From positions 372,001 to 436,000 of the forward strand of contig OX337239.1 in NCBI GenBank assembly GCA_946965045.2: 64,000 bases of DNA. Reading direction: 5' to 3'. Source of the stretch: Epithemia pelagica (lineage: Eukaryota > Protista > Bacillariophyta). The notes below the pieces were generated by a model. The model saw only the letters and a program-made list of their open reading frames with translations, was not told where the DNA came from and did no database searches. Within the stretch, counting starts at the first letter, position 1. Each line of letters begins with the position of its first letter. This document shows, one piece after another, positions 1-64,000 of the stretch. A program made the translations under genes and the position numbers.

Positions 1-95
1 GGTTGCCATTGCCAGTTGCCATGGACCGATAATACACACAACAGAACAACATGTTGTTGAAGAAGACTGTCATCCTCATTATCTACTACTCTTAT
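1..95 (+). repeat. Diverged duplicate of 2821-2905
   Basis: GGTTGCCAT...GGACCGATA...AAGACT..ATCCTCATT is shared with 2821-2905. Confidence 0.6.
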
Positions 96-805
96 CGACA
101 CGGGAAAAAAGGTGATACGGTTACTCCGTAGTTTTTACGCTAGTAGAGTAAAGAGCTAGTCTAGCTATGACCCTGTTTCGATATATTATTGAGTATTGAG
201 TCGGATTCTCCCGCCTTCCTTGTTCCGAGCGCGCATACCGTATCTGTTCTCACAATTTTCATTCCGCAGACAAAGTGGTCAGGAGATATAGCGGAAAAGG
301 GCTTTTTTTTGTCTTCGTCTCGTCCAAACACACGCTTGGACCGTGGACTCCTCTATTCTGCCGAGAATCGAGGCTCATCGTGTTTCTTCCTAGTGGCCTG
401 CAAGCGATCCAGAGAATTGAATCAAAAGAGAAAAGGTGGACCCACAAAGCCAAGATTGTGTTTTCATTGAAGCTTTGCTTTCATCGTTGACTCTCAGTTG
501 AGTTCACTTTGAGCTGGCGTCGAATTTGAGGAACCCTATTCTTTAATGTCCTTGAAAGAGTGGTTGCCTTGGAATAAGGTAAGCGATTCTAAAGCGCTAT
601 TCCATGTGTTCACACTTGGCTTCTTTCGTGCACACTTACAATGTGCTTGGACTTCCTTACCTCCTTGATTGTGTGTGCAATCGTGCTGGCGTCTCTTTCG
701 AACTTGTTTTTCTTTCGCTCTTTTTTCAAAGCTTCCACACCAAAGAGTTCCGGCTGCCCAAAGTCAACATCTAAAAAACGATTTCATCGGTTCGGAAAAT
801 AAGTC

Positions 806-1924
806 ATGACGTACTCCACCTCCTTGTCTAACAGAAGAAGTCATGGTATCAAGGTTCTGTTGACCTACCGTAACACCATCATGTCTCTCTGGGCTTTGGT
901 AATGACTATTCAGGTTACTGTTTTGGTCCGATATACAAACCATCGACTGTCCCTCAGCGTCACTCCCTGGAACACGGAGGCCCTATCTCCTATATGGGAG
1001 ACAACGATGTTACAACCACCACCATCGAGCGAGGAGAAGAAGAAAAAGCTGGTGGTGTTCAATGCGTTGGGTCGTCGGGAGGCCATTCAATACAGTTGGT
1101 TTCACAAGCGACAGCATTTTGCCGATTGGGATTGCATTGCCTTTTTGTACGTCGATGACACGATTGTGCCGGAAGACGACTTTCACTTGATGCAATTGCA
1201 ACAGCCGACCGAGAACGACTCGACGACTTGTACTGTGATTCGAACTCCCAATGTAGCCTGGGGCGTGTTTTTACAATATCTGGCACCGCCCTTGGTACAA
1301 CAATACGAGTACATTGCTGTCATGCTGGACGATGTATTCTTGCCCACAGCTGGGCCTCATCCTGTGCGCATTCCCAAATTGTTGGAGTCTATTGAAAAAT
1401 ACAACTTGTCGTCGATATCACCGAGCATCGTGGGTGGTACCTGGGATGTGATGAATGGCGAATTGGATCTCCATGCAAACTATCAAGGCCGGTCGACACG
1501 GCATTGTTTGGTTCGTCCTTCCATGATTGAAACTTTTTCTCAAATTTTTACCAAACAGAGTTGGCAATGTTATTATTCCTTTTTCCATGCCAGCGCCGGG
1601 CGTGGATGGGGCTTGGATTTTTGTTTTGCGCAGTATTGTGCGGAGCAATCCGCTGGCTTGGCTGTGGATTACAACATGGTTGGGTATCATTTAGAACTCG
1701 TGACGAAGGACAACAGCAGCAGCTGGTTTAATGAAACCCATCAGGCGTTGCTCACAAGTGGTACGAATTTGACATTTCCGACAATCATGCGACAAACGAA
1801 TATGCAGTTTTATAAAAATGATCGAAGGGGACGTGCCCAAAATCTGTATGTGGCCAGACGATACAAGTGTGCCAAATCCAACAATTCTCTCGTTGGTACA
1901 TGGGAATGTCCCAATGACCACTAG
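806..1924 (+). CDS. DUF707-like putative glycosyltransferase (type II membrane protein), paralog 1
   Basis: 372-aa intronless ORF with an N-terminal TM segment (LWALVMTIQVTVLV). Motifs YEYIAVMLDDV, LESIEKYNLSSISP, ETFSQIFTKQSWQC and GWGLDFC match my recollection of DUF707 motifs (YDYIFxWDED, LEISQP, PVFSRxAWRC, GWGLD). Family call from memory, not from an HMM search. Confidence 0.75.
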   Translation: MTYSTSLSNRRSHGIKVLLTYRNTIMSLWALVMTIQVTVLVRYTNHRLSLSVTPWNTEALSPIWETTMLQPPPSSEEKKKKLVVFNALGRREAIQYSWFHKRQHFADWDCIAFLYVDDTIVPEDDFHLMQLQQPTENDSTTCTVIRTPNVAWGVFLQYLAPPLVQQYEYIAVMLDDVFLPTAGPHPVRIPKLLESIEKYNLSSISPSIVGGTWDVMNGELDLHANYQGRSTRHCLVRPSMIETFSQIFTKQSWQCYYSFFHASAGRGWGLDFCFAQYCAEQSAGLAVDYNMVGYHLELVTKDNSSSWFNETHQALLTSGTNLTFPTIMRQTNMQFYKNDRRGRAQNLYVARRYKCAKSNNSLVGTWECPNDH

Positions 1925-2099
1925 CACGATACGGCTTTTTTGAATGAGGTCGATGAGGATTCTCCTGAAAGATACTGTCCTACCTTGTTATATTCCTGCG
2001 TGTCCGCGGCCCATAGTGGAACTGACGAGCGAAAAACCAGATAGGAGGAAGGCCATCTGCTGCTTTCTTTGATTCTAATGGTTTCGTAGAGATAGCATT

Positions 2100-2400
2100 T
2101 TCATTTTGATTTTGTGAGGGAATCGATCGGTTGTTTGTCTGGGAACGAGCGACAGTGGCCACGAGAGAGGGCATACGTCTTGCATGGGCTGGTTCTTTGA
2201 CCACGACATCCAATGGATATGGGATACTGTCTTCTTCCAACTGTTGCAATTGTGGCTGATTTGTTCGATGTAGTACTGGCAAAAAGAGTGCTGCTCTTTC
2301 TTTGATTCTTGAGTTCTGAGAGAACCGCCTTGGCCCAAGATTTGTACGATTGTTTGGCCGAATACTTTACTTTTCGACAATTTCCCACCCGGAACGTCTA
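2100..2400 (-). repeat. Downstream flank of paralog 1, inverted homolog of ~4800-5060 (downstream flank of paralog 3)
   Basis: Shared blocks CCCATATCCATTGGATGTCGTGGTCAAAGAACCAG, CTCTCAGAA, GAGCAGCA and TACTACAT lie in opposite orientations, matching the inverted orientation of paralogs 1 and 3. Confidence 0.75.
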
Positions 2401-3008
2401 CCAACAATGGGATCATCAAGATACTTTGTCGCCGATACCATGTACTTTTTGGAAAGCATTGCCACAGTGGAGGGATGGGATTGCCAGTTCGAAGGAATCT
2501 AAGTGATACACATTTATATTCTATAGGTTCGGGGAAACCAACAGGCATCATTTATGCAAGACAAAGCATTGTTAAAAGTCCCAGCAAGACCTCCTTCACC
2601 CGCCCAAATATAAATCGAGCGAGCGACACCAAACTGCCATGAACACTTGTGTATCCTACAAACTATACTACTACGGCAAACAGTCGATTCCATATGGGAT
2701 TCAGGTTCTTCTGTTCCTCATAATTGGAATAATGACCTTATGGATAGATAGACACTCTCTATCCGTAGAGAAAGCCTTCCTTTGGCACGCTCAGTCATTC
2801 ATTCTCTTATATGTCCTGATAGGGTTGCCATGGGACCGATACTCACGGCATAACACGATGCTTTTGAAGATTAAGACTATAATCCTCATTCTCCTCTATC
2901 GACCGTGAAAATAAGCCAAACCAAATGGTGATTGAACCATGGAGTTACTTTGCTCGAGCCAAACAAAAACTCTAGTAGAGCGCGCACCCAAAGATCTTGT
3001 TGGGTGCT

Positions 3009-4183
3009 TTACACACGTTTCGAATGTGCCGATATTCGCACACGTTCTGTGGTTGTCATCTCCATGGAGTCGTGCGGACATTCCCAAATGCCCACCAGAG
3101 AATTGTTGGATCTGGCACACTGGTAACGTCTGGCCACATAAAAGTTATAGGCCCGTCCCTTTCGTTGAGCTTGGTAAAATTCCTGGTCCTCCTGTCTGTA
3201 AATTTTGGGAAAGGTCAAATTGGTACCACTTGTGAGCAAGGCGCGATGTGTGTAATTCAACCAACTGGTGCGGCGAGACTTTTCCAAGTGATAGCCGATC
3301 ATGTTGTAGTCCACTGCCAAGCTGGCGGATTGATGGCCACAATATTGGGGACAACAAAAATCCAAACCCCATCCACGGCCAGCTGTGTAATGCAAAAACG
3401 AATAAAAGCATTGCCAACTTTGCTTGGTAAAAATTTGCGAAAAAGTTTCAATAATAGTCGGACGGACCAAACAATGCCGTGTCGAGATGCCTTGATAGTT
3501 TGCATGGCGACCCGCCTCGGCATTCATCACAGACCAGAAACTACCCACGATGCTCGGTGATATCGACGACAAATTGTATTTTTCAATCGACTCCAACAAT
3601 TTGGGAATGCGAACAGGATGAGGTCCAGATACGGGCAAAAATACATCGTCCAGCATGACAGCAATATACTCGTATTGTTGTACCAAGGGTGGTGCCAGAT
3701 ATTGTAAAAACACGCCCCAGGCTACATTGGGAGTTCGAATCACAGTACAAGTCGTCGAGTCGTTGTCGGTGGTCTGTTGCAATTGCATCAAGTGAAAGTC
3801 GTCTTCCGGCACAATCGTTCGTTGACGTACAAAAAGGCAATGCAATCCCAATCCGCAAAATGCTGACGTTTGTGAAACCAACTGTATTGAATCGCTTCGC
3901 GACGGCCCAAGGCATTGAATACCACCAGCTTCTTCTGCTGGTCGCTCGATGGTTGCGGTGGTAGTATCGTTGTGTCCAACACAGGAGAGAGGTGCAGGGT
4001 CTCCGTGTTCCATGGAGTGACGCTGAGGGACAATCTAGTGTCCGTTTATCCGACAAAAACGGTAACCTGAATAAACAGTACCAAAATCACGAGAGACATA
4101 AGAGCGTTCCGACGACTTAACCGAGACTTGATGTCATAGCCACTTGTACTGCTAGACGAGGAAGATGAGGAGGAGCTTGTCAT
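3009..4183 (-). pseudogene. DUF707-like paralog 2, disrupted
   Basis: ATG at 4183. In-frame TAA at 4048-4046 where paralog 1 has Tyr (GTC GGA TAA vs GTC CGA TAT). 1-nt deletion near 3820 (GAA CG ATT vs GAA ACG GTT in paralog 4), which splits the protein over ORF-track entries 3788..4033 and 3009..4013. Confidence 0.85.
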
Positions 4184-4479
4184 GGCTGATTTTCTGTATC
4201 CACTGTAACACTTTTTTGTTTGTGACTCGGCGTTGAATCATGAAAAGGTGTCTCGCTCGTTCTATTTTTCGTTTGTTTTGAAACCATTCCAAGCATGGAG
4301 ATTGAGAAGCCACAACAAAACGAGGTTAAGTGTTCTTAACATAAAGAAGTTGCGAGCAAAAACTCTAGCTCTGGCCCACGTAGCCCTCGTTTACCTTTTT
4401 TCTCTCTTTCCAAGCAACCACAATCAAATCAAGTTCCGAAAACACTGATTTTCAATGAGAATAAGCCGAAACGATGGAA

Positions 4480-4780
4480 GCACACTCTGTACAAAAGATT
4501 TGTTCGTCCTTTTTTCTTTGGCTCAAATGCCAAGGATCACTTAGACTCCGGCTTCCAATCGGACCAGAAGTAAAGAAGGATTACACGGTCCACGAAGCGG
4601 TCAGAGAATCTGCGGATGCGTTGAAAACGACAATTTGTGAGAACGGGAGCAAGGATCGCGCTCTGTGGAGGGAGATAGTCGCCCGCCCCACACAAAGATA
4701 CAACTACCAATAGAGAACGACGGAGTGAGCCAACGGTCACTCAACGGACAGATCAAGATCAAATATAACCGTTTCCCACG
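4480..4780 (+). repeat. Upstream flank of paralog 2, homologous to ~6850-7110 (paralog 3) and 54268-54340
   Basis: Shared GTTCGTCCTwTTTTCTTT, CCAAGGATCrCTTAGACTC and TCAAGAyCAAATATAACCG. Confidence 0.75.
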
Positions 4781-5514
4781 GACTCGATACAATACAATGC
4801 AGCGCGTGGGGACATGTCGTTTTCTTCCATCAACACAAATTGGAAAAGTCGCTCTCAGAAATGCGGTGAACAAGAGAGCAGCAGTGTTGTTTTCCACTCT
4901 ACTACATTGAACGGTTGGAACATGACAGTCTCCCATATCCATTGGATGTCGTGGTCAAAGAACCAGTCCAAGCACCACGTATGCTCTCTCGTGTGTCTAT
5001 CGATCATCCCGATGCAAATGTCGTATGGATAGAAACAAATGAACTACAGCTTTGAGGTACGGGAAGCACCCCGTGCACAGGAATCCAAAATCCAAACGTG
5101 AGTTTCCTTGGTAGGTAGTAAGAAGCCGACACCAGTGTAGTGGATCCGACGAATTAAGATCCAAAGTTGCAATCTCTCTCGGCTTGTCTATCTCTTATTA
5201 TGAATTGCGTGCGTTACACGGCAGGAGCAATCCCTCTCTTTCTCTCGAGCAACTAGGGTCGTTGGTTTTTCCGTTACAGAGTCCATTCTTGTCAATCCAC
5301 CCAGGTCTTTATTTTCCTCTCAGATATTCCTGGACGTGTAAGATTACAAATGCATTACCAGTGATGAGAGTCTAAATGATGAACCGAGTTGATGGACCAA
5401 GTCTGGCAAATTAGAGTAATCCGCACATTGCCTTCCAACGATTCTTCATGTCCCTCCCGAGAAATTCGTTTCGTCATCCAATCATTGTTCATTTTTTCCA
5501 ATAACCGGATCGTA

Positions 5515-6645
5515 TTACTGTTCATGGTCATGAGGACACTCCCAAATGCCAACCAGAGAATCGTTGGTTTGGGCACAATTGTATCGCCTGGCCACATACA
5601 AAATGGTGTCAGGTAACTTTTGTTGAGATTTATAAAACGGCAAGTGCCGGAGTCGCTTGATTTTGGGAAACGTCAAGTTGGTACCACTTGTCACCAGGGC
5701 CCGATGCGTTTCATTAAACCAACTGTTGTTGCCCTTGGAGAAGAATTCCAAATGATATCCAACCATGTTGTAGTCCACAGCCAAGCTGGCGGATTGCTCC
5801 GCACAATACTGCGCAAAACAATAGTCCAAGCCCCATCCACACCCGGCTTTGGCATGGAAAAAGGGATAATAGCATTGCCAACTTTGCTTGGTAAAAATTT
5901 GACTGTAAGTTTCAATCATGGAAGGACGAACCAAACAATGCCGTGTCGACCGGCCTTGATAGTGTGCATGGAGATCCAATTCTCCATTCATCACAGACCA
6001 GGTACCACCTTGAATGCTCGGTGATATCGACGACAAGTTGTATTTTTCAATAGACTCCAACAATTTGGGAATGCGAATAGGATGAGGTCCAGATACGGGC
6101 AAAAATACATCATCCAACATTAGGGCAATGTACTCATACTGTTGTACAAAGGGCGGTGCCAGATATTGCAAAAAGACACCCCAGGCTACATTGGGTGTCC
6201 GAATCACAGTGCAAGCCGTCGAGTCGTTCTCGGTCGGCTGTTGCAATTGCATCAAGTAAAAGTCGTTTTCAGGTACGACCCTGTCATCGACGTACAAAAA
6301 GGCAATACAATCCCAGTCCGCAAAATGATTGCGCTTGTGAAACCAACTGTATTGAATAGCCTCGCGACGACCCAATGCATTGAACACTACCAGTTTCTTC
6401 TTCTGCTCGGTCGATGGTGGTTGAGGTGGTGCTGGTAGCATCGTCGTGTCCCAAACAGGAGACATGGCCTCCGTCTTCCAGGGAGTGTCGGTGAGGGACA
6501 GGCGATGGTTTGTATATCGTACCAAAACGGTAACATGGAGAATCATTACCAAAGCTAAGAGAGGCATTAGGGTGTTACGGTTGGTCAACCGAACCTTGAT
6601 GCCATGACCACTTGTTTTGCTAGACACGGAGGATGAGTATGTCAT
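5515..6645 (-). CDS. DUF707-like putative glycosyltransferase, paralog 3
   Basis: Intact ORF highly similar to paralog 1. Likely start MTYSS at 6645, alternatively MAAAIM at 6660. The ORF-track extension to 6792 has no counterpart in paralog 1. Confidence 0.8.
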   Translation of the reverse strand: MTYSSSVSSKTSGHGIKVRLTNRNTLMPLLALVMILHVTVLVRYTNHRLSLTDTPWKTEAMSPVWDTTMLPAPPQPPSTEQKKKLVVFNALGRREAIQYSWFHKRNHFADWDCIAFLYVDDRVVPENDFYLMQLQQPTENDSTACTVIRTPNVAWGVFLQYLAPPFVQQYEYIALMLDDVFLPVSGPHPIRIPKLLESIEKYNLSSISPSIQGGTWSVMNGELDLHAHYQGRSTRHCLVRPSMIETYSQIFTKQSWQCYYPFFHAKAGCGWGLDYCFAQYCAEQSASLAVDYNMVGYHLEFFSKGNNSWFNETHRALVTSGTNLTFPKIKRLRHLPFYKSQQKLPDTILYVARRYNCAQTNDSLVGIWECPHDHEQ

Positions 6646-7127
6646 GATTGCTGCTGCCATGTCCACTTCAATGCTTTCTTTTTGTTGGCGACTTGGTGTT
6701 GAATCTTGGAAAATGCTCGCTCGCTGGTTCTCTTTCTCTTTAGGTTCCCTTCTTTGGTCTTCAAACCATTCGAGCCCAGGAGATTTGTACAATCAAAGAG
6801 GCTTGGTGCCGATCCCAAAGACGTCCAATGAGAGTATACCTAGAAGCGATGGCAGGACACTGCGTACAAACGATGCGTTCGTCCTATTTTCTTTTGTTCA
6901 CTTCCAAGGATCGCTTAGACTCATGCAATCGAGGGCGTCCGCCGTCCACGGATCGTCTAAAACAACTTGATGGCTCTCGGACTGACTAAAATGTAATGAG
7001 ACTCATAAGTCTCTTCTAAAATTTGTGATCCCATGGGGAATCAAAATCAAAGGCATGCACGACCCAACAAATGTCTTAAATATTCAACCATCAAGACCAA
7101 ATATAACCGCTATGGGCCGTCAGGTCA

Positions 7128-7336
7128 TGTAAGATAGATGATCTAGGTATTACTCCTACTCTAACTAATGTAGAGTACATTAGCACAGATAGTAAGCCTA
7201 GAGGGCTTCTAACATATGACGGTAGGGGGTTAGTACTCCTACAAGAAACATGAGGTTTTGTTCCTCTTGTGTAAATACAACGACCATGTCGTAGAAACGA
7301 AAGACTCTTGTCGCGTTGGCTTCGCATGTTCCAACA
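7128..7336 (-). mobile_element. Possible solo LTR (copia-like)
   Basis: 209-bp segment reading TGTTGGAAC...TTACA on the minus strand, just beyond where homology with the paralog-2 flank ends. No target-site duplication (GGTCA vs TCTAT). Confidence 0.25.
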
Positions 7337-8308
7337 TCTATCGAGAACGTACCAACGACAATTCTAGACGACACTGAGAGATCAAAGACGAATCACCGTC
7401 GAGTCTTGATGGTGTGCCGTCTATTAACTAAATGGATATGATTCCATGGTCTCTTTTCGTTTCATCTGGTCCTAAGTCAAGGAGGTATTGACTTTTCTTC
7501 ACATATCCATGTTGTAAGCAAGAAGTTGCGACCCGATCTCTCTCTCTCTCTCTTCGAGGGTTGGACTCTTCTGAATTCCTATTGCTTGCGGATACAACGA
7601 CCGTATGAGTCGCACAATGATTTTTTCATCAGAGCCAGTTCTACTGCCTTTAGGATCTTGCGAATCTACAGTGCCACGGAATCCATAGTTTCGTGAGCTT
7701 GCGGCGACTGGTAAAGTAGCTGGAAGTGAAATCTTTGAGTGCGGTCGAGTCTCTTCCTTTCCTGTCGGAGTGTCCCAATACGTTTTGTGGCTACTTCTCC
7801 ATGGCCGTATCCAAGTTCCTTTGCACAACGAGCTTAAAAGCTCTTTCCTCCCGTACTTGGATGACTTTGGGGGATTCTCTCCCTTGTCCCAATAGACAAT
7901 TGCGATTGAATGGAACAATGATGCTACCTTTTCTCCATTGGAGATGTTGTACTTTGGTAACTTTCTTTCTCTCTCTTTATCTCTTTTCTTTCGCCGTTCG
8001 TGCGGAGCTTCGTCGAGCTTCCAGGCCGTGTCAAAAATACCCAATAACCAATAGGTTGCTGTGACCAAGCAATTCATCTGCTATGCACCGTAATCCTCTC
8101 AACGACCACCTTCCCCTCGTCCTCCTGAGTTGGGTTCCTCCATCCAATTGATCGTCCCACATGACATTGTTGGCAAGGATGCCCTCGGTGCATTCTCTCC
8201 TTTTCTCATTGGACCGCATCGTTTGTGTGTCATAGCGTGTCGTGGTGAGGCTGCCGAAAAGAGAATTGTTCGAACTCGCACACTTTTCTCTCAGACGACT
8301 GGATCGTA

Positions 8309-9073
8309 CTAGTGATCATGGTCATTGGGACATTCCCAAATGCCAGCGAGAGTTTTGTTGGCATTGGCACACTGGTAACGTCTGGCCACGTAAAGATTTC
8401 CGGCAAACCCCTTTTTTTTAGTTTTGTAAAACTGCAAGTGCTGGTGTCGTTTGATTTTGGGAAACGTCAAATTGGTACCCCTTGTCACCAAGGCCCGATG
8501 TGTGTCATTCAACCAACTGCTGTGAGATCTTCCTTCCAGATGAAAGCCGACCATGTTATAATCCACAGCCAAACTGGCGGCATGCTCCGCACAATACTGC
8601 GCAAAACAAAAATCCAAACCCCATCCACACCCGGCTTTGGCATGAAAAAAGGTAAAGTAGCATTGCCAACTTTGCTTGGTAAAAATTTGACTGTAAGTTT
8701 CAATCATGGTAGGACGAACCAAACAATGCCGTGTCGAGCGGCCTTGAAAGGTTGAATGGCGATCCACTTGGCCATTCATCACAGGCCAGGTACCACCTTG
8801 AATGCTCGGTGATATCGACGACAAGTTGTATCTTTCAATAGACTCCAACAATTTGGGAATGCGAACAGGATGATGTCCGGATGTGGGCAAAAATACATCA
8901 TCCAGCATGACAGCAATATTCTCGTACTGTTGTACCAAGGGCGGTGCCAGATATTGTAAAAACACGGCCCAGGCTACATTGGGAGTTCGAATCACAGTAC
9001 AAGTCGTCGAGTCGTTGTCGGTGGTATGTTGCAATTGCATCAAGTGAAAATCGTTTTCCGGCACAACCGTTTC
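8309..9073 (-). CDS. DUF707-like paralog 4, 3' part only (5' part lost at the N gap)
   Basis: Open frame ETVVPENDFHLMQ...WECPNDHDH*, nearly collinear with paralogs 1 and 3, running into the gap at 9074. Confidence 0.8.
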   Translation of the reverse strand, partial: ETVVPENDFHLMQLQHTTDNDSTTCTVIRTPNVAWAVFLQYLAPPLVQQYENIAVMLDDVFLPTSGHHPVRIPKLLESIERYNLSSISPSIQGGTWPVMNGQVDRHSTFQGRSTRHCLVRPTMIETYSQIFTKQSWQCYFTFFHAKAGCGWGLDFCFAQYCAEHAASLAVDYNMVGFHLEGRSHSSWLNDTHRALVTRGTNLTFPKIKRHQHLQFYKTKKKGFAGNLYVARRYQCANANKTLAGIWECPNDHDH

Positions 9074-9273
9074 NNNNNNNNNNNNNNNNNNNNNNNNNNN
9101 NNNNNNNNNNNNNNNNNNNNNNNNNNNNNNNNNNNNNNNNNNNNNNNNNNNNNNNNNNNNNNNNNNNNNNNNNNNNNNNNNNNNNNNNNNNNNNNNNNNN
9201 NNNNNNNNNNNNNNNNNNNNNNNNNNNNNNNNNNNNNNNNNNNNNNNNNNNNNNNNNNNNNNNNNNNNNNNNN
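9074..9273. other. Assembly gap (200 N)
   Basis: Run of exactly 200 N. Confidence 0.99.
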
Positions 9274-9480
9274 CTAAAAAAAAAAACACGATTTTTTTTT
9301 TTTCAAAATTTTTTTTAAAAAAAAAAAATCAGAGATTTTTTTTTTTTAAAAAAAATTTTGAAAAAAAAAAAATCGTGTTTTTTTTTTTAGACCCCCCCAA
9401 AAATTTTTTTTTCAAAAAAGAAATTGGAGAAAAAAAAAAAAAAGCGGAAATTGGAAATTTCCGAAGGAAATTTGAGTTTA
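9274..9480. other. Low-complexity homopolymer-rich contig end, probably low-quality sequence
   Basis: Alternating poly-A and poly-T runs directly after the gap. Confidence 0.6.
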
Positions 9481-9747
9481 TCCCAAAAACCAAAAATCCG
9501 TACGGCTCCTCCTCCTACGATTATCACGCGGGTAGTGACTATATACCAGTTTTTGAACAGACAACCCAGCTGAAGTTGCTGTTCAAAGGTTTGTATAATC
9601 GTGACATTTGCATGCCAGGCGGATTTAATTTGCTACCGCCCCTGAGCTTTTTCTAAGTTGGCTTGTTTATCTCAAGTAATTAGTTATTAAAATAAACTAA
9701 TTACTTATACGTTGTTTATTTATGTTTATTTTTTTTATATTTTCCAA

Positions 9748-12700
9748 TTCAACCAAATAATTATGTAAAATTATTTTCATTTTAATAAAATGAAATAAAA
9801 TGATAATCAAAATTAATTATTAATTATTAAAATCATTGATTTTTTATACTATTTTTAGAAATAAAAAACAGACAACCAAAACAGATAAATAAAATCATAG
9901 GTTACTACCTATGATTTATGATTTTTTGTGATTTTGATACCAATTTAAGCCTTATTATATACCGAATTTTGAACCACAAATTTTCAATTTTTTGGCAAAA
10001 TTTTTAAATTTGTGGTTCAAAATTATTTATTAAAATTATATCTTTTCAACCAAATGACCAACTAATTATGCAAAATTGATTTTATTTTAATAAAATGAAA
10101 TAAAATGATAATCAAAATTAATTATTAATTATTAAAATCATTGATTTTTTATACTATTTTTAAAAATAAAAAACGGATAACCAAAACAGATAAATAAAAT
10201 CATAGGTTACTACCTATGATTTATGATTTTTTGTGATTTTGATACTAATTTAAGCCTTATTATATACCGAATTTTGAACCACAAATTTTCAATTTTTAAA
10301 TAAAATTTTCAAATTTGTGGTTCAAAATTATTTATTAAAATTATATCTTTTCAACCAAATGACCAACTAATTATGCAAAATTGATTTTATTTTAATAAAA
10401 TGAAATAAAATAAAATAAAATGATAATCAAAATCAATTATTAATTATTAAAATCATTGATTTTTTATACTATTTTTAAAAATAAAAAACAGACAACCAAA
10501 ACAGATAAATAAAATCATAGGTTACTACCTATGATTTGTGATTTTTTGTGATTTTGATACCAATTTAAGCCTTATTATATACCGAATTTTGAACCACAAA
10601 TTTTCAGTTTTTTGGCAAAATTTTTAAATTTGTGGTTCAAAATTATTTATTAAAATTATATCTTTTCAACCAAATGACCAACTAATTATGCAAAATTGAT
10701 TTTATTTTAATAAAATGAAATAAAATGATAATCAAAATTAATTATTAATTATTAAAATCATTGATTTTTTATACTATTTTTAAAAATAAAAAACGGATAA
10801 CCAAAACAGATAAATAAAATCATAGGTTACTACCTACGATTTATGATTTTTTGTGATTTTGATACTAATTTAAGCCTTATTATATACCGAATTTTGAACC
10901 ACAAATTTTCAATTTTTAAATAAAATTTTCAAATTTGTGGTTCAAAATTATTTATTAAAATTATACCTTTTCAACCAAATGACCAACTAATTATGCAAAA
11001 TTGATTTTATTTTAATAAAATGAAATAAAATGATAATCAAAATCAATTATTAATTATTAAAATCATTGATTTTTTATACTATTTTTAAAAATAAAAAACA
11101 GACAACCAAAACAGATAACTAAAATCATAGGTTACTACCTATGATTTATGATTTTTTGTGATTTTGATACTAATTTAAGCCTTATTATATACCGAATTTT
11201 GAACCACAAATTTTCAATTTTTAAATAAAATTTTCAAATTTGTGGTTCAAAATTATTTATTAAAATTATATCTTTTCAACCAAATGACCAACTAATTATG
11301 CAAAATTGATTTTATTTTAATAAAATGAAATAAAATGAAATAAAATGATAATCAAAATCAATTATTAATTATTAAAATCATTGATTTTTTATACTATTTT
11401 TAAAAATAAAAAACAGACAACCAAAACAGATAAATAAAATCATAGGTTACTACCTATGATTTGTGATTTTTTGTGATTTTGATACCAATTTAAGCCTTAT
11501 TATATACCGAATTTTGAACCACAAATTTTCAATTTTTTGGCAAAATTTTTAAATTTGTGGTTCAAAATTATTTATTAAAATTATATCTTTTCAACCAAAT
11601 GACCAACTAATTATGCAAAATTGATTTTATTTTAATAAAATGAAATAAAATGATAATCAAAATTAATTATTAATTATTAAAATCATTGATTTTTTATACT
11701 ATTTTTAAAAATAAAAAACGGATAACCAAAACAGATAAATAAAATCATAGGTTACTACCTACGATTTATGATTTTTTGTGATTTTGATACTAATTTAAGC
11801 CTTATTATATACCGAATTTTGAACCACAAATTTTCAATTTTTAAATAAAATTTTCAAATTTGTGGTTCAAAATTATTTATTAAAATTATACCTTTTCAAC
11901 CAAATGACCAACTAATTATGCAAAATTAATTTTATTTTAATAAAATGAAATAAAATGAAATAAAATGATAATCAAAATCAATTATTAATTATTAAAATCA
12001 TTGATTTTTTATACTATTTTTAAAAATAAAAAACAGACAACCAAAACAGATAAATAAAATCATAGGTTACTACCTATGATTTGTGATTTTTTGTGATTTT
12101 GATACCAATTTAAGCCTTATTATATACCGAATTTTGAACCACAAATTTTCAATTTTTTGGCAAAATTTTTAAATTTGTGGTTCAAAATTATTTATTAAAA
12201 TTATATCTTTTCAACCAAATGACCAACTAATTATGCAAAATTGATTTTATTTTAATAAAATGAAATAAAATGATAATCAAAATTAATTATTAATTATTAA
12301 AATCATTGATTTTTTATACTATTTTTAAAAATAAAAAACGGATAACCAAAACAGATAAATAAAATCATAGGTTACTACCTACGATTTATGATTTTTTGTG
12401 ATTTTGATACTAATTTAAGCCTTATTATATACCGAATTTTGAACCACAAATCTTCAATTTTTAAATAAAATTTTCAAATTTGTGGTTCAAAATTATTTAT
12501 TAAAATTATACCTTTTCAACCAAATGACCAACTAATTATGCAAAATTGATTTTATTTTAATAAAATGAAATAAAATGAAATAAAATGATAATCAAAATCA
12601 ATTATTAATTATTAAAATCATTGATTTTTTATACTATTTTTAAAAATAAAAAACAGACAACCAAAACAGATAAATAAAATCATAGGTTACTACCTATGAT

Positions 12701-15700
12701 TTGTGATTTTTTGTGATTTTGATACCAATTTAAGCCTTATTATATACCGAATTTTGAACCACAAATTTTCAATTTTTTGGCAAAATTTTTAAATTTGTGG
12801 TTCAAAATTATTTATTAAAATTATATCTTTTCAACCAAATGACCAACTAATTATGCAAAATTGATTTTATTTTAATAAAATGAAATAAAATGATAATCAA
12901 AATTAATTATTAATTATTAAAATCATTGATTTTTTATACTATTTTTAAAAATAAAAAACGGATAACCAAAACAGATAAATAAAATCATAGGTTACTACCT
13001 ACGATTTATGATTTTTTGTGATTTTGATACTAATTTAAGCCTTATTATATACCGAATTTTGAACCACAAATTTTCAATTTTTAAATAAAATTTTCAAATT
13101 TGTGGTTCAAAATTATTTATTAAAATTATACCTTTTCAACCAAATGACCAACTAATTATGCAAAATTGATTTTATTTTAATAAAATGAAATAAAATGATA
13201 ATCAAAATCAATTATTAATTATTAAAATCATTGATTTTTTATACTATTTTTAAAAATAAAAAACAGACAACCAAAACAGATAACTAAAATCATAGGTTAC
13301 TACCTATGATTTGTGATTTTTTGTGATTTTGATACTAATTTAAGCCTTATTATATACCGAATTTTGAACCACAAATTTTCAATTTTTAAATAAAATTTTC
13401 AAATTTGTGGTTCAAAATTATTTATTAAAATTATATCTTTTCAACCAAATGACCAACTAATTATGCAAAATTGATTTTATTTTAATAAAATGAAATAAAA
13501 TGATAATCAAAATTAATTATTAATTATTAAAATCATTGATTTTTTATACTATTTTTAAAAATAAAAAACGGATAACCAAAACAGATAAATAAAATCATAG
13601 GTTACTACCTATGATTTATGATTTTTTGTGATTTTGATACTAATTTAAGCCTTATTATATACCGAATTTTGAACCACAAATTTTCAATTTTTAAATAAAA
13701 TTTTCAAATTTGTGGTTCAAAATTATTTATTAAAATTATATCTTTTCAACCAAATGACCAACTAATTATGCAAAATTGATTTTATTTTAATAAAATGAAA
13801 TAAAATGATAATCAAAATTAATTATTAATTATTAAAATCATTGATTTTTTATACTATTTTTAAAAATAAAAAACAGACAACCAAAACAGATAAATAAAAT
13901 CATAGGTTACTACCTATGATTTGTGATTTTCTGTGATTTTGATACCAATTTAAGCCTTATTATATACCGAATTTTGAACCACAAATTTTCAATTTTTTGG
14001 CAAAATTTTTAAATTTGTGGTTCAAAATTATTTATTAAAATTATATCTTTTCAACCAAATGACCAACTAATTATGCAAAATTGATTTTATTTTAATAAAA
14101 TGAAATAAAATGATAATCAAAATTAATTATTAATTATTAAAATCATTGATTTTTTATACTATTTTTAAAAATAAAAAACGGATAACCAAAACAGATAAAT
14201 AAAATCATAGGTTACTACCTATGATTTATGATTTTTTGTGATTTTGATACTAATTTAAGCCTTATTATATACCGAATTTTGAACCACAAATTTTCAATTT
14301 TTAAATAAAATTTTCAAATTTGTGGTTCAAAATTATTTATTAAAATTATATCTTTTCAACCAAATGACCAACTAATTATGCAAAATTGATTTTATTTTAA
14401 TAAAATGAAATAAAATGAAATAAAATGATAATCAAAATCAATTATTAATTATTAAAATCATTGATTTTTTATACTATTTTTAAAAATAAAAAACAGACAA
14501 CCAAAACAGATAAATAAAATCATAGGTTACTACCTATGATTTGTGATTTTTTGTGATTTTGATACCAATTTAAGCCTTATTATATACCGAATTTTGAACC
14601 ACAAATTTTCAATTTTTTGGCAAAATTTTTAAATTTGTGGTTCAAAATTATTTATTAAAATTATATCTTTTCAACCAAATGACCAACTAATTATGCAAAA
14701 TTGATTTTATTTTAATAAAATGAAATAAAATGATAATCAAAATTAATTATTAATTATTAAAATCATTGATTTTTTATACTATTTTTAAAAATAAAAAACG
14801 GATAACCAAAACAGATAAATAAAATCATAGGTTACTACCTACGATTTATGATTTTTTGTGATTTTGATACTAATTTAAGCCTTATTATATACCGAATTTT
14901 GAACCACAAATTTTCAATTTTTAAATAAAATTTTCAAATTTGTGGTTCAAAATTATTTATTAAAATTATACCTTTTCAACCAAATGACCAACTAATTATG
15001 CAAAATTGATTTTATTTTAATAAAATGAAATAAAATGAAATAAAATGATAATCAAAATCAATTATTAATTATTAAAATCATTGATTTTTTATACTATTTC
15101 TAAAAATAAAAAACAGACAACCAAAACAGATAAATAAAATCATAGGTTACTACCTATGATTTGTGATTTTTTGTGATTTTGATACCAATTTAAGCCTTAT
15201 TATATACCGAATTTTGAACCACAAATTTTCAATTTTTTGGCAAAATTTTTAAATTTGTGGTTCAAAATTATTTATTAAAATTATATCTTTTCAACCAAAT
15301 GACCAACTAATTATGCAAAATTGATTTTATTTTAATAAAATGAAATAAAATGATAATCAAAATTAATTATTAATTATTAAAATCATTGATTTTTTATACT
15401 ATTTTTAAAAATAAAAAACGGATAACCAAAACAGATAAATAAAATCATAGGTTACTACCTACGATTTATGATTTTTTGTGATTTTGATACTAATTTAAGC
15501 CTTATTATATACCGAATTTTGAACCACAAATCTTCAATTTTTAAATAAAATTTTCAAATTTGTGGTTCAAAATTATTTATTAAAATTATACCTTTTCAAC
15601 CAAATGACCAACTAATTATGCAAAATTGATTTTATTTTAATAAAATGAAATAAAATGAAATAAAATGATAATCAAAATCAATTATTAATTATTAAAATCA

Positions 15701-16557
15701 TTGATTTTTTATACTATTTTTAAAAATAAAAAACAGACAACCAAAACAGATAAATAAAATCATAGGTTACTACCTATGATTTGTGATTTTTTGTGATTTT
15801 GATACCAATTTAAGCCTTATTATATACCGAATTTTGAACCACAAATTTTCAATTTTTTGGCAAAATTTTTAAATTTGTGGTTCAAAATTATTTATTAAAA
15901 TTATATCTTTTCAACCAAATGACCAACTAATTATGCAAAATTGATTTTATTTTAATAAAATGAAATAAAATGATAATCAAAATTAATTATTAATTATTAA
16001 AATCATTGATTTTTTATACTATTTTTAAAAATAAAAATCGGATAACCAAAACAGATAAATAAAATCATAGGTTACTACCTACGATTTATGATTTTTTGTG
16101 ATTTTGATACTAATTTAAGCCTTATTATATACCGAATTTTGAACCACAAATTTTCAATTTTTAAATAAAATTTTCAAATTTGTGGTTCAAAATTATTTAT
16201 TAAAATTATACCTTTTCAACCAAATGACCAACTAATTATGCAAAATTGATTTTATTTTAATAAAATGAAATAAAATGATAATCAAAATCAATTATTAATT
16301 ATTAAAATCATTGATTTTTTATACTATTTTTAAAAATAAAAAACAGACAACCAAAACAGATAACTAAAATCATAGGTTACTACCTATGATTTGTGATTTT
16401 TTGTGACTTTGATACCAATTTAAGCCTTATTATATACCGAATTTTGAACTACAAATTTTCAATTTTTAAATAAAATTTTCAAATTTGTGGTTCAAAATTA
16501 TTTATTAAAATTATATCTTTTCAACCAAATGACCAAAAAATTATGCAAAATTGATTT
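9748..16557 (+). repeat. Tandem array 1 of the ~305-bp AT-rich double-hairpin unit (~22 copies)
   Basis: AAAATCATAGG recurs at 9891, 10196, 10511, 10816 and onward (305 or 315 bp, the latter with an extra TAAAATGAAA). Each unit holds the inverted repeats AAATCATAGGT-tact-ACCTATGATTT and AATTTTGAACCACAAATT...AATTTGTGGTTCAAAATT. Confidence 0.97.
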
Positions 16558-19385
16558 ATTATATTGTTAGTTTTTTAAAGCATTTTAATTTATTAAACTT
16601 TAAACCTATTAAAATAATAGTTTATTATTTATACTAAAAAATTATAATTAAAGGAAAATTTCCCACATATTTTTATGGTTATTTTTTATAAGTTTAACTA
16701 ATCAGCGATTACATTTGGTAATATAGCTGAATCATCATTTACTTATTGAATTTGGTCCTTTCGTACTAAAATTTAAGCCTCTTAATTTTTTTATCAATTG
16801 TGAAAGATAAGGACCAAACTGTCTTACGACGTTTTGAACTCAGATCATGTACCCCTTTAATTGACGAACAGTCAAACCCTTGGAAACAAATGCATTTCCA
16901 GGATGGGATAATCCAACATCGAGGTATTAAGCAATTTTGTTGATAAGGAGCTCGCAAAAATTATTAACCTGTTATCCCCAGAGTACCTTTTATTCGTTAA
17001 GCAATCAGCATACCATTTTGAATGATTGGATCATTATAATCGATTAATTAAAATCCCTGTTTAATTGGTTAATTTTACAGTCAATTAATTTATATTAACT
17101 ATTATATTTTTGTGTGAAATTAATTTTATACACCCCCGTTACATTTTAGGAGGCCACCGCCCCAGTCAAACTACCAATTAAATAAATATTTTTTATATAA
17201 TTTGTTAAAAATTAGTTAAAATAAAATTTCATAAGTGGTATTCCATACTAGTTAAAAATATTTTATTGTACAATAATAAAAATTTAATACCAATTATAAT
17301 TATTAGTGCTTATTAATGTTGATAAAATAAGCATCAATAAATTAACAAATTAATAATAACAAAACCACCTATCCTTTATACAAAATTTTTATTAACAGTA
17401 TTTAATTATAGTAAAGGTTCATGGGGTCTTTCCGTCTTTTCATAATTGTTTTGTATTTGCACAAAAATTATAAGTTCATTATATTTATATTAAAGACAGT
17501 TAAACAGTCGTTATGCCATTCATGCAGGACACCAATAAAATGCCAAGGAATTTCGCTACCTTTGAACTGTCAAAATTACAGCTGCCGTTTACGATAGTTT
17601 GAAATATTAACAAAATAATGTTAGTACTCTTTGATCTGATTCGCACTGGGCAGGCATCAGTCCTTATACTAGTTTTTACAAATTCGCAAGGACCTAAGTT
17701 TTTGTTAAACAGGCGCTGTTTTTGTTTTTATAAATTATAATAAATACTTTAATTTATTTATTATTTATTGACCTTTTAACCAAAGTTATAAGGCTTTTTT
17801 GCCGAGTTCCTTTAATATAATTTTTATAAACATTTTTATATACTAAATAAATTCACCAGTGTCGGTCATGTACGGTTATAAAGCAAAGCTTTATAAAATT
17901 AATTTTTTCCTGAATATTTTTATTAATATTTTATTATAAACCAGTAAATATATTATTAGTTTAAATATTGTCATTAATTTAATAATAATGAATTTAACTA
18001 ATATTTACCCATTAAAAATAAAACTGTCGTTATTTTTTTAGGGTCCGATTTACAACCAAAAATTAATTTTTTGGAACCTGTGAACTAATAAATGATAATG
18101 ATTTTTATTTATTATTTAAAATTACTAATATTAATATTATCAATCCTGATAAAAATTTATATTACTATAAAAAAAATTCCAACTATTACTTAACAGGACG
18201 TTTTGCTACCATTTAATATTATTTATAATTAAGTAATATATTAAATTTAAAGTTTCGGTATTAAATAATTTAAATTTTATTAATTATAAATATTCAAAAT
18301 TTAATTTAGTGAACATTTACGTACTCTTTAAATGATCGCTGGTTCCAAGCATACATACAAAATTTTTTAATTTTTGATTATTTTTTAATAAATTACTTTT
18401 GAAAACCTTAACTATTAATATGGGCTGTTTCCCTTTAAACAAATTTGAACCTTAGCATTCAATGTTTGACTATTAAAAAATTTTGGTTAAAATTCACAGT
18501 TTAAATAAACTTCGTAAAATATTAATTTCCGTTGTTTATTAATAGCGTTACCTTTAACATAATTTTTTTAATGCTATACTAAAATATATTTCGCAAAAAA
18601 CCAGCTATTTCCGAGTTTGATTAGCATTTCACCACTAACCATAAATCATCCCAACATTTTGCCACATGTACGGGTTCGACCTTCCAATAATTTAAAAATT
18701 AATTTTTAGTCTGTTTATGGTTAAATCACTCGGTTTCGGGTAATTATTTTAAAAACTTAAATATGCTTTGCTTTTTAAAACTTAATTTTTTTTAGCTTTT
18801 GTATATAATATTTAATTCAAGCTTGCTTTTAAAATAAACTTATTAATCCATTATTCAAAAGGTACTTTATTGTTTTTAAAATTAAACTATAAAAATTTAT
18901 TTACATCAAATTTTAATTGTTACAATTTCGAAAAAGCTATTCACCAAATTTCCTTTACAGTACTAAATATGCTATATAATATTAAAACTTTAAATTGTAA
19001 GGTTAGTTCCTTATTTTAACAATACAATAAATTATTGTTATGTTTTTAATTTAATTTTTATATTTTTACAGGGCTATCCTTTTTTAGCTTAAAATTAAAA
19101 TAAATAAAAGTAAATTAGTATTTTGTTTATTTTTGTTCACAACTAATAATAAACTCTCGCTTGATTTTAATTATTTTAGTTACTAGGATGTTTCGGTTCA
19201 CTAAATTTATTTTTATTTTATTTATAAAAAACTTAAATATAAAATAAGTTATTTTTTAATGGTCGATAATATTTAAATTTAACTTGATTATGTTTGTTAT
19301 AAATATATTTCGTTTTTATACGTCGATATTATGTTTTAATATAAAGGTTATTATTTGATGCATTTTAGAAATAATTTTATTTAAT
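16558..19385 (-). rRNA. rnl: Mitochondrial large subunit rRNA (ends approximate)
   Basis: Conserved LSU motifs on the plus strand as reverse complement, e.g. AAACTGTCTTACGACG, CCAACATCGAGGT, GGAATTTCGCTACC, GAGTTTGATTAGCATTTCACC. No intron evident. Confidence 0.95.
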
Positions 19386-19392
19386 ATAAAAT

Positions 19393-19466
19393 GATGAATT
19401 ATAGGACTTGAACCTATAAAAATAAAACCACAATTTATTATTTTAACCAATTAAATTAAATTCATC
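19393..19466 (-). tRNA. trnH: tRNA-His(GUG)
   Basis: Cloverleaf with anticodon arm ATAAA-TTGTGGT-TTTAT; encoded G-1 pairs with C73. Confidence 0.9.
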
Positions 19467-19473
19467 AAGTTAT

Positions 19474-21450
19474 TTATAAAAATAGTAGTATTAATATGTT
19501 TATAAATAATAAATTAATATTAATATTAGTAATATGTACTATTTGATACAGTATAAATATAAAGCCGATTAATTTACTCCACAATAAACTATTAAAATAA
19601 TTTAATTGTATATTATTATAAACGTTACTCAACTGTAAAGCATTAAATGAAATTCCATTAGGCCCCAGTAGTTCAAAAATTCCTTTATCAATAAATTTAT
19701 AACTTATTGAATAACCAAATTTAAAAAACCATTGTCCTAATATGTCGTTGTATATTTTATCATAATACCATTTTCGATTTAAAAAATTGTATATTTTTAA
19801 ATTAGTTGGAATTAATTTTACTTGAACTAATACTTTAGTATAATTAAAATATAAGTAAAACGCTAAAAAAGCTCCTAATAAACTTAAACATGTTGGTGCT
19901 ACTTTATGTGAAATTAAAATGAATTCTGCATCAAAAATATTAAATAACTTTAAATTAATAAATATTGTATTGTTAAAAAAATTATTACCAAAACCAGTTA
20001 TCAAGTCCTTACTATAATAGCCAATAATTATACTTGGTATAATTAAAATACTTAAAACAAATTTTATATTAAAATTTGACTCAATAGCATAGCCTAAAAT
20101 ATTTTTAAAACCGTTCGGCTTTGATAAAAAAACTAAAAAAATTGCTCGAAATGAATAATACGCGGTGATAAAAGCACCAATACTACCTATTACAAAACTA
20201 TAAGTACCTAATAAATTGTATTTTGCAAAGGTACACTCTAAAATAAAATCCTTAGAGTAAAAACCTGTTAAATAAGGGAATCCTATTAATGCTAACGAGC
20301 CAATAAGCGTACTTTTATAAGTAAATGGTAATTGAATTTTAAGTCCTCCCATTTTCCGAATATCCTGTTCATCATTAATTGAATGAATAGTTGATCCAGA
20401 GCTCAAAAACAAAAGTGCTTTGAAAAATGCATGATTTGTTAAATGAAATAAACTAATGAAATAATCACTTAAGCCATTTGTAAATATCATATAACCTAAT
20501 TGACTACAAGTGGAATAGGCTATTATTTTTTTTGTATCATTTTGTGTCAAACCAACTAATGCGCTTATCGATGAAGTTAAAATGCCAACTATTACAATTA
20601 AATTTAATATTTTATTTGTATTTTCAAATAAAAATGATAAACGAATTAATAAAAAAACTCCAGCGGTTACCATAGTAGCTGCGTGAATTAAAGCTGAAAC
20701 TGGGGTTGGTCCTTCCATAGCATCCGGCAGCCAAGTATGCAGCCCTAATTGTGCTGATTTACCTACAGCACCAATAAATAATAACAAACAAATAATATTA
20801 AAAATATGTATATCAAATATTATTTGTTTATTTGTCTTAAATAAACAAATAAGTAAACTTAAAGCATCATAATTTAATGTTTTAAAAGTTATAAAAATAA
20901 ATAAAATGGCCCCTAATAATCCAAAATCACCTATCCGATTTATAAGCATGGCTTTTATAGCTGCTTTATTAGCTTGAATTCGAATAAACCAAAAATTAAT
21001 TAATAAATATGAACATAAACCAACACCTTCCCATCCAATAAACATTTGAATTAAATCATTACTTGTAATTAATAATAACATAAAAAATGTAAATAATGAT
21101 AAATATGCAATAAATTTTGATAAAAAAGGATCATGGCCCATATATTCAATCGAATAAAAATGAACTAAAAATGAAATAAATACAATAATAAAACACATTG
21201 TAATTGTTAAACTATCAAAAACAAAACACCAATAAATATTTAAAAATTCGGAATCGATCCAATAAAATAAATCAATAAATATAGGAGCCTTATATAATAT
21301 AATTTCGAAATAAATATTTACTACTAATAATAAACACGTCAGTAAACAAAAAATAGCTAATTTTGTAGAGCCTAAAAAGCCTAAATATTTGCCAAATAAA
21401 CCAACAAATAAGGAACTAATTAATGGTAATATTAATATTAATAAACACAT
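19474..21450 (-). CDS. nad5: NADH dehydrogenase subunit 5
   Basis: 658 aa; GWEGVGLCSYLLINFW, WLPDAMEGPTPVSALIHAATMV. Confidence 0.98.
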   Translation of the reverse strand: MCLLILILPLISSLFVGLFGKYLGFLGSTKLAIFCLLTCLLLVVNIYFEIILYKAPIFIDLFYWIDSEFLNIYWCFVFDSLTITMCFIIVFISFLVHFYSIEYMGHDPFLSKFIAYLSLFTFFMLLLITSNDLIQMFIGWEGVGLCSYLLINFWFIRIQANKAAIKAMLINRIGDFGLLGAILFIFITFKTLNYDALSLLICLFKTNKQIIFDIHIFNIICLLLFIGAVGKSAQLGLHTWLPDAMEGPTPVSALIHAATMVTAGVFLLIRLSFLFENTNKILNLIVIVGILTSSISALVGLTQNDTKKIIAYSTCSQLGYMIFTNGLSDYFISLFHLTNHAFFKALLFLSSGSTIHSINDEQDIRKMGGLKIQLPFTYKSTLIGSLALIGFPYLTGFYSKDFILECTFAKYNLLGTYSFVIGSIGAFITAYYSFRAIFLVFLSKPNGFKNILGYAIESNFNIKFVLSILIIPSIIIGYYSKDLITGFGNNFFNNTIFINLKLFNIFDAEFILISHKVAPTCLSLLGAFLAFYLYFNYTKVLVQVKLIPTNLKIYNFLNRKWYYDKIYNDILGQWFFKFGYSISYKFIDKGIFELLGPNGISFNALQLSNVYNNIQLNYFNSLLWSKLIGFIFILYQIVHITNININLLFINILILLFL

Positions 21451-21455
21451 TTAAT

Positions 21456-21547
21456 TGGAAAAAATAGGATTCGAACCTATGATATAATAATATTGTTATT
21501 ATACAAAATTTAGCAAATTTTTGTTATAACCACTCAACCATTTTTCC
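21456..21547 (-). tRNA. trnS: tRNA-Ser(GCU)
   Basis: Acceptor GGAAAAA/TTTTTCC, anticodon arm AAAAT-TTGCTAA-ATTTT, long variable arm. Confidence 0.9.
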
Positions 21548-21999
21548 TTATCACTAAATATTTGTTTGATTATAAATTTTAACTCACTACTATTTATTGT
21601 TTTAAATTTTAATACTATATTTAAAAGTATAGTATTTTTTTTTAAGTTGGAGTTTTCATAATAAATTAAATTTTCACTATAAATATAATTATTATTTATA
21701 AACTGTTTATTTTTATATATTACTGCATTAATAATAAATTTGTTTAAATAAGCATATAAATCAAATTTTTTAAAAACTATTTTTAAATGAAATGGTGTTC
21801 CACTTTTTAGCTTTAATATGACTTTTTTTTCATAGTTGTAAAATATATTTAGCATAAATAAATTATTTATTAAATCATTAAATGTTACTACATTTAATAT
21901 CAATACAAATTTATTGATCACTGGAATTTTTGTTATTAATAAATAATTATATTTATTTAAAAAATCGTAAGTTAATACCTTATAAAAGTGTTTTAGCAT
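21499..21999 (-). CDS. rpl5: Ribosomal protein L5 (C-terminus reads into trnS)
   Basis: MLKHFYKVLTYDFLNKY...KIPVINKFVL...YAYLNKFI resembles diatom mitochondrial rpl5. ATG at 21999; the ORF-track start at 22062 lies inside trnD. Confidence 0.7.
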   Translation of the reverse strand: MLKHFYKVLTYDFLNKYNYLLITKIPVINKFVLILNVVTFNDLINNLFMLNIFYNYEKKVILKLKSGTPFHLKIVFKKFDLYAYLNKFIINAVIYKNKQFINNNYIYSENLIYYENSNLKKNTILLNIVLKFKTINSSELKFIIKQIFSDKEKWLSGYNKNLLNFV

Positions 22000-22012
22000 A
22001 ATATGGTAATAT

Positions 22013-22087
22013 CGAAAATAATGGGACTTGAACCCACAATCTATAACATGACAAGTTATCACTTTAACCGATTTAAGTTATATTTTC
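22013..22087 (-). tRNA. trnD: tRNA-Asp(GUC)
   Basis: Acceptor GAAAATA/TATTTTC, anticodon arm ATAAC-TTGTCAT-GTTAT, G73. Confidence 0.92.
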
Positions 22088-22112
22088 AAACAATATTGAT
22101 TAACTGATTAAC

Positions 22113-23573
22113 CGTTTTATTTTTCCAACCGCACGCTCACGTACGATTACCTTGTTACGACTTCATACAAATCACAAATTTTTTAATAAATATAAATTTA
22201 TAATAGTTATATTTTCAAACAAAATAAATTTTTTGCATGTGACGGGCGGTATGTACAAAACTAAAGATATTATTCACCATAACATGCTGATTTATGATTA
22301 CTTGTGATTCCAACTTCATATAATCAAGTTTCAGATTATAATTAGTACTGAAAAAATTTTTAAAATTAAAATAAACATATGTTTTATTAATTTTTTGTAA
22401 TTTTTATTGTAATACGTGTGTTGCCCAATTTATTAGGGTCACAATGACTTGTTATAATCCTTATTTATTTAATTTGTTATTAATTATAAGTTAAATTTTA
22501 TGATAATTTATTATTTTTAACAATAAGGGTTTCGTCCGTTAAAAGGATTTAACCAAACATTTCACAAAACGGACTTACAACAGCCGTGCAGCACCTGTAT
22601 TTACAAGACCAAAGATATGCTAATTATTTTTTGGTATTATAAATATTCAAAAATTGGTAAGGTTTTACGTGTATTGTCGTATTAAACCACATATTCCACC
22701 ACTAAAGTTAGCTCCCGTCAGTTTCTTTGAATTTAAATAATAAAATTTTAATTTTCAGGTAAAATACTTATTGCGTTAGCTTAAAATTTAAAATAAAATA
22801 CTGAAAACTTATTTTAAATTATAGTATTCATAATTTACAAAATGGATTACCGGGGTATCTAATCCCGTTTACTACCCAAATTTTCGTATAACAATGTCAG
22901 TTTTTACTAAAAAACAGTTTTCACAATTGATGTTCCTTTATATATTATAAAATTTTATTTTTACGTATAAAATTCCATTTTTCGGAAAAAAACTCAAGTA
23001 AATTTAATTATTATAAAAATTTTTAAAATAACTATTTAAAATTTATATTATAATTTCAAATTACCATTTTTATACTTTTACACCTAATAAATACGAATAA
23101 CGCTGGCCCCATTCGTATTACCGCGACTGCTGGCACGAATATTTGTCGGGACTACTAATTATCAAAATCATTATGATTTTAATAAATTTAAATTTTACAA
23201 CTATAAAAGCAGTCATCATATATTAAATTTCACTGGATCAAATTTTCATTCATTGTCCAATATTCCCCACTGCTGACTTATAAAGTCTGAAACTTTTTAT
23301 TTCCAGTGTGACTGATATTTCGTTAAAAACAGTTAAATATAATTGGCTTGGTAAGCTATTAACTATTACCAACTACCTAATATTAAATAAATTAATTTTT
23401 TAGCAAATTATTTTTTAACTAAATAAATTTTTTTGAATATTTTATATTTCATAAAGCTAAAAAGTATCAATTCATTTTGTACTCACCTGTACGCTACAAA
23501 ATAAATTGTTAAACTAGCATGTGTTAAGTGAATTTATAGCGTTCATTCAAAGCCAGAATAAAACTTATTAAAA
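22113..23573 (-). rRNA. rns: Mitochondrial small subunit rRNA (ends approximate)
   Basis: Reverse-complement SSU motifs TCCAACCGCA, TACCTTGTTACGACTT, GTATTACCGCGACTGCTGGCAC, GACGGGCGGT, AGCCAGAATAAAACT. Confidence 0.96.
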
Positions 23574-23665
23574 AATTAATATAAATTATTGAAATAATTT
23601 ATTTTATTTGGTTATACTAAAATCTATCAATGAAATCAATTATTGTTTCGTTTTAATATTGTTAC

Positions 23666-23720
23666 TAACAACCACCGGATTTGAACCAGTTTTATTTTCA
23701 TAACCATTTTATGAGTTGTT
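23666..23720 (-). ncRNA. 55-nt tRNA-like element lacking an anticodon arm
   Basis: AACAACT / CATAA-AATGG-TTATG / AAAATAAA / ACTGG-TTCAAAT-CCGGT / GGTTGTT-A: acceptor stem, D-like hairpin and T arm, with an 8-nt linker in place of the anticodon arm. Confidence 0.6.
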
Positions 23721-23754
23721 TTGATTTTTAAAACAATATCAACATACTAAAACT

Positions 23755-26700
23755 AATAAATAAAATCATAGGTTACTATCTATGATTTGTGATTTTTTGT
23801 GATTTTGATACTAATTTAAGCCTTACTATATACCGAATTTTGAACCACAAATTTTCAATTTTTAAATAAAATTTTTAAATTTGTGGTTCAAAATTATTTA
23901 TTAAAATTATATTTTTTCAACCAAATGACCAAATAATTATGCAAAATTGATTTTATTTTAATAAAATCAAATAAAATGATAATCAAAATTAATTATTAAT
24001 TATTAAAATCATTGATTTTTTATACTATTTTTAAAAATAAAAAACAGATAACCAAAACAGATAAATAAAATCATAGGTTACTACCTATGATTTATGATTT
24101 TTTGTGATTTTGATACTAATTTAAGCCTTATTATATACCGAATTTTGAACCACAAATTTTCAATTTTTAAATAAAATTTTTAAATTTGTGGTTCAAAATT
24201 ATTTATTAAAATTATATCTTTTCAACCAAATGACCAACTAATTATGCAAAATTGATTTTATTTTAATAAAATGAAATAAAATGATAATCAAAATTAATTA
24301 TTAATTATTAAAATCATTGATTTTTTATACTATTTTTAAAAATAAAAAACGGATAACCAAAACAGATAAATAAAATCATAGGTTACTACCTATGATTTAT
24401 GATTTTTTGTGATTTTGATACTAATTTAAGCCTTATTATATACCGAATTTTGAACCACAAATTTTCAATTTTTAAATAAAATTTTCAAATTTGTGGTTCA
24501 AAATTATTTATTAAAATTATATCTTTTCAACCAAATGACCAACTAATTATGCAAAATTGATTTTATTTTAATAAAATGAAATAAAATGATAATCAAAATT
24601 AATTATTAATTATTAAAATCATTGATTTTTTATACTATTTTTAAAAATAAAAAACAGACAACCAAAACAGATAAATAAAATCATAGGTTACTACCTATGA
24701 TTTGTGATTTTCTGTGATTTTGATACCAATTTAAGCCTTATTATATACCGAATTTTGAACCACAAATTTTCAATTTTTTGGCAAAATTTTTAAATTTGTG
24801 GTTCAAAATTATTTATTAAAATTATATCTTTTCAACCAAATGACCAACTAATTATGCAAAATTGATTTTATTTTAATAAAATGAAATAAAATGATAATCA
24901 AAATTAATTATTAATTATTAAAATCATTGATTTTTTATACTATTTTTAAAAATAAAAAACGGATAACCAAAACAGATAAATAAAATCATAGGTTACTACC
25001 TATGATTTATGATTTTTTGTGATTTTGATACTAATTTAAGCCTTATTATATACCGAATTTTGAACCACAAATTTTCAATTTTTAAATAAAATTTTCAAAT
25101 TTGTGGTTCAAAATTATTTATTAAAATTATATCTTTTCAACCAAATGACCAACTAATTATGCAAAATTGATTTTATTTTAATAAAATGAAATAAAATGAA
25201 ATAAAATGATAATCAAAATCAATTATTAATTATTAAAATCATTGATTTTTTATACTATTTTTAAAAATAAAAAACAGACAACCAAAACAGATAAATAAAA
25301 TCATAGGTTACTACCTATGATTTGTGATTTTTTGTGATTTTGATACCAATTTAAGCCTTATTATATACCGAATTTTGAACCACAAATTTTCAATTTTTTG
25401 GCAAAATTTTTAAATTTGTGGTTCAAAATTATTTATTAAAATTATATCTTTTCAACCAAATGACCAACTAATTATGCAAAATTGATTTTATTTTAATAAA
25501 ATGAAATAAAATGATAATCAAAATTAATTATTAATTATTAAAATCATTGATTTTTTATACTATTTTTAAAAATAAAAAACGGATAACCAAAACAGATAAA
25601 TAAAATCATAGGTTACTACCTACGATTTATGATTTTTTGTGATTTTGATACTAATTTAAGCCTTATTATATACCGAATTTTGAACCACAAATTTTCAATT
25701 TTTAAATAAAATTTTCAAATTTGTGGTTCAAAATTATTTATTAAAATTATACCTTTTCAACCAAATGACCAACTAATTATGCAAAATTAATTTTATTTTA
25801 ATAAAATGAAATAAAATGAAATAAAATGATAATCAAAATCAATTATTAATTATTAAAATCATTGATTTTTTATACTATTTTTAAAAATAAAAAACAGACA
25901 ACCAAAACAGATAAATAAAATCATAGGTTACTACCTATGATTTGTGATTTTTTGTGATTTTGATACCAATTTAAGCCTTATTATATACCGAATTTTGAAC
26001 CACAAATTTTCAATTTTTTGGCAAAATTTTTAAATTTGTGGTTCAAAATTATTTATTAAAATTATATCTTTTCAACCAAATGACCAACTAATTATGCAAA
26101 ATTGATTTTATTTTAATAAAATGAAATAAAATGATAATCAAAATTAATTATTAATTATTAAAATCATTGATTTTTTATACTATTTTTAAAAATAAAAAAC
26201 GGATAACCAAAACAGATAAATAAAATCATAGGTTACTACCTACGATTTATGATTTTTTGTGATTTTGATACTAATTTAAGCCTTATTATATACCGAATTT
26301 TGAACCACAAATCTTCAATTTTTAAATAAAATTTTCAAATTTGTGGTTCAAAATTATTTATTAAAATTATACCTTTTCAACCAAATGACCAACTAATTAT
26401 GCAAAATTGATTTTATTTTAATAAAATGAAATAAAATGAAATAAAATGATAATCAAAATCAATTATTAATTATTAAAATCATTGATTTTTTATACTATTT
26501 TTAAAAATAAAAAACAGACAACCAAAACAGATAAATAAAATCATAGGTTACTACCTATGATTTGTGATTTTTTGTGATTTTGATACCAATTTAAGCCTTA
26601 TTATATACCGAATTTTGAACCACAAATTTTCAATTTTTTGGCAAAATTTTTAAATTTGTGGTTCAAAATTATTTATTAAAATTATATCTTTTCAACCAAA

Positions 26701-27922
26701 TGACCAACTAATTATGCAAAATTGATTTTATTTTAATAAAATGAAATAAAATGATAATCAAAATTAATTATTAATTATTAAAATCATTGATTTTTTATAC
26801 TATTTTTAAAAATAAAAAACGGATAACCAAAACAGATAAATAAAATCATAGGTTACTACCTACGATTTATGATTTTTTGTGATTTTGATACTAATTTAAG
26901 CCTTATTATATACCGAATTTTGAACCACAAATTTTCAATTTTTAAATAAAATTTTCAAATTTGTGGTTCAAAATTATTTATTAAAATTATACCTTTTCAA
27001 CCAAATGACCAACTAATTATGCAAAATTGATTTTATTTTAATAAAATGAAATAAAATGATAATCAAAATCAATTATTAATTATTAAAATCATTGATTTTT
27101 TATACTATTTTTAAAAATAAAAAACAGACAACCAAAACAGATAACTAAAATCATAGGTTACTACCTATGATTTGTGATTTTTTGTGATTTTGATACTAAT
27201 TTAAGCCTTATTATATACCGAATTTTGAACCACAAATTTTCAATTTTTAAATAAAATTTTCAAATTTGTGGTTCAAAATTAATTATTAATTATTAAAATC
27301 ATTGATTTTTTATACTATTTTTAAAAATAAAAAACGGATAACCAAAACAGATAAATAAAATCATAGGTTACTACCTATGATTTATGATTTTTTGTGATTT
27401 TGATACTAATTTAAGCCTTATTATATACCGAATTTTGAACCACAAATTTTCAATTTTTAAATAAAATTTTCAAATTTGTGGTTCAAAATTATTTATTAAA
27501 ATTATATCTTTTCAACCAAATGACCAACTAATTATGCAAAATTGATTTTATTTTAATAAAATGAAATAAAATGATAATCAAAATTAATTATTAATTATTA
27601 AAATCATTGATTTTTTATACTATTTTTAAAAATAAAAAACAGACAACCAAAACAGATAAATAAAATCATAGGTTACTACCTATGATTTGTGATTTTCTGT
27701 GATTTTGATACCAATTTAAGCCTTATTATATACCGAATTTTGAACCACAAATTTTCAATTTTTTGGCAAAATTTTTAAATTTGTGGTTCAAAATTATTTA
27801 TTAAAATTATATCTTTTCAACCAAATGACCCAATAATTATACAAAATTGATTCTATTTTAATAAAATGATAATCAAAATTAATTATTAAAATCATTTATT
27901 TTTTATACTATTTTTAAAAATA
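23755..27922 (+). repeat. Tandem array 2 of the ~305-bp unit (~14 copies, one with a 95-bp deletion)
   Basis: Same unit and orientation as array 1. The unit near 27275 lacks 95 bp between two TCAAAATTA microhomologies. Confidence 0.97.
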
Positions 27923-27952
27923 ATAACAATTGAATATATTTCAATGTTTACT

Positions 27953-28933
27953 TTAATTTATCAGTCCATTAAAAATTATTATAAAACCTAATAAAAACAA
28001 AAAATAGCCAAATACTATTGGTAATAAGGCTTTCCATCCTAGTTCCATCAATTGATCAAATCGAAAACGAGGAAATACTGCTCGACTAATTATAAAATAA
28101 ATAATCCCAATAATTATTTTGAAACTAAAAATAATGGACTCTGGTAATAATAACAACTTGAAAATAAACCAACCACCAATAAAAATACTAGCTCCAAGTG
28201 TACTCATAAATAGCATATTACCATATTCGCCTAAAAAAAATTGAGCAAAAGGTATACCTGAATATTCAACATTATAACCTGATACTAATTCGGCTTCGGC
28301 TTCAGGTAAATCAAATGGATGTCTGTTCGTTTCCGCTAAAATTGTTATATAAAATATAATAAATATACCCCAAAAAGGTATTATTAACCAAATATATTTT
28401 TGAGCTAATATTATGTTTGAAAAATTATATGAGTTTATTATTAGTATTATAATTATACATGAAAATGAAAAACTTAATTCATAGGATATCATTTGGGCAG
28501 TTGATCGAATGGCTCCCAAAAATGAATATTTTGAATTACTACCCCAGCCAGCGAATAATAAACTATAAATATTTAATCCGGAAATACTAAAAATTAAAAT
28601 AATGCCTAAATTTAAATCAGATAAAAAAATTCCTTTTGAAAATGGTATTATACTCCAATTTAAAAAGCTTAAAACTAATGCTAATATTGGAGCTAAAAAA
28701 AATACAAATTCATCAGAGCTATTATTGAATAAATTTTCTTTAATAAAAAGTTTCAATCCATCAGCTAAAGGTTGCAATAATCCAATAAAACCAATAACAT
28801 TTGGACCTTTTCGTGTTTGAATTGATCCCATAATTTTTCGTTCAGCAATAGTAAAATAAGCGACAGAAATTAATACAGGTACTATGATTATAATAACTTT
28901 TAGTATAATTTTTAAAAAATTGTAAAAATTCAT
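27953..28933 (-). CDS. nad1: NADH dehydrogenase subunit 1
   Basis: ERKIMGSIQTRKGPN, GLLQPLADGLKL, ETNRHPFDLPEAEAELVSGYNVEYS. ATG at 28933; the ORF-track extension lies in trnC. Confidence 0.97.
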   Translation of the reverse strand: MNFYNFLKIILKVIIIIVPVLISVAYFTIAERKIMGSIQTRKGPNVIGFIGLLQPLADGLKLFIKENLFNNSSDEFVFFLAPILALVLSFLNWSIIPFSKGIFLSDLNLGIILIFSISGLNIYSLLFAGWGSNSKYSFLGAIRSTAQMISYELSFSFSCIIIILIINSYNFSNIILAQKYIWLIIPFWGIFIIFYITILAETNRHPFDLPEAEAELVSGYNVEYSGIPFAQFFLGEYGNMLFMSTLGASIFIGGWFIFKLLLLPESIIFSFKIIIGIIYFIISRAVFPRFRFDQLMELGWKALLPIVFGYFLFLLGFIIIFNGLIN

Positions 28934-28935
28934 AT

Positions 28936-29008
28936 AAGTTAAAATCGGATTTGAACCAATATAATATAATTTGCAATTATAAACATTAACCAATTATGTT
29001 ATTTAACC
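28936..29008 (-). tRNA. trnC: tRNA-Cys(GCA)
   Basis: Anticodon arm TATAA-TTGCAAA-TTATA, U73. Confidence 0.88.
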
Positions 29009-29014
29009 AATAAT

Positions 29015-29293
29015 TTACCATGATGTCTTATTAATACCAAATATATTACCATTTTGAATTTGTTTTAATAAAATATGTCTACAATAAAACGAAAATTTAT
29101 TAAATATTTTTGTATTATTCGAATATATACAATAATTATATTTAATAAAAAATTTATAATATTTGTATGTGTTATGTAATAATATATTAATATTTGTTTT
29201 TAAATAATTATTAATAAGTATATGTTTTCGTATTGATCGTATTATAAAATATAAATTATTTAATTTTTGAATATTAAACGATTTTTTAAACAT
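29015..29293 (-). CDS. rps14: Ribosomal protein S14
   Basis: 92 aa ending FYCRHILLKQIQNGNIFGINKTSW, which resembles the S14 C-terminus (R..LRE....G.LPG.KK.SW). Confidence 0.75.
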   Translation of the reverse strand: MFKKSFNIQKLNNLYFIIRSIRKHILINNYLKTNINILLHNTYKYYKFFIKYNYCIYSNNTKIFNKFSFYCRHILLKQIQNGNIFGINKTSW

Positions 29294-29296
29294 ATA

Positions 29297-29680
29297 CTAT
29301 TTCCAATTTAAACATTTACAGTACCAAATATAAAAAAATCCCAAACCAAGTTCAAATAAAAAATCAATCATTGACCAAAAAGTTAAAAAATCATTTTTTG
29401 CTAAATTTAATATCCAAGGAAGCATAAATAAAATTTCAATATCAAAAATAATAAAAAATATAGCTATAATGTAAAAATTTATGTTTACAATATGACGTGA
29501 ATTTTCATATGGCTCATACCCACATTCATAGACTGATAACTTTTCAGAGTCAGGTTTTTGATGAATAAAAAAATACGATAATAAAATCAAAATAGATGCT
29601 ATTAAAATTGATAATAGTAATAGTATAAAAATTTCAAATAAATTATTAAGTAAAAAATATGATATATTAAAATTATTCAT
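29297..29680 (-). CDS. nad3: NADH dehydrogenase subunit 3
   Basis: EKLSVYECGYEP, FFIIFDIEILFMLPW. Confidence 0.97.
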   Translation of the reverse strand: MNNFNISYFLLNNLFEIFILLLLSILIASILILLSYFFIHQKPDSEKLSVYECGYEPYENSRHIVNINFYIIAIFFIIFDIEILFMLPWILNLAKNDFLTFWSMIDFLFELGLGFFYIWYCKCLNWK

Positions 29681-29692
29681 TGAAACTTAATT

Positions 29693-30517
29693 TTATTTGT
29701 TACTCCACCAATAAATATTAATAAATAAAAATAGCCAAACTACATCAACAAAATGCCAATACCAAATAGCCGCTTCAAAACCAAAATGGTTTGTATTTGA
29801 AAAATGATTTAATATTATTCGCAATAAGCTGATAAATAGAGCTATTGTGCCAATAATAACATGAAACCCATGAAACCCAGTAGCCATAAAAAAACAACTC
29901 CCATATACCCCATCACTAATACAAAAAGGTGCATTATTATATTCAAAAGCTTGTAAACTTGTGAATAATACTGCAAATATTAATGTAAAAAATAATCCAA
30001 TAATAGTCTGTTTTTTATTTCTAATAATAATTGCATGGTGTGCCCATGTTATAGTAATCCCTGAACTTAATAATAGAAACGTATTAGTTAAGGGAATCGT
30101 GTACGAATTTATAACAGTAATGTATTTTGGTGGCCAAACTGCTCCAATATTATAAACCGGTGAAATACTCGAATGAAAAAACCCCCAAAAAAAAGCAAAA
30201 AAAAACATAATTTCTGATATAATAAATAAAATAATAGCCAACCGTAAACTTTTTTTAATAATGAAATTATGAACTTCCTCGAATGTGGCTTCCCGAATAA
30301 TATCCTGCCACCAACAAATCATTGTGTATAAAATTAAAATAAAACCAGTTAAAAATAAATTCCACCCACCTTTGAAATTGTGCATGAATAATACGCCACC
30401 GACAGTTATTGAAAAACTACCAATTGAACCTATAAAAGGCCACGGACTTGGATCAACTAAATGAAAACTATGGTTTGTTTTTAAGTGAATTGTATAATAT
30501 TGAATATTTGATAACAT
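29693..30517 (-). CDS. cox3: Cytochrome c oxidase subunit 3
   Basis: HSFHLVDPSPWP, FFMATGFHGFHV, WYWHFVDVVWLFL. Confidence 0.98.
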   Translation of the reverse strand: MLSNIQYYTIHLKTNHSFHLVDPSPWPFIGSIGSFSITVGGVLFMHNFKGGWNLFLTGFILILYTMICWWQDIIREATFEEVHNFIIKKSLRLAIILFIISEIMFFFAFFWGFFHSSISPVYNIGAVWPPKYITVINSYTIPLTNTFLLLSSGITITWAHHAIIIRNKKQTIIGLFFTLIFAVLFTSLQAFEYNNAPFCISDGVYGSCFFMATGFHGFHVIIGTIALFISLLRIILNHFSNTNHFGFEAAIWYWHFVDVVWLFLFINIYWWSNK

Positions 30518-31745
30518 ATAGTATATTATTGTATTTTAATAATAACTGCTCAATTTTTCCTGAAATTGGTAAAATAAACAAAAAAAATAAGTAATAATAA
30601 ATTGTTGCAAATTGACTTATTATTAAATAACGTTTATATTTAATATCCATAGCACCCACCCATAATAATATAATACAATCAACAACAAATAACCAAAAGA
30701 AAATTTTATAAACTGGTCTATAACTAGTATTTCGAATTATGGAACTATTTACAAAAGGTATAATTAGTAATATAATAATTGATCCAAACATCGATAAAAT
30801 ACCTATAGTTTTGTGTGGTATTCCACGTAAAATTGCATAAAATACTAAAAAATACCATTCAGGAACTACATGTAAAGGTGTTTTCATTGGATTAGCTCGA
30901 ACATAATTATCTGGGTGGTTTAAGTATTCAGGATTGTAAAAAATAAAATAAGCGAATAAAAATAAAAAAATAGTAAATGCAAATAAGTCTTTTATTGCAA
31001 AATACGGATAAAATGTTAAGTAATCACCTTCAAAATCGTAACCGATAGGATTGTTTGAGCCAATTTTATGTAATAAAGCTAAATGCAATAAGCTAAAAGC
31101 TACAATAATAAATGGTAAAAGAAAATGGATTATAAAAAAACGCCTTAATGTTGGATCCTTAATTACAAAGCCGCCCCATAACCATTCAACGATAATTTGA
31201 CCTTTTGGTAAAATTGATAGCATACTTGTTATCACAGTAGCTCCCCAAAAACTCATTTGACCCCAAGGTAAAACATAACCAGTAAATGCAGTTCCCATCA
31301 TTAATAATAAAATAATTACACCCGATGACCATATATATTCACGCGGTTCAATATATGATCCATAATAAAGCCCACGAAATAAATGCATATATACAATAAT
31401 AAAAAACATTGAAGCTCCATTTGCATGAATATAACGAATTAACCAACCATATGGGATGTCCCTCATGATATATTGAATCGAATCAAAAGCAAATTTAATA
31501 TTGGGTATATAATGAATTGCTAAAAAAATACCTGTTAAAATTTGAATTATTAAACAAATTCCAGCTAACGAGCCAAAACTCCATGCATATGATAAACTTA
31601 CAGGTGTTGGGTAATGAATTAAGTGACTATCAAAAAATGATATAATATAATTATTATTGTTTGGTCGAAACCAATTTATAATAAACAAATTTTTAAATTT
31701 ACTTATTATTGAAAAATTAATTATTGGAATAAATTTTTTAACCAT
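30468..31745 (-). CDS. cob: Cytochrome b
   Basis: YPTPVSLSYAWSFGSL, YVLPWGQMSFWGATVIT, PEWY. The 3' end overlaps cox3 by 50 nt. Confidence 0.98.
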   Translation of the reverse strand: MVKKFIPIINFSIISKFKNLFIINWFRPNNNNYIISFFDSHLIHYPTPVSLSYAWSFGSLAGICLIIQILTGIFLAIHYIPNIKFAFDSIQYIMRDIPYGWLIRYIHANGASMFFIIVYMHLFRGLYYGSYIEPREYIWSSGVIILLLMMGTAFTGYVLPWGQMSFWGATVITSMLSILPKGQIIVEWLWGGFVIKDPTLRRFFIIHFLLPFIIVAFSLLHLALLHKIGSNNPIGYDFEGDYLTFYPYFAIKDLFAFTIFLFLFAYFIFYNPEYLNHPDNYVRANPMKTPLHVVPEWYFLVFYAILRGIPHKTIGILSMFGSIIILLIIPFVNSSIIRNTSYRPVYKIFFWLFVVDCIILLWVGAMDIKYKRYLIISQFATIYYYLFFLFILPISGKIEQLLLKYNNILYVIKYSILYNSLKNKP

Positions 31746-31751
31746 AAATAA

Positions 31752-31828
31752 TTAAATTTAATAGGACTTGAACCTATAACCAAACCATTATGAGTGGTTT
31801 GCTCTACCAGTTTTGAGCTATAAATTTA
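31752..31828 (-). tRNA. tRNA with CAU anticodon (elongator Met or lysidine-modified Ile)
   Basis: Anticodon arm AACCA-CTCATAA-TGGTT, acceptor TAAATTT/AAATTTA. Identity cannot be resolved by eye. Confidence 0.85.
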
Positions 31829-31845
31829 GTTTCATATAATATATA

Positions 31846-31918
31846 CACCCTTAATGAGAGTCGAACTCATGTATTTGTTTTGAAAAAGCAAAGTCGTGAA
31901 CCACTGGACCATAAGGGT
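31846..31918 (-). tRNA. trnE: tRNA-Glu(UUC)
   Basis: Acceptor ACCCTTA/TAAGGGT, loop TT-TTC-AA, G73; one C.A mismatch in the anticodon stem. Confidence 0.88.
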
Positions 31919-32044
31919 TTTATGTATATATATATATATATATAATGTAATATTTAAACAATATTTTGATTGATTCCCAATTTTTTAAGTATTTTAAAAT
32001 AGTGTTAAATTGCACTTGAAATCATTATGGTTTCAGGCAAATTA

Positions 32045-32116
32045 TTAGCTAAAACAGGATCGAACTGTTGGCATTCCGTTTATCAGACGGATATTCTACC
32101 ACTGAATTATTAGCTT
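32045..32116 (-). tRNA. trnI: tRNA-Ile(GAU), almost wholly within the rps10 ORF
   Basis: Anticodon arm TCCGT-CTGATAA-ACGGA, T arm AACAG-TTCGATC-CTGTT; A1.A72 mismatch. Confidence 0.9.
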
Positions 32117-32582
32117 TTAAAATATTTAAATTTTGAATTTTTATATTAAATAAAGTTTTGAATATATGCATATATATATTAATATTATTGAAATAATACA
32201 AATTTGATCTTATATTATTTGATTTTATATTAATTAGTATGTAATCAAATGTAAATATTCGATTATTTATATATAAGTAATTTATACTAATATAAATATC
32301 ATGAAATAATATTTTTAATATGTATTTAAAATTAAATATTAATTTTTCGATATCAATAATAATTAATTTGACTTTAGTACTATAAATATTATAATTAAAC
32401 CAACTTTGGGCTGTTTTGTTAATATGTGGTGACTTTAATAAAGTAAATTTTATCAATTTATTTTTTTGGTAATTGACTATTTTAATGATTACATTTGAAT
32501 TATTAAACAAAAAACTTAATATTAAAAAACATTTAAAAATAGACTTGTTATTTTTTGACTTTATATTGATTGTTAATAACAA
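32049..32582 (-). CDS. rps10: Ribosomal protein S10
   Basis: FTLLKSPHINKTAQ matches the S10 motif. TTG start directly after the atp6 stop; the last ~22 codons are trnI sequence. Confidence 0.85.
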   Translation of the reverse strand: MLLTINIKSKNNKSIFKCFLILSFLFNNSNVIIKIVNYQKNKLIKFTLLKSPHINKTAQSWFNYNIYSTKVKLIIIDIEKLIFNFKYILKILFHDIYISINYLYINNRIFTFDYILINIKSNNIRSNLYYFNNINIYMHIFKTLFNIKIQNLNILKANNSVVEYPSDKRNANSSILF

Positions 32583-33341
32583 CTAACTTCCATCCTCAAT
32601 ATATATACATGTTAAAATCGTAAAAACATAACTTTGAATTAATGCAACACCTAATTCCAAACCAAATAAAATTACTAAAGTAATCATTGGTATTAATAAT
32701 AAAAATGAATTTAATAGCTCGAGTAACAATAAATCCCATGCAAAACCAACAATAACTTTCAAAAGAGTGTGTCCTGCCATTAAATTAATGAATAGACGAA
32801 CACCTAAGCTGATTGGTTTTGCAATATATGATATAAATTCGATTGGAACTAAAATTATAGCTAGAAAAATTGACGTATTTGCGGGAAAAAATAACAAAAA
32901 GCTTTTAAATTTATACTTGTTTATAGTAATAATATTAATACCAATAAAAACAGAAAATGATAATAAAAAAGTCACATATAAATGACTTGTAACTGTAAAC
33001 GAATACGGAATAAGTCCAATAATATTACTAAATAAAATAAAATTAAATATTAATCCAATTATAAAAAAATACTGTTTGTTGTTTTTTGTGATTGAATTAA
33101 TTATTAATTGTGCTACAATTGTAGTAGTTAATAGTTCAATTAAATATTGCCAATTATTTGGAATCAAATAAAAATATTGTGTCTTTTTTAAATTGTTTTT
33201 ATTAAAAAATATAATAATAATAATAATAAATAAAGTTAATAAATTCATAATTAAAAAATTTGTTAATGATAAGTTAAAATTGAATAAAAAAATATTATTT
33301 AATGATAGTATTTCAAATTGTTCCAAAGGAGCTAATAACAT
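32583..33341 (-). CDS. atp6: ATP synthase subunit a
   Basis: PLEQFEI, SLGVRLFINLMAGHTLLK, ELGVALIQSYVF. Confidence 0.97.
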   Translation of the reverse strand: MLLAPLEQFEILSLNNIFLFNFNLSLTNFLIMNLLTLFIIIIIIFFNKNNLKKTQYFYLIPNNWQYLIELLTTTIVAQLIINSITKNNKQYFFIIGLIFNFILFSNIIGLIPYSFTVTSHLYVTFLLSFSVFIGINIITINKYKFKSFLLFFPANTSIFLAIILVPIEFISYIAKPISLGVRLFINLMAGHTLLKVIVGFAWDLLLLELLNSFLLLIPMITLVILFGLELGVALIQSYVFTILTCIYIEDGS

Positions 33342-33345
33342 AACT

Positions 33346-33416
33346 ATGGAATAAAAGGATTTGAACCTTTATAAATTGTACCAAAAACAAATGCTTTACC
33401 ATTCAGCCATATTCCA
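33346..33416 (-). tRNA. trnQ: tRNA-Gln(UUG)
   Basis: Acceptor TGGAATA/TATTCCA (U1-A72), loop TT-TTG-GT. Confidence 0.88.
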
Positions 33417-33433
33417 AAAAATTAGTTTTATAA

Positions 33434-34924
<1,491 letters not shown>

Positions 34925-34928
34925 TCAT

Positions 34929-36470
34929 TTAAAAGAAATTTGTTACTTGAATTCGATTAATTTTTGAACATTTTATTAAAATTAATGATTGATTAGTGAA
35001 GCCATCATTGCCAATAAAAAAGTCATTTAATGAAAATTTAATAATTGTATTTACGTATTTAACTTGTTTATTTATATTAAATAATATATTTTTAAATATA
35101 AATGTATTACTATTATTTATTGTTAAATTTTTTGTAATTATTTTTTTGGCCAAATAAAATAAAAAAATAATAAAAATAAAATTAAAATGGCTAAATAAGT
35201 TATAATTAACAAATATAGTTTTTTTAATAATTTGGTTTACAGTATTTAACTTTGTTAATAGAACTCGTAATAATTTCCAACTTGATTTTAAATTATTCAA
35301 CGAAAATAATTTGTTTGTTTGTTTTATGATTCCTTGTGTATTGAAAAATAATTCGATATTTTCAAATATATTTTTTGTTGGTAAATAAAAATGAGTTGAA
35401 TTTTTCGGTAATACTAATGAATTTGAAAACATATTAAAATAATTTTGATTTAGATATGTTTTTTTAATTGACATCAAGTTAATAATTTTTGTTAAATATA
35501 GTAATTTAATTTTTGTTAATATTAATAAATTTTTATTTTCAATATTAATAAAATAAATAAAACTAAATTGATAAATAATTTTATTAGTGTTGTTAGAATC
35601 TGTATTAATTAAATTAATACCAGTATTCCAAATTGATGAATTTAATATATTTAATTTGTAAAAATAAATGAACTTATTTAAATATAACATAATTATATAA
35701 ATAATAGGATTATCAATACGTTTATATAAATCGGAATTAAATATAAAAAATGGTGCTTTCGCAGCTATTATATTTTGACAAATTGGATGGCGACCTTCCG
35801 TAATCAAAATAAGAGTTTTTAAATTATTACTCAACAATTTAAATGAAAAAACTAAATTAAAAAATGAACTAATACTAAATAATTTAAAGGAACCTTTCAA
35901 AAAACGCTGTTTTAGTTTTAAATATAATAAACTATTTTGCAATTTTATATTTGAATTAATTAATAAACACATATTTGAGTTATTTAATTTTATTAAATTA
36001 AACAATAAAGTATGCTCTAAATTATTATTTGTTTTAACATTATTAGCATTGATAATTTTAAAGAAAAAGTATTTTTGTTTAAATAAAGCTAATAAACATA
36101 ACGAATTTAAATTTAAGTATTCATAAACAATATAAAAATAACTTATAAACCGATATTTTAAAAAATTTAATTCAAAAATATACAATGTTTGTACTAAAGT
36201 TTTGGCTAATTTTTTAATTTTATTAAAAAATAGAAAATTAGTAGTATTAAAATTTTTTAGACCATCAAAAAAATAACGTGTTTTATTATTTATATATGAG
36301 TTTTTATGAAATTGACTTGAGTAAGTTGGTTCGATTTGCAAAATTTGATTTTTATTAATTAAAAATTTTACATTTGAACAAAAAGTGTCAATCGGATCAA
36401 AATGCACAATTTGTTGAATTTCCCACCCACGTATTTCAAAAGGATAATTTTTAGTCGTTAACGCTCCTAT
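34929..36470 (-). CDS. nad11: NADH dehydrogenase subunit 11, C-terminal part (nad11b)
   Basis: The frame opens upstream of the ORF-track GTG (36407) with [17 protein letters not shown], the conserved GALT..PY.F..R.WE motif. No ATG; ATA at 36470 is proposed as the start. The rest is a divergent molybdopterin-like domain. Confidence 0.8.
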
Positions 36471-37065
36471 TGAAAATTTGATTAGTCAACCAACCAACAG
36501 GACAAATATCAATTACATTAGCTGATAGCTCGGAAAATATTATTTTATGTGTGTATGATCCAATTTCACTTTTATTACCCCGCCCAAAAACACCTAACTC
36601 ATTTGATCCACAAATATCATTAAAAAACCTAACACAACGCGTGCAGTGAATACACCTTGTCATAACAGTTTTTATAATAGGTCCAAGTTCCTTATCGTTA
36701 ACAATACGTTTGTAATTAAAAAAACGACGTTTAATAAAACCAAAAAAAATTGACTGATCCTGTAAGTCACAATCGCCACCTTGGTCACAAATCGGACAGT
36801 CTAATGGATGGTTCAATAATAAAAATTCAATTATATTTTCACGAGCTTTTTTAACTAATGGAGTATCAAAAAAAATTTGATTTTTATTTAAAATAATTTC
36901 AATATTGGTTGAACATGATACTATAGGTTTTGGTGCTTTATTAATTTCAACTAAACAAACTCGGCAATTACCCGCTATTGATAAATCATTATAAAAACAG
37001 TAATGTGGTATTTGTATACCATTAGTAATTAAATATAATAATAATGATACTTTTTTAATACTCAT
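36451..37065 (-). CDS. nad11: NADH dehydrogenase subunit 11, N-terminal Fe-S part (nad11a)
   Basis: [53 protein letters not shown]; ATG at 37065. Confidence 0.95.
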
Positions 37066-37106
37066 TTTAATTTTTTGTATAAAAAACAAGTTATTGTTTA
37101 AAACTA

Positions 37107-37310
37107 TTATATAGTTTTAAACAATAATTTGTTTGCAGTTATAATAGCTTTTAATAAAATTGAATTTTGAGTTTTTAAAATTTTTGTTCGAAATTTAAAT
37201 GTTGTTATATTTTGCACAAATAAAATTGAAAAAGTTAAATAATAAAATATTAAAGTTAATGTTAAGTCTTTTAATAGTGAAAAAATAAGTAATAAATCAA
37301 ACTGAGGCAT
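37107..37310 (-). CDS. atp8: ATP synthase subunit 8
   Basis: Begins MPQFD; 67 aa with one hydrophobic segment. Confidence 0.9.
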
Positions 37311-37340
37311 TTTTGTTTATTATTTTTTAATTGTTACAAC

Positions 37341-37658
37341 TTAAAATTTCGTTAATAATAATCCTTTAACTAAATTAATATCAATGGACTTTTTTAATTT
37401 ATATAATATTATCAATAATGATAAGCCAATTGCGGATTCACATGTTATAATAGTTAAAATAAATATAACAAAAATATGTCCAACAATATCGTCTAAATAT
37501 ATAGCAGTAATTACAAAATTTAAATTTAAGCCCAAAAATAAAACTTCAATGGAAACCAAAATCATAAAAATATTCCGTTTATTTATAAATATACCGAAAA
37601 AACCAATAATAAATATTAAAATATTGCAAGTTATAATATAAAAAATTAATTCAAACAT
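37341..37658 (-). CDS. nad4L: NADH dehydrogenase subunit 4L
   Basis: GIFINKRNIFMILVSIE, TCESAIGLSLL; ATG at 37658. Confidence 0.95.
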   Translation of the reverse strand: MFELIFYIITCNILIFIIGFFGIFINKRNIFMILVSIEVLFLGLNLNFVITAIYLDDIVGHIFVIFILTIITCESAIGLSLLIILYKLKKSIDINLVKGLLLTKF

Positions 37659-37661
37659 TAA

Positions 37662-37734
37662 CAAGTATATTAGGATTCGAACCTAAATAATTAAGCTTAA
37701 AAGGCTCACACTCAACCAATTGAGTTATATACTT
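37662..37734 (-). tRNA. trnK: tRNA-Lys(UUU)
   Basis: Anticodon arm TGAGC-CTTTTAA-GCTTA, acceptor AAGTATA/TATACTT. Confidence 0.9.
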
Positions 37735-37759
37735 GTTATTATTTGCTTTTTAATTAATA

Positions 37760-37987
37760 TTAAAAAGCAAATAATAATAAAAAAGCAATCATTAATGAAA
37801 ACAATGCTATAGCTTCGGTTAAAGCAAAACCCAATATAGCCATTTTGAAAAGCTCGTCTTTCAACGAGGGATTTCGAGCCATTGAATTTAATAAAGAACC
37901 AAAAACATTTCCAATACCAATACCAGCACCAGCCAAACCAAATGTGGCTAAACCAGCTCCAATGCATTTTGCTGCTTGTAATAACAT
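37760..37987 (-). CDS. atp9: ATP synthase subunit c
   Basis: [36 protein letters not shown]. Confidence 0.99.
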
Positions 37988-38045
37988 ACTATATTATAAA
38001 AATTTAATATGAAAATCGATTTATAATAACACTTATTATACAATT

Positions 38046-39027
38046 AAACCAAATAACTGTGAAAATTGATTTTTTATACTATTTTAAAAAATAGAAAACG
38101 GATAAATAAAATCATAGGTTACTACCTATGATTTATGATTTTTCGTGATTTTGATACTAATTTAAGCCTTATTATGTACCGAATTTTGAAACACAAATTT
38201 TCAATTTTTAAATAAAATTTTCAAATTTGTGGTTGAAAATTACTTATTAAAATTATATCTTTTCAACCAAATGACCAAATAATTATGCAAAATTATTTTT
38301 ATTTCAATAAAATGAAATAAAATGATAATTAAAATCACTTATTAATAAATTGATTATCATTGATTTTTTATACTACTTAAAAAATAATAACCAAATAACT
38401 ATGCAAAATTGATTTTATTCTAATAAAATGAAATAAAATGATAATCAAAATTAATTATTAATTATTAAAATCATTGATTTTTTATACTATTTTAAAAAAT
38501 AAAAAACGGATAACCAAAACAGATAAATAAAATCATAGGTTACTACCTATGATTTGTGATTTTTTGTGATTTTGATACTAATTTAAGCCTTATTATATAC
38601 CGAATTTTGAACCACAAATTTTCAATTTTTAAATAAAATTGAAAATTTGTGGTTCAAAATTATTTGTTAAAATTATATCTTTTCAACCAAATGACCAAAT
38701 AATTATGCAAAATTATTTTTATTTTAATAAAATGAAATAAAATGATAATTAAAATCACTTATTAATAAATTGATTATCATTGATTTTTTATACTATTTTA
38801 AAAAATAAAAAACGGATAACCAAAACAGATAAATAAAATCATAGGTTACTACCTATGATTTATGATTTTTTGTGATTTTGATACTAATTTAAGCCTTATT
38901 ATATACCGAATTTTGAACCACAAATTTTCAATTTTTAAATAAAATTTTCAAATTTGTGGTTGAAAATTATTTATTAAAATTATATCTTTTCAACCAAATG
39001 ACCAAATAATTATGCAAAATTGATTTG
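38046..39027 (+). repeat. Array 3: about three more diverged copies of the ~305-bp unit
   Basis: Contains AAATCATAGGTTACTACCTATGATTT three times (near 38108, 38532 and 38838) plus the long GAACCACAAA hairpin, with substitutions. Confidence 0.92.
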
Positions 39028-39067
39028 ATATATACTAAAATATAATCAAGTATTAAATAAAGTGTGT

Positions 39068-39442
39068 TTATATTAAATTATATGAAACAGTTAATAATTT
39101 ATAAAATCGATTTTTAAAAAAACGTGGTATAATATCAGTAATTCGATTTGCGATAGGATTATTTTGTTTATTTAATAATATGATGTCATTTGTTTGAAAT
39201 TTTAACTTAAAACCAGTATTTTTTTGATTAATCGATTTGGTTTTAACAATAATGGCTTTAAAAATAGTGTGTTTTTTTATATTTAATTTATTTGTGTTTT
39301 TTTTTAAACCAGTAATGGCGACCAAAACAATATCACCAATGTATGCTTGTTTTTTTTTATAACCACCAAAAACTTTAATACATTTAGCGGTTTTAGCTCC
39401 TGAATTATCAATTATTTTTAAATTGGTTTTATGTTGAATCAT
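39068..39442 (-). CDS. rpl14: Ribosomal protein L14
   Basis: MIQHKTNLKIIDNSGAKTAKCIKV; ATG at 39442. Confidence 0.95.
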   Translation of the reverse strand: MIQHKTNLKIIDNSGAKTAKCIKVFGGYKKKQAYIGDIVLVAITGLKKNTNKLNIKKHTIFKAIIVKTKSINQKNTGFKLKFQTNDIILLNKQNNPIANRITDIIPRFFKNRFYKLLTVSYNLI

Positions 39443-39443
39443 T

Positions 39444-39806
39444 TTATTTCCATCGATAAAAAAATAAAATTTTTTTATAATCAAATAATATTTTATCATT
39501 ATACTGTTTTTTTAACATTATTATTTTATTAATATTTGAAATATTAATTTTATTTTTGACTAAAAATTTTATGCTATAAAAATATTTTGTTTGCAATAGA
39601 AATATTATTTTATAACTGTTATTTGTTTTAAAAACTAGTTTAAATAAAAATAATAATAAGCAAAGAAATATTTTGAATAAATTTTTACCATTATACTTTT
39701 TATAAATAATAAATTGTTTGACCAATTGTTTAAATAATTTTTCACTTAATGGTTTACTACCTTTAAGCAAAAGAGTTTGAATGATTGAAGTTTTCAGTTT
39801 TAACAT
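39444..39806 (-). CDS. rps7: Ribosomal protein S7 (short, divergent)
   Basis: Lies directly downstream of rps12; [12 protein letters not shown] resembles the S7 LM..GKK..AE motif; ends YRWK. Confidence 0.7.
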
Positions 39807-40174
39807 AATTTTTTAGTACCATATTTTGACCGCGATGATTTGCGATCCTTTATGCCCAACAGATCATACTTGCCCCTTATTGTTTTATATTTAATACCAG
39901 GAATGTCTTTAACACGACCACCGCGAATCAATACGGTTGAAAATTCAAGTAAATTATGACCTTCACCTGGTATATGAGCATAAACAATTTTGTTTGTAGT
40001 TAGTTTTAATTTGACAAGTTTTCGTAAAGCGGAGTTTGGTTTTTTCGGTGCTTTTATTACTAGTTTTAAACAAACACCACGCTTTTGAGGACATTTATTT
40101 AAAGCTATTGCTTTATTTTTTTTTGATTTTTGTTTTTGAAAATATATTTTTTTATATAATTGATTTAATGACAT
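39800..40174 (-). CDS. rps12: Ribosomal protein S12
   Basis: [35 protein letters not shown]; ATG at 40174. Confidence 0.98.
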
Positions 40175-40186
40175 ATTACTAATTAC

Positions 40187-40269
40187 TACCAAAAAAGGGA
40201 CTTGAACCCTTAAACTACTATATAACTAGGTCCTAAAACTAGTGTGTTTACCAATTTCACCATTTTGGT
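40187..40269 (-). tRNA. trnL: tRNA-Leu(UAG)
   Basis: Loop TT-TAG-GA, long variable arm, acceptor ACCAAAA/TTTTGGT. Confidence 0.88.
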
Positions 40270-40275
40270 TACAAA

Positions 40276-40360
40276 TACTCAATATTGGACTCGAACCAAT
40301 AATTTAAAATAAAAAATCAAATTTTAAGTCTGACGTGTTTACCAATTTCACCAAATGAGT
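40276..40360 (-). tRNA. trnL: tRNA-Leu(UAA)
   Basis: Anticodon arm TCAGA-CTTAAAA-TTTGA, long variable arm. Confidence 0.9.
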
Positions 40361-40362
40361 GT

Positions 40363-41025
40363 TTAATTAAAAAGTTTATTTATATATAAATAATTAGGAA
40401 ATTCCAATGTAAAATTTTCAATTTTCATATTATTAAAATAAACTAGTTCCTTTGTAACATAATTGATCATATAATTTGAAAAAGGCAATACCCATTTAAA
40501 ACAGTAAATTAAAAATTTATTATAATTTATTAAACAATTTATAACTTTAATAAAATAACCTGATTTTACTATAAATGATTTTTTCTTAGTCTTAATATCA
40601 TTTATAAAAATATACCCAGTTTTTATTGCATAATGAGTAGCTCGAATTGTTAAATAATATTTGGATTTTAATAATATTATATCAAGTCGATTTTCCAAAA
40701 AATTAAAAATTGTATTTTGTTTAAAATTTTTAGTATTATTTATTTTCATTATACTTTGGTATAAAAATTTAAATATTTTGTTATATATAATTGAATGCTT
40801 ATAATTGTTTTTATAACTACTAAACTTCGTTGAATAATAATTTAATAAGTTTTTTTTTTGATCGATTAATTTAAATTTATAATGTTTTTTATTTATAAAG
40901 TTAAGTTTATAAAAATTAATAAATTTTTGCCATTTTTTTTTTTTAAAATTAAAAAATTTATAGTTTTTAATTGTCTGTTCGTTTACAGTTAAAATTTTTT
41001 TTAATTTTGGTTTATAATAATTCAC
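40363..41025 (-). CDS. rps4: Ribosomal protein S4
   Basis: FLENRLDIIL and IKTGYIFIND match the S4 domain; GTG start. Confidence 0.88.
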   Translation of the reverse strand: MNYYKPKLKKILTVNEQTIKNYKFFNFKKKKWQKFINFYKLNFINKKHYKFKLIDQKKNLLNYYSTKFSSYKNNYKHSIIYNKIFKFLYQSIMKINNTKNFKQNTIFNFLENRLDIILLKSKYYLTIRATHYAIKTGYIFINDIKTKKKSFIVKSGYFIKVINCLINYNKFLIYCFKWVLPFSNYMINYVTKELVYFNNMKIENFTLEFPNYLYINKLFN

Positions 41026-41551
41026 GTATATTATTAAATTTTATCAATTTATAAAGCAATAAATAAAATAGTTTATTTTGAATTTGTATTGGTAATCCAA
41101 ATTGTAATAAATAAGGTTTTGTACTTATTGTATTATTTATATTAATATTCAAAATATTTGATTTGATTACTTCCTTTGTAAATGAAAATTTTTTAAATAT
41201 TATGATTAAACTTAAAGTATATTTTGATTTTAGTTTTATAAAGAGTTTATGGAATCTTTTCGATAAGTGAATGGTATTAAAAATTAAATAATTAGTTAAA
41301 ATACCATTTACCCAAAATTGATTTGGAATAAATAAATGTTTATGATGTGCTTTGATTAATTTCAAAAGTCCTACTACTGTTTTATTTATACCTAAAAATA
41401 ATATTTGTTTATTTGTTGAATGAAATTTATAAATAATTTGTATTATTTTTTTATAAACAATATTAATAATAATAGTTTTAAAAATATTATTATTTATAAA
41501 TTTGATGTTAAAATTATTATTATATATATAATCAAATTTTAGTAATTTCAT
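41012..41551 (-). CDS. rps2: Ribosomal protein S2 (divergent)
   Basis: ILFLG and FWVNGILTN motifs; sits in the rps8-rpl6-rps2-rps4 cluster. Confidence 0.75.
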   Translation of the reverse strand: MKLLKFDYIYNNNFNIKFINNNIFKTIIINIVYKKIIQIIYKFHSTNKQILFLGINKTVVGLLKLIKAHHKHLFIPNQFWVNGILTNYLIFNTIHLSKRFHKLFIKLKSKYTLSLIIIFKKFSFTKEVIKSNILNININNTISTKPYLLQFGLPIQIQNKLFYLLLYKLIKFNNIRELL

Positions 41552-41556
41552 TAATA

Positions 41557-42135
41557 TTAAATATGCTTTATTTTTTTTAAATGAATATTTTCGTTATAAA
41601 AAAAAACACCTTTACCAGTGTAAACATCAATCGGTTTTAGTAATTTTATAAAATTACTATATTTTAAAATAGCTAATAAACTATTTGATAGTAAAAAAAG
41701 CATTTGCGTATTATGAAAATTTTTTATAGTAATATTTTTTATCAACTTAAAGTATATTGAATGACTGAAACCAAACTTAAAAATCAATATACTGTCATTA
41801 GCCATAAATTTATGTACTTTAAATCCTACCCCTATTAATTTTAGTTGCTTGTAAATTTTGTAATTATTTAATTCAAATATAAACTGTTTTAAAAAGCTTA
41901 CAATAATTGACTTTTGAATTATTAATGAATACTCAAATATTTTTAATACTAAATTATTTATTAAAAAAATCCTTTTTTTTAATAATATTAAGTTAAAATT
42001 TAATTTTAATTTTACTGCTTTAATTACATTATTATATTTTAAAATAAACAATTTATGATTTTTTTCATTTATCAAAATTAAAGTAATGTGTTTTGGTATT
42101 GGAATTAAATAAATTTTTTTTAATTGGCTTTTCAT
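41557..42135 (-). CDS. rpl6: Ribosomal protein L6
   Basis: LKLIGVGFK, FKFGFSH, PIDVYTGKG. Confidence 0.92.
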   Translation of the reverse strand: MKSQLKKIYLIPIPKHITLILINEKNHKLFILKYNNVIKAVKLKLNFNLILLKKRIFLINNLVLKIFEYSLIIQKSIIVSFLKQFIFELNNYKIYKQLKLIGVGFKVHKFMANDSILIFKFGFSHSIYFKLIKNITIKNFHNTQMLFLLSNSLLAILKYSNFIKLLKPIDVYTGKGVFFYNENIHLKKIKHI

Positions 42136-42152
42136 AAGCTAGTATAAAATTA

Positions 42153-42551
42153 TTAATTAATTAATAATAGTAGCCTTCCATTAATATTTGCTTTTTGACA
42201 TTCTATTAATGATTTTAGACCATGTTTTGTCAAAAATATATAATAACTATTTGATTTTAATTTATATATTTGGTTTATCGAAAAATTAAAATTTCGCTTT
42301 GAACAAATAAATATTTTTGTATATTTCAAAACTGGCTTATTATTAAAGTATTTTAAATAAATTTTTAGTTTATTATTCCCATCATTATTATATTTTATAT
42401 TGTAATATAAAATATAACCATTGTTCCATAGTAAATTTAAAATAGGCTTGTATACTAAATTATTTTTTTCAATCACTAATAGTTTTTTGTTAAATTGTGC
42501 ATTTTTAAAATTTATTAATAATATTTGAATTTTTTTTATTATTTTCAGCAT
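42153..42551 (-). CDS. rps8: Ribosomal protein S8
   Basis: ILNLLWNNGYI, LKIYLKY, LTKHGLKSLIEC...NGRLL. Confidence 0.88.
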   Translation of the reverse strand: MLKIIKKIQILLINFKNAQFNKKLLVIEKNNLVYKPILNLLWNNGYILYYNIKYNNDGNNKLKIYLKYFNNKPVLKYTKIFICSKRNFNFSINQIYKLKSNSYYIFLTKHGLKSLIECQKANINGRLLLLIN

Positions 42552-42559
42552 ATATTTTT

Positions 42560-42633
42560 TGTTTAAAAATAGGTTCGAACTATTGCCTTTTGGATTTTCA
42601 GTCCAATACTCTACCCAACTGAGTTATTTAAAC
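42560..42633 (-). tRNA. trnF: tRNA-Phe(GAA)
   Basis: Anticodon arm TTGGA-CTGAAAA-TCCAA. Confidence 0.92.
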
Positions 42634-42683
42634 TAAAATGAATTAACAGTTAATTAACTATTAGCTCATTTCAAACTATAATT

Positions 42684-43082
42684 TTAAGTTACGATTTTAG
42701 TTTTGATTGGTAATTTAAATTTACAAAATTGTAATATATTTATTAAAACTTTTGTATTTATACTACAAAGCTCTAATAAAATAGTTCCAGCCACAATTTT
42801 AGTAGCAAAAAATGAAATTTTACCAGATCCTTTACCCATTTTTATATTTATTGGTTTTTTTGAAATACGGTAATAATTATTCAATTTATACCAAAATTTT
42901 ACTCTATTTTTAGTTTTTTTTAAAATAATATTTTTTAACGTATTTAATTGTTTTAAATTAATAATACCCGATTGAATAGCTTTTAAACCAACAAAGCCAA
43001 ATTTTAATTTATTATTTTTTAAGGAAATTTTTTTGAGTTTTCCTTTACGAGTATTGTTAAATATTCTATTTTTAATAATCAT
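42684..43082 (-). CDS. rpl16: Ribosomal protein L16
   Basis: FGFVGLKAIQSG, SKKPINIKMGKGSG, KLPIKT; ATG at 43082. Confidence 0.93.
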   Translation of the reverse strand: MIIKNRIFNNTRKGKLKKISLKNNKLKFGFVGLKAIQSGIINLKQLNTLKNIILKKTKNRVKFWYKLNNYYRISKKPINIKMGKGSGKISFFATKIVAGTILLELCSINTKVLINILQFCKFKLPIKTKIVT

Positions 43083-44115
43083 AATTACTGTAAATTTTAA
43101 TACCAATTGTACCTTTTTTTGTAAAACAAGTGGATTGAATAAAATTAAATGTAGTGTTTAATTTTATGTTATTAGGTTGATTACCAATAAAAAAGCGGAT
43201 TTTACTAGCACGTTGATTTTTTGTCAAATTTCCTTTAAGTACAAATTTAATACCACGAATTGCTGATAAAATCAATATGTAATATAAACTAATTTTTAAA
43301 AACCGAACAAATGTGCTATTTACAGTTATTGTTTTTAAATTGTTAAAATTTATCTTTAAAAGTTCAGCTATTATAAAAATATTAAACTGTAAATGTAAAA
43401 TTATTAATATATAATTTAAATTTAATTTGAAAAATTGACTTGTTTTAAATTTTCGTAATTTTAGAATATATAGGATAATTTGTTGTTTTAAAATTTTAGA
43501 ATAATATTTGAAATTTATATTTTTATTAATTTGCTTAAAGATAATAAAAATTGTTGTACTAGTATTTAAAAAATACTTCAATGTTAAAATTAAAATACTA
43601 ATAAAATTATTAATAAAATTATTTTGCCTTATATTGTAATATTTTGTTTTTATAAAATACATGAATTTGAGTGGCTTTATCCTGTTAAAAACAGAATAAA
43701 ATGATACAAATTGAAAAAATAAAAAATAGTATTTAAAAAAAATTATATTTGAAATATTTTTAAATATAATTTTTTTTAAACATGTATTTAAATTATGTAA
43801 CCTAAAATTTAAAATTAAAAAATTACTATTTAAACTGTTTAATATTGAATCTTTCTGTAATAATTTGAAATTTAAAGGATAAAAGTAATAAAATTTATGG
43901 CTGTTATAATTAATAAAAATGGACAAATTTTCAATTTTAATGAAAAGCTTAAAATTACAAATATATAAGCCATATTTTTGAAAAAACCAACTAATAAAAT
44001 TTTGGATTTCATTATGTATTGTTGAAAAAACTTTAAAATCAATAAATTTGTTTTCGGTTAGTTTAAATATAAAATCATTTTTATTTAATAGTCTAAAAAT
44101 AATTGGATTAAGCAT
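43072..44115 (-). CDS. rps3: Ribosomal protein S3
   Basis: NPIIFRL at the N-terminus; IRGIKFVLKG and TKKGTIGIKIY at the C-terminus. Confidence 0.88.
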   Translation of the reverse strand: MLNPIIFRLLNKNDFIFKLTENKFIDFKVFSTIHNEIQNFISWFFQKYGLYICNFKLFIKIENLSIFINYNSHKFYYFYPLNFKLLQKDSILNSLNSNFLILNFRLHNLNTCLKKIIFKNISNIIFFKYYFLFFQFVSFYSVFNRIKPLKFMYFIKTKYYNIRQNNFINNFISILILTLKYFLNTSTTIFIIFKQINKNINFKYYSKILKQQIILYILKLRKFKTSQFFKLNLNYILIILHLQFNIFIIAELLKINFNNLKTITVNSTFVRFLKISLYYILILSAIRGIKFVLKGNLTKNQRASKIRFFIGNQPNNIKLNTTFNFIQSTCFTKKGTIGIKIYSNYDY

Positions 44116-44886
44116 TTATTTATTCAATTTGCCCCATGGTGTTTTATTGAACGATGATTTTTTGCCGTTACCACCACCATTAGCATGATCAAATGAATTC
44201 ATGGCAACACCACGTACAGTTGGCCTGTTGCCAAGCCAACGTGATCGACCAGCTTTACCTAATTGTTTTATAAAATAAAATTCATTTGATATCGAACCAA
44301 TCATACAAAAACAATCAATTGATACTAATAATTTTTGGCTTGATGGTAAAATTAATTTTACAATTGAATTTTTTTTATAAAGTAAAAAACAATAAGTACC
44401 AGCAGCACGAGCAAATTTCCCAATACTGTTTGGAATTGCTGAAACTACAGAAATACAATATCCTATAACAACTTTTTTTAAAGGTATTATATGACCTAAT
44501 TTGTTATCAGCCTCTTTGCCCAATTTAATTATATTTCCAATTTTTAGATTTTTTGGTGAAATTATATAAAAAAAAAATTTTGTTTGTATATTGAAAATGG
44601 ATGCTATTTGTGCATTTCGAAATGGGTCATATTCAATATTGAATGTAATACCAGTTATATTTTGTTGGTTGCTGTAATTAAATTTTATTTTACGATATAA
44701 TTTTTTATTAAAACTTGATTTGTGTCGAATAGTAATTGTCCCTTTATAATTTCGACCAATTGCTCGTTGCCTTGATAATAAAAGCCTTTTAAAAATAAAT
44801 TTTTTTTCAAAATGTAAATAAATATTAAAATAATGTCGTTTTGACGGGCTTGTTGCTTTCCCATTTATAAATTTGTAAAAATTCAT
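44116..44886 (-). CDS. rpl2: Ribosomal protein L2
   Basis: IEYDPFRNAQI, GKAGRSRWLGNRPTVRGVAMN, TPWG. Confidence 0.97.
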   Translation of the reverse strand: MNFYKFINGKATSPSKRHYFNIYLHFEKKFIFKRLLLSRQRAIGRNYKGTITIRHKSSFNKKLYRKIKFNYSNQQNITGITFNIEYDPFRNAQIASIFNIQTKFFFYIISPKNLKIGNIIKLGKEADNKLGHIIPLKKVVIGYCISVVSAIPNSIGKFARAAGTYCFLLYKKNSIVKLILPSSQKLLVSIDCFCMIGSISNEFYFIKQLGKAGRSRWLGNRPTVRGVAMNSFDHANGGGNGKKSSFNKTPWGKLNK

Positions 44887-45389
44887 TGATTTATAATTTG
44901 TTCCAAAAAAACAATTTTTTGACTATACTAATAAAAAATAGACTATTAATAAAAAAATTACAAAAGTATATCGTATTATTAAATAACTTATCAAATCAAA
45001 CATTAATAATTAAATTGCTAAATATTAAAAACAGATTAAATATAGTTACTTTTATAATTTCATTTATATTTAAAAAATCAAATATATTTGTACATATTAC
45101 GGATTGTTTAGGAAATCAATTATACTTTTATTCAGTTGGTTACTTTGGTTATACTATTAAAAAAAATAAAACTACTCAAATACTGCAAAAATTTATTAAA
45201 ACTATCTTTGTAAAGTTGAAATTTTTGATAAACAATAAAGTTGTAATACATTTAGTAAATATAAATTACACCATTTATTGGTTATTAAATAAACTGTATG
45301 AAAAATTATTATTAATTAATATAAAAATATTTAATTGTTTTTCGTACAACGGATGCCGTAAAAAAAAGTTAAAAAGAATAAAAGTATAA
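44886..45389 (+). CDS. rps11: Ribosomal protein S11
   Basis: SNIFVHITDCLGN and FSYNGCRKKK motifs. No ATG anywhere in the ORF; TTG at 44886 or a downstream ATT/ATA start. Confidence 0.85.
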   Translation: MIYNLFQKNNFLTILIKNRLLIKKLQKYIVLLNNLSNQTLIIKLLNIKNRLNIVTFIISFIFKKSNIFVHITDCLGNQLYFYSVGYFGYTIKKNKTTQILQKFIKTIFVKLKFLINNKVVIHLVNINYTIYWLLNKLYEKLLLINIKIFNCFSYNGCRKKKLKRIKV

Positions 45390-45393
45390 ATAT

Positions 45394-45477
45394 AAAGGTA
45401 TGGCTGAGTTGGTTAAAAGCGATGGATTGTAAATCCATTAAATAATAATATCATAGGTTCAAATCCTATTACCTTTA
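45394..45477 (+). tRNA. trnY: tRNA-Tyr(GUA)
   Basis: Anticodon arm ATGGA-TTGTAAA-TCCAT, long variable arm. Confidence 0.92.
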
Positions 45478-45482
45478 AATTA

Positions 45483-45556
45483 CGAAATATGACGTAGTTG
45501 GTTAGCGTGCTAATTTTGGGAATTAGTAATCATGTGTTCAAATCACATTATTTCGA
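45483..45556 (+). tRNA. trnP: tRNA-Pro(UGG)
   Basis: Anticodon arm CTAAT-TTTGGGA-ATTAG, acceptor CGAAATA/TATTTCG. Confidence 0.92.
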
Positions 45557-46011
45557 TTTTTTTGACTTATATTTAATTTTAAAGTAAAAAGAAACTTATA
45601 AAGTAATTTTTTATTTTGGCAATAATTAAAGCTAAAAAATAATAAATATAAAATACCTAAATATAATGTTTTATTAAATTTAATAGCAACAATATGCTTT
45701 ATTGGAATATTATTATACAAAATTTTATTATTGTTGAAATTTATAAGTACTGTAAATAAATTTTTAAAAATTAAATTTAATAATATTTTATATATTGAAA
45801 ATTTGTACAATTTAAGTAAATAATTAGCTGATACTTTAAATTTTATAAAGTTATAAAAAAATTCACTATTATTATTTTGTTGATTATATTTTTTATTAAT
45901 AAAAAATATTATTTTTTTTGCCTTATGTTTAATTAAATACTTATTAATACGGCTTATTTTATAAAACATGTCTTTAAATAGTAAAAATATGAAATTATTT
46001 TTTAATATCAA
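45538..46011 (-). CDS. Unassigned ORF (157 aa from TTG, or 143 aa from ATG 45969); candidate divergent rpl10
   Basis: Open frame of L10-like size between trnW and trnP, containing IVAIKFNKTLY. The rpl10 suggestion rests on size, location and weak motif recall only. TGA stop overlaps trnP on the opposite strand. Confidence 0.45.
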   Translation of the reverse strand: MILKNNFIFLLFKDMFYKISRINKYLIKHKAKKIIFFINKKYNQQNNNSEFFYNFIKFKVSANYLLKLYKFSIYKILLNLIFKNLFTVLINFNNNKILYNNIPIKHIVAIKFNKTLYLGILYLLFFSFNYCQNKKLLYKFLFTLKLNISQKNRNNVI

Positions 46012-46119
46012 ATCATTATTAGTAATCGGAATATTTTATTTATTTTTTTTTAGTAATATTTTTTCAATGAAAAAAAAATTATTAATAATATATAATAAAA
46101 TATTAAAATTAAAACATAG

Positions 46120-46193
46120 CAGGAAAAAAAGGAATTGAACCTTTATTACTAATTTTGGAAATTAATGTTTTTGAACCATTAAACTATTTTCCT
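46120..46193 (-). tRNA. trnW: tRNA-Trp(CCA)
   Basis: Anticodon arm TTAAT-TTCCAAA-ATTAG, G73. CCA fits the standard code. Confidence 0.9.
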
Positions 46194-46226
46194 AAATATA
46201 TAAATATATACATATTTAATTAATTT

Positions 46227-46922
46227 ATGAAATTTTTAAATGAAATTAAAAATCGTAGTGTTTTAATTTGTACAAGTTTTATACTTTTTTTCATTACTAT
46301 TTACTGTTATAAACATATATTTTTTTTCTTATCCATAAAACTATTAATAACAAAAAAATTTAAAATTTATTTGATATATACTAATATTATGGAATTATTT
46401 TATGTTTATTATAATATAACTTATCATATAACATTAAATATATTGATATTTTTTATAAATTATCATTTGATAATGTTTATAAAATATTGCTTTTATAAAC
46501 ACGAATATAAAACATTAATAAATATATACAATATTGGTATAATATTATATATAAACTATATAATATTAATATTATATTTAGTGATGCCAGTTTTAATAAG
46601 TTATTTACAAACATTTGATAACAATATATTGTTTAAATCAGTTTACTTAAAAATTCAAATTAACCAATATTTTATCCTATCCAAACATATTTTCATTAGT
46701 TGTCAATATTATTTTTTGGTTGTTTTTATATTATTTATAATATTTAAACAACATATTTCAAAATATTATTTTAAAAAATTTCGTAAAATAATTATAGTTA
46801 TTATACTATCAATAATTTTAATACTAACTAATAATATGCTATTTAATTTATTGGCAATACTACTGTATTATGAAATAATAATAATTTTCTTAATTTATAA
46901 AACTTATTATAAAACTTATTAA
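46227..46922 (+). CDS. tatC: Sec-independent translocase subunit TatC
   Basis: MKFLNEIKNR start, YTNIMELF motif, multiple hydrophobic segments, 231 aa. Confidence 0.8.
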   Translation: MKFLNEIKNRSVLICTSFILFFITIYCYKHIFFFLSIKLLITKKFKIYLIYTNIMELFYVYYNITYHITLNILIFFINYHLIMFIKYCFYKHEYKTLINIYNIGIILYINYIILILYLVMPVLISYLQTFDNNILFKSVYLKIQINQYFILSKHIFISCQYYFLVVFILFIIFKQHISKYYFKKFRKIIIVIILSIILILTNNMLFNLLAILLYYEIIIIFLIYKTYYKTY

Positions 46923-46934
46923 AACACAAAATAT

Positions 46935-47018
46935 AGGATAAAATAGGACTCGAACCTATAATATAAAAAATAAAACAGTTTTCAAAACTACCGCTTTAAC
47001 CAATTCAGCCATTTATCC
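46935..47018 (-). tRNA. trnS: tRNA-Ser(UGA)
   Basis: Loop TT-TGA-AA, long variable arm, acceptor GGATAAA/TTTATCC. Confidence 0.88.
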
Positions 47019-47020
47019 AA

Positions 47021-47773
47021 TTAATTATTTAAAACCATATGGTAAAAATGCTTTGATGAACATGCAATTATCACGATTGGCATGAAACCATGATTAACAC
47101 CACAAATTTCACTACATTGCCCAAAAAAAATACCAAATCGTTTTATAAATAAGTTTACTTGATTTAAACGACCAGGACAAGCATCAATTTTAATACCAAA
47201 TGATGGGATTGTCCAACTATGTAATACATCAACAGCCGTTACTAATAGTCGTATATGAGTATTAGTTGGTAAAACTACTCGTTTATTTGTTTCCAGTAAT
47301 CGAAATAAGCCTAAATTATGGCTGTTTTTTAAGAAATCATTTGTTAATAAATAACAACTAAATTTAAATTCATTATTTATTAGCGAACAAAATTTATAAT
47401 CGGATAGTTCATAGGTCCAATACCATTGATGGCCCAATATTTTCAAAGTTAATTGTGGTGTTATAATTTCATCCAAACTATATAATAAGGAAAATGATGG
47501 ACTTGATAAATTTAATAATAATAAAGCTGGAATTGTGGTCCAAACTATTTCAATAATGTTTGAGTGTGAAAAATTTTTTATTTTATAACTACTTGTATCA
47601 AAAAAATTTTTGGATATTAAAAATAATAACCACCAAATAAATAAAACTATATTTATTATAATAAATAATAAATGCGAATTAAATAAAAATATTCCATCCA
47701 TAGTTGATGTTGCTGGCTCTTGAAAAATAAGGCCTAAAAAACCAGTAGGTGTATCACATAAAAATAAGTACAT
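47021..47773 (-). CDS. cox2: Cytochrome c oxidase subunit 2
   Basis: GHQWYWTYE, DVLHSW, GQCSEICGVNHGFMPI. Confidence 0.98.
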   Translation of the reverse strand: MYLFLCDTPTGFLGLIFQEPATSTMDGIFLFNSHLLFIIINIVLFIWWLLFLISKNFFDTSSYKIKNFSHSNIIEIVWTTIPALLLLNLSSPSFSLLYSLDEIITPQLTLKILGHQWYWTYELSDYKFCSLINNEFKFSCYLLTNDFLKNSHNLGLFRLLETNKRVVLPTNTHIRLLVTAVDVLHSWTIPSFGIKIDACPGRLNQVNLFIKRFGIFFGQCSEICGVNHGFMPIVIIACSSKHFYHMVLNN

Positions 47774-47784
47774 TTTTTTAATTT

Positions 47785-48975
47785 TTATCTATCAATTTCA
47801 CCAAAAACAATATCCTGTGTTCCAATTATAGTAACTACATCAGCAATCATATGATATTTTGACATAAAATTTAAAGCTTGTAAATGACCAAATCCGGGTG
47901 CTTTAATTTTGCATCGATAAGGCTTATTAAAATTATTTGAAATTAAATAAACACCAAATTCGCCTTTAGGTGCTTCAATTGCCGAATAAGACTCATTTGT
48001 TTTAATATTAAAACCAGTTGTATAAATTTTAAAATGATGAATTAATGCCTCCATTGATTGTTTCATTTCAATTTTAAAAGGTGATGTAATTTTTATATCA
48101 TTATTTTTAACTAAACCAATTGGTAATTTTTGGATACATTGCAATAGTATTGAAAGTGATTCTTTTATTTCTAAAATCCGTATTAAATAACGATCATAAC
48201 AGTCACCAATTTTTCCAACAGGTATTTTAAACTGTAAAAAATTATATATTTCATAAGGTTCTGATTTTCGAAGGTCCCAATTAATGCCTGAACCTCGTAA
48301 CATAACACCACTGAAACCCCAATTTAATGCATCATTTTTTGATACAGTACCAATATTAACTAACCGTAATTTCCAAATTCGATTATTTGTTAACATTTCC
48401 TCAATTTCTAAAATCTTTGTTTTAAATTGCATTATAAATAAATAAATGTCATTTATTAAACCAAAAGGAAAGTCATTGTTTACACCACCTGGTCGAAAAT
48501 ATGCTGCATGCATACGAGCTCCAGAAACACGCTCATAAAATTCCATAAGTTTTTCACGTTCCTCAAAAGCCCAAAGCATAGGGGTCATAGCACCAACGTC
48601 CATAGCATGACAACCTATAGCTAATAAATGGTTTAAAATACGAGTAATTTCAGAAAATATGACTCTAATATATTGGGCTCTTTGTGGAACATTAATATTA
48701 GTTAAATTTTCAATTGCTAAACAATATGCATGTTCCTGAGCCATCATTGAAACATAATCCAATCGATCAAAATATGGTAAAGCCTGTAAATATGTTTTAT
48801 ATTCAATCAATTTTTCAGTTCCGCGATGTAATAAGCCGATATGTGGAATAGCATTTAATACTATTTCACCTGAAAGTTCGATTAATAAACGTAATACACC
48901 ATGTGCTGCGGGATGTTGTGGACCAAAATTTATTGTATAGTTTTTAATTTTATTACTATTTTTACTGAATAATAT
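47785..48975 (-). CDS. nad7: NADH dehydrogenase subunit 7 (396 aa, ATA start inferred)
   Basis: The frame extends upstream of the ORF-track start (48810) through [15 protein letters not shown] and [10 protein letters not shown] up to an in-frame TGA at 48978. The first codon after it is ATA at 48975. Confidence 0.95.
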
Positions 48976-48980
48976 TCAAT

Positions 48981-49052
48981 TAGGAATTATAGGATTTGAA
49001 CCTATAAATTTAGATCATGAGTCTAAATCGGCTAACCAATTACCAAATTCCT
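48981..49052 (-). tRNA. trnM: tRNA-Met(CAU), probably the initiator
   Basis: Anticodon arm TTAGA-CTCATGA-TCTAA, acceptor AGGAATT/AATTCCT; compact D arm. Confidence 0.82.
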
Positions 49053-49054
49053 GA

Positions 49055-49318
49055 TAAAAAAACGGATAACCAAAACAGATAAATAAAATCATAGGTTACT
49101 ACCTATGATTTGTGATTTTGATACTAATTTAAGCCTTATTATATAACGAATTTTGAACCACAAATTTTCAATTTTTAAATAAAATTTTTAAATTTGTGGT
49201 TCAAAATTATTTATTAAAATTATATCTTTTCAACCAAATGACCAAATAATTATGCAAAATTGACTTTATTTTAATAAAGTGAAATAAAATGATAATCAAA
49301 ATTGATTATTATAAATAT
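49055..49318 (+). repeat. Locus 4: single, nearly complete copy of the ~305-bp unit
   Basis: Both hairpins are present; the copy abuts trnM and overlaps the nad2 stop region. Confidence 0.92.
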
Positions 49319-50955
49319 TCAAATATGATTATTTTATGTACAATTAAATATAATAATTTAGGATTTATAAACAAAAATAACAAATTGAAAATACAATAAA
49401 TAAAAATAAATATATTATGTGAACAAATTGGCTGAAAGAGCTCACCTATCGTTTTATTTTCAAAATATAAAACTTTTATTAAACGCAAGTAATAAAAAAT
49501 AGAAACTACACTACAAAAACTAATAAAGATACAAAAACTAAAAAATTTTTCAGAAATTAAAACTAAAAAAATACCTAATTTTGAAAAAAAACCAATTAAA
49601 GGAGGTATTCCCCCTATTGATAAAAATGTGATCAATAAAGCAAAAGCTAATATCTTATTCGTTTTATTTAATAAAATAAAATCACTTATGTTTTTTGATA
49701 TTTTTTTTTTATAATAAATATGTTTCTTTAATTGTATAATAGTATACCAAATAATAATGTTCGATAACAAATAAACAATAATATAAAAATAAAACATTTC
49801 AAAGCCTAAAAAACAGTTCATATTATATGCTAATAAAATATAACCAATATGGCTAAGTGAACTATAGACTAATAAAGTTTTAATTTTTTTTTCTTTCAAA
49901 TTTGAAAATGAACTAATAAATATATTCAAAAAAGCAATAAAATTAAATAAATAACTAAAAATTGTATTATTAATATTAAAAAAAACATGATAAATTCGAA
50001 ATAAAATTAAAAAATAACTTAACTTAACTAATAACATGAAAAAAAATACAATAATCGATACGGATACTTCGTATATTTGAATAGACCAAATATGAAATGG
50101 TGCAAATCCAATTTTAATAAAAATGCTTAAACATAATAATAAAAAAGCTAATTCAATAATAGGCTTTGTATTATTAAATAAAGCGATATTTAAAGTAATA
50201 TATTCTAAAAACCAATACTTACACACGTAAATATTTAATAAAATATTGAATAATTCAACTTTAATAATAAATTTTTTGAATAATAAACTATAATTGTTGA
50301 AAAATAAATACTCAATATTAAAAATTAATAAATAAATATCAACTAAAATAAGTGTTCCTAAATAATAATAAAGTAAAAAACTGCCAAGTAAAAAAAAAGA
50401 GGATGAAAAAGTACCAATAATCAAATATTTTAGTCCTGATTCAATCGAATAATTAAATGATTTTCGTAAGGATACCAAAAAATAAGACGATAAGGCTGTC
50501 AATTCAAATGATAAAAAAATGATTATTAAATCATAACTGGAACAAAGTAAAATTAACCCAAATATATTAAACGTTAATATTATTAAAAATTCAAACGAAG
50601 TTAATTTGTAAAATTTTAAAACATTAGTAATAATCAAAAAAAATATAAATGCTAAAAATAAAATAAGTAATTTTGAAATAATTGAAATGTAATCAAAAAT
50701 CAGTAATTTATTTAACCCAATATTATTATAATTAGTTAAATCAATAGTAAAAAATAAAATATCATTCAAAATCATATAAATTAATAAAAAAAAAATAAAA
50801 CTTAAACAATAGCTGATTACCCTACAAACAAAAATACCAAAAATATTATTAATAATTAATGTATAAACAATTAATATAAAAATTAAAATACTTCCAATAA
50901 AATATTCAATAAAAAATAAAAAATAATTTGCTTTAATAAAACCAATAAAAAACAT
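49309..50955 (-). CDS. nad2: NADH dehydrogenase subunit 2
   Basis: IESGLKYLIIG, KIGFAPFHIW, LVYSSLSHIG, GGIPPLIGFFSK. Confidence 0.95.
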   Translation of the reverse strand: MFFIGFIKANYFLFFIEYFIGSILIFILIVYTLIINNIFGIFVCRVISYCLSFIFFLLIYMILNDILFFTIDLTNYNNIGLNKLLIFDYISIISKLLILFLAFIFFLIITNVLKFYKLTSFEFLIILTFNIFGLILLCSSYDLIIIFLSFELTALSSYFLVSLRKSFNYSIESGLKYLIIGTFSSSFFLLGSFLLYYYLGTLILVDIYLLIFNIEYLFFNNYSLLFKKFIIKVELFNILLNIYVCKYWFLEYITLNIALFNNTKPIIELAFLLLCLSIFIKIGFAPFHIWSIQIYEVSVSIIVFFFMLLVKLSYFLILFRIYHVFFNINNTIFSYLFNFIAFLNIFISSFSNLKEKKIKTLLVYSSLSHIGYILLAYNMNCFLGFEMFYFYIIVYLLSNIIIWYTIIQLKKHIYYKKKISKNISDFILLNKTNKILAFALLITFLSIGGIPPLIGFFSKLGIFLVLISEKFFSFCIFISFCSVVSIFYYLRLIKVLYFENKTIGELFQPICSHNIFIFIYCIFNLLFLFINPKLLYLIVHKIIIFEYL

Positions 50956-50970
50956 TTTTAATTTTTAAGT

Positions 50971-51573
50971 TTATAAAAAAAAAGCTGAGTTAATACTAAT
51001 CTGTTTAAAATTATTTTGGTATCGAAAATTTTCATTCAAATAACTATTAACCATAAAAACAATGCCGACTAAAATTAATAATAAAATAAAACCTGTAACT
51101 AAAAATTGTAAAACAAAGTAAGTATATAATATTAAATTATATGAATTTATATCAGCAGAAAAAAATAATATATGTTTCCAATTTATAAAATATATTGGTA
51201 TCATAAAATTTGATGAGTTAAATAATAGAAAAAAATTTGTTTTTTTAATCAATAAATTCAAAATTAATGCCATAAAAATTAGTAAATATAATAAAATAAA
51301 GTTACTAATTAAAATTTTCGACATACTTGAAAATTTTATATCAATTGACATAATAGCAAACAAAAAAAGTACAGCAATAGCTCCAACATAAACAATTAAA
51401 AAAAAAAATCCTAACAATTCACAATTAAAAAAAAGCACTAAAATTGAAACAAATATAAAACTTAAAATTAAAAACAATAAGCTAATTATTGGATTATATA
51501 TTAAAACAACAAACATTAAACTAATAACTAAAAATAAGTAAATGATAAGTAAAAATATATTATTATTGAACAT
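50971..51573 (-). CDS. nad6: NADH dehydrogenase subunit 6
   Basis: NPIISLLFLI, IVYVGAIAVLFLF. Confidence 0.95.
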   Translation of the reverse strand: MFNNNIFLLIIYLFLVISLMFVVLIYNPIISLLFLILSFIFVSILVLFFNCELLGFFFLIVYVGAIAVLFLFAIMSIDIKFSSMSKILISNFILLYLLIFMALILNLLIKKTNFFLLFNSSNFMIPIYFINWKHILFFSADINSYNLILYTYFVLQFLVTGFILLLILVGIVFMVNSYLNENFRYQNNFKQISINSAFFL

Positions 51574-51628
51574 AATTTTATATTTTAATAAAAATAGATT
51601 AATTTTTTAATATTAAAAGCTTTAAATA

Positions 51629-53098
51629 TTAGATATATATTAATTCAATTAAGAAATTAATATTAAAATGTATGAGTGTCAATAAAAAATTACTATATAT
51701 GCCGGAAATAATTGAACCTATTAATAATGGTATAAAAATACAAAACTCTCTGAAATTTATATCAAAAAATTGTTTAGTATATTGTAACTTTAAATTTCCA
51801 AATACTAAACGATTGAATAGCCATAAACTGTAAGTTGCACTAATAATTAAGCCGGTAGCACTTAACAAAGTTAAAAATATATTGATTTTAAATGATCCAA
51901 TAAAAATTAATAATTCCCCAATAAAATTACCTGTTCCTGGAAAGCCCGTATTAGCTAAACTAAAAAATAAAAAACATAAAGTGAATAATGGCATAACTAA
52001 AGCTAAACCACTATAATATTGTATAATACGAGTTTTATAGCGATCATAAATAACTCCAATAATTGAAAATAAAGCGGATGATACGAAGCCATGATTTATA
52101 CTTTGAAATATTGCGCCCTCCATACCAATAGTATTGTAACTAAAAAGGCCTAGTAATACCAAATTCATGTGAGCAATTGATGTATAAGCAATAACCCTTT
52201 TTAAATCAGACTGTCGAACTGCAGTAAAGGAACCAAATATTACTCCCATAATAACTAAAGTATAAACTAATGGTGTAAAATAAAATGAACCATAAGGAAA
52301 AATTGGTATTGAAAATCGAATAAAACCAAAAGTTCCTAATTTTAACAAAATACCAGCTAAAATAACAGAACCAATGGTTGGGGCTTCAACATGGGCTTCT
52401 GGTAACCATAAATGAAATGGAATCATTGGTACTTTGCTAGCAAATGATAAAAAAAAACTAAACCATAATAATTTTTGTTCATTATATATAAATGAAAAAG
52501 TCAAAAGTAACTGGTAATCAGTGGTACCAATTTGGTCAAGGATATAAATAATGCTAATTAGCATAACAATTGACCCAAAAAGTGTATATAAAAAAAAATA
52601 ATAATTAGCTAAAATTTTACGATTTCGTGAACCCCAAATACCAATGATTAAAAACATTGGAATTAAAATAATTTCAAAAAATATATAAAAAAACAAAATA
52701 TCCAAACAACAAAATACGTTTAATAAACAAAATTCCAAAAAAAGAAAAATGATATAATATTCTTTAAAAAAAAATTGAATGCTTTTCCAGCTTAATATTA
52801 AACAAACTGGAAACAATAAAGTTGTTAATAATAAAAAAATTAACGATATACCATCAATTCCGAGCAAAAAATTTAAATTAAATAATAAAATTAATTTCAA
52901 TTTACAAATAAATTGAAACTTAACACTTGATTTGTCAAAAAAAAGTAGTAAATAAACAAAATTTAAAAAAATTAAACTTGAAATATTTAAAGCTATTAAT
53001 TTAATGAATAGTTTTTGTTTTAATGATGAAAATAAAATTAAAATTATCCCAATAATTGGGAGTAAAATAATAAATAGCAAAATATAATTTAAAACCAT
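51629..53098 (-). CDS. nad4: NADH dehydrogenase subunit 4
   Basis: GIDGISL, KVPMIPFHLWLPEAHVEAPT, LAGILLKLG. Confidence 0.98.
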   Translation of the reverse strand: MVLNYILLFIILLPIIGIILILFSSLKQKLFIKLIALNISSLIFLNFVYLLLFFDKSSVKFQFICKLKLILLFNLNFLLGIDGISLIFLLLTTLLFPVCLILSWKSIQFFFKEYYIIFLFLEFCLLNVFCCLDILFFYIFFEIILIPMFLIIGIWGSRNRKILANYYFFLYTLFGSIVMLISIIYILDQIGTTDYQLLLTFSFIYNEQKLLWFSFFLSFASKVPMIPFHLWLPEAHVEAPTIGSVILAGILLKLGTFGFIRFSIPIFPYGSFYFTPLVYTLVIMGVIFGSFTAVRQSDLKRVIAYTSIAHMNLVLLGLFSYNTIGMEGAIFQSINHGFVSSALFSIIGVIYDRYKTRIIQYYSGLALVMPLFTLCFLFFSLANTGFPGTGNFIGELLIFIGSFKINIFLTLLSATGLIISATYSLWLFNRLVFGNLKLQYTKQFFDINFREFCIFIPLLIGSIISGIYSNFLLTLIHFNINFLIELIYI

Positions 53099-53107
53099 AA
53101 AAAATAT

Positions 53108-53173
53108 TGTATTTTATAGGATTTGAACCTATAGTATATCATATAAATATAATGACCAAATAGTTAAAAATAC
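53108..53173 (-). ncRNA. 66-nt degenerate tRNA-like element overlapping the nad9 stop
   Basis: Perfect acceptor GTATTTT/AAAATAC and T arm ATAGG-TTCAAAT-CCTAT. D region shortened, anticodon-like arm TATAT-TTATATG-ATATA, 2-nt variable region. Confidence 0.55.
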
Positions 53174-53706
53174 ACATTATTCCATGGTGAGTGAAAATTA
53201 AAAATACGATAATGTTGAGTTAATTCAATTTTTTCATACAGTATTCGATTTTTAGTTAAATTATATTTAGCATCAATAAAGCCTGTTAAAGGAAAATCCT
53301 TTCGTAATGGGAAACCATGAAAACCATAATCAGTTAATAAACGTACCAAATTTTTACGTTTTAAAAAAATAATACCAAACATATCCCATATTTCATTTTC
53401 CCACCAAATTGAACAAATAAATAATTTGCTAATTGAAAAAATCGCTATAATTTCATTAACAATAACTTTAATACGTAACCTATTATTAAATTTTAAAGAT
53501 AAAATTTCATAAATAATAACAAATCGATTTTTATTTTCAGGATAATCGACTCCTGATATACATGTTAATAATTTAAAATAATATTTAAAATGATATTTTA
53601 AAATAGTCAAAATATTAATTAAAATTTTAGAGTTTAAAAAAATACTATACTTTACCGAAAAAAAATACTGAATTTTAATAATTGGAATATCGAAAAAAAT
53701 TAACAT
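53164..53706 (-). CDS. nad9: NADH dehydrogenase subunit 9
   Basis: ISGVDYP, WWENEIWDMFGI, LLTDYGFHGFPLRKDFPLTG. Confidence 0.97.
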   Translation of the reverse strand: MLIFFDIPIIKIQYFFSVKYSIFLNSKILINILTILKYHFKYYFKLLTCISGVDYPENKNRFVIIYEILSLKFNNRLRIKVIVNEIIAIFSISKLFICSIWWENEIWDMFGIIFLKRKNLVRLLTDYGFHGFPLRKDFPLTGFIDAKYNLTKNRILYEKIELTQHYRIFNFHSPWNNVYF

Positions 53707-53737
53707 AAATTATATGTACACTTTAGATAACCCTAAG

Positions 53738-53978
53738 ATCAAAATCATTGATTTCTTATACTATTTTTAAAAATAAAAAACGGATAACCAAAACAGATAA
53801 ATAAAATCATAGGTTATTGCCTATGATTTATGATTTTTTGTGATTTTGATACTAGTTTAATAAAACGAAACAAAACGATAATTAAAATCACTTATTAATT
53901 ATAGGTTATAACTCTTTGCCATTTTCAATTTTTTTAATTTTGGTATAAATTTAAACTTTATTATATACCGAATTTTAA
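53738..53978 (+). repeat. Locus 5: degenerate partial copy of the ~305-bp unit
   Basis: AAAATCATTGATTT...AAATCATAGGTTATTGCCTATGATTT...TTATTATATACCGAATTTT. Confidence 0.85.
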
Positions 53979-54067
53979 ACAGTGTCTTTCAATTATTTTT
54001 AAAAGTAATTTGTTCAAGTAATACTATTTCAACTAAATAGCTTTAGTAAGGAATGAATTGGTTACTA

Positions 54068-54267
54068 NNNNNNNNNNNNNNNNNNNNNNNNNNNNNNNNN
54101 NNNNNNNNNNNNNNNNNNNNNNNNNNNNNNNNNNNNNNNNNNNNNNNNNNNNNNNNNNNNNNNNNNNNNNNNNNNNNNNNNNNNNNNNNNNNNNNNNNNN
54201 NNNNNNNNNNNNNNNNNNNNNNNNNNNNNNNNNNNNNNNNNNNNNNNNNNNNNNNNNNNNNNNNNNN
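54068..54267. other. Assembly gap (200 N)
   Basis: Run of exactly 200 N. Confidence 0.99.
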
Positions 54268-54340
54268 TCAAGTACCGAAAACAATCCTGGTGCAAAAGAT
54301 ATTTGTTCGTCCTATTTTCTTTTGTTCAATTCCAATCGCT
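54268..54340 (+). promoter_or_regulatory. Probable upstream flank of DUF707-like paralog 4
   Basis: CAAAAGATATTTGTTCGTCCTATTTTCTTTTGTTCAATTCCAA matches 6868-6910 and 4492-4530, which lie 200-350 bp upstream of the paralog 3 and 2 starts. Confidence 0.7.
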
Positions 54341-55265
54341 TATCATATATAGCCAGAAGAAATGAAGGATTTATCCAATCGAACCAGAAGAAACGAAGGC
54401 CACGATGTATTGGGGCTTGGATGTCGTCGATAACACAGATTCGTGCGCATTGAAAAAATGTGAGCACCACCACGGATCGCACGCTCCTTGGATGGGTCGC
54501 CGGATATGATGTAGCGAATGTACATTACAGTACTTATTTGTGTCGAGACCAGAAGCGTGCATGACTCAATATGTACTCCTATTCAACCGATACTACGAAT
54601 GGCTGAACGGACGCAGCAAGATATACAACCAGGCCACGGAATCCTCCTTCCCTCTTTTGTGCCCCGACGCGCGACGTTCGTTGGGGGCATCCCTCCACTC
54701 TCCCCACACAACAGCGGTTCACCATGGTGGTGAGAGAGAGATCTCGAGAGGCATTCCATTCATTGTATTGTTGCGGAACCACTTAACGCAACAACAAGAA
54801 CAACAACAATACAAGGACAACGGCAAAAGCAAGTCGAATTGCGCGTCCACAACAAGTTGTTGTGGAACCCACATCTCTCTCTCTCCTTTTTCCTTTTGTG
54901 TTTTTTTTTGCGATCATAGTTGGAGAGTGTCGCAGTCTCTCTCTCGTTTGCCGAATTCATTCGTTGGTCGCCACACACAAGATACGATCTTGCAAAAAAA
55001 ATATTGCCGTGAGGAGACCGTATCCCATTGAGAGTTTCAGTCTGTGCGTGCTGCTGGGGTGGACTTGGATTCCTTCCAAGTGTTTTGCGTTTTGGTTGTG
55101 GTCATCCAAACAGCTTTTTGGAGACATTACATACTCAATTCAATCCGACATCGCTCCAGGAGAGAGACAACGACTGCGGCTCCGTTTCCTCAACACTACC
55201 ACAACAGACTGGACGTGACAAACGGCCCACCAATCGCCGCCCAGAAACACACACGAGGAAGAGGC

Positions 55266-58200
55266 ATGAGTCGTCGTATGGATCCGAATCGTCGTCCTAG
55301 CAACGGCTTGGATCCATTCGTCGTGAACGACGACAACAAGAACAAGGACAACAACCATGGCCAGTCGCTGGAACGACGATGCGATTCCCCGGTCGAAATT
55401 GTCTTTGAGAATCGTTTGATGGATCAGGAACATGACGAGGATGAAGATCCTCCTTCTGTCTTGTTTGACCCGAAACAGGAGAATGATTTGGACGATAGGA
55501 TCCACCACCACGAGATGTTCTTACAACAATCGACAAGAGTTCCACAGGGCCATCCTCGTCCAGTAGTAGTCGAACCGAACATGGATGGTGACGAGACAGA
55601 AAATGATAGCAACGACGACCACCACGACAAGAATGACGAAACAGACCTGGACCAGCAGCACACCGACCAGAATGAGCCACAAGAAGAGCAACAAGAAGAA
55701 CAAAAACAATCACCATCACCAGTCAACGACTCTATTCTTGGTATTCCAGAGCCGCAACCTGGAGAGACTGGGCAAACCCTCGTGGTGGATCCAGACGTGT
55801 TGGTGGCTTGTTCGTCTTCTGCTGCTGCTGCGGCTGCTGCTACTGGTGCTTCTTTGTTGCGACAGGACGAAGCACATAGCAATGGATTGGTTCCCACCAG
55901 AATCCATTCTCTTCTTCCTCTTTCCGACGCTTCACCTCCTCCCCTATTGTTACTAGCCAACTATCCCTTTTGGCAAGACTACAACCACCACCAACAAGAC
56001 GACGGCGAAGAGACGGAAATTGTCTTTGAACGCATCACCCCATTGACTACTAACATCATGGACGCAAAACCTTCGAGCAAAGAAGATGATCTTGCATACA
56101 CCAATCCAGAGGATGAACTCCATGACAACAACAACAACAACAAGAGCATGGCGACAGTCCCCCCAACCACCACTAATGACGGCAGTGTGGAATCATTCGA
56201 TGGAACTGCTCCGACATTGCATCCTCGACCAAACCACCAAGGGGCCTTTTATTCTGGATCCTCCATTCTCGAGAGTCAACAAACGGTATTCTATAGGGAT
56301 TCCATGATTGGTGCCGCCTTGGAAAAGGGTATTTCCTTGGACCCCGTCTTTTACGATCCTGCGGCACCGACTTCAGTATCCACCGCGGCTGCCTCCAACA
56401 GCAACCGGTCCCACCCCTACCACAAAAAGTGCTCGAGTGGCACCCCGACCACCACTCATACCACCTCCTCGTCGGTAGGACGAGGTCGTTCGGGAGGAGT
56501 GGCGGTGGGACTCAGTGAGAATATCATGGTCTTGCCCGTTTGTCGGCAATACATTGAAGATCGCGTCTCGGGCTTTTCCTATGTCCCCAAGGTGTATCGA
56601 GGCTTGCCCGATGCCGGTGGAACCTTTCATTATCATGATCATGACACCAATCCGACCGATTGTCGCAATCGACCTCCACACTTTTTGTGTTATTTGCCAC
56701 CCTGTGTCCGGAAATGTCCCGGTGTTTTGGAACAAAATGCCATTTGTGAATGGGTGGGCAAATGGGGCTTTCATCGGTACTTTAAAAATCGACACAAGGC
56801 CCGACGACGCATCTTTTTTATTGGCTTTACCTTTAATTTGATTGCCCTTGGCTTGACGGTCGTGTCGGCCATGGCTGGGTCTCGGAATTTTACATTGCTC
56901 ACCCATACCTCCTTTACCCGAGGACGTGCTCAAGTCTTTGAAAAGTCTAGTAATAGCGTACCTGTTTCGTCGTCCCTGTCCGAAACGCAATCCATACAAC
57001 AACAACAAGATCCAGCAGGGCTTTGGGAGTTGCAAGGAACCGTGACGATTGATATTGGATTTCGGGCCTTGGCACGATACGATCCGGATGGTGTGAGCGA
57101 TGATATCGATCGTAGTGACGACCAAGAATTTATCATTACACTCAACAACTTTTGTGAGAATCCGCAAGCTACCAGTAACACCGAGCAAGGCATGGAAATC
57201 AAAGAGTTGCTGGAACAAGAATTGTGTGGTACCTGTCGAGGCAGTTCGCAGTCCTTTGTTTTGAGCAGTATTATCAACATCATTATCATTTTGCGCAACA
57301 TGTTTTCCGATATCACCCGCATGTATCCCAATTACGATTTGAATTGTCCCAATTTTTACGGAAGTCTCATGGCCACTGTCAGTGTCATTCTCGGTGTCTA
57401 CACTGCCTTTGCCTATCAAGCACGATGTCAAACGAATTTGCAGTCTGAATTTTACTGGTATGGTAGCAGTGACAATGCAACCTCTGTGAATTTTGACGAA
57501 TTGAACGAGAATGATGGATTTGTCAATATGAAAGTTACGTTTGACTGGTACAATGGACCCGGCTTGAATTGTTTGATTACAGCTACCTTTTTGAAAATCA
57601 TGGACACGATTGCCAACTACATGGTGCCGACACCAACCATTACTCGCAGTTGGGAGGAACAGCAAGATTACGAATTGGAATTTGGAACCCGTCTGGATGG
57701 CGAGCAGTCGGCTCACCTGATGACCGTCACACGACAGCAAGGAGTGGAATGGATTGCCAACGATACCAATGATGACGACGAGTATCAAACCTACAACAAG
57801 TCGCCGGCCGTTCTGGCACGACAGTGCAAACAACGAGAACAACAGCAGCGACAGCAAGAGCTGGAGAAACAAAAACCAAGTGAGCATCTCGCCTCCCGGA
57901 GCGCCAGCGAGGATGAGAATGATCCAGAGATTGGAGCTTCCAATCGACCCGTCGAGGATGAGGAGGACGGGACACTACAGCTTTCCATGCGCACCACTCG
58001 GTCACAAAACAAGGAGGATAGATCAGTGACGGGTTCCTCTACAACCCCCTCTGTGATTCGGGATTCGGCGTCCAAGTCATTGACCCCTGACATTCCCCAT
58101 GTGGACTCCAACGATTCGTGGGAAGCTCGAAGAAGCCGGTTTAAACGAAGAGAAAAGTCGCTCTCCGATGACGACCTCGATGAGCTGGACCAGCTAGATG

Positions 58201-58376
58201 ACTACGAGGACAGCGACAAGGACATGATGGATGGCAGCCGCACAAGGACAAGCATCCAGCAACAGAATGTAGAAGACGATGTGCTCGTGGGACCAGGTGC
58301 TATTGGAGGAAACAATGGTGGGGAGTGGAGGAATCAATCTACTTTGCAAAGCGCGATGGAAAATGCCACTTGGTGA
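55266..58376 (+). CDS. Hypothetical ~1036-aa protein with a central four-TM (claudin-like topology) domain and long acidic disordered termini
   Basis: Long intronless ORF; first ATG at 55266 (the ORF track starts at GTG 55044). Four hydrophobic segments (IFFIGFTFNLIALGLTVV, FVLSSIINIIII, LMATVSVILGVYTAFAY, GLNCLITATFLKIMD) with Cys in the loops. Confidence 0.8.
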   Translation: MSRRMDPNRRPSNGLDPFVVNDDNKNKDNNHGQSLERRCDSPVEIVFENRLMDQEHDEDEDPPSVLFDPKQENDLDDRIHHHEMFLQQSTRVPQGHPRPVVVEPNMDGDETENDSNDDHHDKNDETDLDQQHTDQNEPQEEQQEEQKQSPSPVNDSILGIPEPQPGETGQTLVVDPDVLVACSSSAAAAAAATGASLLRQDEAHSNGLVPTRIHSLLPLSDASPPPLLLLANYPFWQDYNHHQQDDGEETEIVFERITPLTTNIMDAKPSSKEDDLAYTNPEDELHDNNNNNKSMATVPPTTTNDGSVESFDGTAPTLHPRPNHQGAFYSGSSILESQQTVFYRDSMIGAALEKGISLDPVFYDPAAPTSVSTAAASNSNRSHPYHKKCSSGTPTTTHTTSSSVGRGRSGGVAVGLSENIMVLPVCRQYIEDRVSGFSYVPKVYRGLPDAGGTFHYHDHDTNPTDCRNRPPHFLCYLPPCVRKCPGVLEQNAICEWVGKWGFHRYFKNRHKARRRIFFIGFTFNLIALGLTVVSAMAGSRNFTLLTHTSFTRGRAQVFEKSSNSVPVSSSLSETQSIQQQQDPAGLWELQGTVTIDIGFRALARYDPDGVSDDIDRSDDQEFIITLNNFCENPQATSNTEQGMEIKELLEQELCGTCRGSSQSFVLSSIINIIIILRNMFSDITRMYPNYDLNCPNFYGSLMATVSVILGVYTAFAYQARCQTNLQSEFYWYGSSDNATSVNFDELNENDGFVNMKVTFDWYNGPGLNCLITATFLKIMDTIANYMVPTPTITRSWEEQQDYELEFGTRLDGEQSAHLMTVTRQQGVEWIANDTNDDDEYQTYNKSPAVLARQCKQREQQQRQQELEKQKPSEHLASRSASEDENDPEIGASNRPVEDEEDGTLQLSMRTTRSQNKEDRSVTGSSTTPSVIRDSASKSLTPDIPHVDSNDSWEARRSRFKRREKSLSDDDLDELDQLDDYEDSDKDMMDGSRTRTSIQQQNVEDDVLVGPGAIGGNNGGEWRNQSTLQSAMENATW

Positions 58377-59561
58377 GGGTGTAAACGAACATGAGACAGT
58401 AATCGCAAGGCTGGCCTCTACTTCCCAAGGCAAGTACTACATGACTCTTCATGCCTGGCTTTACATATCGCGTTTCTGCCTTTCGTGGGAGTGTTCAAAG
58501 ACGACTAACAAGCACCTAGGCTCTGAATCATCCCAAGTACAACATCGGGAGCAAGGGTGAATTGTGGAAGAATGTGTTTCCCGGCACCAGATATGTTGCG
58601 CGAAAGTTTCGGGTACATCGACTTCGATTTCGACAGAATGTAGCGATCTTTGGATTCGATTGCATCTACCAGAAGAATCTCTGTCGGGCCAATTGCATCT
58701 ATGTGAGTGCCCAAAAGTCTAATATCTGCACTCTTCAGCCATCGCAATCCGCAGGCTTTCCTATAGACAACCATGCTACGAATCCGAAGGTGAGAGGCCA
58801 GAGGCTATCGCTCGATCGAACTCAGACGGAAAAGGCGAGACTTAATAGGAGGTACCAATGATATATTTATCCTATTCCGTGTCTATACAGCGCATGGAGA
58901 GTTGGAATTGGTGACTAGAAACTGGACCATTACGCGTTCACAACATCCGAACCCATCCAGGGCGAGCGAATCTGACAGATTCTCCTTAAGGCATCCCTCC
59001 AAAGCGACTGAACAGCGACAGTCTTAAGACGTTCTGGACTAAATTTTCAGATGTCTCATTGTCTTTACGTGACACAATTCATGTCTCATCGGGAATCATG
59101 TTCCAGCGTCCAATGCGACCGATTTGGCTATGCGTACTACTCCAAAAACGAACTCACATAATTCGGAACCCTTGAAGAACCGTGGCAATGTTAAACCCGC
59201 AATCACATTTCTCGATTTGGGAACTTGGGTTCTGCACAGAGACAAAGACAATGTGGAGTGATGCAGGGTTCGACCCGACCTTTCTACACTGACTTGGTAC
59301 TCTGCTATGGCTGTCCTTTTGATCAAGCCATCACCATCACCTCTCATTCATTTCTTCTGAGCAGAGTTGATAATTGGAATCGGTTTCCCTCCACAAAAAA
59401 GGAAACCAATCTTGGCAGGACCACCGGGAAAACCAAAACGTGTGTTTGTGTGGGCGTGTGGTTGTGATAGCGTTATTGTTGTTGTTTTCGCTTCGTGATC
59501 AAACCGAGTATTGCGTTCTATCCAACAAAGCAACCAACAAACCAAGACAACCCGCATCAGC

Positions 59562-61931
59562 ATGTTTCTGAATGTATCGAGCGCCGCGCGCTTGGGCGAG
59601 GCCATTGCGGCCAAGGAAATGAGACGAAATGGAGGTAGTGTTTCATCCAAGAAGACTTCATCAAGCACATCGAAGAGCGGTAGTAGCGTAAGCAAGAAGA
59701 AAAAGATTTCATCATCTTCCTCGGTTGCATCGTCGTCCATGAAGGCACAACAACCCAAGGGGGGTTCTTCACAGTCTCTCAAATCTGCATCGGCACATTC
59801 CAAAACATCCAAGAGCATCAAGAGTAGTACTAGCAGCCAAAAGGTACATCCCACCAAATCGACCAGCGCAGGAAGTGGAGATCGATTGTCCATCTTTCTG
59901 AGCAAAGGCGGAGCAGGCAAAAAGAGTTCCACCAAGAGTCAACAACTACTCAGAAATGCCTTGGATGAGTCCTCCACTTCCACATTGACTACGTGCCAAT
60001 CCACTTCGCTTCATTCCGACTCCTCCCTGCTCAACTTGCTCGATCAAAAACTGATTGGAGAACTCGAGTCAGAAGCTCCAGCCAGCCGTCCTGTTCCCCA
60101 GAAAGGATCTGCCAAGAAAGATAGTTTGCCATCCACCATCTCGTCCTTTACTGCGAAATCAAGACAAGCTCCCACATCCAGGATAACTTCTTCATCCTCA
60201 TCCGGGAAGGCCCAAGGCAAGTCCCAACAGACTCCCAAAGATTCGCGACGTGGAGCGACTCCCATGCGAGGAATCAGACCATTTTTTTCTCAGTCGTCCT
60301 CCAATCCAGCAGCCGATGACACGATGAGTGTGACGAGTACTCGAAGTGCCCCTTCCGCCATGGGAGGAGGAGGAAGAGGCAAGAACACGGAATCTCCCAC
60401 ACAGCGTCCGGCTGCCCGAAGAGGATCCATTGTGATTCAGCCCCAGCAGCCTCCCTCTCGTGCCACATCCGACAAAGAAGAACCACCAAATGATCGCCGT
60501 CCCGCAAGCATGGTCCGCGTTCCCCAAGTTCTTGATGATGATTCACGTGTTGTGGATGGTAGAGGGTCCATGGTTCAGCACCAAAGCCCACCATTTCAAC
60601 AAGAAGCATCATCCAGAGCCACGGATCATCGCCCCCGAAGTCGTAGTATGCCTCCCCGAAGGGGTTCGGCAACCGTCTATTCACCTCCTGGGCCAACCCA
60701 CATTCAATCCAATCCCATTCATTGGTCCGAAACGGTTGCATCTGCTACGAATCAAGGCGGTGAAGAGAACCTGACTTTGCCATTCATGGATTCCCCCATG
60801 AAACAACCACACGAACAACAACAGGAGGTCCTGACTTCTCCTCGCCAGCACACGCTGATTCGAAGCCGTAGCATGTCCATGATCAATCGAAGAGGATCCT
60901 TGTCCTCAAACGATGAAGAAGAAAAACAAGGGGACGCATCTCTTGCTGCCGCTCTGGAAGCCTCCTCGAACCACACCAACACACTGGAGGAATCCGTCAG
61001 TGGCAGTTTTCCCACAAGTAGGATGCCCATGAACCATACCAATGCCAGCATGGATGATGAAGAAACCATTCACGGCTTTTCTGCTTCTTCCGATGAGGAT
61101 AAGGAAAGTATCCCAAGTTCCGAGGATTCCGTGGACCCGGCGGAGCGCATCCAGCCGTCCTCCAATCATCATCACCATCATATACAGCGTCGAACCCCTC
61201 GTCGGACCATGGCTCGAACCAATTCTACGGGAGCCTTGACCGATATGGTCCTTCCATCGGCCGAAAACCTCCTCTTGTCTGTCTCGTGGAGCAAGCCACT
61301 TCGCAGTTGTCTGGTACGAGATACTGCCTTGATGAGGAACCGCAAGGCGCATCACCGCGTGGTGATTGATGAAAGCAAGAATTTGCACTACGAACGGTTG
61401 CTCCCCATTTCCAAAAAGGAAGCCGAAACCTGCTGGTTTACCTTCAAGGAATGCAAGCAAATGAAGGCCGATACATCCTCCTATGCCTTTCGGTCGGCTC
61501 GGTATCTGGCGAATCAAGATCCCAATGAGATGCAAAACGCATTGGCCATGGGATACAAGACCTGTTGTGAGACGCTCGAACCCTTGACCAAGGCACAAGT
61601 CGGTCTCATCAAAAAGTGTCTGGAACAAAGTCGTTCGACTGGATTGGAACAAGTCTTGATTGAATCCATCAAGTTGATTAGCCATGACAAGAAACTTCGT
61701 CGTCAAAAAATGTTGGCCATGGTGGCGTACCGAAGCACGATATCAGCCGAGTTGAGCGAGGACGAACAAGCTGAGATGGTGCGACAAAAGTGCGCCGAAC
61801 TCAGTCGTCCGGGAGAATTGTTTGCCTTGGCCATTGGTCAAGCCCAACAACAACAAGTCCATCGTTCGGGCGAATCGGGACACACAAAGGCGGCTCGTCG
61901 ACCTTCTCTCTGGGATCGTCTACGAGCGTAG
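59562..61931 (+). CDS. Hypothetical Ser/Lys-rich ~790-aa protein with a helical C-terminal domain
   Basis: Long ORF, first ATG at 59562. Low-complexity N-terminal two-thirds. C-terminal VVIDE...ETCWFTFKECKQMK...GLEQ motif pattern of a kind I recall from diatom hypothetical proteins. Confidence 0.8.
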   Translation: MFLNVSSAARLGEAIAAKEMRRNGGSVSSKKTSSSTSKSGSSVSKKKKISSSSSVASSSMKAQQPKGGSSQSLKSASAHSKTSKSIKSSTSSQKVHPTKSTSAGSGDRLSIFLSKGGAGKKSSTKSQQLLRNALDESSTSTLTTCQSTSLHSDSSLLNLLDQKLIGELESEAPASRPVPQKGSAKKDSLPSTISSFTAKSRQAPTSRITSSSSSGKAQGKSQQTPKDSRRGATPMRGIRPFFSQSSSNPAADDTMSVTSTRSAPSAMGGGGRGKNTESPTQRPAARRGSIVIQPQQPPSRATSDKEEPPNDRRPASMVRVPQVLDDDSRVVDGRGSMVQHQSPPFQQEASSRATDHRPRSRSMPPRRGSATVYSPPGPTHIQSNPIHWSETVASATNQGGEENLTLPFMDSPMKQPHEQQQEVLTSPRQHTLIRSRSMSMINRRGSLSSNDEEEKQGDASLAAALEASSNHTNTLEESVSGSFPTSRMPMNHTNASMDDEETIHGFSASSDEDKESIPSSEDSVDPAERIQPSSNHHHHHIQRRTPRRTMARTNSTGALTDMVLPSAENLLLSVSWSKPLRSCLVRDTALMRNRKAHHRVVIDESKNLHYERLLPISKKEAETCWFTFKECKQMKADTSSYAFRSARYLANQDPNEMQNALAMGYKTCCETLEPLTKAQVGLIKKCLEQSRSTGLEQVLIESIKLISHDKKLRRQKMLAMVAYRSTISAELSEDEQAEMVRQKCAELSRPGELFALAIGQAQQQQVHRSGESGHTKAARRPSLWDRLRA

Positions 61932-63520
61932 TAGATCGCATGCCTATATGAACTTGTGGCGAACGGCCACAGGTATTCTCCCCTCAGATAACACTATATA
62001 CTTGTTCTTAGAGAGGCTGGACAAATCTTGTCTCGCGCGAACTTTCCATAGACGAACCAAATGAATTTCCTTCTCGTTCCTCTCGTACATTCCCCGACTC
62101 AATATTGTAGGTTTCACCAAAAAAGATGGTAAAACGTCAGACAAATTGGCGAGAGAGAGATTGGCGTGATCGGAACCAAGAAACAACAGATGCTGGCAAA
62201 CAGAGGACCAAAACCATATGCGTCTCTCTGATCTGCTGCCAGTACCCGCAATGAAAACATCGCAATTGGATCCATGATCCAGCACCAAAGCCCACCATTG
62301 AAACAAGAAGCATCATCCAGAGCCACGGATCATCGCCCACGAAGAGGTTCGGCAACCGTCTATTCACCTCCTGGGTCAACCCACATTCAATCTTATCCCA
62401 TTCATTGGCCCGAAACGGATGCATCTGCTGCGAATCAAGGCGGCGAAGAGATCCTGACTTTGCCATTCATGGACTATCCCACGAAACAAGAACAAGAACA
62501 GGAGGTCCTGACTTCTCCTCTCCACAACACACTGATTCGAAGCCATAGCATGTCCATGATCAATCGAAGAGGATCCTTCTCCTCGAACGATGAAGAAGAA
62601 AAACAAGTGGACGCATCTCTTGCCGCCGCTCTGGAAGCCTCCTCGAACCACAACAACAACACACTGGAGGAAGCAATTTCCAAAAAGGAAGCCGAAACCT
62701 GCTGGTTTACCTTCAAGGAATGCAAGCAAATGAAGGCCGATACATCATCCTATGCCTTTCGGTCGGCTCGGTATCTGGCGAATCAAGATCCCAATGAGAT
62801 GCAAAACGCATTGGCCATGGGATACAAGACCTGTTGTGAGACGCTCGAACCCTTGACCAAGGCACAAGTCGGTCTCATCAAAAAGTGTCTGGAACAAAGT
62901 CGTTCGACTGGATTGGAACAAGTCTTGATTGAATCCATCAAGTTGATTAGCCATGACAAGAAACTTCGTCGTCAAAAAATGTTGGCCATGGTGGCGTACC
63001 GAAGCACGATATCAGCCGAGTTGAGCGAGGACGAACAAGCTGAGATGGTGCGACAAAAGTGCGCCGAACTCAGTCGTCCGGGAGAATTGTTTGCCTTGGC
63101 CATTGGTCAAGCCCAACAACAACAACAACAAGTCCATCGTTCGGGCGAATCTGGACACACCAAGGCGGCTCGTCGACCGTCTCTCTGGGATCGCCTACGA
63201 GCGTAGTAGATCGCACGCCTTCATGAGATAACACTATATACTTGTGTGTACTAAGAGAGGCTGGACAAATCTTGTCTTGCGCGAACTTTCAATAGACGAA
63301 CCAAAAGAATTTCCTTCTCGTTGCTCTCGTACATTTCCCGACTCATATTGTAGGGTTCACCAAACCAAAGATGGTAAAATGTCACGCAAATGAGCGAGAG
63401 AGAGAGAGTGACGTGATTGGAACCAAGAAAACAACAGATGCTGGCAAACAGAGGACCAACCATATGCGTCTCTCGGATCTGCTGCCAGCAACCGCAATGA
63501 CAACATCGCAATTCTCATGC
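61932..63520 (+). repeat. Tandem duplication of ~1275 bp (3' coding part plus 3' flank)
   Basis: 61932-62270 is repeated at 63207-63520; the stops at 61931 and 63206 are 1275 bp apart. Confidence 0.85.
62274..63206 (+). CDS. Truncated tandem duplicate (310 aa) of the 3' part of 59562-61931
   Basis: Homologous to 60570-60992 and near-identical to 61407-61931, with in-frame internal deletions; same stop context. Confidence 0.6.
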   Translation: MIQHQSPPLKQEASSRATDHRPRRGSATVYSPPGSTHIQSYPIHWPETDASAANQGGEEILTLPFMDYPTKQEQEQEVLTSPLHNTLIRSHSMSMINRRGSFSSNDEEEKQVDASLAAALEASSNHNNNTLEEAISKKEAETCWFTFKECKQMKADTSSYAFRSARYLANQDPNEMQNALAMGYKTCCETLEPLTKAQVGLIKKCLEQSRSTGLEQVLIESIKLISHDKKLRRQKMLAMVAYRSTISAELSEDEQAEMVRQKCAELSRPGELFALAIGQAQQQQQQVHRSGESGHTKAARRPSLWDRLRA

Positions 63521-63704
63521 AACGCATTCCATGGTTGAAACTTTCAACCATGGTGGACCTCGACCCATTCCACATCCATTGGTACGTCAACTCTTACCGT
63601 GTCTCTCTCTCGGTATATAGAGAGATACCCATCAAGTCAGAAGCATGTTACGCAGATGAAAAGCGCCATTGCCCCCGAGACGATCCGCGTTGTCAATCGC
63701 ATGA

Positions 63705-63788
63705 TAGACGCTACCGGTCGATGGCCAGACTGTTTTCGTTGTCGATCGCCTGTTAGACGCTACCGGTCGATGGCCAGACTGTTTTCGT
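63705..63788 (+). repeat. 35-bp perfect direct repeat, two copies with a 14-bp spacer
   Basis: TAGACGCTACCGGTCGATGGCCAGACTGTTTTCGT at 63705-63739 and 63754-63788. Confidence 0.9.
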
Positions 63789-64000
63789 CTGTCCAGGTGG
63801 CGTGGCCGGGTTCCTCCGTTCCTCCTCCGCCGCATCCAACCGGTGAGAATTTCTGTCATGAATCTTCGTTGGAGGCTTAAGTGGAGCACGCGTTCGACAC
63901 GTGGCACATTTCGAATGTGGTAAGAACATTACGACTATTGCCTTTGTATTGCCTTTGAGCGATATGGGGGACTGTAGACTTCGTCTATACTGCTGTACCC

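Follow-up and report, generated by a model that had tools for sequence, protein, structure and literature searches.

A mitochondrial contig inside a nuclear DUF707 cluster of Epithemia pelagica: probable misplacement by scaffolding

In the assembled nuclear sequence of the diatom Epithemia pelagica, a block of mitochondrial DNA interrupts the last gene of a tandem DUF707 cluster. Has mitochondrial DNA been inserted into a nuclear gene, as a NUMT, or has an organelle contig been set into the chromosome by the assembly? The original prediction, made on the window (the whole stretch of 64,000 nucleotides analysed here), offered both readings. A genome paper for E. pelagica was not found in the literature. 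For comparison, we used the contig-level assembly ENA ERZ21939226 of the same organism; the two assemblies probably share reads, and their independence is therefore incomplete. We conclude, with a probability of about 0.88, that the block at 9274-54067 is a free mitochondrial contig of E. pelagica, a pennate diatom, put into an ordinary contig break by Hi-C scaffolding.

Layout of the locus and the two haplotypes

The nuclear flanks and the gaps comprise the following features.

1-9073: nuclear contig of haplotype A with the tandem DUF707 cluster, 100% identical to contig ctg1358l over all 9073 bp
806-1924, + strand: DUF707 paralog
3009-4013, - strand: DUF707 paralog
5515-6792, - strand: DUF707 paralog
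8309-9073, - strand: DUF707 paralog 4, cut by the contig end
9074-9273: 200-N scaffolding gap, a run of N with no sequenced junction
54068-54267: second 200-N scaffolding gap, a run of N
54268-64000: nuclear contig of haplotype B, beginning in the promoter region of DUF707 paralog 4

The Pfam matches to DUF707 are weak, and the paralogs align at 79-85%. Both junctions had been described as 200-N placeholders, and our count agrees: the window holds these two runs of N only, 200 each. The composition switches at the gaps, with a G+C content of 45.8% on the left (1-9073), 20.7% in the block (9274-54067) and 49.3% on the right (54268-64000). Between the two fixed gaps lies exactly one contig, the mitochondrial block of 44,794 bp, which is what a misplaced contig would look like. 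A gap of 200 N is the default of the Hi-C scaffolder YaHS. The YaHS paper itself does not state the gap length. Across each gap the sequence is discontinuous, the true neighbour of 9073 being DUF707 sequence and not 9274.

As originally noted, paralog 4 is cut at a position equivalent to about 6285 in the neighbouring paralog (8298-9068 aligns to 5504-6280 at 85%), and position 54305 aligns to 6877, with 54305-54335 agreeing with 6877-6907 in 30 of 31 bases. As the chief evidence of collinearity, this 31-bp match is now superseded by the direct evidence of a contig. The 2.07-Mb contig ctg1358l contains window 1-9073 with 0 mismatches, continues after 9073 with 490 bp of normal DUF707 5' coding and promoter sequence, and then enters the right flank; it passes through the site without N and without mtDNA. 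The 490-bp bridge, at about 1,668,880-1,669,380 of ctg1358l, aligns collinearly with paralog 2 over its 5' coding part and the sequence upstream of it (blocks of 94%, 91% and 78%). From its first base the whole right flank is 95-98% identical to ctg1358l, which is collinear with the window to 64000 (98.0% in 54268-54622, 93.7% in 54647-56542). For haplotype A, 9073 and 54268 are thus joined at contig level without the block. The flanks are collinear, and the picture of a mitochondrial block between collinear nuclear flanks is confirmed as a whole. The missing nuclear stretch, originally put at about 550 bp, measures 490 bp in haplotype A; the other haplotype carries 93 bp more at the site, so about 583 bp are expected there.

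The left flank is 94.8-96.1% identical to ctg1263l, a contig of the other haplotype, i.e., it differs by 4-5%. The right flank is 100% identical to ctg705l from 54551 to 64000 and differs from ctg1358l by 2-6%. Since the left side belongs to haplotype A (ctg1358l) and the right side to haplotype B (ctg705l), the scaffold switches haplotype at the gaps. Contigs of the two haplotypes, A on the left and B on the right, thus meet in the window, and the break is an ordinary contig boundary.

For haplotype B, ctg1263l passes the break at 9073 by 229 bp (haplotype-A coordinates) without mtDNA, and the coding sequence of this haplotype reaches within a few dozen codons of the paralog 4 start, likewise free of mtDNA. 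The contig ctg1263l stops at the equivalent of L003 18497, the right contig of the window starts at the equivalent of 18759, and ctg705l starts 283 bp beyond the start of the latter. For the 261 bp in between (L003 18498-18758, haplotype-A coordinates), no haplotype-B contig was seen in ENA ERZ21939226, and an exact look-up of a 163-aa ORF (54540-55031) for another haplotype-B contig over this stretch gave none. Homology to haplotype A holds for ctg1263l up to its final base, and for the window's right contig from its first base onward. Neither assembly holds a chimeric nuclear/mitochondrial contig end or a mitochondrial tail; mitochondrial and nuclear sequence contiguous on one sequenced molecule, the mark of a NUMT, was not found in these contigs. 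The missing 490 bp show no similarity to either end of the block or to any other part of it.

Content of the mitochondrial block

The block is composed of the following features.

9274-9460: anomalous start of the mitochondrial contig, a hairpin followed by further homopolymer-rich sequence
9454-9673: G+C-richer unique stretch beside array 1, with the top 200-bp G+C content of the contig (43.5%)
9752-16557, + strand: tandem array 1, 22 copies of a 305/315-bp unit
16621-23574, - strand: rRNA block with rnl (16621-19376), trnH, nad5 (19474-21450), trnS, trnD and rns (22113-23574)
23749-27869, + strand: tandem array 2, of the 305/315-bp unit of array 1
27953-53706, - strand: main mitochondrial gene block with nad1, rps14-like, nad3, cox3, cob, rps10, atp6, cox1, nad11 (two ORFs), nad4L, atp9, rpl14, rps12, rps4, rps2, rpl6, rps8, rpl16, rpl2, cox2, nad7, nad2-type, nad6, nad4, nad9 and tRNAs; rps11-like and tatC lie on the + strand
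38270-39026: third, short array inside the main gene block
53738-53980, + strand: degenerate repeat-unit copies upstream of nad9, oriented as array 1 (parts of the unit are matched at 96%, 86% and 85%)

The standard diatom mitochondrial gene set (respiratory chain, atp6/9, tatC, ribosomal proteins, rnl and rns) is present. The major ORFs had been reported to lack internal stops, and we found intact ORFs for nad1-7, nad4L, nad9, split nad11, cob and cox1-3, together with atp6, atp9, tatC and ribosomal proteins. The two ORFs of nad11 (34929-36407 and 36451-37089) lie 43 nt apart. About 29 protein genes could be named, and four or five more ORFs are without assignment. Tandem repeats, i.e., the arrays of the 305/315-bp unit, make up about 11.7 kb.

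ARAGORN, relaxed settings included, and Rfam both yield 17 tRNA genes, a low count. The description of the mitochondrial genome as complete goes beyond the evidence: other diatoms have 25 tRNA genes where the block has 17, and its two ends do not overlap.

In ENA ERZ21939226, exact copies of the nad9, nad5 and cox1 proteins are confined to one contig, ctg994l, which is the free mitochondrial contig. Block and ctg994l show 0 differences in 16558-23655 and 0 in 27870-53879, together 33.1 kb of unique sequence (7,098 + 26,010 bp). They differ solely in the lengths of the tandem arrays; array 2, for instance, spans 4300 bp in the window and 4057 bp in ctg994l. In this comparison the block shows none of the substitutions, truncations or rearrangements that would set a NUMT apart from the resident mtDNA. 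Zero divergence fits a very young insertion as well.

Scaffolding or insertion

The first alternative of the original prediction, an organelle contig scaffolded into the chromosome, agrees with a contig that runs straight through the site (ctg1358l), a block that is one contig between fixed gaps, and the lack of chimeric ends. Its title and second alternative, a whole-mtDNA NUMT inside paralog 4, find no support in that form: haplotype A retains both the 5' part and the promoter without interruption, and the coding sequence of haplotype B is free of mtDNA nearly to the start. Judged from the sequences compared here, the block is almost certainly an assembly error rather than a gene-destroying DNA transfer. 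If it is a scaffolded organelle contig, paralog 4 has not been destroyed by mtDNA. The two nuclear contigs would then be true neighbours, rightly set side by side. The small, very high-copy organelle contig has, on this view, Hi-C contacts with nuclear DNA that amount to diffuse noise, and may for that reason have ended up in the break. The missing 490 bp would have been lost by trimming of overlapping haplotype contig ends, or by a graph break at this point.

The left end of the block bears on two other explanations. Its first 400 bp or so (9274-9673) are atypical for this mtDNA and could in principle be junction filler. A near-perfect hairpin of 117 nt (9274-9390), composed of A/T runs of 11-14 nt and with a fold energy of -63.2 kcal/mol (z -9.6), starts at the very first base of the contig, and seven A/T runs of at least 11 nt fall in 9274-9460 against two in the remaining 44.6 kb. 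These 400 bp might stem from a different nuclear locus, a small genuine NUMT at some other site or a co-cultured organism, in which case the stray piece, and not mitochondrial noise, would have drawn a chimeric contig to this or another true place. The composition of 9274-9460, unlike that of the rest of the contig, would suit such an origin, as would a Markov composition score of 9454-9673 that lies, ambiguously, between those of mitochondrial and nuclear windows. Moreover, ctg994l, the mitochondrial contig of the other assembly, stops short of the segment. Against this, the segment has no match in the window's 18.8 kb of nuclear sequence, 9454-9673 bears no likeness to the missing 490 bp, and a 25-mer from the segment has 0 exact matches among the JGI metagenomes and the GTDB genomes. 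A 93-aa ORF across the left end has no Pfam match and is on no contig of the exact-protein index; the Rfam E-value scan of 9274-9673 showed nothing beyond miRNA-hairpin noise below threshold, located on the palindrome. A search of the JGI metagenomes for the sequence upstream of nad9 in related diatom mitogenomes found no relative. For the hairpin at the first base, a read-end fold-back or junk is the simplest account; neither would carry Hi-C signal, and we regard a chimeric or foreign contig as scarcely to be expected.

A NUMT in both haplotypes is ruled out by the uninterrupted haplotype A of ctg1358l. What would have to be assumed is a very recent heterozygous insertion of near-whole mtDNA (about 45 kb, with no substitutions yet) into the promoter or first codons of paralog 4 in haplotype B only. 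The assembler would have broken at both edges, the insert being identical to abundant free mtDNA, the scaffolder would then have placed the contig correctly, and the hairpin and G+C-richer segment of 9274-9673 would represent filler where the insertion begins on the left. It speaks for this that the haplotype-B contigs of ENA ERZ21939226 end to the left and right of one and the same point, a break that an insertion within the 261 bp would explain, and that the place chosen by the scaffolder lies between collinear flanks; the atypical left end and the zero divergence suit a very young insertion, the latter as well as an artefact. However, a contig break is the precondition of any insertion by a scaffolder, so it does not favour a NUMT, and the left flank actually joined is that of haplotype A, which demonstrably lacks the insertion. 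At each of the four nuclear contig ends, homology to haplotype A extends to the last base, although junction-spanning reads should normally leave mtDNA on nuclear ends in a read-overlap assembly, and the ends of the block are unlike the uncovered nuclear stretch. Furthermore, the diatom so far examined has few NUMTs or none: in Thalassiosira pseudonana, none was found (PMC3101015, Table 1). Taken together, these points make a heterozygous NUMT very improbable.

Comparison with known systems

Organelle contigs misplaced in chromosome scaffolds by Hi-C scaffolding are a routine artefact of assembly curation. The locus shares with them a whole organelle contig with fixed-length N gaps on both sides, flanks that a contig-level assembly joins without interruption, and an insert identical to the free organelle contig; among the features compared, at the level of sequence, nothing differs. 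True NUMTs have sequenced nuclear-organelle junctions, nuclear read depth and usually some divergence, and the mitochondrial insertion on chromosome 2 of Arabidopsis thaliana is an example of a large or whole-genome case. With it the block has in common a near-complete mitochondrial gene set with intact ORFs inside nuclear chromosome sequence. In contrast, both junctions are N gaps here, one haplotype is uninterrupted and divergence is 0 in 33.1 kb. To our knowledge, no diatom NUMT of such a size (about 45 kb) has been described. The NUMT total of A. thaliana is 549 kb (PMC3101015, Table 1).

The main import of the locus concerns assembly quality. Left in place, the block amounts to a false 45-kb NUMT, a falsely broken DUF707 gene on the chromosome, and about 35 genes of the organelle, which annotation pipelines would list as nuclear; surveys of organelle-to-nucleus transfer in diatoms would count it as an insertion of record size. 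The remedy is to move the contig to the organelle record and to fill the nuclear gap with the 490-bp haplotype-A sequence. Were the haplotype-B insertion true after all, it would offer a rare view of organelle DNA entering the nucleus, caught while still segregating, in a lineage nearly without NUMTs.

As a mitochondrial genome, the contig resembles those of other diatoms. Asterionella formosa has a mitochondrial genome of 61.9 kb with a 24-kb repeat region (PMC7800273), and nad11 is split in Didymosphenia geminata and Phaeodactylum tricornutum (PMC7799578). The contig likewise combines nad11 in two domains with a large repeat region (PMC7799578, PMC7800273), and shares with these mitogenomes the tatC-containing gene set and long arrays of a conserved repeat unit. 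It differs from them in its G+C content of only 20.7%, in its 17 tRNA genes against the 25 reported there, and in the arrangement of the repeats, which form three arrays, two of them bracketing the rRNA block, besides stray fragments. The right end of the block runs into such repeat-unit copies, which would fit closure of a putative circle through array 1.

The block between the two gaps

Only two N runs occur in the window, at 9074-9273 and at 54068-54267. Both are 200 letters long, which we take to be the default gap of YaHS. They enclose 44,794 bp, and the change in G+C (45.8% on the left, 20.7% between the gaps, 49.3% on the right) coincides with them. By its rRNA, tRNA and protein gene content, the enclosed block is mitochondrial.

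Features of the window referred to in the text
8309-9073, minus strand: DUF707 paralog 4, cut by the contig end
9752-16557: tandem array 1 of a 305/315-bp unit
16621-19376, minus strand: LSU rRNA gene, bacterial-type
22113-23574, minus strand: SSU rRNA gene, bacterial-type
23749-27869: tandem array 2 of the 305/315-bp unit
34929-36407, minus strand: nad11, molybdopterin-type part (ORF)
36451-37089, minus strand: nad11, N-terminal Fe-S part (ORF)
38270-39026: tandem array 3 of the 305/315-bp unit
near 49057-49208 and 53738-53980: fragments of the 305/315-bp unit

ORFs without interruption were found for nad1, 2, 3, 4, 4L, 5, 6, 7, 9 and a two-part nad11, as well as for cob, cox1-3, atp6, atp9 and tatC, accompanied by the ribosomal protein genes rpl2, 6, 14, 16 and rps2, 4, 8, 10, 11, 12, 14. 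The two nad11 ORFs lie 43 nt apart (34929-37089, minus strand), and a corresponding split is reported for Phaeodactylum and Didymosphenia (PMC7799578). A large repeat region is likewise a known feature among diatom mitogenomes (PMC7799578, PMC7800273), and the insert shares both traits with those described. In itself, it is a rather typical diatom mitogenome, rich in repeats.

The nuclear locus in a second assembly

Four paralogs of DUF707 type, recognised by weak Pfam matches, lie in the left flank. The coordinates and arithmetic of the original prediction are correct: 8298-9068 aligns with 5504-6280 in paralog 3, such that 9073 is equivalent to ~6285, and of the 31 bases at 54305-54335, all but one agree with 6877-6907.

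Via exact-protein look-ups, the same organism was found in the contig-level ENA assembly ERZ21939226, of which three nuclear contigs and one mitochondrial contig are relevant to the site. Contig ctg1358l (2.07 Mb; loci L003 and L004) matches window 1-9073 with 0 mismatches and thus represents the same haplotype, A. Past 9073 it continues for 490 bp (L003 18269-18758) that run in parallel with paralog 2, covering the 5' part of its coding sequence and the region upstream (94%, 91% and 78% identity by block), followed by sequence with 98.0% identity to 54268-54622 and 93.7% to 54647-56542; collinearity with the right flank extends up to 64000 at 95-98%. Neither N nor mitochondrial DNA occurs on this contig at the site. 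As it is unbroken without mtDNA, the haplotype-A neighbour of base 9073 is DUF707 sequence, and the flanks are 490 bp apart. The collinearity of the nuclear flanks claimed earlier is thereby borne out, 9073 being linked to 54268 directly. The proposed loss of a few hundred bp, comprising the DUF707 5' part and promoter, also stands, but on haplotype A it amounts to 490 bp, not ~550.

For the left flank, the second haplotype, B, is represented by ctg1263l (372 kb; L006), with 94.8-96.1% identity to window 1-9073. It extends 229 bp (haplotype-A coordinates) beyond 9073, all DUF707 coding sequence, and is homologous to haplotype A up to its last base. On the right side, ctg705l (10.8 kb; L005) is 100% identical to window 54551-64000. 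From these identities, the window is a mosaic of a haplotype-A contig, a mitochondrial contig and a haplotype-B contig. The gaps sit at a normal boundary between contigs, across which the haplotype changes; only at such boundaries can a scaffolder place a further contig.

Divergence between the haplotypes amounts to 2-6% across the region, and indels are numerous (1-9073 against L006; 54268-64000 against L004); hence the diatom is highly heterozygous here. In paralog 4, 93 bp of haplotype B (L006 161-253) are absent from haplotype A at L003 18338. Its ORF comprises 243-294 aa in haplotype A and at least 361 aa in haplotype B, whereas the sister paralogs reach 372-387 aa; on haplotype A, the copy may have lost part of its N-terminus independently of any mtDNA. 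The right flank harbours a 1110-aa ORF (55044-58376) without Pfam match, which differs by ~5% between haplotypes, and a tandem duplication (60564-62267 and 62268-63513, blocks 87-98% identical), each copy of which carries a 310-aa-type ORF, also without Pfam match.

Scaffolding or nuclear insertion

The ERZ21939226 contig ctg994l (42,803 bp; L001, L002, L007) is the only contig with the exact nad9, nad5 and cox1 proteins. Over 16558-23655 (7,098 bp) and 27870-53879 (26,010 bp) it shows zero differing positions to the insert; differences are limited to tandem-array lengths. The missing 490 nuclear bases have no similarity to the insert ends or the whole insert, the nuclear contig ends at the site carry no mtDNA, and the insert ends carry no sequence of the DUF707 locus.

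The mitochondrial block between two 200-N gaps with collinear flanks is thus confirmed as an observation. For its origin, the original prediction had offered either an organelle contig scaffolded into the chromosome or a very recent whole-mtDNA NUMT that destroyed paralog 4. The block is one contig, identical to the free mitochondrial contig, its ends are not chimeric, haplotype A is uninterrupted, and the haplotype switches across it. With a probability of roughly 0.88, a scaffolding step put a free organelle contig between two truly neighbouring nuclear contigs, in line with the first option. Diffuse Hi-C noise of a high-copy molecule may have led the scaffolder to the gap, and the 490 bp would have been lost either when the overlapping ends of the haplotypes were trimmed or because the graph broke there. 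As stated, the second option, a NUMT wrecking paralog 4, finds no support: haplotype A is continuous at the site, and no contig end is chimeric. In the diatom Thalassiosira pseudonana, no NUMT was found (PMC3101015, Table 1).

Under a narrower variant, only haplotype B would carry a NUMT, inserted very recently into the promoter or the first codons of paralog 4 and thus heterozygous. No haplotype-B contig was seen among the ERZ21939226 contigs at the site over 261 bp (L003 18498-18758, haplotype-A coordinates): ctg1263l stops just before this stretch, and the right-flank contig of the window begins just after it. Such a NUMT would account for this break, and the zero divergence of the insert from free mtDNA fits it as well. 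However, a contig break is also the precondition of a scaffolding artefact and therefore no evidence against one, every contig end is clean, and the left flank actually joined is haplotype A, which lacks the insertion. For these reasons we consider a haplotype-B NUMT quite improbable. Very probably, the chromosome does not in reality contain a mitochondrial genome within a nuclear gene, and the practical value of the finding lies in assembly correction.

Ends, tRNA genes and repeats of the mitochondrial contig

The first 400 bases of the insert (9274-9673) differ in composition from the remaining mtDNA. A near-perfect hairpin of 117 nt (9274-9390, -63.2 kcal/mol, z -9.6), built from A/T runs of 11-14 nt, starts on the first base of the contig, so the contig end may just truncate its left arm. 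Seven such runs lie in 9274-9460, compared with two across the other 44.6 kb. Directly after the hairpin stretch, around 9454-9673 (~220 bp), the 200-bp G+C of the contig peaks at 43.5%, and the composition score falls between those of all mitochondrial and all nuclear windows. No match was obtained for the segment in Rfam, for its 93-aa ORF in Pfam or among exact proteins, or for an exact 25-mer from it in JGI metagenomes and GTDB genomes. It could represent junk from a read end folded back on itself, a genuine control element next to the repeat array, or filler of foreign origin.

The insert encodes 17 tRNA genes, trnW(cca) among them, whereas 25 are reported for other diatom mitogenomes (PMC7800273, PMC7799578). 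None for Ala, Arg, Asn, Gly, Thr or Val was found in the insert, relaxed ARAGORN settings included; either such tRNAs are no longer encoded and are imported, or the contig lacks part of the genome. That the insert is a whole mitochondrial genome, as originally proposed, is plausible, as at its right end it passes into degenerate repeat units oriented like array 1; against completeness stand the 17 tRNA genes and two ends without overlap. The contig may lack a stretch linking 54067 to 9274.

Tandem repeats account for ~11.7 kb of the block. Two of the three arrays bracket the rRNA block (rnl-trnH-nad5-trnS-trnD-rns), and nad2 and nad9 each have stray fragments of the unit upstream. Contig ctg994l terminates within array 1. 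Array 2 spans 4300 bp in the window and 4057 bp in ctg994l, a difference reflecting either length heteroplasmy or assembly error.
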